Assembly: GCA_963702845.1 (NCBI GenBank)
Contig: OY969763.1
Span: 5,088,001-5,152,000 of the forward strand
Reading direction: 5' to 3'
From: an uncultured Verrucomicrobiae bacterium
GTDB taxonomy: Bacteria; Verrucomicrobiota; Verrucomicrobiia; Limisphaerales; Palsa-1400
Length of the DNA stretch: 64,000 nt
Numbering within the stretch: position 1 is the first letter of the stretch; every line of letters begins with the position of its first letter. Positions 1 to 64,000 of this stretch are shown piece after piece. Below the pieces are notes generated by a model that had not been told where the DNA came from, did no database searches, and saw nothing but the letters and a program-made list of their open reading frames with translations. The translations under genes and the position numbers were made by a program.

Positions 1-734
1 TTCGTGCCCGGAGCTTCGCCGGTCGTAGAAATGAAAACGCCATTCGCGCCATTCTTGAATTCGAGGTAAGCGGTGACGTCATCCTCAACTTCAATGTTAT
101 GATAACGGCCAAGCTTCACGAAACTGCGCACGCGCGTCGGCATGCCGAGCAGCCATTGCAACATGTCGAGTTGGTGCAGACACTGATTGATGAGCACCCC
201 CCCGCCTTCGCCGCGCCATGTCGCGCGCCAACCGCCGCTCAAATAATACGCTTCCGTGCGGAACCAGTCGGTCACGATCCAGGAAAATCGCGTAATTTCG
301 CCAAGATGCCCTTCAGTGAGGAGCTTTTTGATTTCAGCGTAACGCGATTCGGTGCGCAGTTGGAACATTGCGCCGAAAACGAGCTTCGGATGTTTTTTGC
401 GAACCGCAATCAGGCGTTCCGCGTCGGCCTTGTGCGCGGAAATTGGTTTTTCCACCATCACGTGCAGGCCCGCTTCGAGTGCGGTAATGCCGAGCGAGGT
501 GTGTTCGTAGTGAGGCGTCGCGATGATCACTGCATCGATCTCACCGGACTTCAAAAACTGTTCCGCGTTAGTAAACGTTTTGACGGCGCGTTGCGCGTAT
601 TTGACGAGCTTATCCGCAGAGCGCGCGCAAACACCAACGAGCTGGCAACGGTTGACTTTATTCGCGAGCAAATACTCAGCGTGATGCGCGCCAATGTTGC
701 CAACACCAATGAGGCCAAGACGAACGGGATTCAT
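1..734 (-). CDS. Gfo/Idh/MocA family oxidoreductase (5' part; runs off the window)
   Basis: Not in the ORF track. Manual minus-strand translation from ATG at 734 gives MNPVRLGLIGVGNIGAHH (Rossmann GxGxxG), DAVIIATPH, HVMVEKP and GGGVLINQCLHQLD. Confidence 0.9.
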   Translation of the reverse strand, partial: MNPVRLGLIGVGNIGAHHAEYLLANKVNRCQLVGVCARSADKLVKYAQRAVKTFTNAEQFLKSGEIDAVIIATPHYEHTSLGITALEAGLHVMVEKPISAHKADAERLIAVRKKHPKLVFGAMFQLRTESRYAEIKKLLTEGHLGEITRFSWIVTDWFRTEAYYLSGGWRATWRGEGGGVLINQCLHQLDMLQWLLGMPTRVRSFVKLGRYHNIEVEDDVTAYLEFKNGANGVFISTTGEAPGT

Positions 735-777
735 AATTCAGAAGCTAGAAGTTAGGAGATAGCAGATAGAATTCCAA

Positions 778-1305
778 CTACTTTGGATGCGAGTCTGCGG
801 TAGATTTTGGCGGATCGGAGACCTCAATCGTGGTGCGTTCATATTTCGACGGCAGTCCCCACTTACTGCCATGAAAGAATCGCAGGAGACGCGCGCGTGC
901 GGCGAGATGCCGCACTGCTTCACGCCAGTCATACCCAGAGTAAAGGACCAGGAGAGTGCAGTCGCCTGCAGCTTTATTCAGTGTTAGTTCGGCAGCTTTT
1001 CGGGAACGAAGCACTACTCGCCGGTCGCTGGCAACGTCCCACGTCTGATCACGCGGACACATAAAGAAGTAGTTTGCTATTGTGACTTCTTCAGGGCCGG
1101 AGTTTGAAATGACAAATGAGACAGCGTTTGAGCCTGCCGAGGTATTTGTGTAGTTCAGGAATGAGACAGAAATGTTGCCTGAACCTACGCGGGAATCAGG
1201 CGTGTTCCATAGAAGAGCTATAGCGGCAGCCAGAAGCAGAAATGCTGATATGGCGATCGCAAGCTTGCGATTTAGCTTTCCGCGAACAGGTGATTTTTTG
1301 ATCAC
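778..1305 (-). CDS. Hypothetical membrane-anchored protein
   Basis: 175-aa ORF with a basic N-terminus followed by a hydrophobic helix (LAIAISAFLLLAAAIALLW). It fills the gap between two genes on the same strand. Confidence 0.6.
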   Translation of the reverse strand: MIKKSPVRGKLNRKLAIAISAFLLLAAAIALLWNTPDSRVGSGNISVSFLNYTNTSAGSNAVSFVISNSGPEEVTIANYFFMCPRDQTWDVASDRRVVLRSRKAAELTLNKAAGDCTLLVLYSGYDWREAVRHLAARARLLRFFHGSKWGLPSKYERTTIEVSDPPKSTADSHPK

Positions 1306-1326
1306 GCCTTAACATTCTCCAACGGG

Positions 1327-2685
1327 TTAATCCCGTTTCAATCCGAGTTTTTCAATGAGCTCGTATAGCGTTGGGCGACTGACACCAAGTTCCGCCGCTG
1401 CAGGCGCGATTTTGCCGTTGTGCTTACGCAAGGTTTTTTGGATCAGGTCACGTTCCAGCGATTCACGCGCTTCTTTTAAGTTCGAAGCGGAAGTCGTTGA
1501 CGAGACATCGGTCAGTTCGAGATCCTGAACTGTAAGGCGTTTGCTCTCGGCCATGATGACGGCGCGTTTGATGCGATTTTCCAATTCACGAACGTTACCC
1601 GGCCACGCGTGACGAGCGAGCGCACGCTTGGCTTCAGCGTCGAAGGTGAGGCCTTCTTTTTTCGTTTCGTGGCTGAACCGACGGAGAAAATCCTGACCGA
1701 GCAAGAGCGTGTCGTTTTCGCGTTCGCGCAAGGCCGGCAGTTTGATGACGACAACAGCGAGACGATAGTAAAGGTCCTCGCGGAACGTGGCGTCGGCTAT
1801 GCCTTTCGCTAAATCGGAGTTGGTCGCGGCGACGACCCGCGCGTCCACTGAAATGGACTGGCGACCACCGACGCGTTCGATGGTTTGTTCCTGCAAAAAG
1901 CGAAGTAGCTTCACCTGCAACGGCGTTGGCAATTCGCCGATTTCGTCAAGGAACAGGGTGCCACCGGCGGCAGTTTCGATGCGACCCTTGCGCTGCATGT
2001 GCGCGCCAGTGAATGAGCCTTTTTCGTGACCGAAAAGTTCGCTTTCAAGCAGCGCCTCAGGAATCGCGCCGCAATTGATGGCGACGAAAGGCCCGTCCTT
2101 ACGCGGACTGCGACGATGAATCGCGAGCGCGGCCATTTCTTTGCCGGTCCCGCTTTCACCCAGAATCAAAACGGGCGCGTCGGTTGTAGCGACTTTGCGG
2201 ATTGAATTAAAAACCGTCTGCATCGAAGGACTGGTGCCGAGCATGCCTTCGAAAGTATCTGGCGTGACCTGTTGCTTCAGTGCGCGATATTCACGCTCGA
2301 GGCCGGCGACGTGGTAGGCGCGTTTGAGAATGACTTTGAGTTCATCGAGGTCGACCGGTTTGGTTAAAAAATCGTAAGCACCAGAACCGACGCCTTCGAG
2401 CGCGTTATGTTTCTCGCCCTGGCCACTGATGATGACAACCTTTGTCATGCTGTCCGCCGCTAGAATTTCCGAGAGCGTTGCAAAGCCTTCCTTCGTATCG
2501 CCCGGGCTGGGAGGCAGGCCGAGGTCAAGGAGCACGACCGCTGGAGTTTGCTCGCGAAACGTAGCGAGCGCAGAGGCTCGATCACCCGCGAGAAACACCT
2601 CATAGTCCTGAGCTAGTCCCCACTTCATTTGGGAACGAATCTCTTCATCGTCATCGACGATCAACAACTTCGGCTTAGTCGACAT
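1327..2685 (-). CDS. prsR: PEP-CTERM-box sigma54-dependent response regulator (REC-AAA+-HTH)
   Basis: KLLIVDDDEEIRSQMKWGL and LDLGLPP receiver features typical of PrsR; GESGTGKE Walker A; GSFTGA (GAFTGA-like) loop; Fis-type HTH. Start moved to MSTKPK. Confidence 0.85.
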   Translation of the reverse strand: MSTKPKLLIVDDDEEIRSQMKWGLAQDYEVFLAGDRASALATFREQTPAVVLLDLGLPPSPGDTKEGFATLSEILAADSMTKVVIISGQGEKHNALEGVGSGAYDFLTKPVDLDELKVILKRAYHVAGLEREYRALKQQVTPDTFEGMLGTSPSMQTVFNSIRKVATTDAPVLILGESGTGKEMAALAIHRRSPRKDGPFVAINCGAIPEALLESELFGHEKGSFTGAHMQRKGRIETAAGGTLFLDEIGELPTPLQVKLLRFLQEQTIERVGGRQSISVDARVVAATNSDLAKGIADATFREDLYYRLAVVVIKLPALRERENDTLLLGQDFLRRFSHETKKEGLTFDAEAKRALARHAWPGNVRELENRIKRAVIMAESKRLTVQDLELTDVSSTTSASNLKEARESLERDLIQKTLRKHNGKIAPAAAELGVSRPTLYELIEKLGLKRD

Positions 2686-2789
2686 GATCAATTGGCATCT
2701 TATCCCGAACTGCTCAAATTGAGCGAGTAGATTAAATCGCTCACGGCTCGACACTCGCGTGCGCCAACTACTTTATTAGCCCAATCTGC

Positions 2790-4103
2790 TTATTTACCGA
2801 ACACCTTCTTGAATTTCTCGCGCACATTCTGGAAATGAAAATCCAACGAGCACAGTTTTTCCAATTCGCCGGCTTTGAAGTGCTTTTTCACGTCCGGATC
2901 GCTCAACAGCTGCGCCTTGAAATCGGCGTTTTGCCCGGCGTGTTTGGCTTGCCATGTTTGCATCGCATTCCGCTGCACCAACTCGTAAGCCGCTTCGCGC
3001 GTCAGCCCTTTTTTGATTAAAGCGAGAAGCACGGTTTGCGAATTCCACATGCCGAGCGACAGCCCGAGGTTGCGCTTCATATTCTCGGGGTAGACGATCA
3101 GACCATCGGTCAACTTTTGCAACGTCACGAGCATGTAATCGAGCAACGTGCAGGAATCGGGGAAAATGATCCGCTCGACGCTGCTGTGGCTGATGTCGCG
3201 TTCGTGCCAGAGCGCGACATTTTCCATGGCAGCGACGGCGTTGCCGCGCAAAACACGGGCGAGACCGGTGAGACGTTCGCCCGTAATCGGATTACGTTTG
3301 TGCGGCATCGCGCTCGATCCTTTTTGGCCTTTCGCAAAAAATTCTTCCGCTTCCAGAACTTCCGTGCGTTGTAAGTGACGGAACTCCGTCGACCAACGTT
3401 CGATGCTCGCAGCCACGAGCGCGAGCGTGCTGATAAATTCGGCGTGAATGTCGCGTTGCACGACCTGCGTCGCGATTGGCGCCGCTTTCAGTCCAAGCTT
3501 TTTACAGACGAACGCTTCAATGCGCGGAGCGAGATGTGCGCTGGTCCCGACCGCTCCCGAAAGTTTACCGACAGCGACGTTTTGGCGAACGACTTCCAAC
3601 CGTTGTAACCCTCGGGTAAACTCGTCGTACATCAACGCGAATTTTAGCCCCATGGTAGTTGGCTCAGCGTGAATGCCGTGGCTGCGTCCAATCATCGGCG
3701 TGAATTGATGTTCGCGCGCGCGCCGTGCAATCGTTTTGCGCAGGTCCTTAACGTCCTGAATCAAAATGTCAGCAGATTGCACCATCTGAACGGCAAACGC
3801 CGTGTCGAGAACGTCGCTGCTCGTCAGCCCGAAATGCAACCAACGACTGGCCGGCGCGCCGATGTTTTCCGAAACGTTTGTCGTGAATGCGATGACGTCG
3901 TGATTAAGCGTCCGCTCAAGTTCCTTGCAGCGGTCGATGTTGAAGGCCGCCTTGGCCTTCATTTGCGCGAAGTCTTTCTTCGGCACAATGCCTTCGGCAA
4001 CGAGCGCTTCGGAAGCGAGCAACTCGATTTGGAGCCAGATCTCGAGCTTGCGTTGCTCGGACCAAATTTCGCGCATGGCTGGACGGGAATAGCGTTGGAT
4101 CAT
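2790..4103 (-). CDS. purB: Adenylosuccinate lyase
   Basis: MIQRYSRP start, HFGLTSSD, GRSHGIHAEP and the signature GSSAMPHKRNP. Confidence 0.97.
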   Translation of the reverse strand: MIQRYSRPAMREIWSEQRKLEIWLQIELLASEALVAEGIVPKKDFAQMKAKAAFNIDRCKELERTLNHDVIAFTTNVSENIGAPASRWLHFGLTSSDVLDTAFAVQMVQSADILIQDVKDLRKTIARRAREHQFTPMIGRSHGIHAEPTTMGLKFALMYDEFTRGLQRLEVVRQNVAVGKLSGAVGTSAHLAPRIEAFVCKKLGLKAAPIATQVVQRDIHAEFISTLALVAASIERWSTEFRHLQRTEVLEAEEFFAKGQKGSSAMPHKRNPITGERLTGLARVLRGNAVAAMENVALWHERDISHSSVERIIFPDSCTLLDYMLVTLQKLTDGLIVYPENMKRNLGLSLGMWNSQTVLLALIKKGLTREAAYELVQRNAMQTWQAKHAGQNADFKAQLLSDPDVKKHFKAGELEKLCSLDFHFQNVREKFKKVFGK

Positions 4104-4180
4104 AACGGATTCAGAACGGCGCAAATTGTGTGCTTGTCGAAGCGTCGATGCAAAGCCCGAAATGATTGGCGCACGAAAAC

Positions 4181-4210
4181 AAAAAAGGCACAGAGGAGTC
4201 TCTCTGTGCC
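4181..4210 (-). terminator. Intrinsic terminator after the SurA/PpiD-like gene
   Basis: Stem GGCACAGAG/CTCTGTGCC next to an A6 run, which reads as U6 on the minus strand. Confidence 0.75.
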
Positions 4211-4228
4211 TCTTGAGAAAGTTTTAAC

Positions 4229-6013
4229 TTAGCTCACCGGCGGCTTGGGCTGCTGCGGAACGACCAGGCGCATGTCTTGAATCTGGCGTTGGAACCACTC
4301 ACCAAACGCGGCGTTCTGGCGTTGTTCACGCATCCGTGCGACGAACTCAGGAAGCTCCTTCTGCAGCTTGGCTTGGTCAACCGGTTGGCGCGCTTTCAGG
4401 TAAACGACATATCCACCTTCCGCCGTCGGAATGTATGCCGACATTTTGCCGGTTTGCATACTGTAGAGGTTTTCAACCAATTGTTGGAATTCTTGACGGC
4501 CAGTAATCAGATGAGCGACCGACGAATTGCTCTTCTCGATCTTTTTAAACTCAACTGTTGTTTCGATATTTGTCGGTTGAGCTGTGGCCAGAGAAAACGC
4601 TGGCAGCGTGATCGGCTTAACATTATTTGCCGAGGCAACCTCATCAAAACCCTTGCCTTGCGACACCGAACCCACCGCTTTGATGTAGAAGTTCTGGCCG
4701 GCAGAACGAGCGATTTCGAACGCCCTCTCGCGCTTGTAATCATCCATGACTTTGGTTTGGACCTGATCAAAGGTTTGGGGCTGGTTCGGAAAACGTTGCT
4801 TCAATCCCATGACCAACCAACCATCTTCAACAGGCACCGGCGCTTGCGAATAGATCATGCTGCGGGATTTGTCTTCTGGCGCGTTGGTCGACAGTGAAAA
4901 CGCCGTGCGCATGAACGCTTGGGTAGGCTTGAACTCCTTCGGGCCCGTGCGACCGTCAAACGGTTCGGTGACATTTACTTTCAGATTGTGCTCCTGAGCA
5001 ACCTTCTGCAGGTCATCGACCGTAAACGGATGCTCGTCATCGTGACCTTTCATCAGCGCTTCGATAAATCCATTCGCGTTCGTGCGGGCAAAGGTCAAAG
5101 CACGATTGTCACGCAGATCGTTTTTAATTTTTGCTTTGGCGGCATCGGCCGTCATTTCTTTGCCTTGCTCATCCTTGAACGTGGCAGGGCCGCGCTGGAT
5201 ATAATAAGCGTCGATTTCCTTGCTCAAATTCGTGTTGCTGACGAGATCTTTTTCGGCGACAGCGACGTAATTCGACATCGGGAAGCTAACGTATTGCACC
5301 TGCACGCGTTCAGGCAGGCGATACATCGCTTCGTTCGTGTGAAAGAAACCTTGGAGATTCGTCATCGAGGTCGTCACTTGCGACATATAGTTGCTGAGCG
5401 GGAAATAGGCGACTTCGGCGACCATTGGCTCATTTTCACGGACGTAGAAAGCTTCCGCTTCCTTCGGCGTGATCAATTTGCCACCCATGCCGAACAACGT
5501 AACCAGTTGTTGGTTGGCCGCCTGATGACGCGCAAAACGCGCGAAATCTTCCAATGTAAGACGCTGAGGAGCGAGTGTACGTTGCTCGAACGTTTGCAGA
5601 TCAGCTTCCGTCACAGGGTGTGAAGGACTGGCGCCAAAAATTTCCTCAACCATGCGCGCAGCCGCCTTGGAGGTCGGCACGATGCCGAGGTCCTTGGCTT
5701 TTTGGTTCAGCGCGATCCGTTGATAAGCGCGCTGCTCGAGCTGATAATTGTTCTGGCGAAGCTTTTCTTGCGTCGCCCATTCGCCGTGCTGGAGGAAGTA
5801 GAAGAGCATTTCTTCGCGAATGGCATCGTTGAATTCGTCGACGCCGATGGCCCGGCCTTCAATGGATGCGCCGGTTTCACCAGTACGGGTGTCGCCACCG
5901 CCGCCGCCGCCGTAACGTGTGCTCGGGTTAAAAAAGACAACGAACGACACAATCGTCGCAGCGATGATCACTCCCCAAAGCCATTGTTGGTGCTTCCTAA
6001 TTGTTCCAATCAT
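4229..6013 (-). CDS. SurA N-terminal domain / PpiD-like periplasmic chaperone
   Basis: MIGTIRKHQQWLW followed by a TM anchor, YRLPERVQVQYVSF and a PpiD-like length and layout. Confidence 0.8.
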   Translation of the reverse strand: MIGTIRKHQQWLWGVIIAATIVSFVVFFNPSTRYGGGGGGDTRTGETGASIEGRAIGVDEFNDAIREEMLFYFLQHGEWATQEKLRQNNYQLEQRAYQRIALNQKAKDLGIVPTSKAAARMVEEIFGASPSHPVTEADLQTFEQRTLAPQRLTLEDFARFARHQAANQQLVTLFGMGGKLITPKEAEAFYVRENEPMVAEVAYFPLSNYMSQVTTSMTNLQGFFHTNEAMYRLPERVQVQYVSFPMSNYVAVAEKDLVSNTNLSKEIDAYYIQRGPATFKDEQGKEMTADAAKAKIKNDLRDNRALTFARTNANGFIEALMKGHDDEHPFTVDDLQKVAQEHNLKVNVTEPFDGRTGPKEFKPTQAFMRTAFSLSTNAPEDKSRSMIYSQAPVPVEDGWLVMGLKQRFPNQPQTFDQVQTKVMDDYKRERAFEIARSAGQNFYIKAVGSVSQGKGFDEVASANNVKPITLPAFSLATAQPTNIETTVEFKKIEKSNSSVAHLITGRQEFQQLVENLYSMQTGKMSAYIPTAEGGYVVYLKARQPVDQAKLQKELPEFVARMREQRQNAAFGEWFQRQIQDMRLVVPQQPKPPVS

Positions 6014-6141
6014 AATGAAAGGGGTAGAAAATAGGTCGGCAGGGGGCCAAGCGCAAGGCTCAACTCCAGTGGGCTTACTGAATTTCCCTGGTAGCACCCT
6101 TTGCGCTAGACGGACCCCTTGCCCATGTTAATGTTAGCCGT

Positions 6142-7437
6142 ATGTCTGAGCAGTCCTCGGCAGCGCCGAATAATGCCAATGGAAACGGAAATGGTGGCTC
6201 TGGAGCCAATGCCAATGGGCAGCCTAAACCGCAGAAGATCAATCTGCGGCGCCCGGATGTCATGGAAGCCGTCCAGGCACAAGTGTTATCGCATTACACC
6301 AGCGAATTGGTCGATCGCATCCGCAAAAAAGGCGGCGTGCTGTCCGCCGATGGATCGCTAACCATCAAGTTGGCGAAGGAATTTGGGTTTTGCTATGGGG
6401 TCGAGCGCGCGATTGATCTGGCTTATGCGGCGCGTAAAGTTTTTCCGCCGCCGAAGCCGATCTATCTGCTCGGCGAAATCATTCATAACCCCGAGGTCAA
6501 TGACCAGATCCGCAACATGGGCATTCAGATTATTTCGCCCAAGCCGACCAATGCGGAACTGGAACGGCTCCATTCCGGTGACGTCGTGATTATTCCGGCG
6601 TTTGGCACTGAAGTCGCCACGCGCGAGAAGTTGAAGGCCAAGGGTTGTGAGACGGTTGATACGACCTGTGGCGACGTGATGTCCGTCTGGAAACGCGTCC
6701 GTCAATATTCAAAGGACAGCGTCACCAGCATCATTCACGGCAAAGCCAAGCACGAGGAAACAAAGGCCACGACGTCCCAGGCCACCGCCTACGGCAGCGG
6801 TCATTATCTGGTGGTCTACAATCTCGACGAAACGGATTACGTCTGTAACTACATCCTCAACGGCGGCGGCAAACAGGAATTTTTGGAGAAGTTTAAAGGT
6901 GCCTATTCGCATGGATTCGATCCTGAACTGCATCTACAGACCGTCGGCGTCGCCAATCAAACGACGATGTTGCGCGGCGAGACAGAAGAAGTGCAGCGCC
7001 GCATCAAAGCGGCGATGATCAAGAAATACGGCGAGGGCGAGACCGATAAGCATTTCCGGTTTTTCGACACGATTTGCGGCGCAACCCAGGATCGTCAGGA
7101 TGCCCTGCAAAAGCTGATGGTTGAACCGATGGACCTGTTGCTGGTCATTGGCGGTTACAATTCGTCGAACACCTCGCATCTGGCTGAAATGGGTGAGGCA
7201 AAATTGCCGACGTATTTTATCAAGAACGCACAGATGATGGTGTCGGACCGGCTGATCCGCCATTACAACTCTGTTCAGCATAAAGAAGTCGAGACCAAGG
7301 ATTGGCTGCCGCAAGGCAAGATTACGGTCGGCATTACCGCCGGCGCTTCTTGCCCGAATAACCTGATCGAAGATGCCATTCGCCGGTTATTTGAACTGCG
7401 CGGAATTTCTGTCACTGAGCTTTTGGCCAACAATTAG
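6142..7437 (+). CDS. ispH: 4-hydroxy-3-methylbut-2-enyl diphosphate reductase
   Basis: GFCYGVERA, IIHNP, DTTC, TICGAT, NSSNT and TAGASCP motifs. Confidence 0.96.
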   Translation: MSEQSSAAPNNANGNGNGGSGANANGQPKPQKINLRRPDVMEAVQAQVLSHYTSELVDRIRKKGGVLSADGSLTIKLAKEFGFCYGVERAIDLAYAARKVFPPPKPIYLLGEIIHNPEVNDQIRNMGIQIISPKPTNAELERLHSGDVVIIPAFGTEVATREKLKAKGCETVDTTCGDVMSVWKRVRQYSKDSVTSIIHGKAKHEETKATTSQATAYGSGHYLVVYNLDETDYVCNYILNGGGKQEFLEKFKGAYSHGFDPELHLQTVGVANQTTMLRGETEEVQRRIKAAMIKKYGEGETDKHFRFFDTICGATQDRQDALQKLMVEPMDLLLVIGGYNSSNTSHLAEMGEAKLPTYFIKNAQMMVSDRLIRHYNSVQHKEVETKDWLPQGKITVGITAGASCPNNLIEDAIRRLFELRGISVTELLANN

Positions 7438-7445
7438 GGCCGACC

Positions 7446-8594
7446 ATGCCCTGCACACGAGAAGAACTGGAGCAGCGCGAGCAACAAACCCTCGCGCCTT
7501 ATGCGCAATTGTCCGGTGACTCTCGCGGTCGCCTTTACCCCGAAGAGCCGGCGCTCTGGCGCACGCACTACCAACGCGATCGCGACCGCGTCATCCACTC
7601 GCGCGCATTTCGGCGGCTGGAATACAAAACGCAGGTTTTTCTCAACGGTCGCGGCGATCACTTTCGCACGCGGTTGACGCACACGATGGAAGTTGCCGCA
7701 ACGACGCGCAGCATCGCACGCGCGTTGCGGTTGAATGAAGATATCGCGGAGACGATCGCGCTCGCACACGACCTGGGCCATTCGCCGTTCGGCCACAAGG
7801 GCGAAGAAGTGCTCAACAAACTGATGCGCGGCCAGGGCGGTTTTGAGCACAATAAGCAGAGTTTGCGAATCGTTGAAGAACTGGAACAACGTTACCCGGC
7901 GTTTCGTGGTTTGAATCTGACGTGGGAAGTGCGCGAGGGTTTGATGAAGCACGAGCGGTCGTTTGTCGTTCCCAATCCGAACGGTTTCACCGCGCGGTCA
8001 ACGTCGCTTGAGGCGCAAGTCGCGAATCTCGCGGACGAACTCACTTACGCGAGTCATGATCTCGATGACGGCATGGAAGCGGGATTGCTTTCCGAAGACA
8101 AATTGCGGCGCGATGTGAAAATTTTCGGCGACGCATGGAAGCACGTTCGCAAAACGCACGGTGATTTGCCCGATGAATTGCGCCGCCATTATATCGTGCG
8201 CTCGATCATCGACTGGCAGGTGCATGATGTGGTTGAAAACAGCGAACAAAACATTTTCGACTCGTGCGTGAAATCAGCAGACGACGTTCGCAAGCAAACA
8301 CGTCCGCTCATTCAACACAGCACGGAACGTCGCAAGCTCAACGCCGAGTTGCGCAAATATCTCTACGCGAATTTCTATCTCAGCGACGGCGTTTCTGGAC
8401 CAAACCAGCGCGCCGGAAGAATGCTGGAAGAACTGTTTCGCTACTACCTTTTGCATCCAAAAGAAATCGGCGAAGGCGCCCAGAAACGCGCGCGCAAAGC
8501 AGGCTGGCATCGGGCCATTTGTGATTACCTCTCCGGGATGACGGATCGTTACGCGATTAACGATTACCAACGGATATTCGGCGTTTCGCGCTAA
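7446..8594 (+). CDS. dgt: Deoxyguanosinetriphosphate triphosphohydrolase (HD domain)
   Basis: RDRDRVIHSRAFRRLEYKTQVF, RTRLTH, AHDLGHSPFGH and DYLSGMTD. Confidence 0.93.
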   Translation: MPCTREELEQREQQTLAPYAQLSGDSRGRLYPEEPALWRTHYQRDRDRVIHSRAFRRLEYKTQVFLNGRGDHFRTRLTHTMEVAATTRSIARALRLNEDIAETIALAHDLGHSPFGHKGEEVLNKLMRGQGGFEHNKQSLRIVEELEQRYPAFRGLNLTWEVREGLMKHERSFVVPNPNGFTARSTSLEAQVANLADELTYASHDLDDGMEAGLLSEDKLRRDVKIFGDAWKHVRKTHGDLPDELRRHYIVRSIIDWQVHDVVENSEQNIFDSCVKSADDVRKQTRPLIQHSTERRKLNAELRKYLYANFYLSDGVSGPNQRAGRMLEELFRYYLLHPKEIGEGAQKRARKAGWHRAICDYLSGMTDRYAINDYQRIFGVSR

Positions 8595-9451
8595 CGCGCC
8601 GTCGGATAGTACGGTTTCGGAATGATATTCCCGGGGAAATTCGTTTCGTCACTCAATAGCGCGGCGTAATTCGCGTTCGTCAGGATTGCAGAAATGGTCG
8701 TCGGTTTCCCATCAAGCACAGCAGCCTCTTGCACGAGGCGAATCCCATGGCTGTAGTCGGCCCACGTTTGGGCGTGTCCGTTGTAAATCGGTTGAATCGC
8801 TTTGCCGTCTGCTTTATGCCAGCCGTAAATCACGACGGGAGTTGAAGCGCGTGTGTGCAAGTTGGTGTAGATGAGCGTTGAGATAACGATGTCTTTCTTG
8901 TCGCCGGCCACCAACTCGCCAAGCGGATGCGCGGAAATTTGCGCGTGACGTTGCGTGCGGACAATTTGGTTGTGCTCATCAAATATGGGCACGGTGATCA
9001 TCTTCGCGGTCGGCGGCATTGGCATCGGTGTCATTTTGACTTTCGCCGCGCTCCAGATGTCGTCCGAGATTTTGCGTGTGGCCAAAGTGCAATCGAGAAA
9101 CGTCGCGATACGTTGCGCGAGCATCGGCGTCATTGGCGTGAGCAAGTAATCTGAGTCCGACCCGAGCGCGAAGTAGTCCGGTGCTACATAAAATTGCACA
9201 GTGTGGTTCGTGCCATTGATCGTCGCGGAGTTTGTGAGCGCGACGAATTTGTGTAGAAAATTCGGGATGTTGCCGTTTGTAACCCACTGAAAAATGTATT
9301 CTTCACGATCCGCCAACGTCAGCGGCGTCATCTCTTTGACTAGCTCTTTGCCTTCCGGCACAGTCAGTGGCCGCGACGGCAGTTTCATCGTTTGTGCGGA
9401 ACAGACACAGGCGAATCCGGTGGCAATGATCAATTGTACAATTGCGCGCAT
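8591..9451 (-). CDS. Secreted hypothetical protein
   Basis: Signal-peptide-like MRAIVQLIIATGFACVCSA. Globular body with enzyme-like motifs PDY, KKD, IYGWH and DYSHG. Start moved to 9451 to avoid overlap with the upstream gene. Confidence 0.7.
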   Translation of the reverse strand: MRAIVQLIIATGFACVCSAQTMKLPSRPLTVPEGKELVKEMTPLTLADREEYIFQWVTNGNIPNFLHKFVALTNSATINGTNHTVQFYVAPDYFALGSDSDYLLTPMTPMLAQRIATFLDCTLATRKISDDIWSAAKVKMTPMPMPPTAKMITVPIFDEHNQIVRTQRHAQISAHPLGELVAGDKKDIVISTLIYTNLHTRASTPVVIYGWHKADGKAIQPIYNGHAQTWADYSHGIRLVQEAAVLDGKPTTISAILTNANYAALLSDETNFPGNIIPKPYYPTAR

Positions 9452-9482
9452 AATTACGGTGGCAATAAAGGTGTAATGTCGA

Positions 9483-12365
9483 TCAGAGCCACTCGCGAAT
9501 CTTTTCCTGATACTTGTTGTAAACAAATCCGAGGGCCAGCAGCACCACGCCGAGCGCGAGCAAGCTGAGAATGCGGTAGATGAGTTCCAGATTCCAAACG
9601 TCCATAACAACGCGGCCAAGTGCACATGCGAGAATCGCCAAACCAATCCAGCGATACATTCGTTCCCGGAACGCAAAACCGACCGCGATTATAACCAACG
9701 CAAGCCCAGCCCATGCCGCCGTGAGATACACCGAACCGCCAGAAATCGCGATGACCCAGCGAGAGACGAAGAGCCACAGTGACAACAGCCCTGCAACAAT
9801 CATCGCAACGTTCCATTCGGGTTGCAGCGGGAATCGACTGGGTGCGCGAGCGACGACTTGCTGCAAGCCGAGCAACACCAGAATGAACGCAAAATTGGGA
9901 AAGTAGATTTGCGGTGCTGGTAGAAGGTGATGATAAACGAGAGTCGCCAGCGCCGCAGCGAGATAAACTCCGCCAAATGCTGCGACGTTGCGGCTACCCT
10001 TCCATGCCGTCGCGAGAAATATCAGAGTGCCAACAAGGCCCAGCACCCAAACGCGTTCGCGCACAGGAATATATTCATGCACCCACCAGAGCGACATCAG
10101 CACCGCGAGCGCAAGATAGAGAAGGCTGATCTGCGGGACGTTTTGTTTGGCCTGGTCGGGCAAGCGGCTGAGGAACAGTTCGCTGACGATCCACACCATC
10201 GAAACGAGCACGATCATCGGCACGAGCGCGAGATACCAATCAGGTTTGCCCAAGGCCAGTTCGCGGATGAATTCGACGCCGCTGACGATGAGGAACAGTT
10301 GGGCCGCAGCGGCCAATATCCATGCACGTGTTGACAGCGCGTAGATGGTGAGCGCGAGCGCGAGACCGCTCGTGAACGCCAACCACGCGCCGGGTTCAAA
10401 GTGCGGTTGCAACCAGGTGTAGAGAACGGCCATGGTCGCGAGCGCGTAAAGGGCCTGCAAACTTTGGCGCGCGGCGGATTGCATCACGACGCGCTTCTGC
10501 CATTGCCACCAGTGACTCACGCCAACGGTCGCGGTGATGAGAATTAACGGATGCCACCAAGCCTGTTTGGGTCCAATGGTCGCGTGGTAAATCCAAATCA
10601 ACTGCGAAGCGATGAGATAAGTTTGGCCGAGCAAAACTACCTCAGAAATGTTGAGCGCGTAAAATACAACCATCAACAGCACCGCGCCGATGGCCAGACT
10701 TGAGCCGAACCATTCTTGCGGGGCAAATTTCCAATCGAGGTATGCCCACGTGAATAACGCTAGGAGCGCAAAATAGGTTGTGAGCAGGCGTAGTGATTTT
10801 TCATCGGGCGATTCGCGGCGGCTGGCCCAAATCAAATTAAAGCCAAGTAGCGCCCCGACACCCAACCCAAGTGCAGTCGACGGGTGTGTCTCCATTCCAA
10901 GCGTCAGAAACGGAACGGCCAGCAGTGATGTCACTGCCGCGCCTGCGCGCATAATCCTGCTCGATTGTTGGTAGCTGAGAACGAGGAGCACCGCGCTTTC
11001 GGCGGCGAGCACCAGGGCCAGTCGCAGACCAGAGAAGTAAGCAATCAAACCGACGGTCACGAGAACCAGCCCCTGCGTGAGATAAGCTTTCGCCGAGAGC
11101 GGTTCATCGGCCAGCCACTTGCGAGCGGCCGCCGCAAGCCCAATCAGCACGAGACCGAAACCGAGCGAGAACTTCCAGAAGTTGCCGTGGTTCACGTGCA
11201 GCATCGAAAGGATGACCATGCCGAAAAACGCGCCGTTATTGACCGTGAGATACGCCGCGCGGCGAACATCGATAAGTTTTTCGCTTCGCGACAAGAACAC
11301 CACGGCAGTGAAGATGATCCAGTAACCGGCGAGGAAAATGTTGCCGTAGTTAAGTTGTTCGGCGCGCAGGTCCCAAAGGAAATCGCCGTGGTGATAGAAT
11401 CGCCAAAAGACGAACGAAGCATAGGTAGCCGGAAGGCTGACGATAGACAGTGTCGCCCAACGATTCCGCAGCAGGAAAAGCACTGCGGCAGCAGTCAAAA
11501 TGACGTTGGAATAAAGTGTGAATAATCCAATGTCAGTAACGACAGCGGTGTAGTAGGCGAGCGAAATGGCGAACAGCGCGAGCACCTCGGACTTTCGCCG
11601 GTCCGCTATCCACACAATCACTGCAGCCCAGGTGAACAACAGGATTCCATCGACGAATGCGCTCGTAATGACGCGCAAAGGCGGAAGGTAATGCGCGGCG
11701 TAAGTAGCGAAATAAATGCTCGCGAGGCCACCGGCGGACAATACCTGGCCATAGTTCTTCATCGCGGGCTTTTCCATTTTGCGCTGCAGCCACGCACCCG
11801 CTCCAATTAGCAACGCACCCGCAAAATAAATCAGCGACAATTTTTCAGCAGGTCCGAGGCGGCCGATAATGTTGTCGTAGGCGTAATAACCCAGGAACGC
11901 CAACCCCGTTAGCAGCACAACAATGCCGACGCGCACGAGCCAAAACGTGCCGAGGCGCAATTCGAAAGAACTCTTCTCGTTAGCGGTGACTGGAAAAGGA
12001 GGAACGATCGGCGGTGCGGAGAATTCCTCAGTAGCGACAAGCGTTGGCACAGCGGCGAATGGCGGTGGCGGGATCGGGATTTCCTGCGCGACCGGAGCCG
12101 TTGGTTCGACTTTTTTTGCAACTTCGCGAACTGGCTCCGGTTGGGGTGCAATCGGAATGATCGGTGGCACTGCCGGTGGCTCGACGCGAATCTTAATTGG
12201 GACATCCGCCATTAGTTGCGTTGGGCGGGTAACAGTTGGTGTAGGTTCGGCGCTCAGGCGTTGCGACAATTCAGCAACGTTCCGGTTCAGCAACGAGAGT
12301 TGTTGCTGCAGCAATTCCTGCCGGCGTTTCAACTGCTCAAGCTCAAGACGATCTTGATCATTCAT
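9483..12365 (-). CDS. DUF2339-type large polytopic membrane protein
   Basis: Coiled-coil and Pro-rich N-terminus, FELRLGTFWLVRVG motif, many TM helices, C-terminal RILSLLALG. Confidence 0.8.
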   Translation of the reverse strand: MNDQDRLELEQLKRRQELLQQQLSLLNRNVAELSQRLSAEPTPTVTRPTQLMADVPIKIRVEPPAVPPIIPIAPQPEPVREVAKKVEPTAPVAQEIPIPPPPFAAVPTLVATEEFSAPPIVPPFPVTANEKSSFELRLGTFWLVRVGIVVLLTGLAFLGYYAYDNIIGRLGPAEKLSLIYFAGALLIGAGAWLQRKMEKPAMKNYGQVLSAGGLASIYFATYAAHYLPPLRVITSAFVDGILLFTWAAVIVWIADRRKSEVLALFAISLAYYTAVVTDIGLFTLYSNVILTAAAVLFLLRNRWATLSIVSLPATYASFVFWRFYHHGDFLWDLRAEQLNYGNIFLAGYWIIFTAVVFLSRSEKLIDVRRAAYLTVNNGAFFGMVILSMLHVNHGNFWKFSLGFGLVLIGLAAAARKWLADEPLSAKAYLTQGLVLVTVGLIAYFSGLRLALVLAAESAVLLVLSYQQSSRIMRAGAAVTSLLAVPFLTLGMETHPSTALGLGVGALLGFNLIWASRRESPDEKSLRLLTTYFALLALFTWAYLDWKFAPQEWFGSSLAIGAVLLMVVFYALNISEVVLLGQTYLIASQLIWIYHATIGPKQAWWHPLILITATVGVSHWWQWQKRVVMQSAARQSLQALYALATMAVLYTWLQPHFEPGAWLAFTSGLALALTIYALSTRAWILAAAAQLFLIVSGVEFIRELALGKPDWYLALVPMIVLVSMVWIVSELFLSRLPDQAKQNVPQISLLYLALAVLMSLWWVHEYIPVRERVWVLGLVGTLIFLATAWKGSRNVAAFGGVYLAAALATLVYHHLLPAPQIYFPNFAFILVLLGLQQVVARAPSRFPLQPEWNVAMIVAGLLSLWLFVSRWVIAISGGSVYLTAAWAGLALVIIAVGFAFRERMYRWIGLAILACALGRVVMDVWNLELIYRILSLLALGVVLLALGFVYNKYQEKIREWL

Positions 12366-12447
12366 AGCGGAGTTCCGAATCAACAACGCCAGCCTAACTC
12401 GATTGCTGCGTGTGCGGGTAATCGAAAAAACTTAATGGAACATCGAT

Positions 12448-12993
12448 TTAACTTTCCGCGATCCAGATGAGCGTGCCTTCAGGCAGCTTGTCGTAGAGCG
12501 GGATCAAATCGTTCGCTGACAAATGAACACAGCCGTGAGAATCGGGGCGGCCGATAGTCGGTTCGTTGCCCGTGCCGTGGATATATATGAAACGTTCGTA
12601 GGAGCCGATGCCTTCACCGCGATTGCGGCCGGGCTCAAGGCCTTCGATCCAGAAAATGCGATGCGCGATGGGCGTCATCGGCTGATTGGTCCAGGTAAAG
12701 CCAATGAGTTCGCGACTTTTCCAAGCTGCACCGACCGGCCAGCCACCACCGACTTTTTTGGCCACGCGATGCAAACCGCGCGGGGTCATGTTCGAGCCGG
12801 CCTTTTCACCGATACCATACTTAGAGGTGGAACAACGGTAAGTTTTGACCAGTCGAAACGGCGGAAGAAAGTCGTTATCGCGCTCCCACAATGTTGTCGT
12901 CTGCTTCGCGATATTGACCGTGAGCAGGTGGCGGGTGGGAACGACACCTTGCTGTTTGCAGGTTCGTAGAAAATTTCGGACAGTCACGCTCAT
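12448..12993 (-). CDS. L,D-transpeptidase (YkuD family)
   Basis: CSTSKYG, TPRG and the catalytic His/Cys motif IYIHGT...SHGCVHL. Confidence 0.85.
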   Translation of the reverse strand: MSVTVRNFLRTCKQQGVVPTRHLLTVNIAKQTTTLWERDNDFLPPFRLVKTYRCSTSKYGIGEKAGSNMTPRGLHRVAKKVGGGWPVGAAWKSRELIGFTWTNQPMTPIAHRIFWIEGLEPGRNRGEGIGSYERFIYIHGTGNEPTIGRPDSHGCVHLSANDLIPLYDKLPEGTLIWIAES

Positions 12994-14327
12994 GTCAGGG
13001 ATTGAGAAACGGCTTCGATCGCCATTCGTGTTTCAGGCGTTGTCGTGGCTTTGTTGAGTTTCTTAACCAACACCTTGGAGTTCCGGCCGCTTTGGTCGTA
13101 CTTGGCGCGGCGCTCTGGAGGTAGATCGTCCGGCATGCCTTCGCTGAAACCGCCCTTCGACTGGAAATAAGTAAACGCTTGCGTCGACAGGGTAATCAAA
13201 TCGGTCAGCCCCATCTCGCGAGCTTTGGACTCCGCGAACTGAATCAATTTTTTGCCGATGCCCTGGTTCTCGTGCGACGGACTCACATACAAGCAGGCCA
13301 GTTCGCCCTTAGTCGCGTCGAGTTGATGCAACGCGACGCAGGCGATCGGGTTTTTGTCTGTTTCGAAAATGTAAAAATCGCCAATCATCTTTTCGATCAT
13401 CGGCCGCGTGCGTTTGGCCAACTCTTCGCTGGCAACGGACCCTTTCGTTAACATCATGATCGCGCGGACGTCTTTCTTCAGCGCGCGCCGGATCTGCTGG
13501 TATTCGTTGGCGTAAACGAGCGTGCCGATGCCTTCGTTGGAGAACACTTCCGCCAAGACAGCTTCGTCGATGCGACCATTGATGAAATGCACCCTCGGCA
13601 CACCGGCGCGACACGCGGCCGCACCGTTGACTGCTTTCGACAAAATTTCGGGAGCGAACTTGTCTTTGTGCTGCGCGAGAAGCGTATCGAGTTCCGCGAC
13701 CAGGATTTGCGGGATGACTTCCTTATTATAAATAAGGCCGTCCCCAGTCGTGATATAAATGAGCTTCGTCGCGTTCATCGCCTTGGCGACTTCGAAAGCA
13801 ACGCTGTCTGAATTGACGCGATAGGTTTTGCCATCGCCATCGAATCCAAGCGGCGCCACCACCGGCACGATATTTTGCGATAGCAACGATTGCAGCAATT
13901 CGACGTCAACGCGCTCGACCTTGCCGGTGAGCAAATGATCGACGCCATGGATGATTCCCATCGGGTGCGAAATGACCGCATTGGAACTGGCGGCGCGAAG
14001 GTCGTTTGCGCTGAGGCCTTCCAGGACTTCGTGCGTGAGCCGGTTTGCGGCGGTCAACGCGAGTTTGAACGTCGGGGCATCAGTGACACCGCTGCCGTCG
14101 AGATTTGACGGGGTGATGTTTTGTTCCTGCGCGAGCGCGCCGATCTGGGCAGCGGCGCCGTGCACCAAAATAATTTTGATGTTCAGCGAACGCAGGACAG
14201 CGACATCCAACAGGATGTTGGCGAAGTTCTCGCTGGTGACAATCGCCCCGTCGATACTGAGCACGAAAATCTTTTCGCGGAACCGCGGAATGTACTGCAG
14301 GATGCCCCGTAAATCTGTCAGTTTCAC
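12990..14327 (-). CDS. argA: Amino-acid N-acetyltransferase (N-acetylglutamate synthase)
   Basis: Amino-acid kinase domain (ILVHG, GKVERVD, EVFSNEGIGT) plus a GNAT domain ending SGRNSKVL. Confidence 0.93.
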   Translation of the reverse strand: MKLTDLRGILQYIPRFREKIFVLSIDGAIVTSENFANILLDVAVLRSLNIKIILVHGAAAQIGALAQEQNITPSNLDGSGVTDAPTFKLALTAANRLTHEVLEGLSANDLRAASSNAVISHPMGIIHGVDHLLTGKVERVDVELLQSLLSQNIVPVVAPLGFDGDGKTYRVNSDSVAFEVAKAMNATKLIYITTGDGLIYNKEVIPQILVAELDTLLAQHKDKFAPEILSKAVNGAAACRAGVPRVHFINGRIDEAVLAEVFSNEGIGTLVYANEYQQIRRALKKDVRAIMMLTKGSVASEELAKRTRPMIEKMIGDFYIFETDKNPIACVALHQLDATKGELACLYVSPSHENQGIGKKLIQFAESKAREMGLTDLITLSTQAFTYFQSKGGFSEGMPDDLPPERRAKYDQSGRNSKVLVKKLNKATTTPETRMAIEAVSQSLT

Positions 14328-14433
14328 TTTTGGTTGTCGCTTCTTTGAAAGAGATAAGTAGGCAAGTCGCCACAGTTTTCAAACAAATTCTGCGCTTGCG
14401 TGTCGGGTTGGCTGTGACGTTCGCGGACGGAAT

Positions 14434-14613
14434 CTACTCCGTGTGAACATCGAGCGCCATCACCTCGCCGGCTTCGCATTGAACGCAAACTTCGAACGGG
14501 CGACAGCAGACTTCGCAATCGGTGGTGAAACGCTGATCGCGAATGGTCGTGTCGAACTCCAGATCGAAGCAGCTTCCGCAGAAGGGACATTGAACTTGTT
14601 CGGTCAGTTGCAT
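14434..14613 (-). CDS. CPXCG-motif cysteine-rich protein
   Basis: QCPFCG...DCEVCCRPF. Confidence 0.8.
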   Translation of the reverse strand: MQLTEQVQCPFCGSCFDLEFDTTIRDQRFTTDCEVCCRPFEVCVQCEAGEVMALDVHTE

Positions 14614-14669
14614 ACGGGGTCGAACTGTAACCAACATAGCGCGGGAGTTTTGGTTGTGCAAATTAAACC

Positions 14670-14744
14670 ACAGATAGAGACAGATACATACAGGTACGGA
14701 ATAACAGGGGGTGAGGATAACTGTATTTAGCTGTATCTAACTGT
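14670..14744. repeat. Inverted pair of 10-bp-period triplets
   Basis: ACAGATAGAG/ACAGATACAT/ACAGGT (14670-14695) matches the reverse complement of 14719-14744 at 21/26 positions. Confidence 0.7.
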
Positions 14745-14789
14745 AGATCGGTGCAACAAGGACTCAAGGACGAGGACGGGAGGACCGCC

Positions 14790-14884
14790 CCACCTCTAGA
14801 CCCGTCCCGCCGTCCCAAGGGCCGTAAACATTGATGGTTTTTGAGGTTTGACCCGTCACGTGGGACGGGTCACAACCGTCACAC
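14790..14884 (+). repeat. Dispersed box element, copy A (CCGTCMC)
   Basis: Boxes at 14802, 14810, 14853 and 14876; inverted box at 14862; spacer contains GTAAACATTG. Confidence 0.75.
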
Positions 14885-14894
14885 ATGCCGCCAA

Positions 14895-15812
14895 TTAGGA
14901 TCGGGAGAAGCCGATTTGAATCTTGTTAGCTGCGCCGGAACTCAGGTCGTGGGCGAAAACGTAGTAATATGCGGTTCCGGCAAAGGGTAACACCGTCCAG
15001 GATAATTTACGGTAACCGGTATCCTTACAGCGATGACGCGCGGTAAAGGAAGTGGGCGCGCCGCGTTCGACTTGCATTAACGCCTTGCTGACGGTTTCCC
15101 AGTCTTCGTTGTGAACGACGGTAAGGATGCTCTTTTCTTTCAACTCATCTTCGATAAAGCCGACGTGATGTTCCCAAGCTGGATTAACGCAACGAAATAC
15201 GCCGGTTGGATCGATTACGGCCAGGGGTTGCGGTGAAAGCATGTAGAACGGATTCCCGCGGGTTTGGGCTTCTAACCGTTGATCCAAGCTTCCAAGAGCT
15301 GGATTTGAATTACCGAGGAGGTTAGTGATTTTTCGCGTCTGTTCCTCGATCGTTTTGGTTTTGCGATAAAGGTCGAGGAAAACGCCGATCTTTGTCCGCA
15401 ACACATCGGGGACGATGGGTGAAAAGATGTAATCCACCGCGCCCAACGAATAGCCGCGAGCAGTCAAATCATCGGTGTTGTGAACGCTGGTAATAAATAT
15501 GATCGGTGTGTGCGCACATTGGACGCGCTGACGAATCATGGCTGCGGTTTCGAAGCCGTCCATGCTAGGCATGAATACGTCCATCAGGATGACGGCGAAT
15601 TCATGCTGCAAAATTTCACGTAATGCGTCGCGGCCGGATTTGGCCAGGATGATAGTTTCACCCAAGGTTGAAAGTACGGATTCGAGCGCGACGAGTTTGT
15701 CTTCGCGATCGTCGACGATAAGGATCTTGGCGGGAATGTTCGGGTGCTGGGGCTGGATCAGGCGCTGGGCGCTCAAGGGGACGGGCGGTGCGTCGCGTAA
15801 TTCCTGGGTCAT
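14895..15812 (-). CDS. Response regulator with REC and PAS domains
   Basis: KILIVDD...ILMDVFMPSMDGFE...GAVDY receiver; C-terminal PAS (VNPAWE, VHNED, RHRCKDTGYRKLSW). Confidence 0.9.
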   Translation of the reverse strand: MTQELRDAPPVPLSAQRLIQPQHPNIPAKILIVDDREDKLVALESVLSTLGETIILAKSGRDALREILQHEFAVILMDVFMPSMDGFETAAMIRQRVQCAHTPIIFITSVHNTDDLTARGYSLGAVDYIFSPIVPDVLRTKIGVFLDLYRKTKTIEEQTRKITNLLGNSNPALGSLDQRLEAQTRGNPFYMLSPQPLAVIDPTGVFRCVNPAWEHHVGFIEDELKEKSILTVVHNEDWETVSKALMQVERGAPTSFTARHRCKDTGYRKLSWTVLPFAGTAYYYVFAHDLSSGAANKIQIGFSRS

Positions 15813-16147
15813 AGGGCTAACAGGGATGTTGTGGGGGTGAACGGCAGTTCTGTCGGGGCCAGCGGACCATTCGTCAGTGCGCCAGAACTCTTCAGATGTG
15901 CGCCGGAATAGTCAAACCGTTCGCCTGAACTATCCGGATGTGAGCCTGAATTATCAAGTTGTGCACCCGACCTGTCAGTGCGTGCGCCCAAAATGTCTAG
16001 ATGTGAGACCAACCTTTCCAGACGTGCGCCGGAACCGTCCGGGCGTGCGCCAATAACTTCCAGGCGCACCGCAAAAAGCTCCAAGGACACCCCCGTGACG
16101 TTCGTCCAAGCCTTTAATCTAGATTGTGTTACGTCAAATCGAGCCAT
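15809..16147 (-). CDS. Putative 112-aa heptad-repeat protein
   Basis: ATG lies 4 nt after the kinase stop, and its TGA overlaps the downstream ATG (ATGA). Encodes SGAxxxx-type heptads. Confidence 0.4.
   Translation of the reverse strand: MARFDVTQSRLKAWTNVTGVSLELFAVRLEVIGARPDGSGARLERLVSHLDILGARTDRSGAQLDNSGSHPDSSGERFDYSGAHLKSSGALTNGPLAPTELPFTPTTSLLAL
15877..16065. repeat. Degenerate 21-bp tandem array, 9 units
   Basis: GTGCGCC-type starts at 15877, 15898, 15919, 15940, 15961, 15982, 16003, 16024 and 16045. Confidence 0.85.
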
Positions 16148-16151
16148 AGGT

Positions 16152-19100
16152 CTACTTATGCAACCAGACATGCAGCACCGAGCGCAGGTGCTCGCGGTCG
16201 ACTGGTTTGGCAATGTAATCCGAAGCACCGGCGGCGATGCATTTTTCGCGGTCGCCTTTCATTGCTTTGGCGGTGACGGCGATAATCGGGAGCTCTTCGA
16301 ACCCGGCAATCTGCCGAATGGTGCGGATGGTTTCGTACCCGTCCATGGCCGGCAACATGATGTCCATGAGCACAATGTCGATCTCGTTCTTGTTCTTCAC
16401 AAGGATATCGATGGCGTCTTTGCCGGTTTCGGCCGAGAACACTTTCATTTCGAAACGTTCCAGCACGCTGGTCATCGCGAAGATGTTGCGGACGTCGTCG
16501 TCAACAACCAGCACGCGCTTGCCTTCGAGAATCGCGTGATGGAGCGATTGCAACATCTGACGTTGTTTGTCCGGCAACTTGGAAATATTGCGGTGCAGGA
16601 TGAGCGACGCCTTGTCGAGCAAGCGCTCAGGCGCGCGCGCGTCCTTGATGAGGATGGCTTCGGCCATGGTCTTGAGGTGCGCGTGTTGATCCTTGTGCAG
16701 CTCCATCGCGGTATAAACGAGGATCGGCACCTGATTCGATTCAGGCTTGTTCTTGATGGCTTCGAGTAACTGCATACCGGACATATCCGGCAGCTTGAGA
16801 TCGAGAATCATGCAGTCGTATTTATGCTTCTGCAGTTCTTCCAGGGCTTCTTTGCCCGTTTTCACCGCAGTAGTGTGGACGTCGCCGTTGCCAATCAACT
16901 CGCGGATGTTTTTGATCTGCACTTCGTCATCTTCCACAACGAGCAGGTTCTTGGTCGGGCGTTCGACGAACATTTTGATTTCGCTGAATGTCTTCTCCAG
17001 CGCCTCGCGCGTGTGCGTCTTGGTGAGGTAACCGAGCGCGCCTTGCATCAGTTCGGGCTGCAAATCCTCGCGAACACTGATTATCTGCACCGGAATATGG
17101 CGAGTGGTGAAATCGACTTTGAGTCGGCCCAGGACACGGCGGCCGTCGATGTCCGGCAAGCGCAGGTCGAGCGTGATCGCGTCGGGCTTGAGTTCGCGCG
17201 CGAGCGACAAAGCCGTCGCGCCGTGTGACGCGATAATGCCTTTGAAGCCTTTGCTGTGCGCCATTTCAAGCAGCAACGCGGCGTAATGCGGATCGTCTTC
17301 GACAATCAGCAATACGCGGTCGCCTTGATGTATTTGTGAACGATCATCGGCAACGCTGAAGTCGACCAATTCGGTGGCCGGTTCTTCCGCCTCAACAGGT
17401 GACAATACCGACATGCGATTGGACGCAGGCAATATCTGCGCCGGCACCACCGGGCCGATCGCGCTGCGTTTGACGGTGCGCATGGGAGCAGGAGTCACAG
17501 GCACGTAGAGTGTAAAGGTGCTGCCTTGGCCGACCGCGCTGGCCAAGCGAATTTCGCCGCCGAGTAGTCGCGCAATTTCGCGGCTGATGGCCAGACCGAG
17601 GCCCGTGCCGCCGTATTTGCGGCTCGTCGAACCGTCCGCCTGTTGGAATGCTTCGAAGATGAGTTGCTGTTTCTCCGGCGCGATACCGATACCGGTATCC
17701 GACACAGAGAATGCAATGACTTGACGCGCGCGATTGAGCGTTTCGCGGTCGGGGCTCCAACCTTCGGTCGCGTTGTTGATGCTGAAGGTGACCTGGCCTT
17801 TTTCGGTGAACTTGAACGCGTTGGAGAGCAGGTTGCGGATGACCTGTTCGAGGCGTTGCGAATCCGTTGTGATGAAACTCGGCAGGCCGGCGTCGAGATC
17901 CAGCTCAAGTTCGAGCTTTTTCGATTCGGCGACGTGGCGGAACGTGCGGTCCACGTAATCGCGCAAATCGGAGAAGCGGCGTTCGCCGATGTCGAGCGTG
18001 ACTGTTCCAGACTCGATCTTGGAGAGGTCGAGAATATCGTTGATGAGCGTGAGTAGGTCGTTGCCGGACGCATGAATCGTCTTGGCGTAATCGACTTGTT
18101 TGTGTGACAGGTTGCCTTCGTTGTTGCCGGCGAGAGAGTCGGCGAGAATGAGCAAGCTGTTGAGCGGCGTGCGCAGTTCGTGCGACATGTTCGCGAGGAA
18201 CTCTGATTTGTATTTGGAAGTAAGCGCGAGCTGTTCGGCTTTTTCTTCCAGCGCCTGGCGGGCTTGTTCGACTTCGCTGTTCTTGCGTTCGACTTCCGCG
18301 TTTTGTTCGGCGAGCAGTTTCGCTTTTTCCTGCAGTTCCTGGTTGGTGTTCTGCAGTTCTTCCTGGCGGCTCTGGAGTTCTTTGGCCAGCTTTTGCGATT
18401 GCTTGAGCAAATCTTCCGTTCTCGTATTGGCTTCAATCGTATTCAACACGATGCCGATGGATTCCATGAGCTGATCAAGGAACGCCTGGTGCGTCGGGCT
18501 GAATTGTTCGAAGGATGACAGTTCCATAACTGCCTTCACGCCGCCTTCAAATAGAATCGGCAGGACGATGATATTGGTCGGTGGCGCCTGGCCCAGACCC
18601 GAACCGATTTGGACATAGTCCGGTGGCGCTTTGGTGAGGAGGATGCGTTCCTTCTCGAGCGCAGCTTGTCCGACCAATCCTTCGCCAAGGGCAAACTTAT
18701 TGCCGACATGCTTGCGATTGCGGTAGGCGTAGCTGGCCAGCAGTTTGAGATAGGGCTCGCTGTGGTCTTCAGCGCCTTTAGGCTGTTCGTCCTTCGGAGT
18801 TTCAACGATGTAAAAAACGCCTTGTTGCGCGGAGACGACTTGTGCCAGTTCGGAGAGAATCAGTTTGCCGACGGTGAGCATGTCACGTTGGCCTTGCAAC
18901 ATACGAGTGAACTTCGCGAGGTTGGTCTTGAGCCAGTCTTGCTCGTTGTTCTTGATCGTCGTGTCCTTCAGATTGCGGATCATCTCGTTGATGTTGTCTT
19001 TCAACGAAGCGACTTCGCCGCTCGCATCGACTTGAATGGAACGGGTTAGATCGCCTTTTGTGACCGCCGTCGCGACTTCAGCGATGGAGCGGACCTGGGT

Positions 19101-22100
19101 CGTAAGATTTGCCGCGAGCTGATTGACGTTATCCGTGAGATCTTTCCACGTTCCCGCAGCGCCGGGCACTGAGGCCTGGCCGCCGAGTTTTCCTTCGACA
19201 CCGACTTCGCGCGCCACCGTCGTGACCTGGTCAGCGAACGTTGCGAGGGTGTCGATCATGCCGTTGATCGTGTCGGCGAGCGCGGCGATTTCGCCTTTCG
19301 CTTCGACGAGCAATTTGCGTTTGAGATCACCGTTCGCGACTGCCGTCACGACTTTCGCGATACCGCGCACCTGGTTCGTGAGGTTACCCGCCATGGAATT
19401 CACGTTATCAGTGAGATCTTTCCACGTGCCGCTGACACCTTTCACTTCGGCCTGGCCGCCGAGGATACCTTCGGTGCCGACTTCGCGCGCCACGCGAGTC
19501 ACCTCGGATGCGAAGGAGGAAAGTTGGTCCACCATCGTGTTGACAGTGTTTTTCAGTTCGAGAATTTCGCCTTTAACTTCGACCGTGATCTTCTTCGTCA
19601 AATCGCCATTCGCAACCGCCGTCGTGACCGTTGCAATGTTACGGACTTGAGACGTCAGGTTGGACGCCATGTAATTTACATTGTCGGTTAGATCCTTCCA
19701 CGTGCCGGCCAGACCGCGCACGTCAGCTTGACCACCGAGTTTTCCTTCGGTGCCGACTTCGCGGGCAACACGAGTCACTTCAGACGCAAATGAGCGAAGT
19801 TGGTCCACCATCGTGTTGATGGTGTCTTTGAGTTCGAGAATTTCGCCTTTGACGTCGACTGTGATTTTCTTGGAAAGGTCACCCGTCGCGACCGCCGTCG
19901 TCACGGCCGCGATGTTACGCACTTGAGCGGTGAGGTTGGACGCCATGGAGTTCACCGAGTCGGTGAGGTCCTTCCAGGTGCCGGCGACACCTTTGACGTT
20001 TGCTTGCACGCCGAGTTTACCTTCGGTGCCGACTTCGCGTGCGACGCGCGTCACTTCGACGGCGAACGAGGAAAGTTGGTCCACCATCGTGTTGACGGTG
20101 TTTTTTAGCTCCAGAATTTCGCCTTTAACGTCGACCGTAATCTTTTTGGAAAGGTCACCATTCGCCACGGCCGTCGTGACTGCCGCGATATTACGGACTT
20201 GAGACGTCAGGTTTGACGCCATGAAATTCACGTTGTCGGTAAGGTCTTTCCACGTGCCGGCTACACCGCGCACGTCCGCTTGACCGCCGAGTTTTCCTTC
20301 GGTGCCGACTTCACGCGCAACACGAGTCACTTCCGCCGCGAACGACCGGAGTTGGTCCACCATCGTATTGATGGTGATCTTCAGTTGGAGAATTTCGCCT
20401 TTGACGTCGACCGTGATTTTCTTGGAGAGGTCACCCGTCGCGACTGCCGTCGTCACGTCTGCAATGTTACGAACCTGTGCCGTGAGGTTACCGGCCATTG
20501 AGTTCACTGAGTCGGTGAGATCTTTCCACGTACCTGCGACGCCACGCACTTCTGCCTGGCCGCCAAGTTTACCTTCGGTGCCGACTTCGCGTGCGACACG
20601 AGTCACTTCCGCCGCGAAGGACGAGAGCTGGTCCACCATCGTGTTGATGGTGTTTTTGAGTTCCAAAATTTCACCTTTGACGTCGACCGTGATCTTCTTG
20701 GAGAGGTCGCCAGTCGCGACCGCCGTCGTCACTTCCGCAATGTTGCGGACCTGGCCAGTGAGGTTGGAGGCCATGGAATTCACCGAGTCGGTGAGGTCTT
20801 TCCACGTACCGGCGACGCCTTTCACATTCGCCTGGCCGCCGAGTTTACCTTCGGTACCGACTTCGCGTGCGACACGAGTCACTTCCGCAGCGAAAGACGA
20901 AAGCTGGTCCACCATCGTGTTGACCGTGTTTTTCAGTTCCAAAATTTCGCCTTTGACGTCGACGGTGATTTTCTTGGTCAGGTCACCGTTCGCGACCGCC
21001 GTCGTCACCGCCGCGATGTTACGGACTTGGGACGTGAGGTTGCCGGCCATCGAGTTCACGTTATCCGTGAGGTCTTTCCACGTGCCTGCGACGCCTTTGA
21101 CGTAGGCTTGCCCGCCGAGAATGCCTTCGGTGCCCACTTCGCGCGCGACGCGCGTTACTTCAGATGCGAACGAGGAAAGCTGATCAACCAGTGTGTTGAT
21201 TGTGTTTTTGAGTTGGAGAATTTCACCTTTGACATCGACAGTAATTTTCTTGGAAAGGTCACCGCTCGCAATCGCCGTCGTGACGTCAGCGATGTTACGG
21301 ACCTGAGAGGTCAGGTTACCGGCCATTGAGTTCACTGAATCGGTGAGGTCCTTCCACGTTCCCGCGACGCCTTTGACGTCCGCCTGACCACCGAGTTTTC
21401 CTTCGGTGCCGACTTCGCGCGCGACACGAGTCACTTCCGCAGCGAAGGATGAAAGTTGATCCACCATCGTGTTGACAGTGTTTTTCAGCTCAAGAATTTC
21501 ACCTTTAACGTCGACCGTAATTTTCTTGGAAAGGTCACCGTTCGCGACCGCCGTCGTGACCGCCGCGATGTTACGGACTTGAGACGTCAGGTTGGACGCC
21601 ATGAAATTCACTGAGTCGGTAAGGTCTTTCCAGGTTCCAGAAACACCTTCGACTTTCGCCTGACCGCCGAGGATACCTTCGGTACCGACTTCGCGCGCCA
21701 CGCGCGTCACTTCAGACGCGAACGAACGGAGCTGACCCACCATCGTATTAATGGTGTCTTTGAGTTCCAAGAATTCGCCTTTGACGTCGACCGTGATTTT
21801 CTTGGTCAAGTCGCCATTCGCCACCGCCGTCGTCACCGTCGCGATGTTACGCACCTGGGACGTGAGGTTCGAGGCCATCAGATTGACGTTATCAGTAAGG
21901 TCCTTCCATGTGCCGGCGACGCCTTTAACTTTCGCCTGACCGCCGAGTTTACCTTCGGTGCCGACTTCGCGCGCCACGCGCGTCACTTCAGAGGCGAACG
22001 CCGAGAGTTGGTCCACCATCGTATTGACCGTGCGCGCGGTGCGGGAAAATTCACCCTCGAGTTTGCGGCCTTCGATATCGACGGCCATCGTTTGCGAAAG

Positions 22101-22445
22101 GTCACCTTTCGCGACGGCGCCGATAACGCGCGCCGTTTCGGAAATCGGGTGGGCCAAGCAGTTGATCAGCGTGTTTACGGAATCAACGCGTTGCGCCCAT
22201 TCACCGGTCACGTGACCGGTGGCAAGACGTTCATTAATTTTTCCTTCGTGACCGATGAGGCGGCTGATGCGGTTCAAGTCGCGCGTGGATTGCGACATAA
22301 TATCTGCAACGTCGTTGAAAGCTTCAGCGACTTTGCCGCCGACGCCGATCCAGTGGACGGGCAAGCGCACCGAGAAATCGCCCCGTTTAAAGGCGGTCAG
22401 CACGGAAAGTAATTGGCGATGATCAATGTCTTCAGCGGCAACCAT
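16152..22445 (-). CDS. Cytoplasmic poly-HAMP hybrid histidine kinase (HAMP array-GAF-HisKA-HATPase-3xREC)
   Basis: Eleven 92-aa [10 protein letters not shown] repeats, [11 protein letters not shown]-box, NAFKFT and GGTGLGL boxes, three receiver domains, no TM helix. The true start may be at 22630 with a frameshift. Confidence 0.93.
18978..22013 (-). repeat. Intragenic 276-bp tandem repeat x11 (HAMP array)
   Basis: Eleven 92-codon units counted in the translation; units differ mostly at synonymous positions. Confidence 0.95.
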
Positions 22446-22910
22446 GGCGGCGACGGCACGGGTGCGATCGCCTTGCCATTATGATTAGCACCGGCGCCGT
22501 TTGAGGCAGTGCGTGTACGGCCATTGGTGGATGGCGAATTGATGGTGGAGGAATCGACTTTTTGTTGAAGAGGAGCCTTAGCAGGTCCGAGGGGCTTCTT
22601 CCCATTTTTGGTCGTAAGTGAATTTGGCATATTCGAGGTACAGTTCTGCGACTGCTAAGTATTCAGCAACCGGGCGCTGAAAAATATCCGGCAGGTCACG
22701 ACCTGTTGATTGGTAAATTCCCTGAATTCGAGACTCAGGCTAACACCGAGGCGGCGCGAGGGTTTGCATTGCAACTCAGGAACTCAACCAATGCGAAGTC
22801 CGCAATTCGAAGCAGTGTTCGCGATTTAGCCAGAGATGGCTTCCCTCATACGTTAGCAAAACGGCGAAAGGTTGCTTTGCTCTGGGTCACGCCTTAGAGT
22901 CTTTTACGAT

Positions 22911-23411
22911 ATGGGTCAGCGACGTGAAGCGCGCGAACGCGCAGTCCAATTTTTGTTTCAGCACGACCTCAATCCACCCGCAAAGATGGATGAGGCGCTC
23001 GACCATTTTTGGGAGACGCAACGGGCGCCGGCGATCGCTGAGGAAAAAGGCCCGGCGACCTGGGGTCAGAAAACAGAAATGCCGCCCATCACCGCTGAAG
23101 AAACAGGGACCCGCTTGTTCGCCGATAAACTGATTCGCGGCGTAATCGAACATCGTGACGCTGTTGACGCAAAGATCAAAGAACACGCGGAGAATTGGGA
23201 CATGCATCGAATGGCGGTGGTCGACCGTAATATTTTGCGCCTCGCCATTTACGAAATGCTTTACCGCGACGACATCCCGCCAGTCGTGAGCATTAACGAA
23301 GCGGTCGATATCGCGAAGAGATTTTCCACACAGGACAGCGGGAAGTTCGTCAATGGAATCCTCGACAAAGTAAAAGGCGAGCTGATGCGGCCGGCTCGAA
23401 TCGTAAAATAG
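22911..23411 (+). CDS. nusB: Transcription antitermination factor NusB
   Basis: [35 protein letters not shown] and FVNGILD. Confidence 0.96.
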
Positions 23412-23415
23412 CCGC

Positions 23416-24249
23416 ATGTTCGCCGACCTGCATCTTCACACGAATTTTTCTGACGGCACGTTCACGCCGGAAGAAGCGGCCGAACGCGGCCACAAGGCAG
23501 GGCTCGCCGCGATGTCATTGACGGATCACGACACGGTGGAAGGTTGCGCGCGCATGGCGGCGGCCTGTGCGGCGCACGGGATGCGTTTTATTAGCGGCAC
23601 AGAACTGACCGCTGAATTGGAAGGCAACGAGCTTCATCTGCTTGGATATTTTATCGATATCGAAAACCCCACCTTGCTCGGTGAGATGAAGAAGTATCAG
23701 AGCGTTCGCCAAAGCCGCATTCACGAGATGGTAAAAAAGTTGAATGAGCTGAACATTCCCTTGCGCGCCGAAACGGTTTTTCAAGTCGCCAACTGCCAGT
23801 CCCCCGGACGGCCGCATGTGGGTCGAGCGCTCGTGCAGGAAGGTTATTGCGCGAATATGGACGAGGCGTTCGATCGATTTTTGAAAAAGCATCGTCCGGC
23901 ATTTGTGCCGAAGATGCGCGTCTCCGCTTTGGACGCGATCGAGCTGATTCACAATGCCGGCGGGCTCGCGGTCATGGCTCATCCTGGTTTGAATCGAACC
24001 GACGAATTGATCCCGCGACTTGTTGATCAAGGTTTGGACGGCATTGAGTGTTATCACACCAAACACTCGCCTTCGACGAGCCAACATTATTTGAAAATTG
24101 CTGCCCAATATAATTTATTAGTAACGGGCGGTTCGGATTGCCACGGTTACAGCAAAGGCAAGCCGCTCATCGGCACGGTGAAGTTGTCAGGCGAGCATTT
24201 GGAAAAACTTATTGCTGCCCACGAAGCGCGGAAAAATCCGCGCCGGTAG
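23416..24249 (+). CDS. PHP domain phosphoesterase (TrpH/YciV-like)
   Basis: DLHLHTNFSDG, TDHD, GRPH, AHP and TGGSDCHG. Confidence 0.9.
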   Translation: MFADLHLHTNFSDGTFTPEEAAERGHKAGLAAMSLTDHDTVEGCARMAAACAAHGMRFISGTELTAELEGNELHLLGYFIDIENPTLLGEMKKYQSVRQSRIHEMVKKLNELNIPLRAETVFQVANCQSPGRPHVGRALVQEGYCANMDEAFDRFLKKHRPAFVPKMRVSALDAIELIHNAGGLAVMAHPGLNRTDELIPRLVDQGLDGIECYHTKHSPSTSQHYLKIAAQYNLLVTGGSDCHGYSKGKPLIGTVKLSGEHLEKLIAAHEARKNPRR

Positions 24250-24267
24250 CACCTCAAGGTCATCGGC

Positions 24268-25191
24268 ATGTTAGGACTATTTAAGAAGTTCAAGGACGGC
24301 TTACAGAAGACGCATTCGAAGCTGACCCACGAAATCAAACGCATCGTCACGGCCTCGCCGAAAATGACGGCGGCGACGCTGGAGGATTTAGAGGTCGCAT
24401 TGATTTCGGCGGACTTGGGCATGGCCATGACGAGCGAGATCGTCACTGCTGTTAGGAAAGGCTACGAAACTCAGGGCGGCGCTGGACTGGACGTGTTCGC
24501 AATTGCCAGTGCGGAAGTGACGAAAAGTTTATCGAGTGCGGATCCTGCATTGAAACGCGTTCCGGGCGTGACTGTCGTTTCGGTCGTTGGCGTGAATGGC
24601 ACGGGAAAAACCACGTCGGCCGCCAAGCTAGCATATTCGATAAAACAACAAGGCGGCGACCTCGCGATGCTCGCGGCGTGCGACACCTTCCGCGCTGCGG
24701 CCGTCGAGCAATTAAAAATTTGGGGTGAGCGCCTGAACATCGAAGTCATCGCCGGCGCGCCCAATGCCGATCCTGCGTCAGTCGCACACGACGCCATCAC
24801 CGCCGCGCAGGCGCGCAATGCGCAGTTTCTTTTCGTCGATACAGCGGGGCGTTTGCACACCAAGCATAACCTGATGCAGGAGTTGCAAAAAGTTCACCGC
24901 GTCATGGACAAAAAACTTCCCGGAGCACCGCACGAAACCTTGCTCGTGCTCGACGCCACCACTGGCATGAACGCGCTCAATCAGGCGCGCGAATTTCACA
25001 AAGCCGTCAAACTCACCGGCCTCGTCGTGACTAAACTCGATGGCACGAGCAAAGGCGGGATGGTCGTCGCGATTCAAAAAGAACTCGGGCTGCCGATCAA
25101 GTTCGTCGGCCTCGGCGAAAAAGCCGAAGACCTGCAGCCGTTCGACGCGAAACAATTCGCCGATGCATTGTTCGAGAAGGACGAAAGCTAA
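24268..25191 (+). CDS. ftsY: Signal recognition particle receptor FtsY
   Basis: GVNGTGKTT, DTFRAAA, DTAGR and TKLDGTSKGG. Confidence 0.97.
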   Translation: MLGLFKKFKDGLQKTHSKLTHEIKRIVTASPKMTAATLEDLEVALISADLGMAMTSEIVTAVRKGYETQGGAGLDVFAIASAEVTKSLSSADPALKRVPGVTVVSVVGVNGTGKTTSAAKLAYSIKQQGGDLAMLAACDTFRAAAVEQLKIWGERLNIEVIAGAPNADPASVAHDAITAAQARNAQFLFVDTAGRLHTKHNLMQELQKVHRVMDKKLPGAPHETLLVLDATTGMNALNQAREFHKAVKLTGLVVTKLDGTSKGGMVVAIQKELGLPIKFVGLGEKAEDLQPFDAKQFADALFEKDES

Positions 25192-25213
25192 AACATGCGT
25201 CTCTGCGTTTGAA

Positions 25214-26347
25214 ATGAGCGTCACCGTCGTGAAAAATCGCGATGAAACATTCATGGGCCGCGCCCTCAAATTGGCGCAACGCGCATACGGTGCGACGTCT
25301 CCCAACCCGATGGTCGGCGCTGTTCTGGTCAAAGTCGGAAAAGTTATTGGCGAAGGGTGGCATCATTGCGCCGGAATGCCCCATGCGGAAATCGAAGCAT
25401 TTCGCGACGCAAACCGGAAAGGTCACAATCCAAAAGGCGCGACTGTTTACGTCACCTTGGAACCGTGCTCCACGCATGGCCGAACTCCTCCTTGCACGGA
25501 TGCGTTAATTAAAGCCGGAATTAAACGTGTCGTCACCGGCGCGATTGATCCAAATCCTGCGCACGCGGGAAACGGTTTAAAGATTTTGCGACGTGCCAAA
25601 ATTACGGTCACATCCGGCCTCCTCGAAGATGAATGCACGCGTCTCAATGAAGCGTTCAATCACTGGGTTATTCATCGGACACCATTCGTCATCGTCAAAT
25701 CAGCGATGTCCTTGGACGGACGTATCGCCACAAAAACCGGCGAATCGCAATGGATTACCAACGAACAATCGCGTGCCGAAGGCATGAAATTGCGTGCCGG
25801 CTGCGATGCCATTGTTGTTGGAATCAATACCGTTTTGCGCGACAACCCGCGCCTGACTATTCGAGGTGAATACGCAGCGAAGCGGGCATTCCCGTTGCGC
25901 AGAATCGTGCTCGATCCTTCCGGGCGGATTCAACTCAACGCCAACTTGCTGACCGACGAATTCAAAACGTCGACGACGATTGTCGTGACCGAGCTCGCAG
26001 CAAAACGGAAAGTCGAAACACTGCGCAAAACAGCAAACGTCATCATCGCTCCAACAAAGCGCGGCAAAATCGACCTTCGTTGGTTGTTGAAAAAGCTTGG
26101 CCAGGAAAACGTGACCAGGCTGCTCGTTGAAGGCGGCGGCGAAACCAACGCTGCATTTCTGCTGAACGGTTTTGCGCACCGGGTCGCTTTTTTTTACGCG
26201 CCGATCGTCATTGGCGGCCGCGAAGGACCTCGCGCTGTTGGTGGCGACGGAATTTTGAAACTCGAAGACAAGATTGTTTTAGAGGACGTGGAGTGGCATA
26301 GCTTTGGTGGCGACTTGCTCTTGAACGCGAGAGTGAAAGCGCGGTGA
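25214..26347 (+). CDS. ribD: Bifunctional riboflavin deaminase/reductase
   Basis: PNPMVGAV, HAE, TLEPCSTHGRTPPC, SLDGRIA and VEGG. Confidence 0.96.
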   Translation: MSVTVVKNRDETFMGRALKLAQRAYGATSPNPMVGAVLVKVGKVIGEGWHHCAGMPHAEIEAFRDANRKGHNPKGATVYVTLEPCSTHGRTPPCTDALIKAGIKRVVTGAIDPNPAHAGNGLKILRRAKITVTSGLLEDECTRLNEAFNHWVIHRTPFVIVKSAMSLDGRIATKTGESQWITNEQSRAEGMKLRAGCDAIVVGINTVLRDNPRLTIRGEYAAKRAFPLRRIVLDPSGRIQLNANLLTDEFKTSTTIVVTELAAKRKVETLRKTANVIIAPTKRGKIDLRWLLKKLGQENVTRLLVEGGGETNAAFLLNGFAHRVAFFYAPIVIGGREGPRAVGGDGILKLEDKIVLEDVEWHSFGGDLLLNARVKAR

Positions 26348-26348
26348 T

Positions 26349-26957
26349 ATGTTCACAGGCATCGTTGAAGAAACGGGACGCGTGGAGAAAATCGAGCCGA
26401 TTGCGACAGGCATCCGCCTGCTCGTGAGCAGCCGCGTGTGCGCGCGTGGACTGAAGATAGGCGACAGCGTCGCGGTGAACGGTTGCTGTTTAACCACGGA
26501 GAAAATGACCAGTCGCGCTGGCAAAAAAATCATTCAGTTTTCCCTCCTCGCGGAAACCTGGCGTCTCACCAACCTGCAATTCGCAAAACTGGGCAACGTC
26601 GTGAACCTGGAACGCCCTCTGCGCGCCGATGGTCGTTTCGGCGGCCACTTCGTCACCGGCCACATCGATGGCACCGGCAAAATCATCCGCTGGGAACCGT
26701 CTGGGAAAGATTACGTTTTGGATGTCAGCGCGCCGCCGGAAATTCTGCGCTACATCGTCCAGAAAGGTTCGATTGCGATCGACGGCATCAGCCTGACGGT
26801 CGCGGACGTAAACAAGAAATCGTTTCGTGTCTGGATCATCCCGCACACCTACAAAGTCACCGCGCTACACGAACGCAAAGTCGGCGACCCGGTGAATCTT
26901 GAAGCAGACCTGCTCGGCAAATACGCCGAGCGCTTTGCTACCTTCCGGAAGAGTTGA
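26349..26957 (+). CDS. ribE: Riboflavin synthase
   Basis: MFTGIVEE, GDSVAVNGCCLT, GGHFVTGHID and KGSIAIDGISLTV. Confidence 0.96.
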   Translation: MFTGIVEETGRVEKIEPIATGIRLLVSSRVCARGLKIGDSVAVNGCCLTTEKMTSRAGKKIIQFSLLAETWRLTNLQFAKLGNVVNLERPLRADGRFGGHFVTGHIDGTGKIIRWEPSGKDYVLDVSAPPEILRYIVQKGSIAIDGISLTVADVNKKSFRVWIIPHTYKVTALHERKVGDPVNLEADLLGKYAERFATFRKS

Positions 26958-27213
26958 ATTGCTTCGTGTCCGATTGGTCTCGGAACTGCGATTGTTTGAC
27001 CTTCACGTGCGGCTCGACTGTCCGAATCCGTGACTCGGGGATAGTGTATGTCTTGCCGGACATGTTTTTGAAAACGAACACATTTTTTTCTTTGTCCAAT
27101 TTCGGCTTGCTCACGCCGGTGAACTGCATGCCGTTGGTTAGCGTAACGTCGTAGGCACTCCGGCAGCCGGCCAACACGCTGGCGGCAAAAATTATGGTGA
27201 TGAGTTTCTTCAT
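26938..27213 (-). CDS. Small lipoprotein (YgdI/YgdR-like)
   Basis: MKKLITIIFAASVLAG-C lipobox, then YDVTLTNG and SKPKLD. Confidence 0.75.
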   Translation of the reverse strand: MKKLITIIFAASVLAGCRSAYDVTLTNGMQFTGVSKPKLDKEKNVFVFKNMSGKTYTIPESRIRTVEPHVKVKQSQFRDQSDTKQFNSSGR

Positions 27214-27400
27214 AACGTGAGAACTTGTGACCTCTTTGATTGAGAGGGTTACGTCCCCTGCCGCTCGCGTCAATCATTTCCTGACGTTGAGCCAAGACAT
27301 CGCTGACGCGGTCGCCACAAAATCTCCCGCCCCCTCCATCGGATATGGCCCGATTGTCTGCTTCAACCCCCAATCTCACGATGATAGGTCAGAACAGTTT

Positions 27401-28543
27401 GTGAGACTACGCAACAAACCGGGTGCGGATTGTGCGGAGTTGAGCGACCGAGGCGATGGTCATTGGACCGTCAAACTTCACGGTCCGCTGAACGCCATTA
27501 CCGCCGGCCCCTGCTGGGGGACCTTGAAAAACGAACTCGCACTATACGATGTTCGCTCAGTGACCGTCGACGCGCGCGATGCTGTTATTGAAGGCACCAT
27601 TGGCGTCGCGCTGTTACGCTACATCGAGTCCGGCGCGATGACCCCCGGAGCGCCCACAACCCTCGAAGGAATCAGTGAAGACACCCGTGCATTAATGGAA
27701 ATGTTTGCCACGCCCGAAATCGTTGAACAGGCCCATCAACGACCGTTCAAAGTCCGAATCCCAGAAGAAGTCGGCGCATCCGCACGTTCGTTTTTCCGCG
27801 ACCTATATGAACAGGTCGCGTTCATCGGTGCAATTGCCGCCGCACTGCCCGCCGCGATCCTCCAACCTAAACGACTGCGCTGGGGCGAAATTCGGCGCGT
27901 CATTGATAAGGCCGGTGCCAATGCGCTGCCCGTCGTCGCGTTGTTCGGTTTCCTCATTGGTTTGGTGATGGCATTGGAAGGCGCGCGGCCCTTGCGCAAT
28001 CTCGGCGCGGAGATTTTTCTCGCCGACATCATCGGTTTTGCGTCATTCCGCAGCACTGGGCCACTTGTCACAGCAATCATGCTGGCAGGCCGCTCGGGCT
28101 CAGCATTCGCGGCAGAGCTCGGGACGATGAAAGTAAACGAGGAACTCGATGCTCTCACGACGATGGGTCTGAACCCCATTCGTTTCCTCGCACTCCAGCG
28201 CGTGATCGCCGCCGTCTTTCTCACACCAGTTCTCAGCATGTATGCCACCGCGATGGCTGTCTTTGGCGGAATTACGGTCATGCGGTTCCTCGGTTTCCCA
28301 CCGCTGATGATTTTTCACCAGATTATGGCGCGGGTCACCCTCTACGATGTCGTCCTGGGCCTGGAAAAGTCTGTTGTTTTCGGTATCATCATCGGCGGCG
28401 TCGGCTGTTTACGTGGCTTGCAAACGAAGGAAGGTCCTCGCGCGGTTGGCGCTTCGACGACCAGTTCCGTCGTCACGAGCGTTATCCTCATCGTGTTCGC
28501 GAACACCATTTTCTCAGGGGTCGTGTATTACCTCAAAAAATGA
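27401..28543 (+). CDS. MlaE-family ABC permease with an N-terminal STAS-like region
   Basis: GPLVTAIMLAGRSGSAFAAELGTMKVNEELDAL. The GTG start at 27401 is a guess. Confidence 0.88.
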   Translation: MRLRNKPGADCAELSDRGDGHWTVKLHGPLNAITAGPCWGTLKNELALYDVRSVTVDARDAVIEGTIGVALLRYIESGAMTPGAPTTLEGISEDTRALMEMFATPEIVEQAHQRPFKVRIPEEVGASARSFFRDLYEQVAFIGAIAAALPAAILQPKRLRWGEIRRVIDKAGANALPVVALFGFLIGLVMALEGARPLRNLGAEIFLADIIGFASFRSTGPLVTAIMLAGRSGSAFAAELGTMKVNEELDALTTMGLNPIRFLALQRVIAAVFLTPVLSMYATAMAVFGGITVMRFLGFPPLMIFHQIMARVTLYDVVLGLEKSVVFGIIIGGVGCLRGLQTKEGPRAVGASTTSSVVTSVILIVFANTIFSGVVYYLKK

Positions 28544-29322
28544 ACGACAACGACGTCATCATCCAAGTGAAAAACCTGCGCGTCGGGTATGACCACTGCT
28601 TGATCCTCGAGAACATAAACTTCGATGTCCGACGCGGTGAAGTGCTGGTGATCCTTGGACGCTCAGGCAGCGGAAAAACCACGCTGCTCAAAAACATGAT
28701 CGGTCTCAATGAACCGCTTGATGGCGAGATTTGGATGTTAGGAAAAAACCTCCTCAAAACGAAGGGACGCGAGCGTCAAAGCCTGCTCCGAAAATTCGGT
28801 GTGCTCTATCAAAGCGGTGCGTTATTTGGATCGATGACGGTGTTGGAAAACGTCCGCTTGCCTCTGGACGAACTCACCGATTTGCCTTTTGAAGCGTGCA
28901 ATCTGATTGCGCTCGGCAAACTGCGCCTCGTGGGTTTGGCCAATACTCCCGGTGTAATGCCTTCAGCCTTGAGCGGCGGAATGCAAAAACGCGCCGCCAT
29001 CGCTCGTGCGATGGCACTGGATCCCGAAATTCTTTTTCTCGACGAACCCTCAGTCGGCTTGGATCCAGTCACTTCAGCCAGTCTCGATCAATTGATTCTA
29101 AATCTCGTGAAGTCATTTGGCATCACCTTCGTGATCGTCACCCACGAAATGGCAAGTGTTCTGGACATCGCCACACGCGTGATCATGGTCGACGATCATG
29201 CCCGCACCATCATCGCCGAAGGGACAGCCGCCGACCTGCGCGACAAATCAACCGATCCACGCGTGCGCCAATTCTTCCAACGGGAAGCCGAAGAAGAGGT
29301 TTATCAAATTCGACGCGCATGA
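28540..29322 (+). CDS. MlaF-like ABC ATPase
   Basis: GRSGSGKT, QSGALF, LSGGMQKR and DEPSVGLDP. Confidence 0.92.
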   Translation: MNDNDVIIQVKNLRVGYDHCLILENINFDVRRGEVLVILGRSGSGKTTLLKNMIGLNEPLDGEIWMLGKNLLKTKGRERQSLLRKFGVLYQSGALFGSMTVLENVRLPLDELTDLPFEACNLIALGKLRLVGLANTPGVMPSALSGGMQKRAAIARAMALDPEILFLDEPSVGLDPVTSASLDQLILNLVKSFGITFVIVTHEMASVLDIATRVIMVDDHARTIIAEGTAADLRDKSTDPRVRQFFQREAEEEVYQIRRA

Positions 29323-30305
29323 CCACTAAACCAAATGATTTCAAGATTGGTTTGTTCGTATTGGTCGGAGTCGGCCTCGGGCTTGCCGCAGTGTTCATCT
29401 TTGGTGCGTCAAAATGGTTTGAAGGAAAAACTGTCGAAGAAACGTACGTTGCCGGGAACGTCGATGGTTTGAAGGTTGGCTCGGCTGTTACGCTGCGCGG
29501 CGTACCCGTCGGCGAAGTCTCACGGATCAACTTCACCTGGAACATTTACCGCCGGGTTGAACCGCGCTACGTCTACGTCGAATTCACCATCAACAATAAC
29601 ATTCCGCTAACCATGGAGGGTCTGGATATCCAGCAGCGATTGCAAAAAGAAGTTGAAAGCGGTCTGCGCGCGCGCATCAAATCCCAGGGACTGGCAGGGA
29701 TCAGCGCAATCGTTTCGCTCGAATACGTCGATCCGAAACAATACCCGCCGCTTCAGGTTCCATGGCAACCACACCACGCCTACATCCCGTCCGCCCCAGG
29801 CCAATTGACCGAGATCATCGCCAGTGTGGACAAAGTGATCGCCAACCTCAAAGAAGTCGACTTCCCCAAAATCAGCGCGCTCGTTCAGGACGATCTCATC
29901 GCCGGCAAACGCGTGTTGACTGACGTTGATAAAATCAACCTTCGTCAAATAGGCACCAACGCCGATCTGCTCGTCTCCGACTTACGCGACGTCGCCAAAC
30001 ATTTGAAAACGTTCGTCGGCACCACCAACGCCGCCTCGCAAGCAAACCTGCAAACGATCGCCAACGATGCGGATGCGTTACTTGGCCGGATGCAACAAGC
30101 CCTCGGCCGCATCGACCAAACGATTGGCCGGACGGACCAGGCGATTGGCAACGTCGATATCAACGTTCTCAACGAAACTTTGGAAAACCTCCGCCGCGCT
30201 TCCCGCGAGTTGAAGGAAACGATCAACAACATCAAAGAATATCCAGCCGGCGCGATCTTCGGGAAGCCACCGGAACCAGCGCGAAGTGTAGAAAGGCCAA
30301 GATGA
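29319..30305 (+). CDS. MlaD/MCE family protein
   Basis: FKIGLFV TM segment, VDGLKVGSAVTLRGVPVGEV MCE motif and a helical tail; ATGA overlap with the ATPase gene. Confidence 0.9.
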   Translation: MTTKPNDFKIGLFVLVGVGLGLAAVFIFGASKWFEGKTVEETYVAGNVDGLKVGSAVTLRGVPVGEVSRINFTWNIYRRVEPRYVYVEFTINNNIPLTMEGLDIQQRLQKEVESGLRARIKSQGLAGISAIVSLEYVDPKQYPPLQVPWQPHHAYIPSAPGQLTEIIASVDKVIANLKEVDFPKISALVQDDLIAGKRVLTDVDKINLRQIGTNADLLVSDLRDVAKHLKTFVGTTNAASQANLQTIANDADALLGRMQQALGRIDQTIGRTDQAIGNVDINVLNETLENLRRASRELKETINNIKEYPAGAIFGKPPEPARSVERPR

Positions 30306-31010
30306 AGTTCATAACGGAAAAGATCCGAATTCCAAAGCTACGGTCATCAGCACAAAGTTTGGACCTTCGATGTTGGAGTTTCTCTGGAGCTTGGATTTTG
30401 GTGCTTGGAGCTTTTCTCTTAACCGGTTGTCTATCCCGCAAACCGCTCGACAAGGAAACGTTTGCATTCACCGCTCCTCAACCTGCGCAGGTCGGCGGCG
30501 CCGCCAATGCTCCCGTCCTCACCTTACGCGAGGTATCGGTGGCGGCGCCATTCGACTCAGCCTCTCTCACGTATCGGACCTGACGCGTTCTCCTACGAAC
30601 GAGACCCCTATGCCGGCTTTCTTGTTTCTCCCGCCGAAAGTCTCAAAGGTCCAATCCGCGCCTTGCTGCAAAACACTGCAAGGTTTTCCGCTGTTACCGA
30701 CGTGGACAGTTCTTTGCGAGGAACTCTCGATCTCGAAATTTCGGTGACGCAGATGTATGGCGATTTTCGGAATAAATCCCAACCTACTGCTGTGCTCGAG
30801 ATGCACTTTGTTCTATTTCAGCCGACGCAACGGTTCGGTCGCGGCGAAAAACTTGGATCAGGGTTAGTGTTTCAGAAGACTTATGCTCAACGCATTCCGC
30901 TAAAAGAGCGTACTGCAAATGCAGTGGTCGAGGGCCTCAATGAAGCCCTCGGCCACATCGTGAGTCGATTTGCATCAGACACGAGCAACACGCCCGCGCT
31001 GCGCGATTAG
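30302..31010 (+). pseudogene. PqiC-like ABC auxiliary lipoprotein, frameshifted at about 30580
   Basis: The first frame gives LLTGC...VAAPFDSASLTYRT-stop (30583). A second frame continues AFSYERDPYAGFLVSP...LEISVTQMYGDFR to 31010. Confidence 0.75.
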
Positions 31011-31078
31011 ACGCGGCTCGCTAGAGTTAAAATCCGTATTTCATCTCGGTCTCATCCGTGACTAAACTCCAGCGAACA

Positions 31079-33199
31079 ATGACCAGTACGACAATATTAG
31101 CCTATGCCGGTGCCGCATTGGCCGTGCTCTTGGCCGCGTTGGTTGCGCGTGGGCCACGCCGCTCCATTGCGCATTGGTGTTTCGCTCTCGGCATGGCGGT
31201 GCTCGCGGTGGAAAATCTTTTCATCGCATTCAGCTTCGAGTCGTTCGACATCAGTGAAATTGCACTGTGGCAATATTGCCGGTTAATGACGCTGGCATTT
31301 TCACCAGTCCTTTGGCTGGTCTTTAGTCTCAGCTACGCGCGTGGCAATGCACGTGAGTATCTATCGCGTTGGAAGCCCGTCTGTATCGCATTTGCCATTG
31401 TGCCGCTTGGCGCAGCCTTGTGGATCGGCTTTCGCCACCAGGCGCTTATCATCGCTCCACAGATCAGAGTTCAGGAATGGATTCTTCGGCTCAATATCGC
31501 GGGCGTCGTTCTTTATATCGCAGTGCTGCTCACGACGATCCTCTCGCTCATCAACCTGGAACGCACATTCCGCGACTCGGTCGGCACGATGCGGTGGCGC
31601 ATTAAATACATGGTGCTCGGAGTGGGTCTGTTTCTTGGCACGCGCGCCTACACCACAAGCCAGGTCCTCCTGTTCCGCTCTGTCGATCCGCAACTGCTGC
31701 AGATCGAAACAGCCGCACTCCTGCTCGGCTGTATCGTGATTACCCGTTCATTGTTCCGCCCTGGCCATTTCGACCAGAACGTTTATCCATCCAAAAACGT
31801 GCTGAACAACTCGCTGACCGTATTGATCACCGGAATTTACCTGCTGATCGTCGGTGTATTGGCGAAGGTTATTGTCTACCTCGGCAGCAGTTCTGCCGGG
31901 TTCACCGAGAAAGCGCTCGCAGTTCTGATTATGCTTGTCGGCATCACCGTGTTGCTGACGTCAGAGCGCGTTCGCCTCTCCACGCGTCGTTTCTTCAGCA
32001 GCCATTTTCAACGGCCGCTTTACGATTACCGCAAAGTGTGGAAAACGTTCACCGACGCCACCGCCTCGCGCATGGAACAAGCCGACCTCAGCAGCGCCGT
32101 TGCGAAAATGTTGTCGGAACTGTTCCAAGCCCTTTCGGTGACCTTGTGGAGCGTCGACGAACCGAACCAAGCCATCACCTTCGCCGCCTCGACGTCACTC
32201 TCTCAGCAAAGCAGCGAAGCGATTCGGCCCGCCCGTGAAGAAGCGTCCGCGATCATTGCTGCGATGCGTGCCAATCCCGATCCGCAGGATATCGACGCGT
32301 GCAACGACAATTGGGCCGCGACCTTACGCCGTTGTCACCCCAACCAATTTAAACAAGGCGGCCATCGCGTGGTCGTTCCGATGAGCGCAGGCGGCGAACT
32401 TCTCGGGATTATTATTCTGGGCGACCGCGTCAGCGAAGTGCCGTTCGCGCTACAGGATTTTGAATTGCTCAAAAGCATCGCCGATCAAACCGCGGCCAGT
32501 CTGCGCAACATCCAGCTGTCGCAACGCCTCGCGCAAGGCAAAGAAATGCAAGCGTTCCAAACCATGTCGACTTTCTTCGTACATGATTTGAAAAACACCG
32601 CGTCCACGTTGTCGTTGATGCTCCAGAATCTTCCTGTTCACTTCAACGACCCGGCCTTTCGCGAAGACGCCCTGCGTGGCATTGGCAAAACCGTCAATCA
32701 CATCAACGACCTCATTCGCCGCTTAAGCATGTTGCGGCAGGAAATGAACGTTCGCGCCGTCGAGACCGACCTCAATAAACTTGTGCAGGACGCATTAAAA
32801 TGTGTTGAAGGCGCTCCCGGCATCGAAGTCTTCTCTAACTTTGCTCCACTGTCTCCAATAGCGATCGATCCGGACCAGGTTCAAAAAGTAATCACCAACC
32901 TGATGCTCAATGCGAAAGAAGCAATGAGCTCCGGCAAGATCCAGGTCCAGACCGCACAACAAAATGGTTGGGCGGTCATCACGGTAATCGACACGGGCGC
33001 GGGCATGACTCCGGAGTTCATGAGCAAGCAACTCTTCCGCCCGTTTCAAACTACCAAGAAACAAGGCATCGGAATCGGCATATTCCAGAGCCGCATGATC
33101 GTCGAAGCGCACGGCGGCCGCATGGAAGTCCAGAGCGAACTCGGCAAAGGCACAACGTTTCGCGTTTTATTACCGGTCAAAGCCAAACCGACAGCCTAA
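31079..33199 (+). CDS. prsK: PEP-CTERM system sensor histidine kinase
   Basis: Multi-TM N-terminus, YDYRKVW, GAF domain, STFFVHDLKN H-box and LFRPFQTTKKQGIGIG. Confidence 0.88.
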   Translation: MTSTTILAYAGAALAVLLAALVARGPRRSIAHWCFALGMAVLAVENLFIAFSFESFDISEIALWQYCRLMTLAFSPVLWLVFSLSYARGNAREYLSRWKPVCIAFAIVPLGAALWIGFRHQALIIAPQIRVQEWILRLNIAGVVLYIAVLLTTILSLINLERTFRDSVGTMRWRIKYMVLGVGLFLGTRAYTTSQVLLFRSVDPQLLQIETAALLLGCIVITRSLFRPGHFDQNVYPSKNVLNNSLTVLITGIYLLIVGVLAKVIVYLGSSSAGFTEKALAVLIMLVGITVLLTSERVRLSTRRFFSSHFQRPLYDYRKVWKTFTDATASRMEQADLSSAVAKMLSELFQALSVTLWSVDEPNQAITFAASTSLSQQSSEAIRPAREEASAIIAAMRANPDPQDIDACNDNWAATLRRCHPNQFKQGGHRVVVPMSAGGELLGIIILGDRVSEVPFALQDFELLKSIADQTAASLRNIQLSQRLAQGKEMQAFQTMSTFFVHDLKNTASTLSLMLQNLPVHFNDPAFREDALRGIGKTVNHINDLIRRLSMLRQEMNVRAVETDLNKLVQDALKCVEGAPGIEVFSNFAPLSPIAIDPDQVQKVITNLMLNAKEAMSSGKIQVQTAQQNGWAVITVIDTGAGMTPEFMSKQLFRPFQTTKKQGIGIGIFQSRMIVEAHGGRMEVQSELGKGTTFRVLLPVKAKPTA

Positions 33200-33203
33200 C
33201 AGA

Positions 33204-33920
33204 CTAACCCCACTTTTCGGTCTTCATCTGCTCCTTCGGAACCTTTAGTTCCTTCAGCACCAGATTTTCCGTGGCCTCAACCAAAGCATTCGGACCGCAC
33301 GCGTAGAAGACCGTGTTCGGCAAGTCCGTGGCGTGGCTGCGGACCCAATCGGCGTCGATGCGACCGCGCCGGCCGTCCCAGGGATGAGAGGCGTCCAAGC
33401 GCGTGCAAGTGACGTGGAATTTAAAATTCGGATTCTCCTGTTCAAGCTTGCGAAATTCTTCGTTGAAGATGACATCCGTCGTCGTCCGCACGCTGTAGAG
33501 AACGCTAATTTTGGTCTCCAACTTGCGGCGTGTCGCTTCGCGAACGAAACCGCGGAAAGGTGTCACACCAGAACCGCCGGCGATGCAGATCAAATGTTTG
33601 TTCGGTTCGAGCACCGGAAGAAAACGGCCGACCGGCGGAATCACCCAAAGCTTTTGGCCGGTCTTAACCCAGTCGACAAGACGCGTGCCCATTTTGCCAT
33701 CGCGCTTGACGGTGATTTCGTAGCAACCGCGGTCGAGGGCGCAGGAGGAAAGTGAGTAGGCGCGTTTGTATTCGGGGGCGTCGGCGAAATAAACTGTGAT
33801 GAACTGACCGGTTTTGAATTCAACGTCGTAACCGTCAGGCCATTGCAGGCGCAAAGTTTTCGTATCCGGCAACTCCATGGTTGCCGCGTCGACTAACATT
33901 TCTACGATCTGTTTTGCCAT
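33204..33920 (-). CDS. Ferredoxin reductase-like FAD/NAD(P)-binding oxidoreductase
   Basis: GQF, RAYSLSS, AGGSGVTP, YACGP and C-terminal EKW. Confidence 0.88.
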   Translation of the reverse strand: MAKQIVEMLVDAATMELPDTKTLRLQWPDGYDVEFKTGQFITVYFADAPEYKRAYSLSSCALDRGCYEITVKRDGKMGTRLVDWVKTGQKLWVIPPVGRFLPVLEPNKHLICIAGGSGVTPFRGFVREATRRKLETKISVLYSVRTTTDVIFNEEFRKLEQENPNFKFHVTCTRLDASHPWDGRRGRIDADWVRSHATDLPNTVFYACGPNALVEATENLVLKELKVPKEQMKTEKWG

Positions 33921-34000
33921 AGGACACGCCCTGCAATAGGCGAAAAAGCAGGATAGGTAGGAATCAAAACCTGTAAAGGCGGAATGTGTGGGTAAAAAGA

Positions 34001-34079
34001 AAATTCGAAACAAACCCCAATTTTCAAATATTCAAATCGGCTGAACAAAGCAACGTTTCGGATTTCGGATTTCGAATTT
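34001..34079. repeat. Heptamer-based imperfect inverted repeat (AAATTCGAAA / TTCGGAT)
   Basis: AAATTCGAAA...TTTCGGATTTCGGATTTCGAATTT. A related half-element lies at 59345-59386. Confidence 0.6.
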
Positions 34080-34094
34080 GGGCGGCGGGGAAGG

Positions 34095-34178
34095 TGGTGC
34101 GCGAGAGAGGACTTGAACCTCCACCCCTTACGGGACCAGATCCTAAGTCTGGCGTGTCTGCCATTTCACCACTCGCGC
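34095..34178 (-). tRNA. tRNA-Leu (anticodon TAG)
   Basis: Reverse complement: GCGCGAG acceptor, TGGCAGACA D-loop, CCAGA-CTTAGGA-TCTGG anticodon arm, long variable arm, GGTTCAAGTCC, encoded CCA. Confidence 0.97.
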
Positions 34179-34191
34179 AAAATGAATAACG

Positions 34192-34220
34192 AGAGTATCT
34201 CAGGGTTGGTCCTGAATCAA
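34192..34220 (-). promoter_or_regulatory. Sigma70-like promoter for tRNA-Leu
   Basis: TTGATT-N17-TACTCT, 13 nt upstream of the tRNA. Confidence 0.6.
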
Positions 34221-34333
34221 GGAGGGGAAAGAAAAGGTATTCAGTTCAGTCCGTTTGATCTCGTTTACTACGGTTGGGTGCGGTTTACTGCGGATAGCTG
34301 TGGGAGTGAACGTGACGACGGGGGAGACCCCCA

Positions 34334-34445
34334 CCCTTCCCGGGGTGTACAGCCGTTACATCGTTACAACCCTTGTAAACATTGGTGATTTTTTCGTTTT
34401 TACCCGTTACAAAAGCCGTTACAGACCCTCTGCGGAGGCGTAACA
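34334..34445 (+). repeat. Dispersed box element, copy B (CCGTTAC)
   Basis: Boxes at 34353, 34361, 34404 and 34416; leader CCCTTCCCGGGGTGTACAG; spacer contains GTAAACATTG. Confidence 0.75.
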
Positions 34446-34454
34446 AAATCAAAC

Positions 34455-34489
34455 AAAAAAGCCCCTCCCGATTTTCTCAGGAGGGGCTT
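34455..34489 (-). terminator. Intrinsic terminator of the porin gene
   Basis: Stem AAGCCCCTCC/GGAGGGGCTT with an A6 run, U-rich on the minus strand. Confidence 0.8.
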
Positions 34490-34507
34490 CGAATTATCTA
34501 AGTCAGC

Positions 34508-35848
34508 TTAGAATTTGAAGACCAAGTTCGCCGCAACCATGACTGCGTTGCGTTCTGTGCCTTTGATCGAATCAATCTGGGCATCTTCGTTTTCAGCGGC
34601 AAAGGACTTGCCACCGAAGGCGTCAGCATTGCCGTCAGCCTGGTGGTCCCAACGGACTTCCAAACGGCTGATGACGTTCTGCCACAGGTCGTATTGCAAG
34701 GTGCCGGTGACGGCGATGACCTTGCGAAGCGGGTTACCACCAAAGCCAGTCTGGGGGTCACTGAAGTCGGTCGTGCTGCTGCCATTGAAGGCATCAGCCA
34801 AAGCGCCGAGGCCTGCGCCACGAGCGTATTCACCGCGCAGGTGGATGCTGGCTTTCTCGGACAGCTTGAAGGAAGCGTAAGCGGCAACCGCCGAGTTGTA
34901 GCCGGTATCAGCGCCAGCAACGTCCAGGTGACTAACGGAGTCCCAAGCCACGCCGAGGGTCAGGCCCTGGCAGGGAGTCTTGATCGTCGCGCCGACATAG
35001 AACTGAGTCTGGTTTTCGGCTGAAAAGCCAGTGCCGTTATTAATGTTGAAACCACCGCTGGCGCCAGGACCGTATTCGATACCAGCATACAGGCCGGAAC
35101 CACCGATCCCGCCCCAGCTTTCGGGAGCGGTCAGGTTGATCATGCCGATGTAAGCCTTCTTGGATTCAACGGTCGAGCCGAAGTCACCACTGGTGTTACG
35201 GGCGTTGATCGGACCTGTAGCTACGGTATTCGCGATGCCAGCGCTCAAAGCGAACGAGTCGCAGACTTTGTAGTCAGCAAGGACACCAGTCATTTCGGTC
35301 GGCTCGAAGGTATAACCGTAAGAACGGGTAAAGTTCGGGTCTTTGTAGCTGTCGGTGGATTCATAACCGAGCGGAGAATCAAAACGACCAATTTTCCAGT
35401 CGAGTCCGTTGCCGAGCGGCATGCGGAGATTCAGGTAGGCCTGGCGAACGTGTTCGGCAATGCTGCTGGAGAAGGTTGGGTTGCCAGCTGCGTTGACGCC
35501 GTTAACAGCGGCTTCACCGGTTGCGCCGGCAGTGTCAGGTCCAAACATCAAGTCAACCACGTAACCGGAAGACCATTGGCCTTCTTCGAGCGGTTTGGCG
35601 ATGTGAAGATCAACGGAGTCCAGGTTGAACCCGTCTTGTTTGCCTTTGTTGAATGCGAACGGCGCTGGGTTGAGGTTTCCGGTGCCCGGATTCCATTCCA
35701 TCGACGTATCGACATACCCACTAATGGTGGTTGCAGAGAGAGCGGTCAACAATGGGGTTGTCTTGGCTGCGTCATCTGCGCGGACTGCTGACGTCAGGCT
35801 GACGAGCCCAACGGCTGCCAGACCTAAAGTCCATTTATTAATTTTCAT
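34508..35848 (-). CDS. Outer-membrane beta-barrel porin (BBP2/OmpL-like)
   Basis: Signal peptide, TTISGYVD, QAY, KIGRFDSPLGYE, RLEVRWD and C-terminal Phe; AGGAGG RBS. Confidence 0.85.
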   Translation of the reverse strand: MKINKWTLGLAAVGLVSLTSAVRADDAAKTTPLLTALSATTISGYVDTSMEWNPGTGNLNPAPFAFNKGKQDGFNLDSVDLHIAKPLEEGQWSSGYVVDLMFGPDTAGATGEAAVNGVNAAGNPTFSSSIAEHVRQAYLNLRMPLGNGLDWKIGRFDSPLGYESTDSYKDPNFTRSYGYTFEPTEMTGVLADYKVCDSFALSAGIANTVATGPINARNTSGDFGSTVESKKAYIGMINLTAPESWGGIGGSGLYAGIEYGPGASGGFNINNGTGFSAENQTQFYVGATIKTPCQGLTLGVAWDSVSHLDVAGADTGYNSAVAAYASFKLSEKASIHLRGEYARGAGLGALADAFNGSSTTDFSDPQTGFGGNPLRKVIAVTGTLQYDLWQNVISRLEVRWDHQADGNADAFGGKSFAAENEDAQIDSIKGTERNAVMVAANLVFKF

Positions 35849-36173
35849 CAAGTTCCTCCTACGATTTTTTCTATTCGTTTTTATGCGATTCTGCTGGGTA
35901 AAAACGGTTTACCCGCGCACCAAAAACGGTGCATTGAGGCGGACAATGGCAAAAACGGGTTTGTTTGACAACTAGTTTTTTTGGGTATTTTTGACTCAAC
36001 TAAGCCGTCAAATTCTCAGAATTGAAAGGTGTGCCTCTCCGGCGCGCCTAAAACAAGGACACAATTGGTCGTTAACTTGACATGTTTTGGGTCGTTCTCG
36101 CCGCTGATAAACCGAAAACATCCCGGGAATATCGAGGATGAGAATAAAGTGCGAGGACAAATGGGAGCGGGCG

Positions 36174-36833
36174 TCAACTTAACAACCAAAATGCCCCAAC
36201 CGCTAGTGCTGCAGTAGAACAACCCCACATCAGCTTGCGGTAGGCTGCAACTTTGTCTGTCAAACGATCAGCGACCTTGCCCATGCTTAACGCAAAAATG
36301 CCCATGGCCAGGACTGTGCCGACACCGTACGCCACCAGATATATAATGGCTTGCGTTTTTGTCGGCATCGCCAGCGAAGGCAAAATCGCAAGGAAATGAG
36401 AACTGCCCGCCAACCCGTGCAAAGTGCCGATGCCGAAAGCAGCGTGCGTGTGCACATGGTGACTCGGTGTATGCGTTTTCCCGGGCGCGTGCATATGTAT
36501 ATGCTCGTGTTGCTCGCCGTCATGGCCGTGTTCGTGAGCATGAATGCGCAGTGCAGCGCGGAATCCCCACAAGGCAATTCCGATCAGCATCACACCGACA
36601 AGACGTTCGCTCCACGAAGAAATCAAATCAATCGGCAACAATCCGCGCAGACAAAGTGATAAGACGCCGACGAACAATACACCGGAGGCATGGCCCGTTC
36701 CCCAGCGGATGCCATTGCCCCACGCGCGCGTCGGAGCTTTAGCCGCCAAAGGCGCAATCGCGGCAAGATGATCCGGCCCGGACAGGACGTGGATCAATCC
36801 GGCGATGAACCCAGTCAATAGAACGATAACCAT
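36174..36833 (-). CDS. His-rich nickel/cobalt transporter (UreH/HoxN-like)
   Basis: HVLSGPDHLAA, WGTGH, a His-rich loop and GTLHGLAGS. Confidence 0.85.
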   Translation of the reverse strand: MVIVLLTGFIAGLIHVLSGPDHLAAIAPLAAKAPTRAWGNGIRWGTGHASGVLFVGVLSLCLRGLLPIDLISSWSERLVGVMLIGIALWGFRAALRIHAHEHGHDGEQHEHIHMHAPGKTHTPSHHVHTHAAFGIGTLHGLAGSSHFLAILPSLAMPTKTQAIIYLVAYGVGTVLAMGIFALSMGKVADRLTDKVAAYRKLMWGCSTAALAVGAFWLLS

Positions 36834-36888
36834 GGTTTGTCTGGGCGAAGGTAATGTGGAAGGAGCGACTGCGCCAACAAATTAAAAA

Positions 36889-37014
36889 AGTTCAAACTCC
36901 GATCGAAACTTCAAACTTCAGAGAAACTTCAAGATCCAAGCATTCAAGTTCCAAACCTTTGACGGCACCATGCCTTGCTTGGAATTTTGAGCTTCTCTGA
37001 AGTTTGGAGTTTTT
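36889..37014. repeat. Heptamer-based inverted repeat element
   Basis: AAACTTCAAACTTCAGAGAAACTTCAAGATCCAAG ... CTTGGAATTTTGAGCTTCTCTGAAGTTTGGAGTTT. Confidence 0.75.
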
Positions 37015-37088
37015 CCGGGACGTGCCACGAAATCGCCTATCGTCAAAATTTCCTTTAGCGTCCCATCTGTAATCAGTAGTTTATCGCC

Positions 37089-37457
37089 ATGCAGTTTCAG
37101 ATCATCTTCAATCCCATCAGCGCCTCCGAACTCGCGAAGATGCCGCGCGAGCTGCAGCTTAATATACTAGGTGAATTTCGCGGCTTACCCCACGAAGTCC
37201 TGACCAGTGACCTGGAACATTTCGGCAAATTGGAACGGCACGGCAAAATCTTGCACCGCTTTCGTCTCGGTGATTACCGAGTCTATTTCGAACGTCACGA
37301 CCTGGGGGTCGTCGTCCACCGCATCCTCAGCCGCAACACGCTGAAAGATTTTTTGTTCCGCTCGAGCTTGCCGACGGGTGAGGACAAAGTGTTGGAAGAA
37401 AACCCGAAATTCTGGGAACTGATCGAAGCCTCCAAGGTTAGTTCAGAGAAGAATTAA
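37089..37457 (+). CDS. RelE/ParE-fold protein
   Basis: FQIIFNPISASELAKMP...RFRLGDYRVYF...VVVHRI fits the RelE-like pattern; has a C-terminal extension. Confidence 0.7.
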   Translation: MQFQIIFNPISASELAKMPRELQLNILGEFRGLPHEVLTSDLEHFGKLERHGKILHRFRLGDYRVYFERHDLGVVVHRILSRNTLKDFLFRSSLPTGEDKVLEENPKFWELIEASKVSSEKN

Positions 37458-37508
37458 ACCACCAAGTCACCAAGAAGCCTTGTTTTCCTTTGTGTCTTGG
37501 TGGTTTAA
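37454..37508. repeat. Palindromic element between convergent genes (possible bidirectional terminator)
   Basis: TTAAACCACCAAG...CTTGGTGGTTTAA, with perfect 13-bp terminal inverted repeats. Confidence 0.75.
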
Positions 37509-38128
37509 GCCGGCACGTCTTCACCTAATTCAACATTCCAGTACGCCAAATCGAGGAAGTGCTTCCAGCTGTCGTGCTGGTGGAACCCAAGGTTGACCTG
37601 CACAAATGGTCGCCACTTCGGTCGCTTCGGCTTACGGACCAGATGTATGCCGGCTTCCTGCGGAGTGCGATTGGCCTTCTGCGTATTGCAAGGGATGCAA
37701 GAGCAGACGATGTTTTCCCAAGTCGTCGGACCGCCGCGATCACGCGGAATAACATGGTCGAGGTTGAGGTCTTTGCGATCGAACACAATACCGCAATATT
37801 GGCAGGTGTTACGGTCGCGTTCGAAAATGTTGTGCCGGGTGAACTTAACTTCCTTCTTTGGAAGGCGATCAAACATCAACAGCAGAATGACTCGCGGCAC
37901 GCGAATGCGGAATGACACCGTGGAAATGCTCTCCGGGTGCGGCGCCTTATCGGAAAAATCGCGCCATTGATTGAAATTGTAGGTTTGGAAAACACCTTCG
38001 TCGTCGCCAAGCACAACCTGAGCGTGACCCTCGAAGACGAGAGCTAATGCACGACGGGCTGTGCAGATGTTGACCGCTTGCCACAAGCGGTTGAGCACAA
38101 GCACGTGTTGATTAAGGAACGTGTTCAT
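37505..38128 (-). CDS. HNH endonuclease (McrA-like)
   Basis: VLVLN, RHNIFERDRNTCQYCG, DHVIPRDRGG and WENIVCSCIPCNTQK. Confidence 0.92.
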   Translation of the reverse strand: MNTFLNQHVLVLNRLWQAVNICTARRALALVFEGHAQVVLGDDEGVFQTYNFNQWRDFSDKAPHPESISTVSFRIRVPRVILLLMFDRLPKKEVKFTRHNIFERDRNTCQYCGIVFDRKDLNLDHVIPRDRGGPTTWENIVCSCIPCNTQKANRTPQEAGIHLVRKPKRPKWRPFVQVNLGFHQHDSWKHFLDLAYWNVELGEDVPA

Positions 38129-38325
38129 GAACAATCTGCCAAAAGATTACACAGCCCCTATAGGGGTGTCAACGCGGGCAATAACGTTATCGGTCGGCCC
38201 TTTTAGCCAAATTAACCGGATTTTCGCGATTGAAGCATTTTCGGAATTCAGCTTCGGTTTGTCATAGAACCGGTTTGTGTAATGGTGGTTTGAGGAATTA
38301 GAGTAGCCGTTCCTAACGGAACAAC

Positions 38326-41232
38326 ATGCAATCCAACGTCCTGTCGAAAGCAATCGAAACGTGCGCCGACCCAAATCGCGCGCAGTCCGTTATTGATCGA
38401 CTGGCGGAAACCAGTGCGGCCTCGCTGCTGAAAAAACTCAAAGTGGATCAAGCTAATATTATTTGCGCGCTGCTCGCCGGTTCAGCGGCTTCGGGCGAAC
38501 TGCTCGTCGCGCATCCGGATTGGCTGCCGGCCTTATTGGAACCCGGCGCGCTTGATCGTCCGCGTCTTGCTCAAGGTTTGAAACGGGAGGTGGAGAAATG
38601 GCTCAAGCCTTTACTCAAGTCAGATGATTACGCCTCCGCGTTTTCCACGCTTCGCGAATTCAAACAACGCGACATGCTCCGCATCGCTGCACGTGACCTG
38701 GCGCGCCTCGGCGATACGACGGACGTCATGCTGGAGTTGTCCAATCTCGCCGATGTCTGTGTTGAGGCCGTTTATCAAATATGTTGGCAACAGCTCACAC
38801 AGCGTTTCGGTTCTCCCTACCATTTGGATGCCGATGAATGCTGGCAAACGACCACCTTTTGCACCATCGGTCTCGGCAAACTCGGGGGACAGGAGCTGAA
38901 CTACAGCTCGGACATCGATGTCATATTTATATATAGCGACGAAGGCTACGTCTTCAAAACGCCGCCGCACGGCGCTGGGCAGACCGGCAAAGGCCTGAAT
39001 AACCACCAATTTTTCACGCGTCTGTCAGAGGCGATTGTTGCGGAAATTGGCAAACTCACGTCGGAAGGAACGTTGTTCCGCATCGATTTGCGATTGCGCC
39101 CCGAGGGCAACGCTGGTCCGCTAGCGCGTTCGCTCGACAGTTACGAAAATTACTATGCGCAATGGGGACAAACGTGGGAGCGCATGATGCTCATCAAGGC
39201 GAGACCGGTTGCGGGCAATGTTTCTCTCGGCATGGAGTTTGTCGAAACGATTCATCCGTTTCGTTACCCGCGTTCCATCAGCGGACGCACCTTGCAGGAA
39301 ATCGCGGCGGTAAAAAAACGCATCGAGATTGAGGTGGTCAAAAGCGGCGAGCTGGATCGTAACGTGAAACTTGGGCGCGGCGGCATTCGCGAAATCGAGT
39401 TCATCGCGCAGACATTGCAAATTCTGCACGCCGGCCACACGCCGTTTCTCCAGGGATCACAAACCTTGCCGACGTTGGAAAAGCTCAACCAATACCAGCA
39501 TCTCAAGCGCCCTGAGGTCCAGGAGCTCGCTGACGCCTATCTATTCTTGCGCGATCTGGAGCATCGCCTACAGATGGAAGCGCACCAGCAAACGCACACC
39601 ATCCCGACGGAGCGAAAAGCGCGTGAGCGTTTGGCGCGACTGATGGGTTTCGAAACGCTGGTGAAATTTGAGAAAGCGCGCGCCGATCATTCCGGTCGGG
39701 TGCGCGCGATTTATGAAAAAGTCCTGGGCGTTGACGGCGATTCTCAAACAAAGCCGTTGCCCGATGACGACGACGAGCGCGCGTGGAAAAAATTGCTCGC
39801 CGAACACGCGTTTTGCGATCCCGACCAGGCGCTCAAGATGGTCCACGTGTTTTTGCGCGGCCCAGGTTACGTCCATGTCTCAGCGCGGACGGTTGAACTG
39901 GCGCGCCAACTGTTGCCCAAATTCCTCGCGCACTGCCCGCGGCAAGATCACTGGCCCGAGAATGCACTGTCAGATCCGGATCGCGTGCTGATGCGACTCG
40001 ACAGCTTCATCACCGCCTACGGCGCACGCGCGGTTCTTTACGAAATGTGGGCGCAGAAAGCGTCGTTGTTCGAATTGTTGCTGATGCTGTTCGATCGCTC
40101 AGAATTTTTGGCTGAGACAGCCATTCGCACGCCGGACCTCGTTGATGAACTCGAGGTCAGTGGACGCCTCCGCCGCTCGAAAGCTGCCGATGAAATTCTG
40201 AAAGATCTCCGCTACGGGTTGCAGGACGAAGACCAGCACGAATGGATTCGCCGCTATCACGAGGCAGAGTTCATGCGTATCGGCCTGCGCGAGATTCTTG
40301 GTCTCGCCGACTTCGAGCAAAACATGGTTGAGCTTTCCGCGCTGGCCCAGGCCTGCCTTCAATACGCCGTCGACGTTGTCACCGCAAAGAACAAGCTGAA
40401 GACGGTGCCCTTTTGCATCATTGGCCTCGGCAAACTCGGTGGCCAGGAAATCACCTACGGGGCCGACCTCGACATTGTTTTTGTCGCCGACGCGAAGACG
40501 AAGAATTTGCCTGCCCTGCAAAAAATGGCGACGCAGGTTCTTGACCTGCTTTCGAAGCAAACTGAACGCGGAATGGTTTTCGAGACGGACGCGCGTTTGC
40601 GTCCGGATGGCGAAAAAGGATTGCTCGTCAACACGCTCGATGCTTACGAAGAATATTACCGCAAACGCGCCGCGCTGTGGGAAATCCAATCTCTCACCCG
40701 CATTCGTCCGGTGGCCGGTGATATGCAGATTGGCGAACAGTTTCAGAAACTGGCGACCTCGTTATCTGATTTTTCAAAGCCGCAAAAAATCGCTGCCTAC
40801 ACGCCCGATTGGAAATCGCAGATCGCCAAAATGCGCCAGCGCATCGCCAAGGAACGCACTCCCCGCGGCGAAGAGGCGTTGGCGATCAAGACCGGCGAGG
40901 GTGGACTGGTTGACGCCGAGTTCATGGCGCAAGCGTACTGTCTCGAGTGCGGTTGGTCGGAGCCGAACACGCTCAAAGCTTTAACGCGCGCGAACGAAGC
41001 CAAACGGCTTCCGGATGGAGACAAATTCATCAAGAGCTACCGCGCCCTTCGTCGTATCGAATGCATTCTCCGCCGGTGGAGTTTCGAAGGTGAAACCACG
41101 TTGCCGAACGAAGACGCGCCGCTCTATCGCGTGGCCGTGCGGTGCGGATTTAAGACGATCGATGAGTTCATGAAACACGTCGCACAAATCCGCGGCGTCA
41201 TTCACAACAGTTACAAGGTTGTTTTCAAGTAG
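38326..41232 (+). CDS. glnE: Glutamine synthetase adenylyltransferase
   Basis: Two NTase domains (GKLGGQELNYSSDID and GKLGGQEITYGADLD), DLRLRPEG and KLGRGGIREIEF. Confidence 0.95.
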   Translation: MQSNVLSKAIETCADPNRAQSVIDRLAETSAASLLKKLKVDQANIICALLAGSAASGELLVAHPDWLPALLEPGALDRPRLAQGLKREVEKWLKPLLKSDDYASAFSTLREFKQRDMLRIAARDLARLGDTTDVMLELSNLADVCVEAVYQICWQQLTQRFGSPYHLDADECWQTTTFCTIGLGKLGGQELNYSSDIDVIFIYSDEGYVFKTPPHGAGQTGKGLNNHQFFTRLSEAIVAEIGKLTSEGTLFRIDLRLRPEGNAGPLARSLDSYENYYAQWGQTWERMMLIKARPVAGNVSLGMEFVETIHPFRYPRSISGRTLQEIAAVKKRIEIEVVKSGELDRNVKLGRGGIREIEFIAQTLQILHAGHTPFLQGSQTLPTLEKLNQYQHLKRPEVQELADAYLFLRDLEHRLQMEAHQQTHTIPTERKARERLARLMGFETLVKFEKARADHSGRVRAIYEKVLGVDGDSQTKPLPDDDDERAWKKLLAEHAFCDPDQALKMVHVFLRGPGYVHVSARTVELARQLLPKFLAHCPRQDHWPENALSDPDRVLMRLDSFITAYGARAVLYEMWAQKASLFELLLMLFDRSEFLAETAIRTPDLVDELEVSGRLRRSKAADEILKDLRYGLQDEDQHEWIRRYHEAEFMRIGLREILGLADFEQNMVELSALAQACLQYAVDVVTAKNKLKTVPFCIIGLGKLGGQEITYGADLDIVFVADAKTKNLPALQKMATQVLDLLSKQTERGMVFETDARLRPDGEKGLLVNTLDAYEEYYRKRAALWEIQSLTRIRPVAGDMQIGEQFQKLATSLSDFSKPQKIAAYTPDWKSQIAKMRQRIAKERTPRGEEALAIKTGEGGLVDAEFMAQAYCLECGWSEPNTLKALTRANEAKRLPDGDKFIKSYRALRRIECILRRWSFEGETTLPNEDAPLYRVAVRCGFKTIDEFMKHVAQIRGVIHNSYKVVFK

Positions 41233-41347
41233 CCTCGCGCTGAACAGAGCGAACATGATTTATGTCAAACAATAAACAGCCAGCAGTTCGTCTAATTTAC
41301 AGAGTGTTTCCTGTGGATTTTTGATGAACAGCAATTAAGATTTTTTT

Positions 41348-42745
41348 ATGCCAGAGAAGAGCATCACCCAAATTTCAAAATCGGTGCGGGACCAGTACGA
41401 AAAAGGCAAAGCAGCTTTTCAGCGCCAAAACCTGGATTACGCCATCACGTTTTTCAGCTCCGTCCTGGAACAGGAACCGGGGTTTTACGAATGTCGCGAA
41501 GCGTTGCGCGCGACCCAATATAAAAAGGTAGGCAGTAGCAGCGGCTTTTTCAAAAAAATGCTGAGCGGCGCCAGTTCTTCTCCGTTGGTTGCAAAAGGCC
41601 AGCTCGCTTTGCGTAACAACCCTCTCGAGGCTTTGAAAATTGCTGAGCAGATTTTAAATGCCGATCCAAATAGCACCGGCGGCCACAAACTTCTGGCCGA
41701 TGCAGCTATGGCTACGGAATTGCCGAAGACGGCGATTCTTTCCCTGGAAATTTTGATCAAAGCCAATCCGAAAGATCAGGATGTAATCCACGAACTGGCC
41801 CAGGCCTATGCCGCCGCCGGCGAAACGGAAAAAGCCGGCGAACGTTATGATGAACTGATCCGGTTGCGGCCTCACGACGCCGCGATGAGGGAGGAATACA
41901 AAAACCTCACTGCGCGCGCCACCATGGCCGAGGGCGGTTACGATAATATCGGCAACTCTCAAACGTCCTATCGCGACATCATGAAGGACCAGGGCGAAGC
42001 CGTGAAACTCGAACAGGAACAGCGCCAGGTAAAAACCGGCGACGTCGCGCAAAAGCTCTTGGCGGATTACGAAAAACGACTTCAGGACGACCCGTCCAAC
42101 GTAAAGCTCATGCGCACCATTGCCGAAATGTGCGTCCAGCAGAAGAATTACGATCGTGCTCTAGAGGTTTACAAGCAGCTTGGCGAAAAAGATCCCGACC
42201 CAACGATTCAAAGGACGATTTCCGATCTGATGGCAAAGAAACTCGACCTCGCACTCGAACAAATGGATCCGTCCGCTCCTGACTACGAAGAGCAATCCAC
42301 CAGACTCAAAGCCGAGCGCGAAGTCTACAAGTTGGAAGAAGCCAGACAACGCGCCGAACGTTATCCGAACGATCTGCAAATCCGCTTTGAACTTGGCGAA
42401 CTCTATTTCAAAGCAGGCAAGATCAACGAAGCGATGCAGGAATTACAGAAGGCGCAGAACAATCCGCACAAACGGCTTCAGGCCTTGAGTTACCTCGGGC
42501 AGTGCTTTGCCAAAAAGAACATGTTCCCGCTGGCGGCGCGCCAGCTCGAAACCGCACTCAAAGAGAAAGTGGTCTTTGACGAGGAAAAGAAAGAGCTAAT
42601 TTACGCACTGGGTTGCGTTTATGAAAAGATGGGCAAAAACAAAGAAGCCATCGACCAGTTCCAGGAAATTTACGCCGTCGACATCAGCTACAAAGACGTC
42701 GCCGCGAAAGTCGACGCCTTCTACGCGGGCGGCGCTGGGCAGTAA
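41348..42745 (+). CDS. Tetratricopeptide repeat protein
   Basis: All-helical TPR pattern with C-terminal VDISYKDVAAKV. Confidence 0.85.
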   Translation: MPEKSITQISKSVRDQYEKGKAAFQRQNLDYAITFFSSVLEQEPGFYECREALRATQYKKVGSSSGFFKKMLSGASSSPLVAKGQLALRNNPLEALKIAEQILNADPNSTGGHKLLADAAMATELPKTAILSLEILIKANPKDQDVIHELAQAYAAAGETEKAGERYDELIRLRPHDAAMREEYKNLTARATMAEGGYDNIGNSQTSYRDIMKDQGEAVKLEQEQRQVKTGDVAQKLLADYEKRLQDDPSNVKLMRTIAEMCVQQKNYDRALEVYKQLGEKDPDPTIQRTISDLMAKKLDLALEQMDPSAPDYEEQSTRLKAEREVYKLEEARQRAERYPNDLQIRFELGELYFKAGKINEAMQELQKAQNNPHKRLQALSYLGQCFAKKNMFPLAARQLETALKEKVVFDEEKKELIYALGCVYEKMGKNKEAIDQFQEIYAVDISYKDVAAKVDAFYAGGAGQ

Positions 42746-42755
42746 ATCCCCGCGA

Positions 42756-43046
42756 TCACATCATTGCCGCGGCGATGATGATCGCAAGCGCGATGATCAC
42801 CGCACCTCCAAGGATGCCGGCGGCGATGTTGCCTTTGCGAATCTCGCCTTCGATATCGATGCTCGTGATGACCTTGTCGAATGCTTTGAACCCAAGCACG
42901 ACGAGCACCGCGCCCAGCAAGCCGAACAGCGCGCAATAGCCCAATGCTTCCCCGAGCGTTTTTGCATGCCAGCTTTCCGTCGGCTGAGCGAATGCGGAGG
43001 TCGCCAACGTTAGTGGCGCCAGTGTGAGTGCGAGTATCTTTTTCAT
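42756..43046 (-). CDS. DUF350 membrane protein
   Basis: FDKVIT..DIEGEI.KGNIAAGI motif; signal-like N-terminus. Confidence 0.85.
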   Translation of the reverse strand: MKKILALTLAPLTLATSAFAQPTESWHAKTLGEALGYCALFGLLGAVLVVLGFKAFDKVITSIDIEGEIRKGNIAAGILGGAVIIALAIIIAAAMM

Positions 43047-43056
43047 AATAAGTTGA

Positions 43057-44196
43057 TCATCGAAACAGGTGCGGAATAAAGCGGCTGAGGTTTGCAGTGA
43101 TTGGCGTGGTGTCTTCACGAATGCCCATGCCGCAAGCCTCGTGATTTATAACCCACACCCCGAGAATCGGATAATTGCCATCGAATTGGGCCATCGGCGC
43201 GATTGCCTGAAACACGTAACCTTCTTCGCCGTATTCACCTTGTGTAAAAATCGTGCCATCTGGTCGAACCATGGTGACGTTTGCGCCTTCGCGTGAAAGC
43301 TTCGGTTTCTGAACGTAACCGACTTTGCCGTGGCGCTGCTCAAATTCCGCCTGCGAAAAGTATGCGGGCAAAAGATTCTCGTGGCCTTCGTATTTCTTCC
43401 ACAGCACAGGCAGTAACCCTTTATTCGACAACAGCATTTTCCACATCGGTTCGATGAAATGCGTCACTTCGAGCGGCAAATATTGGGAGAACTCCTCGTG
43501 CCACATCCATTCCCAGGGATAGAGTTTGAAGTAGTGCCGCACTTCATTTTCGGCCAGATCGACAAACCGCCGGTTGCGCGAATCGTAACCGAGATCTTCA
43601 ATGAACAGTTGTTGCGTTTCGATACCGGCCTGAAAACACGTGTCCTGGATGTATAAAACAGTCTGCTCATCCTCGAGACTGTCCTTCACACCGCCAAGCC
43701 AGACTTTGTCTCCGGTCGATTTATATTTTTTCCATGCGGCAACGAGGTGCTCGTGAATGCTGTTGAACTGGTCCGCCTTCGGGTTCGTGTCCTCAAGCCA
43801 ATACCACTGCGCCACCGCCGCTTCGACCAGCGCGGTTGGTGTGTCCGCATTGTATTCCAAAAGTTTCGGCGGGTTCTCGCCGTCGTACGCAAAATCAAAT
43901 CTCCCATACAAACTGAAATCATCCCGCTCCCACGATTTCAGGATCGACGGCACCGCACATTCCGGAATTCCGAGCTGCGCAAAGAGTTTGTCGTTCACGA
44001 CGACTTCAGCCGCTTCGATGCACATCATGTGCAGGTCGTTTGCCGCTTTTTCGAACATGTCGATTTCCGCCGAAGTGAATTCGTAATAGGCGGACTCGTC
44101 CCAATACGGCACGCCATCCGCCGTGTGATATGTCAGCCCGACCTTTTCGACTCGCGCTTGCCAATCCGATCGAGGTGTTGATGGGAATCGTTTCAT
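43057..44196 (-). CDS. Glutathionylspermidine synthase family ATP-grasp protein (YgiC/YjfC-like)
   Basis: YWDESAYY, YGRFD, LEYNADTPT, FKLYPWEW, EPMWK and KPKLSREG. Confidence 0.93.
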   Translation of the reverse strand: MKRFPSTPRSDWQARVEKVGLTYHTADGVPYWDESAYYEFTSAEIDMFEKAANDLHMMCIEAAEVVVNDKLFAQLGIPECAVPSILKSWERDDFSLYGRFDFAYDGENPPKLLEYNADTPTALVEAAVAQWYWLEDTNPKADQFNSIHEHLVAAWKKYKSTGDKVWLGGVKDSLEDEQTVLYIQDTCFQAGIETQQLFIEDLGYDSRNRRFVDLAENEVRHYFKLYPWEWMWHEEFSQYLPLEVTHFIEPMWKMLLSNKGLLPVLWKKYEGHENLLPAYFSQAEFEQRHGKVGYVQKPKLSREGANVTMVRPDGTIFTQGEYGEEGYVFQAIAPMAQFDGNYPILGVWVINHEACGMGIREDTTPITANLSRFIPHLFR

Positions 44197-44582
44197 TACG
44201 AGCTCGAATGACCGCTGGACCCGAAGCCCCCACGGCTGATGCTGGATGAATGTGAGGAAACGCTGCTTCCGGCGTGTGAGCCGGATACGGAGCTGCTGCC
44301 AGATGTAACCGGAGTCGGATTCCTATCAGGCGTCGACGACCATTTGCCCCCGTAAAAATAACCGCGTGCTGGATCGAAGGAATTGTGCGGATATGGATAC
44401 CAGTGCCCGTAATACGAATGCCAGTAGCCGCAGCTCGGATTATATGTGTTGTTTGTAAGCGTGTTGGGGCTATCCCAACCCGAAGACGAATCGTCGCACC
44501 CGGCCAACAGAGAGCCCGACAAAACTAACGTTACCGCCGCTGATCGTTTCCGTTTCAACGGTGCAGTAATAAACGGGCGCAC
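44196..44582 (-). CDS. Small lipoprotein (YgiB/DUF1190-like)
   Basis: LLAG-C lipobox and a Ser-rich tail ending SRGGFG; directly upstream of the GspS gene. Confidence 0.75.
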   Translation of the reverse strand: MRPFITAPLKRKRSAAVTLVLSGSLLAGCDDSSSGWDSPNTLTNNTYNPSCGYWHSYYGHWYPYPHNSFDPARGYFYGGKWSSTPDRNPTPVTSGSSSVSGSHAGSSVSSHSSSISRGGFGSSGHSSS

Positions 44583-44615
44583 AAAATCGGTCAGTTACAA
44601 AATCGAATCAATTTT

Positions 44616-46895
44616 TTAATCGCGCACCGGCTTCTTCGCCAGATAAAGCTGGCGATGCTGTTGAATTCCGGCCTGAACCTCTTTCGCGCCGGCAGCGTCG
44701 GCAATCCGAATCCCCTGCTCCGCCGTCTTCACCGCTTCGTCGAAACGCCCGGTTTCCGCGTATGCCGCTGACAGCGTATCCAGCGCATCGGCACTGTTGG
44801 TTTGCGTCAGCATGACCGCGCGCGACGCCAGCGCAACCGCATCGACGCCGCTGCGAACGCTGTCATCTTTCGCCGTGGCCAATAACCACGCTGCATTGTT
44901 GAGAGCGGTAATCCAATTTGATTTCAGTCGGACCGCTTGCTGATAATGCGCCAGCGCCTCGCGCACCTGGCCTCGCGACGAAAGATAAACGGCGAGTTGA
45001 TAGTGTGGCTCAGCGTAATTGGGCTGCAGTTCGATCGCCTTCGAATAATGCACTGCCGCTTCATTAGCCTTGTTCAATTTCAGCAACATGTTTGCAAGGT
45101 GGTAATGGACGGCGGGATCCTTCGGTTCAAGTTCCAACGCGCTGCGATACTCTGCTTCGGCTCGCGGAAATTTATTCTGTGACTCAAGCACGTGCGCGAG
45201 TTCGCGATGAGCCGGTACCGACACCGGCAAAAATTTCATTGCCTGCGAATACGCTTCCTCGGCTTCCGCGAATTTCGATTCCTGTGCCAGCACGCGTCCG
45301 AGCCAGAGGTAAGCCAAGGTATATTGCGGCCAAACCTTGATCGCTTTGCGATACTCCGCTTCCGCTTCCGCGAACATGTGTTCCTGATGCAAAATGAAAC
45401 CAAGATTGTAATAACCAAGCGCGTCGTTTGGCGTTTGTTGCGCCTGTTTGAATTCCGCTTTGCCTTCGTCAACTCGACCGAGCGCGATTAATGCCGACCC
45501 GGTGTTCACGCGCGCTTCAACATTATCCGGCCGCAGACGCAGCGACTCTTTGTAATGCTCAATAGCTTCCTCCAAGAGGGGCTTGTCAGATGGCGAACTG
45601 CGCATGGCCCGCTGCATCACTTCGAGACCATAGCTGTTATGCGCGAGCCAACAGGTGGGATTCCGCGCGATTGTGTCGCGCCAGATAATTTCCGCGCTCT
45701 GATATAAGTGCGATTGTTGCCACGCGAGAAATGCGAATCCGCCAATCACTGCGATCGCGATACAGTTAATCACAGCCTGCACCCGCGCGATCGACACAAG
45801 TGCCGCCGAGGCCAAGGCGATCGGACCAATGATCGCGAAATACTGCCAATGGTCCGCGACCAGTGAATATTTCTGATAGTAAATACTCACGAACCCAAGC
45901 ACCGGCAGTAGCATCAAAACAAAATATCCGAACGCCAAAACCACGCCGCGCAACCGCTCACGCCAACGCCATATCGCCACCGCTACTACCATGAACGCCA
46001 CCAGCGGCAACCACGTCAAAATATGGTCGGGTGCGATGTCCCAACGTGGATAAACAAAAACGAGATTGAACGGGATGAACGTCTTGTAGATGTAAAACCA
46101 CAATCCCCAACCAGCCGTCGCCAGTCTCGCTGCCATGCTGCTCGTCTGAACTTCTTCAATTCCAATGACGCGATGCTTCTGGAACCAGAGCGTAATCAGC
46201 CCGAAAATAAACGAGAGTGCGAAATACGGTCCGATCCGCACCAAGTGTTGTCGGTAGGCCGAGGCTCCTGCCGGGCCTTCACCAGAAACGTGTTCACGAG
46301 TTCTGCCCTGCCACCAATCGACCAGCAACAATACAAACGGCAACGGCACGACTGCCGTTTTGCTCAACAACGCCAGTGCGAAACTGACCAGCGACAGCAT
46401 GTAATATTTTATGTTCCCGTTCCGCGCCTTCGATTTGAGATAAAACAAAATCGTCGCAAGGAAAAAGGGCATCGCCAACGCGTTTTTGCGCTGACTAATC
46501 CACGCCACCGATTCCACGTTCACCGGGTGGACCGCAAACAACATCGCTGCGAGCCAAGCGCCGGGAACTTTCAACGCACGCAACACGCGCCAGAGCAAAA
46601 TCGCGCTGATCGCGTGCAGCAACACGTTCGTCACGTGATATCCGAACATGTTGTCGCCCCAAAACCTGTATTCCAGCCACAGCGAACTGAACGTCAGCGG
46701 AAAATAATCCGGCGTCATCGCCTTGCACCAGATATAGAAAAGGCCCGCGGGCGATTGCACGAGCGCATTGAACATGATCTCGTCGTCGAGAATTTTTCCG
46801 CCATGCAAGCTCGGCAGATAAATCAAAAACGTAATCGCGACCAGGGCGAGTGCCTGCAAAAAGATGCGAAGCGCGGGCGGTGGCGATTGCGACAT
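44616..46895 (-). CDS. TMTC-like membrane glycosyltransferase with TPR tail
   Basis: DD motif after TM1, YFPLT, HVTNVLLH, FAVHPVNVESVAWISQRK, VADHWQY and C-terminal TPRs. Confidence 0.85.
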   Translation of the reverse strand: MSQSPPPALRIFLQALALVAITFLIYLPSLHGGKILDDEIMFNALVQSPAGLFYIWCKAMTPDYFPLTFSSLWLEYRFWGDNMFGYHVTNVLLHAISAILLWRVLRALKVPGAWLAAMLFAVHPVNVESVAWISQRKNALAMPFFLATILFYLKSKARNGNIKYYMLSLVSFALALLSKTAVVPLPFVLLLVDWWQGRTREHVSGEGPAGASAYRQHLVRIGPYFALSFIFGLITLWFQKHRVIGIEEVQTSSMAARLATAGWGLWFYIYKTFIPFNLVFVYPRWDIAPDHILTWLPLVAFMVVAVAIWRWRERLRGVVLAFGYFVLMLLPVLGFVSIYYQKYSLVADHWQYFAIIGPIALASAALVSIARVQAVINCIAIAVIGGFAFLAWQQSHLYQSAEIIWRDTIARNPTCWLAHNSYGLEVMQRAMRSSPSDKPLLEEAIEHYKESLRLRPDNVEARVNTGSALIALGRVDEGKAEFKQAQQTPNDALGYYNLGFILHQEHMFAEAEAEYRKAIKVWPQYTLAYLWLGRVLAQESKFAEAEEAYSQAMKFLPVSVPAHRELAHVLESQNKFPRAEAEYRSALELEPKDPAVHYHLANMLLKLNKANEAAVHYSKAIELQPNYAEPHYQLAVYLSSRGQVREALAHYQQAVRLKSNWITALNNAAWLLATAKDDSVRSGVDAVALASRAVMLTQTNSADALDTLSAAYAETGRFDEAVKTAEQGIRIADAAGAKEVQAGIQQHRQLYLAKKPVRD

Positions 46896-46997
46896 TGTTC
46901 GTGGAGCAGCCAAGGTCCGAATAAGGTATGTAGAATCAGTCGTCGCCTCAATAGCGCAACGCCGCAATCAAACCGAGACGCGCGTCTCAGTTGTCCC

Positions 46998-48380
46998 TCA
47001 AGCCCCCAAACTCTTCCGTATCTCGCAACCAATCTGCTCGTTCCAATGTTCCAACACCGCGCGCTCGCGTCCCTCCAGCAACAGGCGAATCTTCGCTTCC
47101 GTCCCCGAATACCGCAACAACACCCGCCCGCCCTGCGGTTTCAGATCCGTTTCGGCTTTCGCCACCAAAGCCATCACTTCGCCAAGCTCTTCAATCGGTT
47201 TCCTCTCGCGCACCTTAATATTCGTGAGAATCTGCGGGTAACGCGTCCAACACGCCGCGAGCTCTGACAATTTCTTGCCCGTTTTCTTCATCACTCGCAA
47301 AACCTGCAGCGCCGCAATCAAACCATCGCCAGTCGTGCTGAAGTCGCGGAAAATAATGTGCCCACTCTGCTCGCCGCCGACGTAAAAATCATTCTTCAAC
47401 ATCTCCGCAATGACATGTTGGTCGCCCACCGGCGTACGCACGATGTGTCCACCAGCGTTCTTGAATGCCACATCCAGGCCGGCATTCGTCATCACCGTTC
47501 CGACGATCGTATTCTTCGGCAACGCATTTGCGGCCAGCCGTTCCAGGCCGATGATTGCGATAATATCATCACCATCGATCACCTCCCCGCGTTCATCGCA
47601 GAGCAGCACCCGATCCGCATCACCGTCGTGCGCGATGCCAATGTCCGCTTTGTTCTCACGTACCATCCGGGAAAGCTGCTCCGGATGCATCGAGCCGCAG
47701 TCCTTATTGATATTGAGACCGTCCGGTTGATTCCCGTAAACGATCGTCTGCGCACCGAGCTCGCGCAAAACGCACGGCGTCGATTTGTAACCCGCACCAT
47801 GCGCGCAATCGACCACGATCCGCACCCCATCCAGAGTCATGTTCCGCGGCAACGAACTCTTCGCGTATTCGATGTAACGCCCCAGCGCATCATCAATACG
47901 CACAGCCTTGCCGATCTCGCGCGTCGACGGACGAATGTTCTCAATCTCACCGCTGAACACCAACTCTTCGATGCGCGCTTCGATCGCGTCGTCCAGCTTA
48001 TAACCGTCCGCGTGGAAAAATTTGATCCCGTTATCGTCGTAAGGATTGTGCGAAGCCGTGATAACGATACCGGCGTCCGCGCGCAGGCTCCGCGTCACAT
48101 AAGCAACACCGGGCGTCGGCAGCGGTCCGATGAACAATACATCCACACCCATCGAAAGAATCCCCGACGAAAGCGCATTTTCCAGCATGTAGCCGGAGAG
48201 ACGCGTGTCCTTGCCGATGACGATCTTGTGTTTGCCTTGCCCGCGCGATTTGCTTTCGTGGTTCTTGAACACGTGCGCGGCCGCGCGGCCCAATTTCAGG
48301 GCGGTTTCAGCCGTGACCGGCTCAATATTTGCCGTGCCACGAACGCCGTCGGTTCCGAAAATTCTTCTTTGGGTCTTCAT
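46998..48380 (-). CDS. glmM: Phosphoglucosamine mutase
   Basis: FGTDGVRG, ITASHNP, DGDADR, GGEQSGH and RYSGTE. Confidence 0.95.
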   Translation of the reverse strand: MKTQRRIFGTDGVRGTANIEPVTAETALKLGRAAAHVFKNHESKSRGQGKHKIVIGKDTRLSGYMLENALSSGILSMGVDVLFIGPLPTPGVAYVTRSLRADAGIVITASHNPYDDNGIKFFHADGYKLDDAIEARIEELVFSGEIENIRPSTREIGKAVRIDDALGRYIEYAKSSLPRNMTLDGVRIVVDCAHGAGYKSTPCVLRELGAQTIVYGNQPDGLNINKDCGSMHPEQLSRMVRENKADIGIAHDGDADRVLLCDERGEVIDGDDIIAIIGLERLAANALPKNTIVGTVMTNAGLDVAFKNAGGHIVRTPVGDQHVIAEMLKNDFYVGGEQSGHIIFRDFSTTGDGLIAALQVLRVMKKTGKKLSELAACWTRYPQILTNIKVRERKPIEELGEVMALVAKAETDLKPQGGRVLLRYSGTEAKIRLLLEGRERAVLEHWNEQIGCEIRKSLGA

Positions 48381-48469
48381 CCAGGCAAGCTGTTCCTCCA
48401 CTCAACTAAAGCGCCGAAATTCTAACCCAAAGACGCCAAGAAGCAAATCTGCAAACACCCTGATTTTAC

Positions 48470-48493
48470 GGAGTGCGGACGTTCACGTCCGCA
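48470..48493. repeat. REP-like palindrome
   Basis: GGAG-TGCGGACG-TTCA-CGTCCGCA. Confidence 0.55.
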
Positions 48494-48506
48494 GCAATGT
48501 CGAAAT

Positions 48507-48536
48507 AAAAAAGCGGCTGAAGTAACTCAGCCGCTT
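48507..48536 (-). terminator. Intrinsic terminator
   Basis: Stem AAGCGGCTGA/TCAGCCGCTT with an A-run; lies after the 48556 gene. Confidence 0.75.
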
Positions 48537-48555
48537 GCGACAACCTGCTTATCTA

Positions 48556-48924
48556 TCAGGCCCGCCCCATCAAAGGAGGCTTCGTCGCCTTATTCCGCAT
48601 CTTCGTAAAGACCGCCAAGTTGAAGAAGTGCATCGCTCCTAAAACTAGAAGCACCACACCAACCTTCGTGCTCAACGCCTCCACGGCCTCTTGCGCATTC
48701 GCCGCCGCCGCGCCGTATTTCAACGCCAACGTCACGTAACCGATGTTGATCAAATAAAATCCAACAACCAGCAAGTGATTCACCGAATCCGCCAATCCTT
48801 CGTTGCCGTGAAAGGCATCGACCAGAAAGATGCGTCCGTTCTTGTGCAACGTGCGCGCGACCCAGACGGTCAGAGCAACGCTGATGATCAAATAAACCAC
48901 GTAAGTGAGAAGCAGCCAGTTCAT
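48556..48924 (-). CDS. Conserved-looking 3-TM membrane protein
   Basis: TVWVARTLHKNGRIFL...LADSVNHLLVVGFYL...MHFFNL. Confidence 0.8.
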   Translation of the reverse strand: MNWLLLTYVVYLIISVALTVWVARTLHKNGRIFLVDAFHGNEGLADSVNHLLVVGFYLINIGYVTLALKYGAAAANAQEAVEALSTKVGVVLLVLGAMHFFNLAVFTKMRNKATKPPLMGRA

Positions 48925-48955
48925 AGCAGATCCTTTCTGTTGTTGTATTCAGTTG

Positions 48956-49002
48956 TTTCTGTCATTACAGAAATAAAATAACAGATTGGCCGTTTGTGGC
49001 AA
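48956..49002 (-). promoter_or_regulatory. Putative promoter with a palindromic operator
   Basis: Minus-strand TTGCCA-N16-TATTTT, immediately followed by the palindrome TTTCTGT-N4-ACAGAAA (48956-48973). Confidence 0.5.
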
Positions 49003-49016
49003 GCACAATTTTCGTG

Positions 49017-49083
49017 TGGAGTTCCGCCTTTAGGCGGTCCGCGTGGCAGATACAGCGACGGAACCGCCTAAGGAGGGACTCCA
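49017..49083. repeat. REP-like inverted doublet (CCGCCT-TT/AA-AGGCGG)
   Basis: TGGAGTTCCGCCTTTAGGCGGTCC and a degenerate inverse copy; a third copy lies at 52323-52346. Confidence 0.7.
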
Positions 49084-49100
49084 TAGGCGTTCCATCTGGT

Positions 49101-49128
49101 TTGACAAGCGCCCTCGCTGACATAAGAT
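49101..49128 (+). promoter_or_regulatory. Sigma70-like promoter for sufB
   Basis: TTGACA-N16-TAAGAT. Confidence 0.5.
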
Positions 49129-49156
49129 GCTTAAGCGGACAATTTTTGTCCTGATT

Positions 49157-50602
49157 ATGCCCACAGCCACAGAGACCATCGAAAATTTCGTCAATACCGA
49201 GTACAAATACGGCTTCAGCAGCGACATCGAAACCGAAGCCTTTTTACCCGGCTTGAACGAAGATACCGTTCGCCGCATTTCCGACAAAAAGAACGAACCC
49301 GAATTTCTCCGCGAATGGCGCCTCAAAGCCTTTCGTCATTGGCTCACGATGGAAGAGCCGCATTGGCCGAATGCGCACTATCCCGCGATCGACTACCAGG
49401 GCTATATCTATTATGCCGTGCCCAAGCCGAAGAAGAAACTCGATAGCCTCGACCAGGTCGATCCCGACGTTCTCGAGATGTTCGACAAACTCGGCATTTC
49501 TCTCGACGAACAAAAGCGCCTGAGCGGTGTCGCTGTCGATGCCATCATGGACAGCGCCAGCGTTGCCACGACGTTCCGCAAAGAGCTCGCTGAAAAAGGC
49601 ATTATTTTCTGCAGCTTCAGCGAAGCCGTCCGCGAACATCCCGAACTCATCAAAAAATATCTCGGCACAGTCGTCCCGCCGAATGACAACTTTTACGCCG
49701 CGCTCAACAGCGCCGTGTTCAGCGACGGCTCCTTCTGCTACATCCCCAAGGGCGTCCGTTGCCCGATGGAGCTTTCGACCTATTTCCGCATCAACACCGC
49801 CGGTGCCGGCCAATTCGAACGCACCCTCATCATCGCCGACGAAGGCAGCTACGTCAGCTACCTCGAAGGTTGCACCGCCCCGATGCGCGACGAAAATCAG
49901 CTCCACGCCGCCGTCGTCGAACTCATCGCGATGGAAGGCGCCGAGATCAAATACTCTACCGTCCAAAACTGGTATCCCGGCGACAAAGAAGGCAAGGGCG
50001 GCATCTACAATTTCGTGACCAAGCGCGGCAAATGCGCCGGTCGCAATTCCAAGATTTCCTGGACCCAGGTCGAAACCGGCTCCGCCATCACTTGGAAATA
50101 TCCGAGCGTGCTCCTGATTGGCGACAACAGCGTCGGCGAATTCTATTCCGTCGCGTTGACCAACCACATGCAGCAGGCCGACACCGGCACCAAAATGATC
50201 CACATCGGCAAGAACACCAGCAGCACGATCGTCTCCAAAGGAATCAGCGCTGGCAAAGGCCAGAACAGCTATCGCGGCCTCGTCAAAATCATGAAGAGCG
50301 CCGAGAACGCCCGCAATTACAGCCAATGCGATTCGTTGCTCCTGGGTGACAAATGCGGCGCGCACACTTTCCCCTACATCGAAGTTCGCAACACCAGTTC
50401 GACTGTCGAACACGAAGCCTCGACCTCCAAGATCGGTGAAGATCAGATCTTCTATTGCAACCAGCGCGGCATTCCGACCCAGGACGCCGTCAACATGATC
50501 GTCAACGGCTACTGCAAAGAAGTGTTTAAACACCTCCCGATGGAATTCGCCGTTGAAGCGCAGAAACTTCTGGGCGTGAGCCTCGAAGGTTCCGTCGGCT
50601 AA
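49157..50602 (+). CDS. sufB: Fe-S cluster assembly protein SufB
   Basis: [41 protein letters not shown] and LPMEFAVE...LEGSVG. Confidence 0.97.
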
Positions 50603-50940
50603 GCGGAACGTCCGCCTCGCTTTAAAACGGCGCGCGCCGAATCCCCACTTAACATTTCGTTAAGCGCGACGGCACATCGTGCTCGCGTTCATGTCCATTT
50701 CCTCGTCCCTGCCCGACCGGCGTCTCTAAGTCACATCAGGGCAAAGCAACTGCGCCCTGAACAATGACTCCTAGAACAGCTTACGAAAGCGCATGACCCA
50801 CCCACCCACCAAACCCTGAAACCAAAACACTACCATTTGTTGTAATATGCTTAACATCAAAGATATTCGCACAGGATATTTTCACAAAAAACACCTTGAA
50901 TACTCGCCTTTCTGAACGAATCTAAAGCCCAGTTAAATCC

Positions 50941-51711
50941 ATGCCCCGAATTTTAATCCTAGCTGCTTTACTAATCGCGAACGTCACCGTCATGGCTGAT
51001 CGCGCGGATCAAGCCCCTTTACCGCCGCTCGAAACAATCATCAAAAACGCCATCGAGCACTCCAAAAAGGAACCCGAAAACGATCGCCTATTTCAACAGC
51101 GTTACGAATTCATCCGCACCAAGTGCACCGAATACCGCAACGGCGATGGCGAACTCACCAGGCGCGACCAAAAAACAAACATCAATCACGTTCGCATCGC
51201 ATCCGCGACTGTCGCCGCCAAGCCGAAACCCACGCCCGTTCGCGCTCCGAAGGTCGAATCAAAAACCATGCCCTCGGACCGCATCGACAAAAAAGATATT
51301 CTGCTCAACGAAGATTTGTTCAGCCGATTCCAATTCAATTTGATCGGGCGCGAGCAAGTCGCTGGTCGCACCGCCCTCGTTCTCGATTTCAAACCGGCCA
51401 ACAAAAAACTGCCCAACAACAATTTCAAAGATCGCTTCATCAACATCGCCGCCGGGCGTCTTTGGGTAGACGAAGAAGATTCCGCCCTTGTCAAAGCCAG
51501 CCTACACCTCACCGAGAAGGTCAGCGTGATCGGCGGCATTGTCGGCGCCATCGGCAAATTCAACTGCACTGTCGACCGCGAACGCACAACGGACGGCCTT
51601 TGGTTCACCAGCGCGATGGACTGGCATCTCGAAGGCCGCGTCGCCCTCGCCCATCGCACTATCGATTACCACGAAGAAAAAACCGGCGTGCAGAATAAAG
51701 CGGCGCGCTAA
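50941..51711 (+). CDS. Secreted hypothetical beta-rich protein
   Basis: Signal peptide and GREQVAGRTALVLDFKP...AGRLWVDEED pattern, reminiscent of LolA-like/sorting folds. Confidence 0.75.
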   Translation: MPRILILAALLIANVTVMADRADQAPLPPLETIIKNAIEHSKKEPENDRLFQQRYEFIRTKCTEYRNGDGELTRRDQKTNINHVRIASATVAAKPKPTPVRAPKVESKTMPSDRIDKKDILLNEDLFSRFQFNLIGREQVAGRTALVLDFKPANKKLPNNNFKDRFINIAAGRLWVDEEDSALVKASLHLTEKVSVIGGIVGAIGKFNCTVDRERTTDGLWFTSAMDWHLEGRVALAHRTIDYHEEKTGVQNKAAR

Positions 51712-52521
51712 GGTCTCGCGATCTTACGCGGTCCGTGCATAAAAAGTTCGAAGGAAAGTCGCGCATTGCCGCACATTGTCCCGCTTGTGTGTGAAGTCAG
51801 TTGCACATTTTATAGTTAAAGCACGGCATGGCACCATTGAAAGTTGCACATTTTGTAGATGGCATTCGGCGAAGCGGAATCGTGGAAGATTTTTTAGCTT
51901 GGGTGATATTTGGTGATATTTACTGATATTTTTTCCGCAGGAACGGCCGGCGACTCGGCGCATGGCTGATCGCGGATGCTGTCGAGTTCGCATTACACCC
52001 GCTGCCATCTGGTGACATCTAGTTACCTCTGGTGACATGCGCAGCCGGTTGATGGTTGAGGGGCCTGAAATAAAAACGAGGCGCAACCAGAAGTCCAGGC
52101 TCCCACAGCCGCGATTGACCGAAACGCTGCGGGCGCAATCCACCGGAAAATAATTCTTTTTTTAAACCGATATTAACCGGCACAGGTCGATACGAAGCGG
52201 CACCCGCACGCTGACCTCGGATGCCATGCGGGCACACGAGTGGCGTGATTGGCATCCCTTCATCCCGGATCATATTTCGTCCGGCGCCGCTCATAGTCGG
52301 TTTGGCATTTGAGCCTTCAAGAGACCGCCTAAAGGCGGGACTCTATACCGATTGAGAAATGAAGCGGCGGCTCGTCAATTCACTTCATTATTTATAATGC
52401 AGATGAATGCCTGGAAATCTCACTCGCGATCACCGGAGAATCACAGTCGCAACACGATCCCCAAGGTAACAACCTCCAAAGGGTGGACCTGCTTCCAGAC
52501 CCCCAACTATCCTCTACCAAT

Positions 52522-52620
52522 GTTTCGGTTTTGTTTGCCGCGCCGACGCGACGCAAACAAAACCAAACCAATTATCAAACCTCTTCCGATTCTATAAATA
52601 TGTCACCCCTGACGGGGCTC
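52522..52620 (+). repeat. ~100-bp element, left copy of an inverted pair
   Basis: TTTTGTTTGC..GCAAACAAAA hairpin plus TTCTATAAATATGTCACCCCTGACGGGGCTC. Confidence 0.8.
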
Positions 52621-52768
52621 GTTAAAACGCCTCAAACGAAGTTTCACTTTTTGTCCCATCGTAGTTTTAGCGAAGGTGGATCGCGAAGCGGCGACGAAGG
52701 AGTCCGAACGACGGCTTCTGCTGGCGTTCAGCGATGGAACTTTTCCCAACGGGCGGGTTTACCAAAAC

Positions 52769-53215
52769 ATGAGACTGCATTGGTCCGCGTTCATAGCATG
52801 CGCTGCCATTTCTACGTGTTGTTTGGCGAAGGAAGCGATTGGGCCAAAGCATCCATATTCATCAATTCCGCAGAGGAATGTTTTTGCGCTGAACATGTAT
52901 CTGCCGCCGGAGCCGGTGTGCGGGAGCAAGCCCGTTTGTCCGCTAAATATTTCGGGGTTTGTAAAACGAGGTGACGAAAGCACGCGGGTTTTATTGGCGT
53001 CGCGGCCGAAAGAGCCAAAGGAAGCGATGAGGTTTTACAAATTAAGCGAAGGGGAGACTGATGACGGGGTGAAGGTTGTCAGGATTGGCTCGAAACAGGA
53101 ATCAGTGGAGTTGTTGGTGGACGGAGAGCCGGTGGTTTTGACGGTGCGGAGCAATAGTTTTGCGGTTGGGAAGCAGGGGTTGGGCGAGGTACCTTCCCTA
53201 ACTGCGATTCGTTAA
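52769..53215 (+). CDS. Secreted hypothetical protein, possibly GspC/PilP-like
   Basis: Signal-like N-terminus, PYSSIPQRNVFAL, LNISG and LSEGETDDGVKVVRI. Confidence 0.6.
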   Translation: MRLHWSAFIACAAISTCCLAKEAIGPKHPYSSIPQRNVFALNMYLPPEPVCGSKPVCPLNISGFVKRGDESTRVLLASRPKEPKEAMRFYKLSEGETDDGVKVVRIGSKQESVELLVDGEPVVLTVRSNSFAVGKQGLGEVPSLTAIR

Positions 53216-53289
53216 AACGCCACAAACGGCGGTTCACTTCCTGTCCCGCCCCGCGTGGATCGCGGCGGAGGCGACGCATGGTTCATCCC

Positions 53290-53389
53290 CCCTTCCAGGG
53301 GTGTAGAGCCGTCAGGCCGTCAGGAATGTTGATGGTCAACGCGTTGGATTGGAATCCAGCCGTCAGGCTGACGGCAGGCACCCGTCAGG
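53290..53389 (+). repeat. Dispersed box element, copy C (CCGTCAG)
   Basis: Boxes at 53309, 53317, 53360 and 53382; inverted box at 53368; leader is 21/23 identical to copy B. Confidence 0.75.
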
Positions 53390-53489
53390 TTCCTTCACGC
53401 CGAGGCAAATGAGACGAGTGCGGCTGTCAGCAAACTCCAGGGCGTGTGGCACCGAAACCCCCGCGGTGGATTTGCCATCCAAGATTCTG

Positions 53490-53720
53490 CTAAGCTGCTT
53501 TTACGGGAGCGGCTTGGCGAATGAGCTTCCCCCCGTTGGTTTTGAGATAGGCCTGCACCGCAATAATGCCGCCGAGGCTGATGGGAACGCGCTTCTGGGT
53601 CTGAAACATCCGATAATGGGTGAGCGTCTTGCCAACTTCCATGATCTCGATGTGCCTATCGTCCAGTTTCCAGAGTTGACCTTTTGCCAGCGGGGCAACT
53701 GGAGGTTTAGTTAGTTTCAT
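53490..53720 (-). CDS. Small basic hypothetical protein
   Basis: 76-aa ORF with ATG start, AT-rich upstream region and protein-like composition (LAKGQLWK...GKTLTHYR). Confidence 0.65.
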   Translation of the reverse strand: MKLTKPPVAPLAKGQLWKLDDRHIEIMEVGKTLTHYRMFQTQKRVPISLGGIIAVQAYLKTNGGKLIRQAAPVKAA

Positions 53721-53930
53721 ATATTTTACTTTTTTGAGTGCCTCGCCATTGAGATAAAAATCTCTGGCGGTCGAGTAGGAAGCGGTGGGCCCCGTGGATC
53801 GTTGACTCGACGAGAAGAGTCAAACATTTAAACGCACAAAAAGATATGTAAATCGATAAATGAATTCTTTCGGAGTTCGCCGGTGTTCGCGCGCCCGTCC
53901 GTACCGTTTTCGTACTTCTTCCTTAATCCC

Positions 53931-54030
53931 GACTCCGTTAGGGGTGACATGTCTATAGAAAACCCAACCAACAACAACAACGTTTAGTTTTTGTTTGCGC
54001 CGCGCAAGCGCCGCAAACAAAAAACAAAAC
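53931..54030 (-). repeat. ~100-bp element, right (inverted) copy
   Basis: Reverse complement reads TTTTGTTTGC..GCAAACAAAA...TTCTATAGACATGTCACCCCTAACGGAGTC. Confidence 0.8.
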
Positions 54031-54139
54031 CAGTTGTAAAATTCCAATCCCACAAGCAGGTCGCCTTAAATGTTCGTTAAACTTCGAACTGGTGACTGAT
54101 CTGGAATAAGATGTGAATTCCAGTTGCTGCGAAAAAAGT

Positions 54140-57070
54140 TCAAGGCTGGCTAATTCGATACACACGCACGGGTTCATCTGGTGCAATCGAAATCGTATTG
54201 GAGAACGTCCCATTACTGCTGCCGAACACGCCCATGGCCTCGACCGTCCAGAGGGCGGAAGGCCAAGCGGCGTTGGTCGAGGCCAGCACCGAATAGCTGG
54301 ATCCAGGGCGACCGTTCTGACCCTGCAAAATGAAGACCGGTCGCGACATGGTTGCCCTGGTAATATGGGTAACCTGACTGAGGTCAACGGCTGTGCCGAG
54401 GCGCACTTCACTGTACTGGGTCGCGTCAGGGGTACCACCCGCAACTTCTGTAACCAAGACACGATAACTGCTGTAGGCGGCGGTATTCGCAAATTCGATG
54501 ACACGTCCCCAACTATTTCGATCTTGATCGGTTGCCAATCCGGTTGTGCCCTCGTATATGAGAGTGAATCCGCTCGCGCCTGGTTTTGCGGCATCTGATG
54601 CGTTCGATCCTTCGATAGTAATCCGAGACGGATCACGAGATGGCATGTCGCTACCAGCAGCAAACTGCATCGCGGTAACAATGGTGAGGCCTTTTGCCGG
54701 AGTGACAACAAAGCCGGTGTTAACTCCCGGAAGACTGCCGTCAACATCTTGGGCCTTATTAAAATATTTTGTTCCGAGATTTTGATCAATGGCGTTGGTA
54801 ACGCCGGCTCCGTCGCTGTCGCTGGCCAAAGCCAGGGTATTGGAGCTGCCCCTGGTCGTCCATTTGAGCGGCACGATAAAGTCGTGCGGCGACAGAACAC
54901 AAGCTAGGCTAAGGTCGGGTGCGATCAGATGTGACAGATCAACAACATCAGCCATGCGTTCGGGAGGACTGACCACGAGATTGGTCAGCTTTCCGTTCTG
55001 GATGGCTCCCTGCACGACTGTTTGAAACGGCGCGTTTAATTTGAAGGTGACATTCCATTCGCTGGGCCAGGCCGGGCAAAGCAGAATCTTTCTGCCGTCA
55101 GTTTGCATGATCATTTGCTGCAAGGCGTGTTCCGCATTGCCGCCGTTATCTTCATCGGGGGTATAGTCATTTCCCTTTGCCCAAAAGGCTGGAAACTTTA
55201 GCGATGGCTCGGTATTGGTCAGATTAAACAGCGTGTATTGTTTGGCGACATTGGTCAGTCCCAGCATCGCGGCCTGAATCGGGTCCTGCACCCAACAGCC
55301 CGGTTTGGTAAAATACCGCTCGTTAAATGTAGAGATCGCAAGGTCCACATCCGGCTTGCCCAACCCGTAAAGGCGAAAGGGGTAGATGGCATACAATTCG
55401 GGATTTTCGACATTCTGCACAATGTTCGTCTGCGGGCCGGAATAGGGAAGCAGCGTGCATTTGCCGGCTCTCCTTCCAACCGGCAGATCAGGAATTTGCC
55501 CAAGCATTCTGACCCAAACGGCGTGATTTGATGCAGAAATAGTATCGTTGGTTAATGAAATCATGCGCGGCAGCACGGCCTGTAACCCAGCGATGTCGGG
55601 TGCCGGATCATGAACTTTCCAATAGGTTTCCAGCGCGTTGACCGGATCGAGCAGCAGTTTGCCCTGAGCATCACGCGCGAAGTGTTGGTCGTAAAACGTG
55701 AGCCCGGCCGTCGCCGCCGGCAAAAGATAGTGGCTCAAAAAATTCGTGTCGCCGGTAAACTCGTAATAATCAAGCATCATCATACTCAACTCGAGAACCG
55801 GCGAAAAGTAATGGCCAGTATAGATCCCGGGGACCTCAGGCCCATAATAGTTCAATCCGCCCCAAGACGGAAACGCTTCAGCAAAATAAGCGCCTTGATG
55901 GTGGTAGTACGCGGTCACTTGCGACGCATTGTTCGATAGGATTTGCGAATACATCTTGAACATCGGGAGCATGAGATCAAAGTCTCCGGCAGCCAGGCGG
56001 GGCCAATACATCGCGCGCGTATTCTGAAACCAATATTGGCCGCCCCAAACCCGGTAGTCAGCATTTTGCTGGTGCGCCGGATCATCGACAACGAAGAGCG
56101 ACCCATTGAACTTGATCGGATAAGCGCCGCGCCCGGCGCATGCGGTAACGAACCGTTGAAGGACGTAGCCCCGCGTCAGATTCGTCGCATCATTGTCCCC
56201 TGTGACAAAGATCCAGCTACGGTTCCAGAAGCCATCCCACCATGCGCGGTGGTCAAGCCGGCTCTGTTCCAGGTTCGCTGTATCAGTTTGCCCGATGAGC
56301 CCCTCCAACTGCGCGAGCCATTGATTGGTGGAAGCATACGCGGTCAACGGGTAAATGGAAAACAGTTGGGTGCTAGCCGCAGTAGAGGATTGCAGGTTTG
56401 TAGGGCCGTTTTTGATAAGGCCATCACCTTTGATGGCCGCGCCAAAACATAATCCGGCCACATGTGGATCAGTTTGATCAGTGTTTCGGTGACACCATGC
56501 AATGCGGTTTGTCTGATTGGCCATGAGAGTATCGGAATCCGAGCCGCCGAAACGCCAATCAATTAAGCCGACTGTCATTGAGACCGGTTTGGCATTGCTC
56601 GCGGCCGCGACCCGGATAACCGGGCGATTCGCATCCACCCAGATGTCAAATGTAACCTGATTGGTGTCGTAACCTTCTTTGATCTCGATCTCTCCTTCGT
56701 GCAGCTTGAGCGTTTGCAACACGGGCGCAGAGCCCGTGAACGGGCTGGGGCTGATCGAGACGCGCACCTGTCCAAGCTTCATCAGCGCCTGAGTGTCCCA
56801 AATATCGTAGTCCCAGGCATCGCTCTTGCTGATATAGAAGGACACGTCACCATTGGTTTCCATCCAAACGTTAAGCCCAATATCGCCATTACCTAAAGGC
56901 ATGGATTGTGAAGACGTGGGCCCTGGCACATTCCAGCTGACGTTGTAATCATCAAGTGCCGAAAGAATGTTTGTGTTGTTGCCGGTCACCTGGCCGAACG
57001 AAAGTGAATAACCGATGCAAAACAGAAAACAGATGCTGCTGCTGCTGAAGCACTTCCTCTCACAATCCAT
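54140..57070 (-). CDS. Secreted glycoside hydrolase (DUF5703 / GH95-like) with C-terminal beta-sandwich domains
   Basis: SMPLGNGDIGLNVW, YPIKFNGSLF, DYRVWGGQYWFQNTR, ENPELYAIYPF and PAWPSEWNVTFKL. Confidence 0.8.
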   Translation of the reverse strand: MDCERKCFSSSSICFLFCIGYSLSFGQVTGNNTNILSALDDYNVSWNVPGPTSSQSMPLGNGDIGLNVWMETNGDVSFYISKSDAWDYDIWDTQALMKLGQVRVSISPSPFTGSAPVLQTLKLHEGEIEIKEGYDTNQVTFDIWVDANRPVIRVAAASNAKPVSMTVGLIDWRFGGSDSDTLMANQTNRIAWCHRNTDQTDPHVAGLCFGAAIKGDGLIKNGPTNLQSSTAASTQLFSIYPLTAYASTNQWLAQLEGLIGQTDTANLEQSRLDHRAWWDGFWNRSWIFVTGDNDATNLTRGYVLQRFVTACAGRGAYPIKFNGSLFVVDDPAHQQNADYRVWGGQYWFQNTRAMYWPRLAAGDFDLMLPMFKMYSQILSNNASQVTAYYHHQGAYFAEAFPSWGGLNYYGPEVPGIYTGHYFSPVLELSMMMLDYYEFTGDTNFLSHYLLPAATAGLTFYDQHFARDAQGKLLLDPVNALETYWKVHDPAPDIAGLQAVLPRMISLTNDTISASNHAVWVRMLGQIPDLPVGRRAGKCTLLPYSGPQTNIVQNVENPELYAIYPFRLYGLGKPDVDLAISTFNERYFTKPGCWVQDPIQAAMLGLTNVAKQYTLFNLTNTEPSLKFPAFWAKGNDYTPDEDNGGNAEHALQQMIMQTDGRKILLCPAWPSEWNVTFKLNAPFQTVVQGAIQNGKLTNLVVSPPERMADVVDLSHLIAPDLSLACVLSPHDFIVPLKWTTRGSSNTLALASDSDGAGVTNAIDQNLGTKYFNKAQDVDGSLPGVNTGFVVTPAKGLTIVTAMQFAAGSDMPSRDPSRITIEGSNASDAAKPGASGFTLIYEGTTGLATDQDRNSWGRVIEFANTAAYSSYRVLVTEVAGGTPDATQYSEVRLGTAVDLSQVTHITRATMSRPVFILQGQNGRPGSSYSVLASTNAAWPSALWTVEAMGVFGSSNGTFSNTISIAPDEPVRVYRISQP

Positions 57071-57411
57071 AAGTTACTTACAACAGCACCCGCAGCGTTT
57101 GCTGTCAATGCATTAGTGGATGTCCTTAGGGCGGTCCTGGTAATTCAACTTTCGGTCGTATCAGCCGCTTGCTCACGCACCCGAGTGGTCGGGGCCGGTG
57201 TCAGGCCGGTGTCACATTTATACTAAAGAGCCACCTCTATCTGACAGCAAAGGACACCAACAAATAAATCTGGTCCCGCCGCCATCCGAGGTTATTCGAA
57301 CCTATCCGAACCTAAATTAATTCTGGCTCTGTGGTTCATCCGCGCCTTCACTCTGCTCGAATGCCGCTCCTGTATTGCTGTTCGGCCAACATTCGTTACA
57401 CTGCTCTTTTA

Positions 57412-57747
57412 ATGAGTAAACCTGTCTGCCCGATGTGTGAGATGACTAATGTCCTGGAGTTTCCTGGAAAATGGGAATGCGTCACTTGCGGGCACGAATG
57501 GGAACGCGCGCCTGAACCGGAAGCGGCAGCCGGCCCGCGTGTGGTCAAAGATGCCCACGGGAATGTGCTCTCCGATGGCGATTGCATCGTCTTGATCAAG
57601 GATTTGAAATTGGGCGGTGGCAATCGGGTTCTCAAGGGCGGCTTGAAATCCAAACCGATTCGTCTCGTGGATGGCGATCACGAGATTGATTGCAAAGTGG
57701 ACGGAATTTCCATCGCGCTAAAAGCCTGTTTTGTGAAGAAGGCGTGA
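57412..57747 (+). CDS. PhnA/YjdM zinc-ribbon protein
   Basis: CPMC...ECVTCGHEW, VKDAHGNVLSDGD, IRLVDGDHEIDCK and LKACFVKKA. Confidence 0.9.
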   Translation: MSKPVCPMCEMTNVLEFPGKWECVTCGHEWERAPEPEAAAGPRVVKDAHGNVLSDGDCIVLIKDLKLGGGNRVLKGGLKSKPIRLVDGDHEIDCKVDGISIALKACFVKKA

Positions 57748-57753
57748 TTCGCG

Positions 57754-58515
57754 ATGCACCGGAATCCTCGAACCCACGCCGCTTTCACCCTTGTCGAACT
57801 TCTCGTCGTCATCGCCATTATTGCAATCATTGCCGCGCTGCTTTTGCCCGCGCTCTCGCGGTCGAAACAAAAAGCGCATCAAATCGCTTGCACCTCAAAT
57901 CTCCATCAACTCGGTGTCGCGCTCCAAAGTTTCGTTGGTGATAACCGTGCTTATCCAACGGTCATCAGTCCGACGAACAGCGAATTGCCCGGGTTTTGGA
58001 TCAGCCAATTACAAAGCGGCGGATTCGGCTTTGGTAATTCCAAGCCCGTCACCAACCTCATCGAAAAAGGAGTCTGGCGTTGTCCCACGGCGCCTTCGCA
58101 CCTGGCGATTCCGAACGAGAACGCGGAATTTTGCAGTTACGCCTATAACTCTTTCGGTGTTATGGCTGTTGGTGATCGCACCAACGCGCTCGGATTGCAG
58201 GGGAAATTTATTCCCGGCCAAACCAATGCTGACTTCTGGTCGAGGATTGCACCGGTCAAGGAATCGGAAGTCGCCGCGCCCGCCGACATGATGGCGATCG
58301 GCGACAGCACAGTCGGCGGAGTTGAGTTCATGCGAGAGGACATCAATTACGTGATGCGACACGACGCGGACAAACGTCACACGGGCAAACTCAACGTTCT
58401 CTTTTGCGATGGACACACTGAATCGCCGACCTTAAACAAATTGTTTGTCGATACGGACGACGAGGCTCTGGTTCGATGGAACCGCGACCATCAACCGCAC
58501 AGGGATAAGCTTTGA
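57754..58515 (+). CDS. Prepilin-type N-methylation / H-X9-DG (DUF1559-like) protein
   Basis: [33 protein letters not shown] and [14 protein letters not shown]. Confidence 0.92.
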
Positions 58516-58568
58516 GGAGCGAGCGTAAGGTTCGCATTTCGCGCGCCTAACATTCTCGTAGGTTTATT

Positions 58569-58612
58569 CCAAAAGCGGTAGAGGACTGCCTCACTCCATG
58601 ACGCTTCGCGCG
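58569..58612. repeat. REP-like element between convergent genes
   Basis: CCAAAAGCGGTAGAGGACTGCCTCACTCCA, an imperfect palindrome ending in the reverse complement of TGGAG. Confidence 0.45.
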
Positions 58613-58615
58613 TTA

Positions 58616-59338
58616 TTACGACGGTTGCGGCTTTTCTTCAGCGGCCGCCTTCTCCGCTTTCAACATCGCTAATGCCGCGATCGCTGCTTCGCTTTCTGCC
58701 GATTTCTTGCTCTTGCCTTTGCCGCGGCCGAGTTCGAGGCCGCAGTGGCTGACGACGCATTCGAATTCGCGATCGTGATCCGGGCCGGTCGCTTGGGCCA
58801 AGTGGTATTGCGGAGCTTCGGGAGATTTGGATTGGAGGATTTCCTGCAGTTCGCCTTTCGGATTGTCTAAGGTGGGGATCGAGGTCAGTTCGCCGAAGGC
58901 TTGCCGGAAGGAGTTCAGGACGAAGGCGCGGGCACCTTCGTAACCGCCGTCCAAAAAGATTGCGCCGATGACGGCTTCGAAGGCGTCGGCCAAGGCCGAG
59001 GCGCGACTGCGACCGAGGTTGGCTTCTTCGCCGCGGCTCAGAATCAGGAAATCTTGCAAACGAATGCTCTTGGCTTGTTCGGCAAGGGTGCGGCGATTGA
59101 TCATTTGCGCGCGGGCTTTGGTGAGCGGGCCTTCGCTGACTTCGGAAAACTTGTCGTAGAGTTCGCGGGTCAAGATGAGGCCGAGCACGGCGTCACCGAG
59201 AAATTCGAGGCGTTGGTTGTGTTGGATGGACCGGCCGAGTTCGTGGGCGACGGACGGATGGGTCAAAGCAAGGGTGAGCAACGCTTCATCTTTGAAGCGA
59301 TACTCCAAAATATTCTGAAACTCGTTCAGGTCAGACAC
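58616..59338 (-). CDS. rnc: Ribonuclease III
   Basis: ALTHPS, NQRLEFLGDAVL, ADAFEAVIGAIFLDGG and a dsRBD (GPDH, GKSKKSAE). Confidence 0.97.
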   Translation of the reverse strand: MSDLNEFQNILEYRFKDEALLTLALTHPSVAHELGRSIQHNQRLEFLGDAVLGLILTRELYDKFSEVSEGPLTKARAQMINRRTLAEQAKSIRLQDFLILSRGEEANLGRSRASALADAFEAVIGAIFLDGGYEGARAFVLNSFRQAFGELTSIPTLDNPKGELQEILQSKSPEAPQYHLAQATGPDHDREFECVVSHCGLELGRGKGKSKKSAESEAAIAALAMLKAEKAAAEEKPQPS

Positions 59339-59385
59339 AGTAGTAAACTAAACCCGAAGCACGAAATTCGAAGCACGAAATAAAA

Positions 59386-60030
59386 TCAAGTCGTTGCGGC
59401 AGGTTCTGCGTCAGTGACGACCTGAGGTTCGGTTGCGGGAGGTTCCGAAACAGGCGTCGCCTCAACTTCGCCCTCGGTGGCGGCAGGTTGAGCTACAGCG
59501 GGGGCTTCCGGTTGTGGCGGGTTTAAACCGTGTTCCATCAGATACGCGACATCGCGTTGGACCTGATCGAGCTGGTTCAATTGCAGGTTAGGATCGGTAA
59601 TCGTGAAAATGTCGCCGCTGGCCGGATGTTCGTAAATGAACACGCGGCCGCCTTCTTTTTTGATCTGCTCTTTCACTTTCAAGATGCGTTTGCGTTCGAG
59701 CATGACGGCAAGGATGAAGCAGGCCGGGCCGTGTTTGGGGTCGTTCAGCTCGATAAGTTTGCGCAAGATTGTCTCGGCGTTTTCTTTTTGCATCGGCTCC
59801 GGAGCATGAGCGGGCGGAGCGATGTAGATACCTTTCCAAAATGAAATGAAACCTTTGCGATCAATGGAGCCGCCGCCGTATTGGGTGTCCCAGCAGGATT
59901 GGCAGATGTCCTGGCGGAGGTATTCGGATTTTTCGGTAAAGAGCAGCGTGTGATAGGGCTGCTTGTCTGCAAATGGTTTTTCGCAAGCCTGACAGCCGTG
60001 GGAACGCGATTGGATGTTCCAGTCGATCAT
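59386..60030 (-). CDS. Conserved-looking hypothetical protein with two CxxC pairs
   Basis: CQAC...RQDICQSCW, LAVMLERKRILK and an acidic Pro/Ala tail; co-oriented with rnc. Confidence 0.8.
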   Translation of the reverse strand: MIDWNIQSRSHGCQACEKPFADKQPYHTLLFTEKSEYLRQDICQSCWDTQYGGGSIDRKGFISFWKGIYIAPPAHAPEPMQKENAETILRKLIELNDPKHGPACFILAVMLERKRILKVKEQIKKEGGRVFIYEHPASGDIFTITDPNLQLNQLDQVQRDVAYLMEHGLNPPQPEAPAVAQPAATEGEVEATPVSEPPATEPQVVTDAEPAATT

Positions 60031-60114
60031 TGAGCGCCATTATTGGGAAATTCGCGGAAAGTGGAAGGGGAAAGTGGCCGAAAGTCGAAGGTCGAGAGTC
60101 GACAGACAGTGCAG

Positions 60115-61104
60115 CTACGTCGTGAGATCCTTAACATAGGCGAACAACGCCGGGGCGCCGCCGGTGTGCCAGAAGAGGACGGTTTCGGTTTTGGCGATTT
60201 GGCCTTTGCGGATCATGTCGAGCATCGCACCGAAGGCGCGGCCGGCGTAGACGGGATCAAGCAGGATGCCTTGGGTCTGGGCGAGCATGCGGATGGCTTC
60301 GCGTTCTAAATCGCCGACCATTCCGTAGCCCGCGCCTGCGTAACCGCGCACGACTTCGAAGTCTTTGGGCGTGAAACGATGGTTTATGCCCAAACGCGTG
60401 GCGCAATCGTTGGCCACCTCGGCGAGTTCTTGTTCGTAAAGGTTGAGGTCGCGTTCGTCTTTGTCGATGCCGATGGCGGTGAGTTGGCCTTTGAATCCGG
60501 CCAAACGCGCGCCCACGACCATGCCCGCTTGTGTGCCGCCGGAGCTGGTGCCGAAAACGATTCGGTCGATGTGGCGCTTGTCGAGCTGCTCCATCAGCTC
60601 AGTCATCGCGGTGACGTAGCCGAGTGCGCCGATGCCGTTGGAGCCGCCGACGGGAATGAGATACGGTTTGCGCCCGGCTTTTTTCAATTGGTCGACCAGC
60701 TCGGCTGATTTTGCGGCACGTTGCGGGCGTTCAATCCAGTGAATGGTCGCGCCGAAGAGTTCGTCGAGGAACAGGTTGCCTTGCGGGACGTCGGGCTTTT
60801 TGCCGTTGAGGATTAGCTCACATTTCAATCCACACGCGGCGGCGGCCGCAGCGGTTTGGCGGCAGTGATTTGATTGAGCAGCCCCGAGAGTTATTAATGT
60901 GTCACATCCCTGAGCCAGCGCATCGGCGAGGAGAAATTCGAGTTTGCGCACTTTATTACCGCCGAGGGCGAGTCCGGTCTGGTCGTCGCGTTTGATTAGA
61001 ATTTTAGGGCCGCCAAGCTTAGCAGAAAGCGTGCGGAGTTCTTCGAGCGGAGTTGGTAAATGAGCGAGTTGGACGCGGGAAAGTTTGACCGTAGTCGCGG
61101 ACAT
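60115..61104 (-). CDS. D-cysteine desulfhydrase / ACC deaminase family PLP enzyme
   Basis: KRDDQTGLALGGNKVRKLE, QSNHCR, SSGGTQAG, LDPVY and FWHTGG. Confidence 0.9.
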   Translation of the reverse strand: MSATTVKLSRVQLAHLPTPLEELRTLSAKLGGPKILIKRDDQTGLALGGNKVRKLEFLLADALAQGCDTLITLGAAQSNHCRQTAAAAAACGLKCELILNGKKPDVPQGNLFLDELFGATIHWIERPQRAAKSAELVDQLKKAGRKPYLIPVGGSNGIGALGYVTAMTELMEQLDKRHIDRIVFGTSSGGTQAGMVVGARLAGFKGQLTAIGIDKDERDLNLYEQELAEVANDCATRLGINHRFTPKDFEVVRGYAGAGYGMVGDLEREAIRMLAQTQGILLDPVYAGRAFGAMLDMIRKGQIAKTETVLFWHTGGAPALFAYVKDLTT

Positions 61105-61224
61105 GAGGGTTGAATAACAGGTTCGTGCGATGATGCCAATGCTAACGGAAGGACGGCCCGAAGATGGAACTCCATACGCTAAACCGCTTGCTTACGGGCG
61201 CGGCTGTGTTGATATACGGCGCGA

Positions 61225-62148
61225 GTGTTTCCGGCATTCTTAACCACCATTTTGTTTTCGATCTCGATCGTGTGCGCAACGCGATCGGCGAGAATGCTTG
61301 GAGGGACGGAAGCAAATTTTTGGCGCATCGCTTTTGCCACGGTGTTCCTCGCGTTTTGGGCGCATCTGTTCGGACAAGGAATGGGCGGCGATTCGTTTCC
61401 GCTGTTTTTTTTCAGCGGCGTGGTCGGCGTTGGTGCGGATGTTTTCTTGTTTCAAGCACTGCCGCGCATCGGGTCGCGTTTGAGTTCGTTGCTGGTTCAG
61501 TGCGGTTCGGCGTTGGCAGCGGCAGCGATCGAGTTCATTTGGCTCGGAACGCGGTTAACGACCCCGCAGATCGCGGCGTGTTGCACGATTCTGCTCGGTG
61601 TCGCGATTGCGTTGTCGCCGGGGGGGCATCTGAATGTCCCGCGTAAGGTGTTGGTCGCTGGGGTCATTTTCTCGATTTTGGCGGCATTGGGGAATGGCTA
61701 TGGCGCGGTCATCAGCCGAAAGGCATTTGCCGTGGCGGCAGCGGCGCATCAACAGATCGACGGCGGGACCGCGGGGTATCAGCGGTTGCTCGGTGGACTA
61801 TTGGTAGCGGCAATTTCGATTTTGATTGTGAAACGGCGCGAAGTGTTGGCGCAGATTACCAATTCAGAAGCACCACGAATTCCGAGTGGAGAAAAATGGA
61901 AGCGCGCCTGGATATGGATTTTTTTTAATAGCCTCGCCGGCCAAACTATCGGCGCGAGTTGCTTTCAATGGGCATTGAAAACGACGCCTACGGGGCTGGT
62001 GCTGGCAATGGTGTCGACGACGCCGCTCGTGATTATTCCGTTTGCGTGGAAGTTTGAAGGGGACAAGGCGCATCGGCGTTCGATCATCGGCGGCGCAGTT
62101 GCGGTGGCAGGAGCGATTGCGTTGGTGTTGGTGGCGCGGAGGGGTTGA
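61225..62148 (+). CDS. DMT/EamA family transporter
   Basis: About 10 TM helices arranged as two EamA-like halves. Confidence 0.85.
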   Translation: MFPAFLTTILFSISIVCATRSARMLGGTEANFWRIAFATVFLAFWAHLFGQGMGGDSFPLFFFSGVVGVGADVFLFQALPRIGSRLSSLLVQCGSALAAAAIEFIWLGTRLTTPQIAACCTILLGVAIALSPGGHLNVPRKVLVAGVIFSILAALGNGYGAVISRKAFAVAAAAHQQIDGGTAGYQRLLGGLLVAAISILIVKRREVLAQITNSEAPRIPSGEKWKRAWIWIFFNSLAGQTIGASCFQWALKTTPTGLVLAMVSTTPLVIIPFAWKFEGDKAHRRSIIGGAVAVAGAIALVLVARRG

Positions 62149-62217
62149 TGGGTCATGGGTGATGGTTAAATGATTCGTGCGTTTGACTGGCAGTGAAGGG
62201 CCACATAGTTTGCGTTC

Positions 62218-62868
62218 ATGGAATCGATGGAACAGAAGAAGGCGCGCGTGGTGAAGATCATCGCGATCCTCAAAAAGACGCATCCAGATGCAAAGTTGGC
62301 GTTGGATTTTAAAAACCCGCTCGAATTGCTCATTGCGCTCATGCTCGCGGCGCAGTGTCGTGATGATTTGGTGAACACGGTGACGCCGCCACTTTTTGAG
62401 AAATACAAAACGGCGGCTGATTGGGCGAAGGCCGATCCGGCGACGTTGCAGGAGGAAATTCGCAAGATCACTTTTTTCCGCAACAAAACGAAATCGATTC
62501 AGAAAGCGACGAGCATGTTGGTGGAGAAGTTCGGCGGCAAGGTGCCGGACAATTTAGAAGACCTGCTCAGCGTTCCGGGCGTTGGTCGTAAGACGGCGAA
62601 TGTGTTGCTCGGGAATGCGTTTGGGATTCCTGGGATCGGAGTGGATCGGCACGTCGCGCGCGTGTCAGGGCGATTGGGGCTCACGAAGAATGAAGATCCG
62701 GACAAAATTGAAGATGACCTCACGCCGATCGTGCCGGTGAAGGAGCAGATTAAGTTCTGTCACTTGTTGCAGTATCACGGACGGCGGATTTGCGTGGCGC
62801 GGGTTCCGAAATGTCCGGAGTGTCCGGTGAATGAGCTTTGTTTTTATCCGAATAAGACGAAGGGTTAG
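62218..62868 (+). CDS. nth: Endonuclease III
   Basis: HhH motif PGVGRKTAN, VDRHV and the Fe-S motif C-x6-C-x2-C-x5-C. Confidence 0.93.
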   Translation: MESMEQKKARVVKIIAILKKTHPDAKLALDFKNPLELLIALMLAAQCRDDLVNTVTPPLFEKYKTAADWAKADPATLQEEIRKITFFRNKTKSIQKATSMLVEKFGGKVPDNLEDLLSVPGVGRKTANVLLGNAFGIPGIGVDRHVARVSGRLGLTKNEDPDKIEDDLTPIVPVKEQIKFCHLLQYHGRRICVARVPKCPECPVNELCFYPNKTKG

Positions 62869-62871
62869 AGA

Positions 62872-62951
62872 CAACGCAAAGACGCAAAGAAGCAAAGGCG
62901 CTAAGAGAAAGAAAAAGGTTTTCCTTTTAGCGCCTTTGCCGCTTTGCATTG
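62872..62951. repeat. Palindromic element between convergent genes
   Basis: GCAAAGAAGCAAAGGCGCTAAG...TTTAGCGCCTTTGCCGCTTTGC, built from GCAAAG units. Confidence 0.7.
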
Positions 62952-62956
62952 ATTAT

Positions 62957-63634
62957 TTAGCGATCGTTGAGGCTGTGGACCCACTGGATCGCTTGCTGTA
63001 ACAGTTGCGTGCCGTCGTCGAGTTTGAGTTTGTCTTTGATGCGGGCGCGGTAGGATTCGACGGTCTTGATGCCAAGATGGAGTTCTTCGGCGATTTTGCG
63101 CGTGCCCTGGCCCTTACCGATGAGTTGAAACACTTCCAGTTCGCGGTCGGTGAGGCGTTCGACGGGTGAGCTGTGTTCCTGCTGACGACCGGCGACGAGT
63201 TTGTGGACCATGCGCGCGGCCATTTTTTCGCTAACGTAAATCTGTCCGCCCAGGACCTGGCGAATGGCTTGCAGAACTTTGCGCGTTGATTCCTGCTTGG
63301 TGATGTAGCCCATTGCACCGGCGCGAAGCACTCGTTCGGCGTAGAGCGATTCATCGTGCATCGACAGGCAGAGCACCGGCAGCTTCGGGAATTGCGCCTG
63401 GAGGTCTTTTACCAACTCAAGTCCGTGCGTTGTCTTCAACGAAATGTCGGCGATGACGATGTCGGGTTTGGTTTCGCCGATTTTGGTAATAGCGTCGTGG
63501 GTGTCTTCGGCCTCGCCACAAACGGTCAGGTCGGCCTCGCGTCCAATCAATTGTGAAAGCCATTCCCGGACGAGAGGATGGTCATCGACGAGAAAAACTT
63601 TTGCCTTCATATCATTTTTGGGGCGCGTGGACAT
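62957..63634 (-). CDS. NarL/LuxR family response regulator
   Basis: LVDDHPLVR, SMHDE and the LTDRELEVF...KTVESYR HTH. Confidence 0.95.
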   Translation of the reverse strand: MSTRPKNDMKAKVFLVDDHPLVREWLSQLIGREADLTVCGEAEDTHDAITKIGETKPDIVIADISLKTTHGLELVKDLQAQFPKLPVLCLSMHDESLYAERVLRAGAMGYITKQESTRKVLQAIRQVLGGQIYVSEKMAARMVHKLVAGRQQEHSSPVERLTDRELEVFQLIGKGQGTRKIAEELHLGIKTVESYRARIKDKLKLDDGTQLLQQAIQWVHSLNDR

Positions 63635-64000
63635 GTTCGGAGTCTAGTTTGTTTTGGTTGCGAAATGAACAAATAACTATCGTGCCGCCGCGAGCGCCAC
63701 GACGAATTTCGAGCGAGGCGCCGATCATTCGTGCGCGATAATTCATAATGTGTAAACCCATGCCGTGCGAGCGTTCGAGCTTATTCGGAAAGCCGATCCC
63801 ATCGTCATTCACCGTCAACGTGACTTCATCTTCCACCGCGCCGATGCCGATTGAAATGGTCTTGGCGCGGCTGTGTTTGACGGCGTTGTTGACGGCTTCC
63901 TGGGCGATGCGAAAGAGGTTGATGGCCGAGACTTCGTCGTTGATGAACACCGGTTCGTCGACGGTAAATCGGCAATGGATGCGCGAGCGCGCTTGCACGG
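63612..64000 (-). CDS. Sensor histidine kinase, HisKA_3 type (3' end only)
   Basis: LFRIAQEAVNNAVKHS, DDGIG and GMGLHIMNYRA. Confidence 0.9.
   Translation of the reverse strand, partial: VQARSRIHCRFTVDEPVFINDEVSAINLFRIAQEAVNNAVKHSRAKTISIGIGAVEDEVTLTVNDDGIGFPNKLERSHGMGLHIMNYRARMIGASLEIRRGARGGTIVICSFRNQNKLDSEHVHAPQK

Follow-up and report, generated by a model that had tools for sequence, protein, structure and literature searches.

The locus raises the question of what kind of element places the same array of short boxes, at the same spacing and with a different box word each time, at three intergenic sites in a single window, the 64,000-nucleotide stretch of verrucomicrobial DNA analyzed here. 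A sequence-only reading of this window had described three loci in the same orientation in which boxes 1 and 2 are 8 bp apart and boxes 2 and 3 are 43 bp apart, and these positions are confirmed in the sequence of the 6.03-Mb genome that holds the window (G000). The copies, designated A, B, and C, and their immediate surroundings are as follows:

14619..14777, + strand: run of short repeats phased at ~10 bp, 5′ of copy A
14778..14882, + strand: copy A, CCGTCCC/CCGTCAC-box subfamily (nhmmer E=2e-19)
34095..34178, − strand: tRNA-Leu gene adjoining copy B, outside the element
34325..34446, + strand: copy B, CCGTTAC boxes (nhmmer E=6e-32)
53285..53390, + strand: copy C, CCGTCAG boxes (nhmmer E=1e-30)

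Copy A consists of a C-rich leader, box 1 at 14802 and box 2 at 14810 (both CCGTCCC), a T-tract spacer, and box 3 at 14853 and box 4 at 14876 (both CCGTCAC), with an inverted box, GGGACGG, at 14862–14868. Copy B has the leader CCCACCCTTCCCGGGG and boxes at 34353, 34361, 34404, and 34416; its 3′ part holds a small hairpin, CCTCTGCGGAGG, and then the last box, CGTAAC, at ~34436–34441. In copy C, the leader CCCCTTCCAGGGG precedes CCGTCAG at 53309, 53317, 53360, and 53382, an inverted box (CTGACGG) is found at 53368, and the spacer carries the IHF-like TCAACGCGTTG. The earlier description of the box as homogeneous within each locus largely stands. The exceptions are box 2 of copy B, which reads (T)CGTTAC where the boxes at 34353, 34404, and 34416 read CCGTTAC, and the mixture of CCC and CAC endings in copy A, which the proposed word CCGTCMC had allowed. 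The GTAAACATTG common to A and B and the leader common to B and C are both confirmed, and each is a feature of the family. The three copies are homologous, far beyond chance.

A search of G000 with nhmmer, seeded with 12 copies, gave 32 matches (E<1e-3), all of them intergenic on a crude gene map, and places about 30 copies of a repeat unit of ~125 bases in this genome. In the layout, a C/G-rich leader precedes a pair of boxes at 8-bp spacing; a spacer of 25–36 bp that is predicted to be bendable (36 bp in the 8/43 layout) follows, and then 3–4 more boxes, with a sharp 3′ boundary directly after the last box. Across 59 aligned copies from three genomes, the core from box 1 to box 3 contains no gaps, and the CGT at the heart of each box makes up the invariant columns. 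Each of these copies has 4–6 boxes of the word CCGTNA(C/G) or CCGTCCC, mostly uniform inside one copy and often 8 bp long when extended (CCGTCACA, CCGTCAGG); four box types are present in G000. The scan that the sequence-only reading had proposed, X-N1-X-N36-X with X any 7-mer, returned 19 raw matches in G000 at 11 loci, every one a family member. Copies B and C are recovered by this exact scan, and copy A is missed because its third box differs. Clusters of at least three boxes at the 8/43 spacing are confined to the repeat family. The suggestion of about four helical turns fits the distance from box 2 to box 3, but the spacer itself also seems to matter, with its IHF-like site or phased T-tracts.

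The family is widespread among close relatives. In the same taxonomic family, 20 of 31 genomes and 9 of 10 genera have matches to profile R1, up to 42–49 per genome. One family member, G010, has no R1 match; with G000 and G010 counted apart, none of 119 other genomes of the class has a match at E≤1e-5. Among the matches listed, about 37 of 80 box-pattern matches in a genome collection fall in Verrucomicrobiota/Limisphaerales metagenome-assembled genomes, which hold several each, and the remainder are mostly dispersed over many phyla. Copies do not group by genome. At the copy B site, the element is 85% identical and gap-free between G000 and the same-genus G002, whereas the adjacent spacer is 55% identical with 18 gap columns, a contrast that suggests constraint on the element at this one shared site. 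The spacing of copies proved less regular than the window suggests: G000 has five same-orientation neighbor gaps of 18–25 kb and G033 has two of ~21 kb, and neighboring pairs in G016, a near-complete relative, are at least ~70 kb apart, save one pair at 0.7 kb. A ~19–20-kb spacing as a family rule was dropped since G016 lacks such gaps, and in G000 this spacing probably reflects chance plus local gene orientation. There is no replication-strand bias, with 17 of 31 copies in one orientation relative to an origin guess based on GC skew.

What the repeat may be for is suggested by the genes that it adjoins. DUF3631 (PF12307) is, in the account of PMC3218068, the domain of RepAM, the replication initiator of pMEA300, and it is found in 16 of the 31 family genomes. 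An R1 match (E<1e-3) lies at most 1.5 kb from 11 of 27 DUF3631 loci, the other 16 having no copy; the chance expectation for a random 3.5-kb stretch is, by a rough estimate, ~2%. At eight of these loci, from seven genomes and five genera, a full 5–6-box copy precedes the gene on its own strand by ~90–520 bp, as measured to estimated start codons, and at two more an inverted pair sits just 3′ of the domain, in open frames of 833–843 aa. Because complete copies adjoin RepAM-type genes, the repeat is likely a RepAM-binding site and a replication-origin module. Box type and protein were compared by four pairwise alignments among four proteins. The G040 protein at CAC boxes is 76% identical to the CAC-box protein of G006, a member of another genus, and 63% identical to its own G040 paralogue at TAG boxes; the two TAG-box proteins (the G040 paralogue and that of G038) are 82% identical, and the G038 TAG-box protein is 64% identical to the G006 CAC-box protein. 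On these alignments, the four predicted initiator proteins group by box type rather than by genome. The RepAM-like protein carries a GKTT P-loop and an LLIDEADT motif. A PDB sequence search with it returned nothing at E≤1, and its structure model, built from a six-sequence alignment, has a mean pLDDT of 45, the well-predicted part being limited to residues ~355–445, helices followed by a β-hairpin.

The window copies themselves have no such neighbor. No Rep, integrase, or transposase gene adjoins A, B, or C, as had been correctly noted, and the sole full-length DUF3631 gene of G000 (588 aa, split domain, ~5.752 Mb) is about 610 kb or more away. Neither this gene nor a 182-aa RepAM-like fragment at 4.496 Mb has a copy within 1.5 kb. 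With four box types set against one full-length RepAM-like gene, most copies in G000 are without a visible partner.

We favor the reading, to which we assign a probability of about 0.7, that A, B, and C are orphan copies of a putative iteron-type origin module bound by RepAM (DUF3631) initiators. These initiators would be carried by small mobile elements of the verrucomicrobial family and would read the 7–8-bp boxes, probably via a C-terminal winged helix–like part. Iterons are accompanied by IHF sites and AT-rich stretches, and the spacer here would bend through its IHF-like site or phased T-tracts, bringing boxes 1–2 close to boxes 3–5, where opening of the DNA would start. An iteron-type origin was the first option of the sequence-only reading, and the complete copies beside RepAM genes argue for it; its broader proposal, a protein-binding platform with switchable specificity, is consistent with this adjacency and with predicted initiator lineages that track box type.

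The earlier claim that no described element matches the repeat is not supported, since the 8-bp RepAM repeats described in PMC2440964 and the two-set iterons of SaPIs described in PMC9371898 resemble it. According to PMC2440964, which reviews te Poele et al. 2006, the purified RepAM protein of pMEA300 binds several identical repeats of 8 bp, which lie in its putative origin in the 3′-terminal part of repAM. As portrayed there, pMEA300-type integrative conjugative elements of actinomycetes share with the verrucomicrobial system the Pfam initiator family and identical short repeats at or in the element's own gene, and the repeat word is particular to each element, much as box type here appears to follow protein lineage. 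The same source places the pMEA300 repeats inside the 3′ end of repAM, with a hairpin bearing a pC194-like nick motif, whereas the verrucomicrobial repeat lies mostly ~90–520 bp upstream, is mainly direct with no conserved hairpin, splits its boxes 2 + 3–4 around the predicted bendable 25–36-bp spacer, and is present throughout a bacterial family, with tens of copies per genome that lack the gene. Folding of the copies gave no stable hairpin of the pMEA300 type, and other genera lack the inverted box. In the description of PMC9371898, SaPI/PICI origins have 5–6-nt iterons read by a C-terminal winged-helix domain of Rep; 6–12 of them lie by rep in two sets around an AT-rich center, with an island-specific sequence. 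Short iterons, the two-set split, and element-specific words are thus features in common. In contrast, the SaPI Rep is from a different helicase family, the two iteron sets are oppositely oriented, and the origin, just 3′ of rep, is present once per island with no dispersed orphan copies in that description.

Because there is no initiator gene near the window copies, they could act only in trans, given a matching RepAM in the cell. Our preferred guess, by analogy with extra iteron arrays, is that orphan copies would soak up or pair with the initiator; alternatively, they might fire as secondary origins. In iteron plasmids, extra arrays cause incompatibility by titration and handcuffing, as outlined in PMC6090056 and PMC5397158. 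The likeness is that arrays of initiator-binding repeats can influence a replicon in trans without lying beside the initiator gene, and the difference is that plasmid iterons are 17–22 bp and sit on the replicon itself. A literature search did not find chromosome-wide orphan iteron arrays with several specificities. A stronger version, that the orphans are decoy origins kept by the host in several specificities to titrate or handcuff the RepAM proteins that satellites, integrative elements, and phages bring in, we consider unlikely, although worth stating for what it would imply.

The pattern of dispersal could instead be that of a selfish miniature mobile element of the REP, MITE, or BIME type, with boxes that serve as transposase or recombinase sites and with the RepAM adjacency reflecting insertion preference. 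Copies are many, dispersed, and intergenic, with truncated and internally deleted forms and tandem composites of the A→B and A→C types. Congeners differ in their presence: 2 of 15 mapped sites are common to G000 and its congeners and the other 13 are not shared, a copy is missing at the A site in one relative and at the B site in one relative, and at the former the phased-repeat run plus copy A make up 275 bp missing from G002. Gene 3′ ends and convergent regions are favored (10 convergent versus 5 divergent settings in G000; a converging gene on the 3′ side in 20 of 31), as PMC3733652 describes for REPs. The likeness to REP/BIME/REPIN sequences extends, in that account, to mosaic structure and lineage-specific occurrence, and CGTC-tagged REPs likewise have no dedicated enzyme. 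However, REPs are described there as 20–40-bp palindromes working as hairpins, whereas the present repeat is ~125 bp, mostly nonpalindromic, and built of direct boxes at fixed spacing. A RAYT-mobilized REP/REPIN was rejected, with no 20–40-bp palindrome with a GTAG/CGTC tag and no flanked RAYT gene; the single RAYT near a copy has REP hairpins of its own. Terminal inverted repeats are absent from the alignments, and the readable junctions (the A site, three relative-only sites, and three others) show no target duplication, although divergence of the intergenic DNA blurs their exact positions; a MITE, for which both features were sought, was set aside. No transposase is consistently next to copies, boxes do not flank any of the seven Y1 transposase genes, and the three rve genes are not adjacent. 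No Tn7/Mu-type transposase was found, in a search for the Mu/Tn7 C-terminal domain that was silent in control genomes too. Insertion preference also leaves the grouping of predicted initiators by box type unexplained, and we regard a mobile element of this kind as improbable.

Two further readings seem to us very improbable, to a similar degree. The combination of direct repeats and an inverted box, together with an IHF-like site and the abrupt 3′ limit after the last box, would suit a site-specific recombination site, either an integron-type attI or an integrase arm-site platform. Yet integron integrase searches of G000, G001, and G002 yield no score above the curated cut-off, no integrase was found within ~7 kb of two RepAM loci, and the integron of a family relative uses canonical GCCTAAC...GTTAGGC sites. 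Another dispersed repeat of this genome is unrelated in sequence and has no CCGT boxes. The last box has no conserved GTT (GTC in types A and C, GTA or GTT in B), and no attC-like long hairpin is present; an integron attI, for which intI should lie alongside and a GTTRRRY crossover box should mark the cassette boundary, was rejected. As for a small noncoding RNA, a cis-regulatory RNA, or a promoter element, copy C does fold better than its shuffles (z −3.1 and −4.0) and copies frequently lie between a terminator and the following gene, but folding of A and B does not surpass that of their shuffles, hairpins are local and confined to some subfamilies, and what is kept across genera is the direct repeats and not the inverted box or the hairpins. 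Rfam, a match to which had been named as a possible refutation, returned nothing at the gathering threshold or at E≤1, and no σ70-like promoter was found in or around A, B, and C. The likely tRNA-Leu promoter beside copy B, TTGATT-N17-TACTCT, is close to the tRNA and is retained in a relative that lacks the element, and distances from the element to the downstream gene in G000 vary from 38 to 446 bp. More generally, the earlier options of a recombination site, a packaging site, or an autonomous transposon found no support, and the small terminase PF03592 has no match in G000.

Sites of similar architecture are found outside the bacterial family. A proposed search for copies near primase or helicase genes was borne out by look-alike sites on viral contigs, where an 8/43 multi-box site lies ~10–170 bp from the 3′ terminus of a gene for a DNA primase or primase-helicase; this holds for 4 of 5 contig groups and 12 of 13 loci. 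These loci were preselected by box pattern and match the profile weakly (E 2e-5 to 0.02), so the viral sites are perhaps look-alikes and not relatives. The viral primases are unrelated to RepAM; they have no close relatives in the 31 family genomes, where the viral primase V2 as query gave no match and V1 only distant D5-like ones, and no element was found near D5-like primase genes (two loci in G000; four relatives).

Overall, the new observations are the adjacency of the repeat to RepAM genes, the grouping of initiators by box type, and the matching sites at viral primase genes. As a rule, replication origins and replicons are paired one-to-one. In this case, a module of the origin type would stand apart from its initiator gene and would have multiplied, with tens of copies per genome throughout a family and several box "dialects" coexisting in a single genome. 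Such initiator/site pairs would provide a natural series for learning how a winged helix–type initiator changes its DNA specificity. If the host does keep orphan copies as decoys, they would be built-in incompatibility determinants, a protein-free form of defense, and box switching would record an arms race of initiators against decoys. The orphan-origin reading that we prefer raises the question of whether gene-less origins affect the replication of mobile elements or of the nearby chromosome, and for annotation it would account for a common and puzzling intergenic repeat of Limisphaerales-type Verrucomicrobiota.

The three loci that the sequence-only reading had described in the window, copies A, B, and C, were borne out when the 7-bp boxes (CCGTNA(C/G) or CCGTCCC) were read in the sequence, and a three-way alignment shows that they are homologous over ~120 bp, beyond the boxes alone. 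The source genome (G000) is a single contig of 6.03 Mb with 54% GC, of which the window covers C1:5088001-5152000. The genome-wide pattern scan that the earlier reading had called for, run with the exact layout X-N1-X-N36-X for any 7-mer X, gave 19 raw matches at 11 loci, and every locus found, B and C included, belongs to one repeat family. An nhmmer profile built from 12 copies gave 32 matches in G000 at E<1e-3, all 32 of them intergenic on a crude ORF-based gene map, and wherever in the genome at least three boxes cluster at the 8/43 spacing (box 1 to box 2 and box 2 to box 3, in bp), the cluster belongs to the family. Because the exact scan, nhmmer, and the box clusters all return one family, the observation is confirmed far beyond chance.

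Copies in the window and associated features (window positions)
14619-14777: tandem run with ~10-bp period
~14.8 kb: copy A, just past the 3' end of a response-regulator gene
34236-34330: tandem run with ~10-bp period
~34.35 kb: copy B, between a porin-gene terminator and tRNA-Leu
~53.3 kb: copy C, inside a 2.4-kb accessory stretch without Pfam matches (51700-54100)
53490-53720 (-): 76-aa ORF (MKLTKPPVAPLAKGQLWKLDD...), no Pfam match, converging on copy C

The window is ordinary core chromosome, with purB-, ispH-, nusB-, ftsY-, ribD-, mla-, glnE-, sufB-, and rnc-like genes, and across G000 the genes flanking the copies are unrelated housekeeping genes. The intergenic setting is convergent for 10 copies, co-directional for 16, and divergent for 5. 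In 20 of 31 cases the element points its 3' end at that of a gene, often less than 100 bp away. Of the 32 element matches, 10 have a short repeat run with a ~10-bp period less than 300 bp upstream and only 2 have one downstream, against an intergenic total of 153 such runs in G000. They consist of a 6-nt core and a 4-nt linker, and the core varies by locus (CTGTAT, CGTTTA, TGCAAT, GTGACC, and others). Near copy C, window positions 51700-52823 are absent from the congener G002 at the corresponding site; the DNA of the 76-aa ORF is ~82% identical to a G002 contig, and the ORF has a partial paralogue at G000 5538077-5538272. G000 has five cases of neighbor copies in the same orientation at a distance of 18-25 kb, and the family relative G033 has two at ~21 kb (contigs C174 and C211); there are none in the relative G016.

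The anatomy of the element was derived from an alignment of 59 copies from G000 and two same-genus genomes.

Layout of the element, in order
Leader: C-rich or C-run/G-run
Box 1 and box 2: 8 bp apart
Spacer: 36 bp
Box 3: at +51, with more boxes after it

The 59 copies align gap-free across the stretch from box 1 to box 3, and invariance is limited to the CGT cores of the boxes and a few bases beside them. The B type and most other genera have the later boxes at ~+63 and ~+85, sometimes with a degenerate box between them, whereas types A and C carry an inverted box directly after box 3; homology ends sharply just past the last box. G000 has four box types (CCGTCAG, CCGTTAC, CCGTC(A/C)C, and CCGTGAC), each one base off CCGTCAC in most or all of a copy's boxes. 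The claim that boxes are uniform within each locus holds as a strong tendency and not as an absolute, as mixed copies (CAC/CCC, TAC/AAC) were found. Other genera use the words CCGTAAC, CCGTTAG, CCGTCAC, CCGTGAC, and CCGT(C/A/T)AGG in the same geometry. The spacer has phased T-tracts in types A and B; in type C, and in the majority of copies from other genera, it contains a match to the IHF consensus core, TCAANNNNTT(A/G). These features suggest that the spacer bends. Two copies have precise between-box deletions, and half copies exist as well.

BLAST matches to the family are restricted to the genus. With a sequence-only covariance model of the 59 copies, the repeat is detected in 20 of the 31 genomes of the taxonomic family, representing 9 of 10 genera, at up to 42-49 matches per genome; under stricter filters, none of 119 other members of the class gave a match at E<=1e-5 (G000 and the same-family G010 left aside). 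A pattern scan of a genome collection likewise shows enrichment in Verrucomicrobiota/Limisphaerales MAGs, judged by record titles. When G000 was compared with its two congeners, 15 sites could be mapped by both flanks, and just 2 of these carry a copy in both genomes; copy A and its upstream repeat run are absent in G002, and copy B is absent in G001. Copies are about as similar between genomes as within them (0.82 versus 0.83, 0.87 versus 0.89, 0.79 versus 0.80), and the tree of B-type copies is star-like, none of its clades being specific to one genome. At the shared B site, identity is 85% without gaps in the element and 55% with 18 gap columns in the spacer next to it, a pattern that, at this one locus, points to constraint on the element.

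Tandem composites in the congeners place A before B, or A before C, in the same orientation. Two type-C copies (G000 3433928 and 4566257) share a 252-bp unit at 91% identity that includes, besides the element, a hairpin module on the 5' side and a terminator on the 3' side, which shows that the element moves in larger mosaic units. The two CCGTGAC-type copies (G000 4348379-4348453 and 4373530-4373668), 25 kb apart in the same orientation, have ~366 bp in common at 80% identity, reaching far past the element on either side; a tyrosine-recombinase fragment and a tRNA-Arg lie just outside the pair. Elsewhere, a RAYT (Y1 transposase) gene at G000 3188617-3189390 (2530-3300 of the extracted locus L049) lies 420 bp from a type-C copy; it is flanked by its own REP hairpins, GCAACCTCTTCGAGGTTGC, and followed by an apparent pseudouridine-synthase gene fragment.

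What kind of element this could be was narrowed by rejecting several readings. An RNA element has against it that there is no Rfam match, that copies A and B fold no better than shuffles, and that hairpins are unconserved across genera. For a promoter, no sigma-70-like site was found, and the tRNA-Leu promoter beside copy B is independent of the element. Against an attI site, the genus yielded no integron integrase, and the attC and attI cores of a family relative are canonical. A transposon end or REP was set aside as no transposase is associated with the copies.

The genes of DUF3631 (PF12307) point to a replication module instead. This domain is described as that of RepAM, the replication initiator of pMEA300 (PMC3218068); purified RepAM is reported to bind multiple identical 8-bp repeats in a putative origin at the 3' end of its own gene, and elements related to pMEA300 to possess repeats of their own (PMC2440964). 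DUF3631 is present in 16 of the 31 family genomes. Of the 27 loci examined there, 11 have a profile match within 1.5 kb (E<1e-3), and 8 of these 11 copies are complete, with 5-6 boxes, and precede the gene on its own strand by roughly 90-520 bp; they come from seven genomes belonging to five genera. The survey was prompted by a copy in G006 that lies 219 bp upstream of a DUF3631 gene. Two further loci have an inverted pair immediately 3' of the domain, inside 833-843-aa open frames. Copies beside DUF3631 genes lie mostly upstream of the gene, whereas the pMEA300 repeats are at its 3' end. A conserved palindrome, GGACAGC-N-TTTGTCC, TGGACAGC(C/A)TTTGTCCA, lies between element and RepAM start codon at several loci, from G038, G040, and G005, and is a candidate operator for another regulator. 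The neighbors of the RepAM genes are toxin-antitoxin and other accessory genes, and no integrase was found within ~7 kb at the two loci examined.

The verrucomicrobial RepAM-like proteins have a P-loop and a Walker-B-like motif, and their C-terminal part is modeled as helices followed by a beta-hairpin (a weak model, mean pLDDT 45, in which residues ~355-445 alone are usable). Their sequence identity follows box type and not genome of origin: it is 76% for the CAC-box pair from G040 and G006, which are of different genera, and 82% for the TAG-box pair from G038 and G040, versus 63% for the CAC-box and TAG-box paralogues within G040 and 64% for the TAG-box G038 and CAC-box G006 proteins. RepAM would bind the boxes, the spacer would bend, and the module would be the origin, and perhaps also the operator, of small RepAM-based mobile elements.

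A check for copies beside primase or helicase genes had also been proposed, and public viral contigs scanned for the box geometry supplied such copies and, with them, the decisive lead. Among 26 viral loci, those with concordant boxes fall into five groups; in four of them (12 of 13 loci) the site adjoins a DNA primase or primase-helicase gene, ~10-170 bp from its 3' end, and in the fifth it lies within a tail-gene module.

G000 itself has one full-length RepAM-like gene (588 aa, split domain, ~5.752 Mb), ~610 kb from copy C, and a 182-aa gene fragment at 4.496 Mb; no copy lies within 1.5 kb of either. The fragment lies 4-9 kb from three type-A copies and likewise from genes with DUF4041 and T5orf172/MUG113 domains, and this region (G000 4496149-4505106) may be a decayed mobile element. 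Copies A, B, and C are orphans, without an initiator gene nearby. Such copies could titrate or handcuff initiators, could fire as secondary origins, or could be decaying relics; pure decay is mildly disfavored because the element is conserved at the shared B site.

Overall, the RepAM-type origin module is a known sort of system, and the repeat is not categorically new. It is real and family-wide, and the best reading of the window loci is that they are orphans derived from a RepAM-type module for initiator binding (an origin module).
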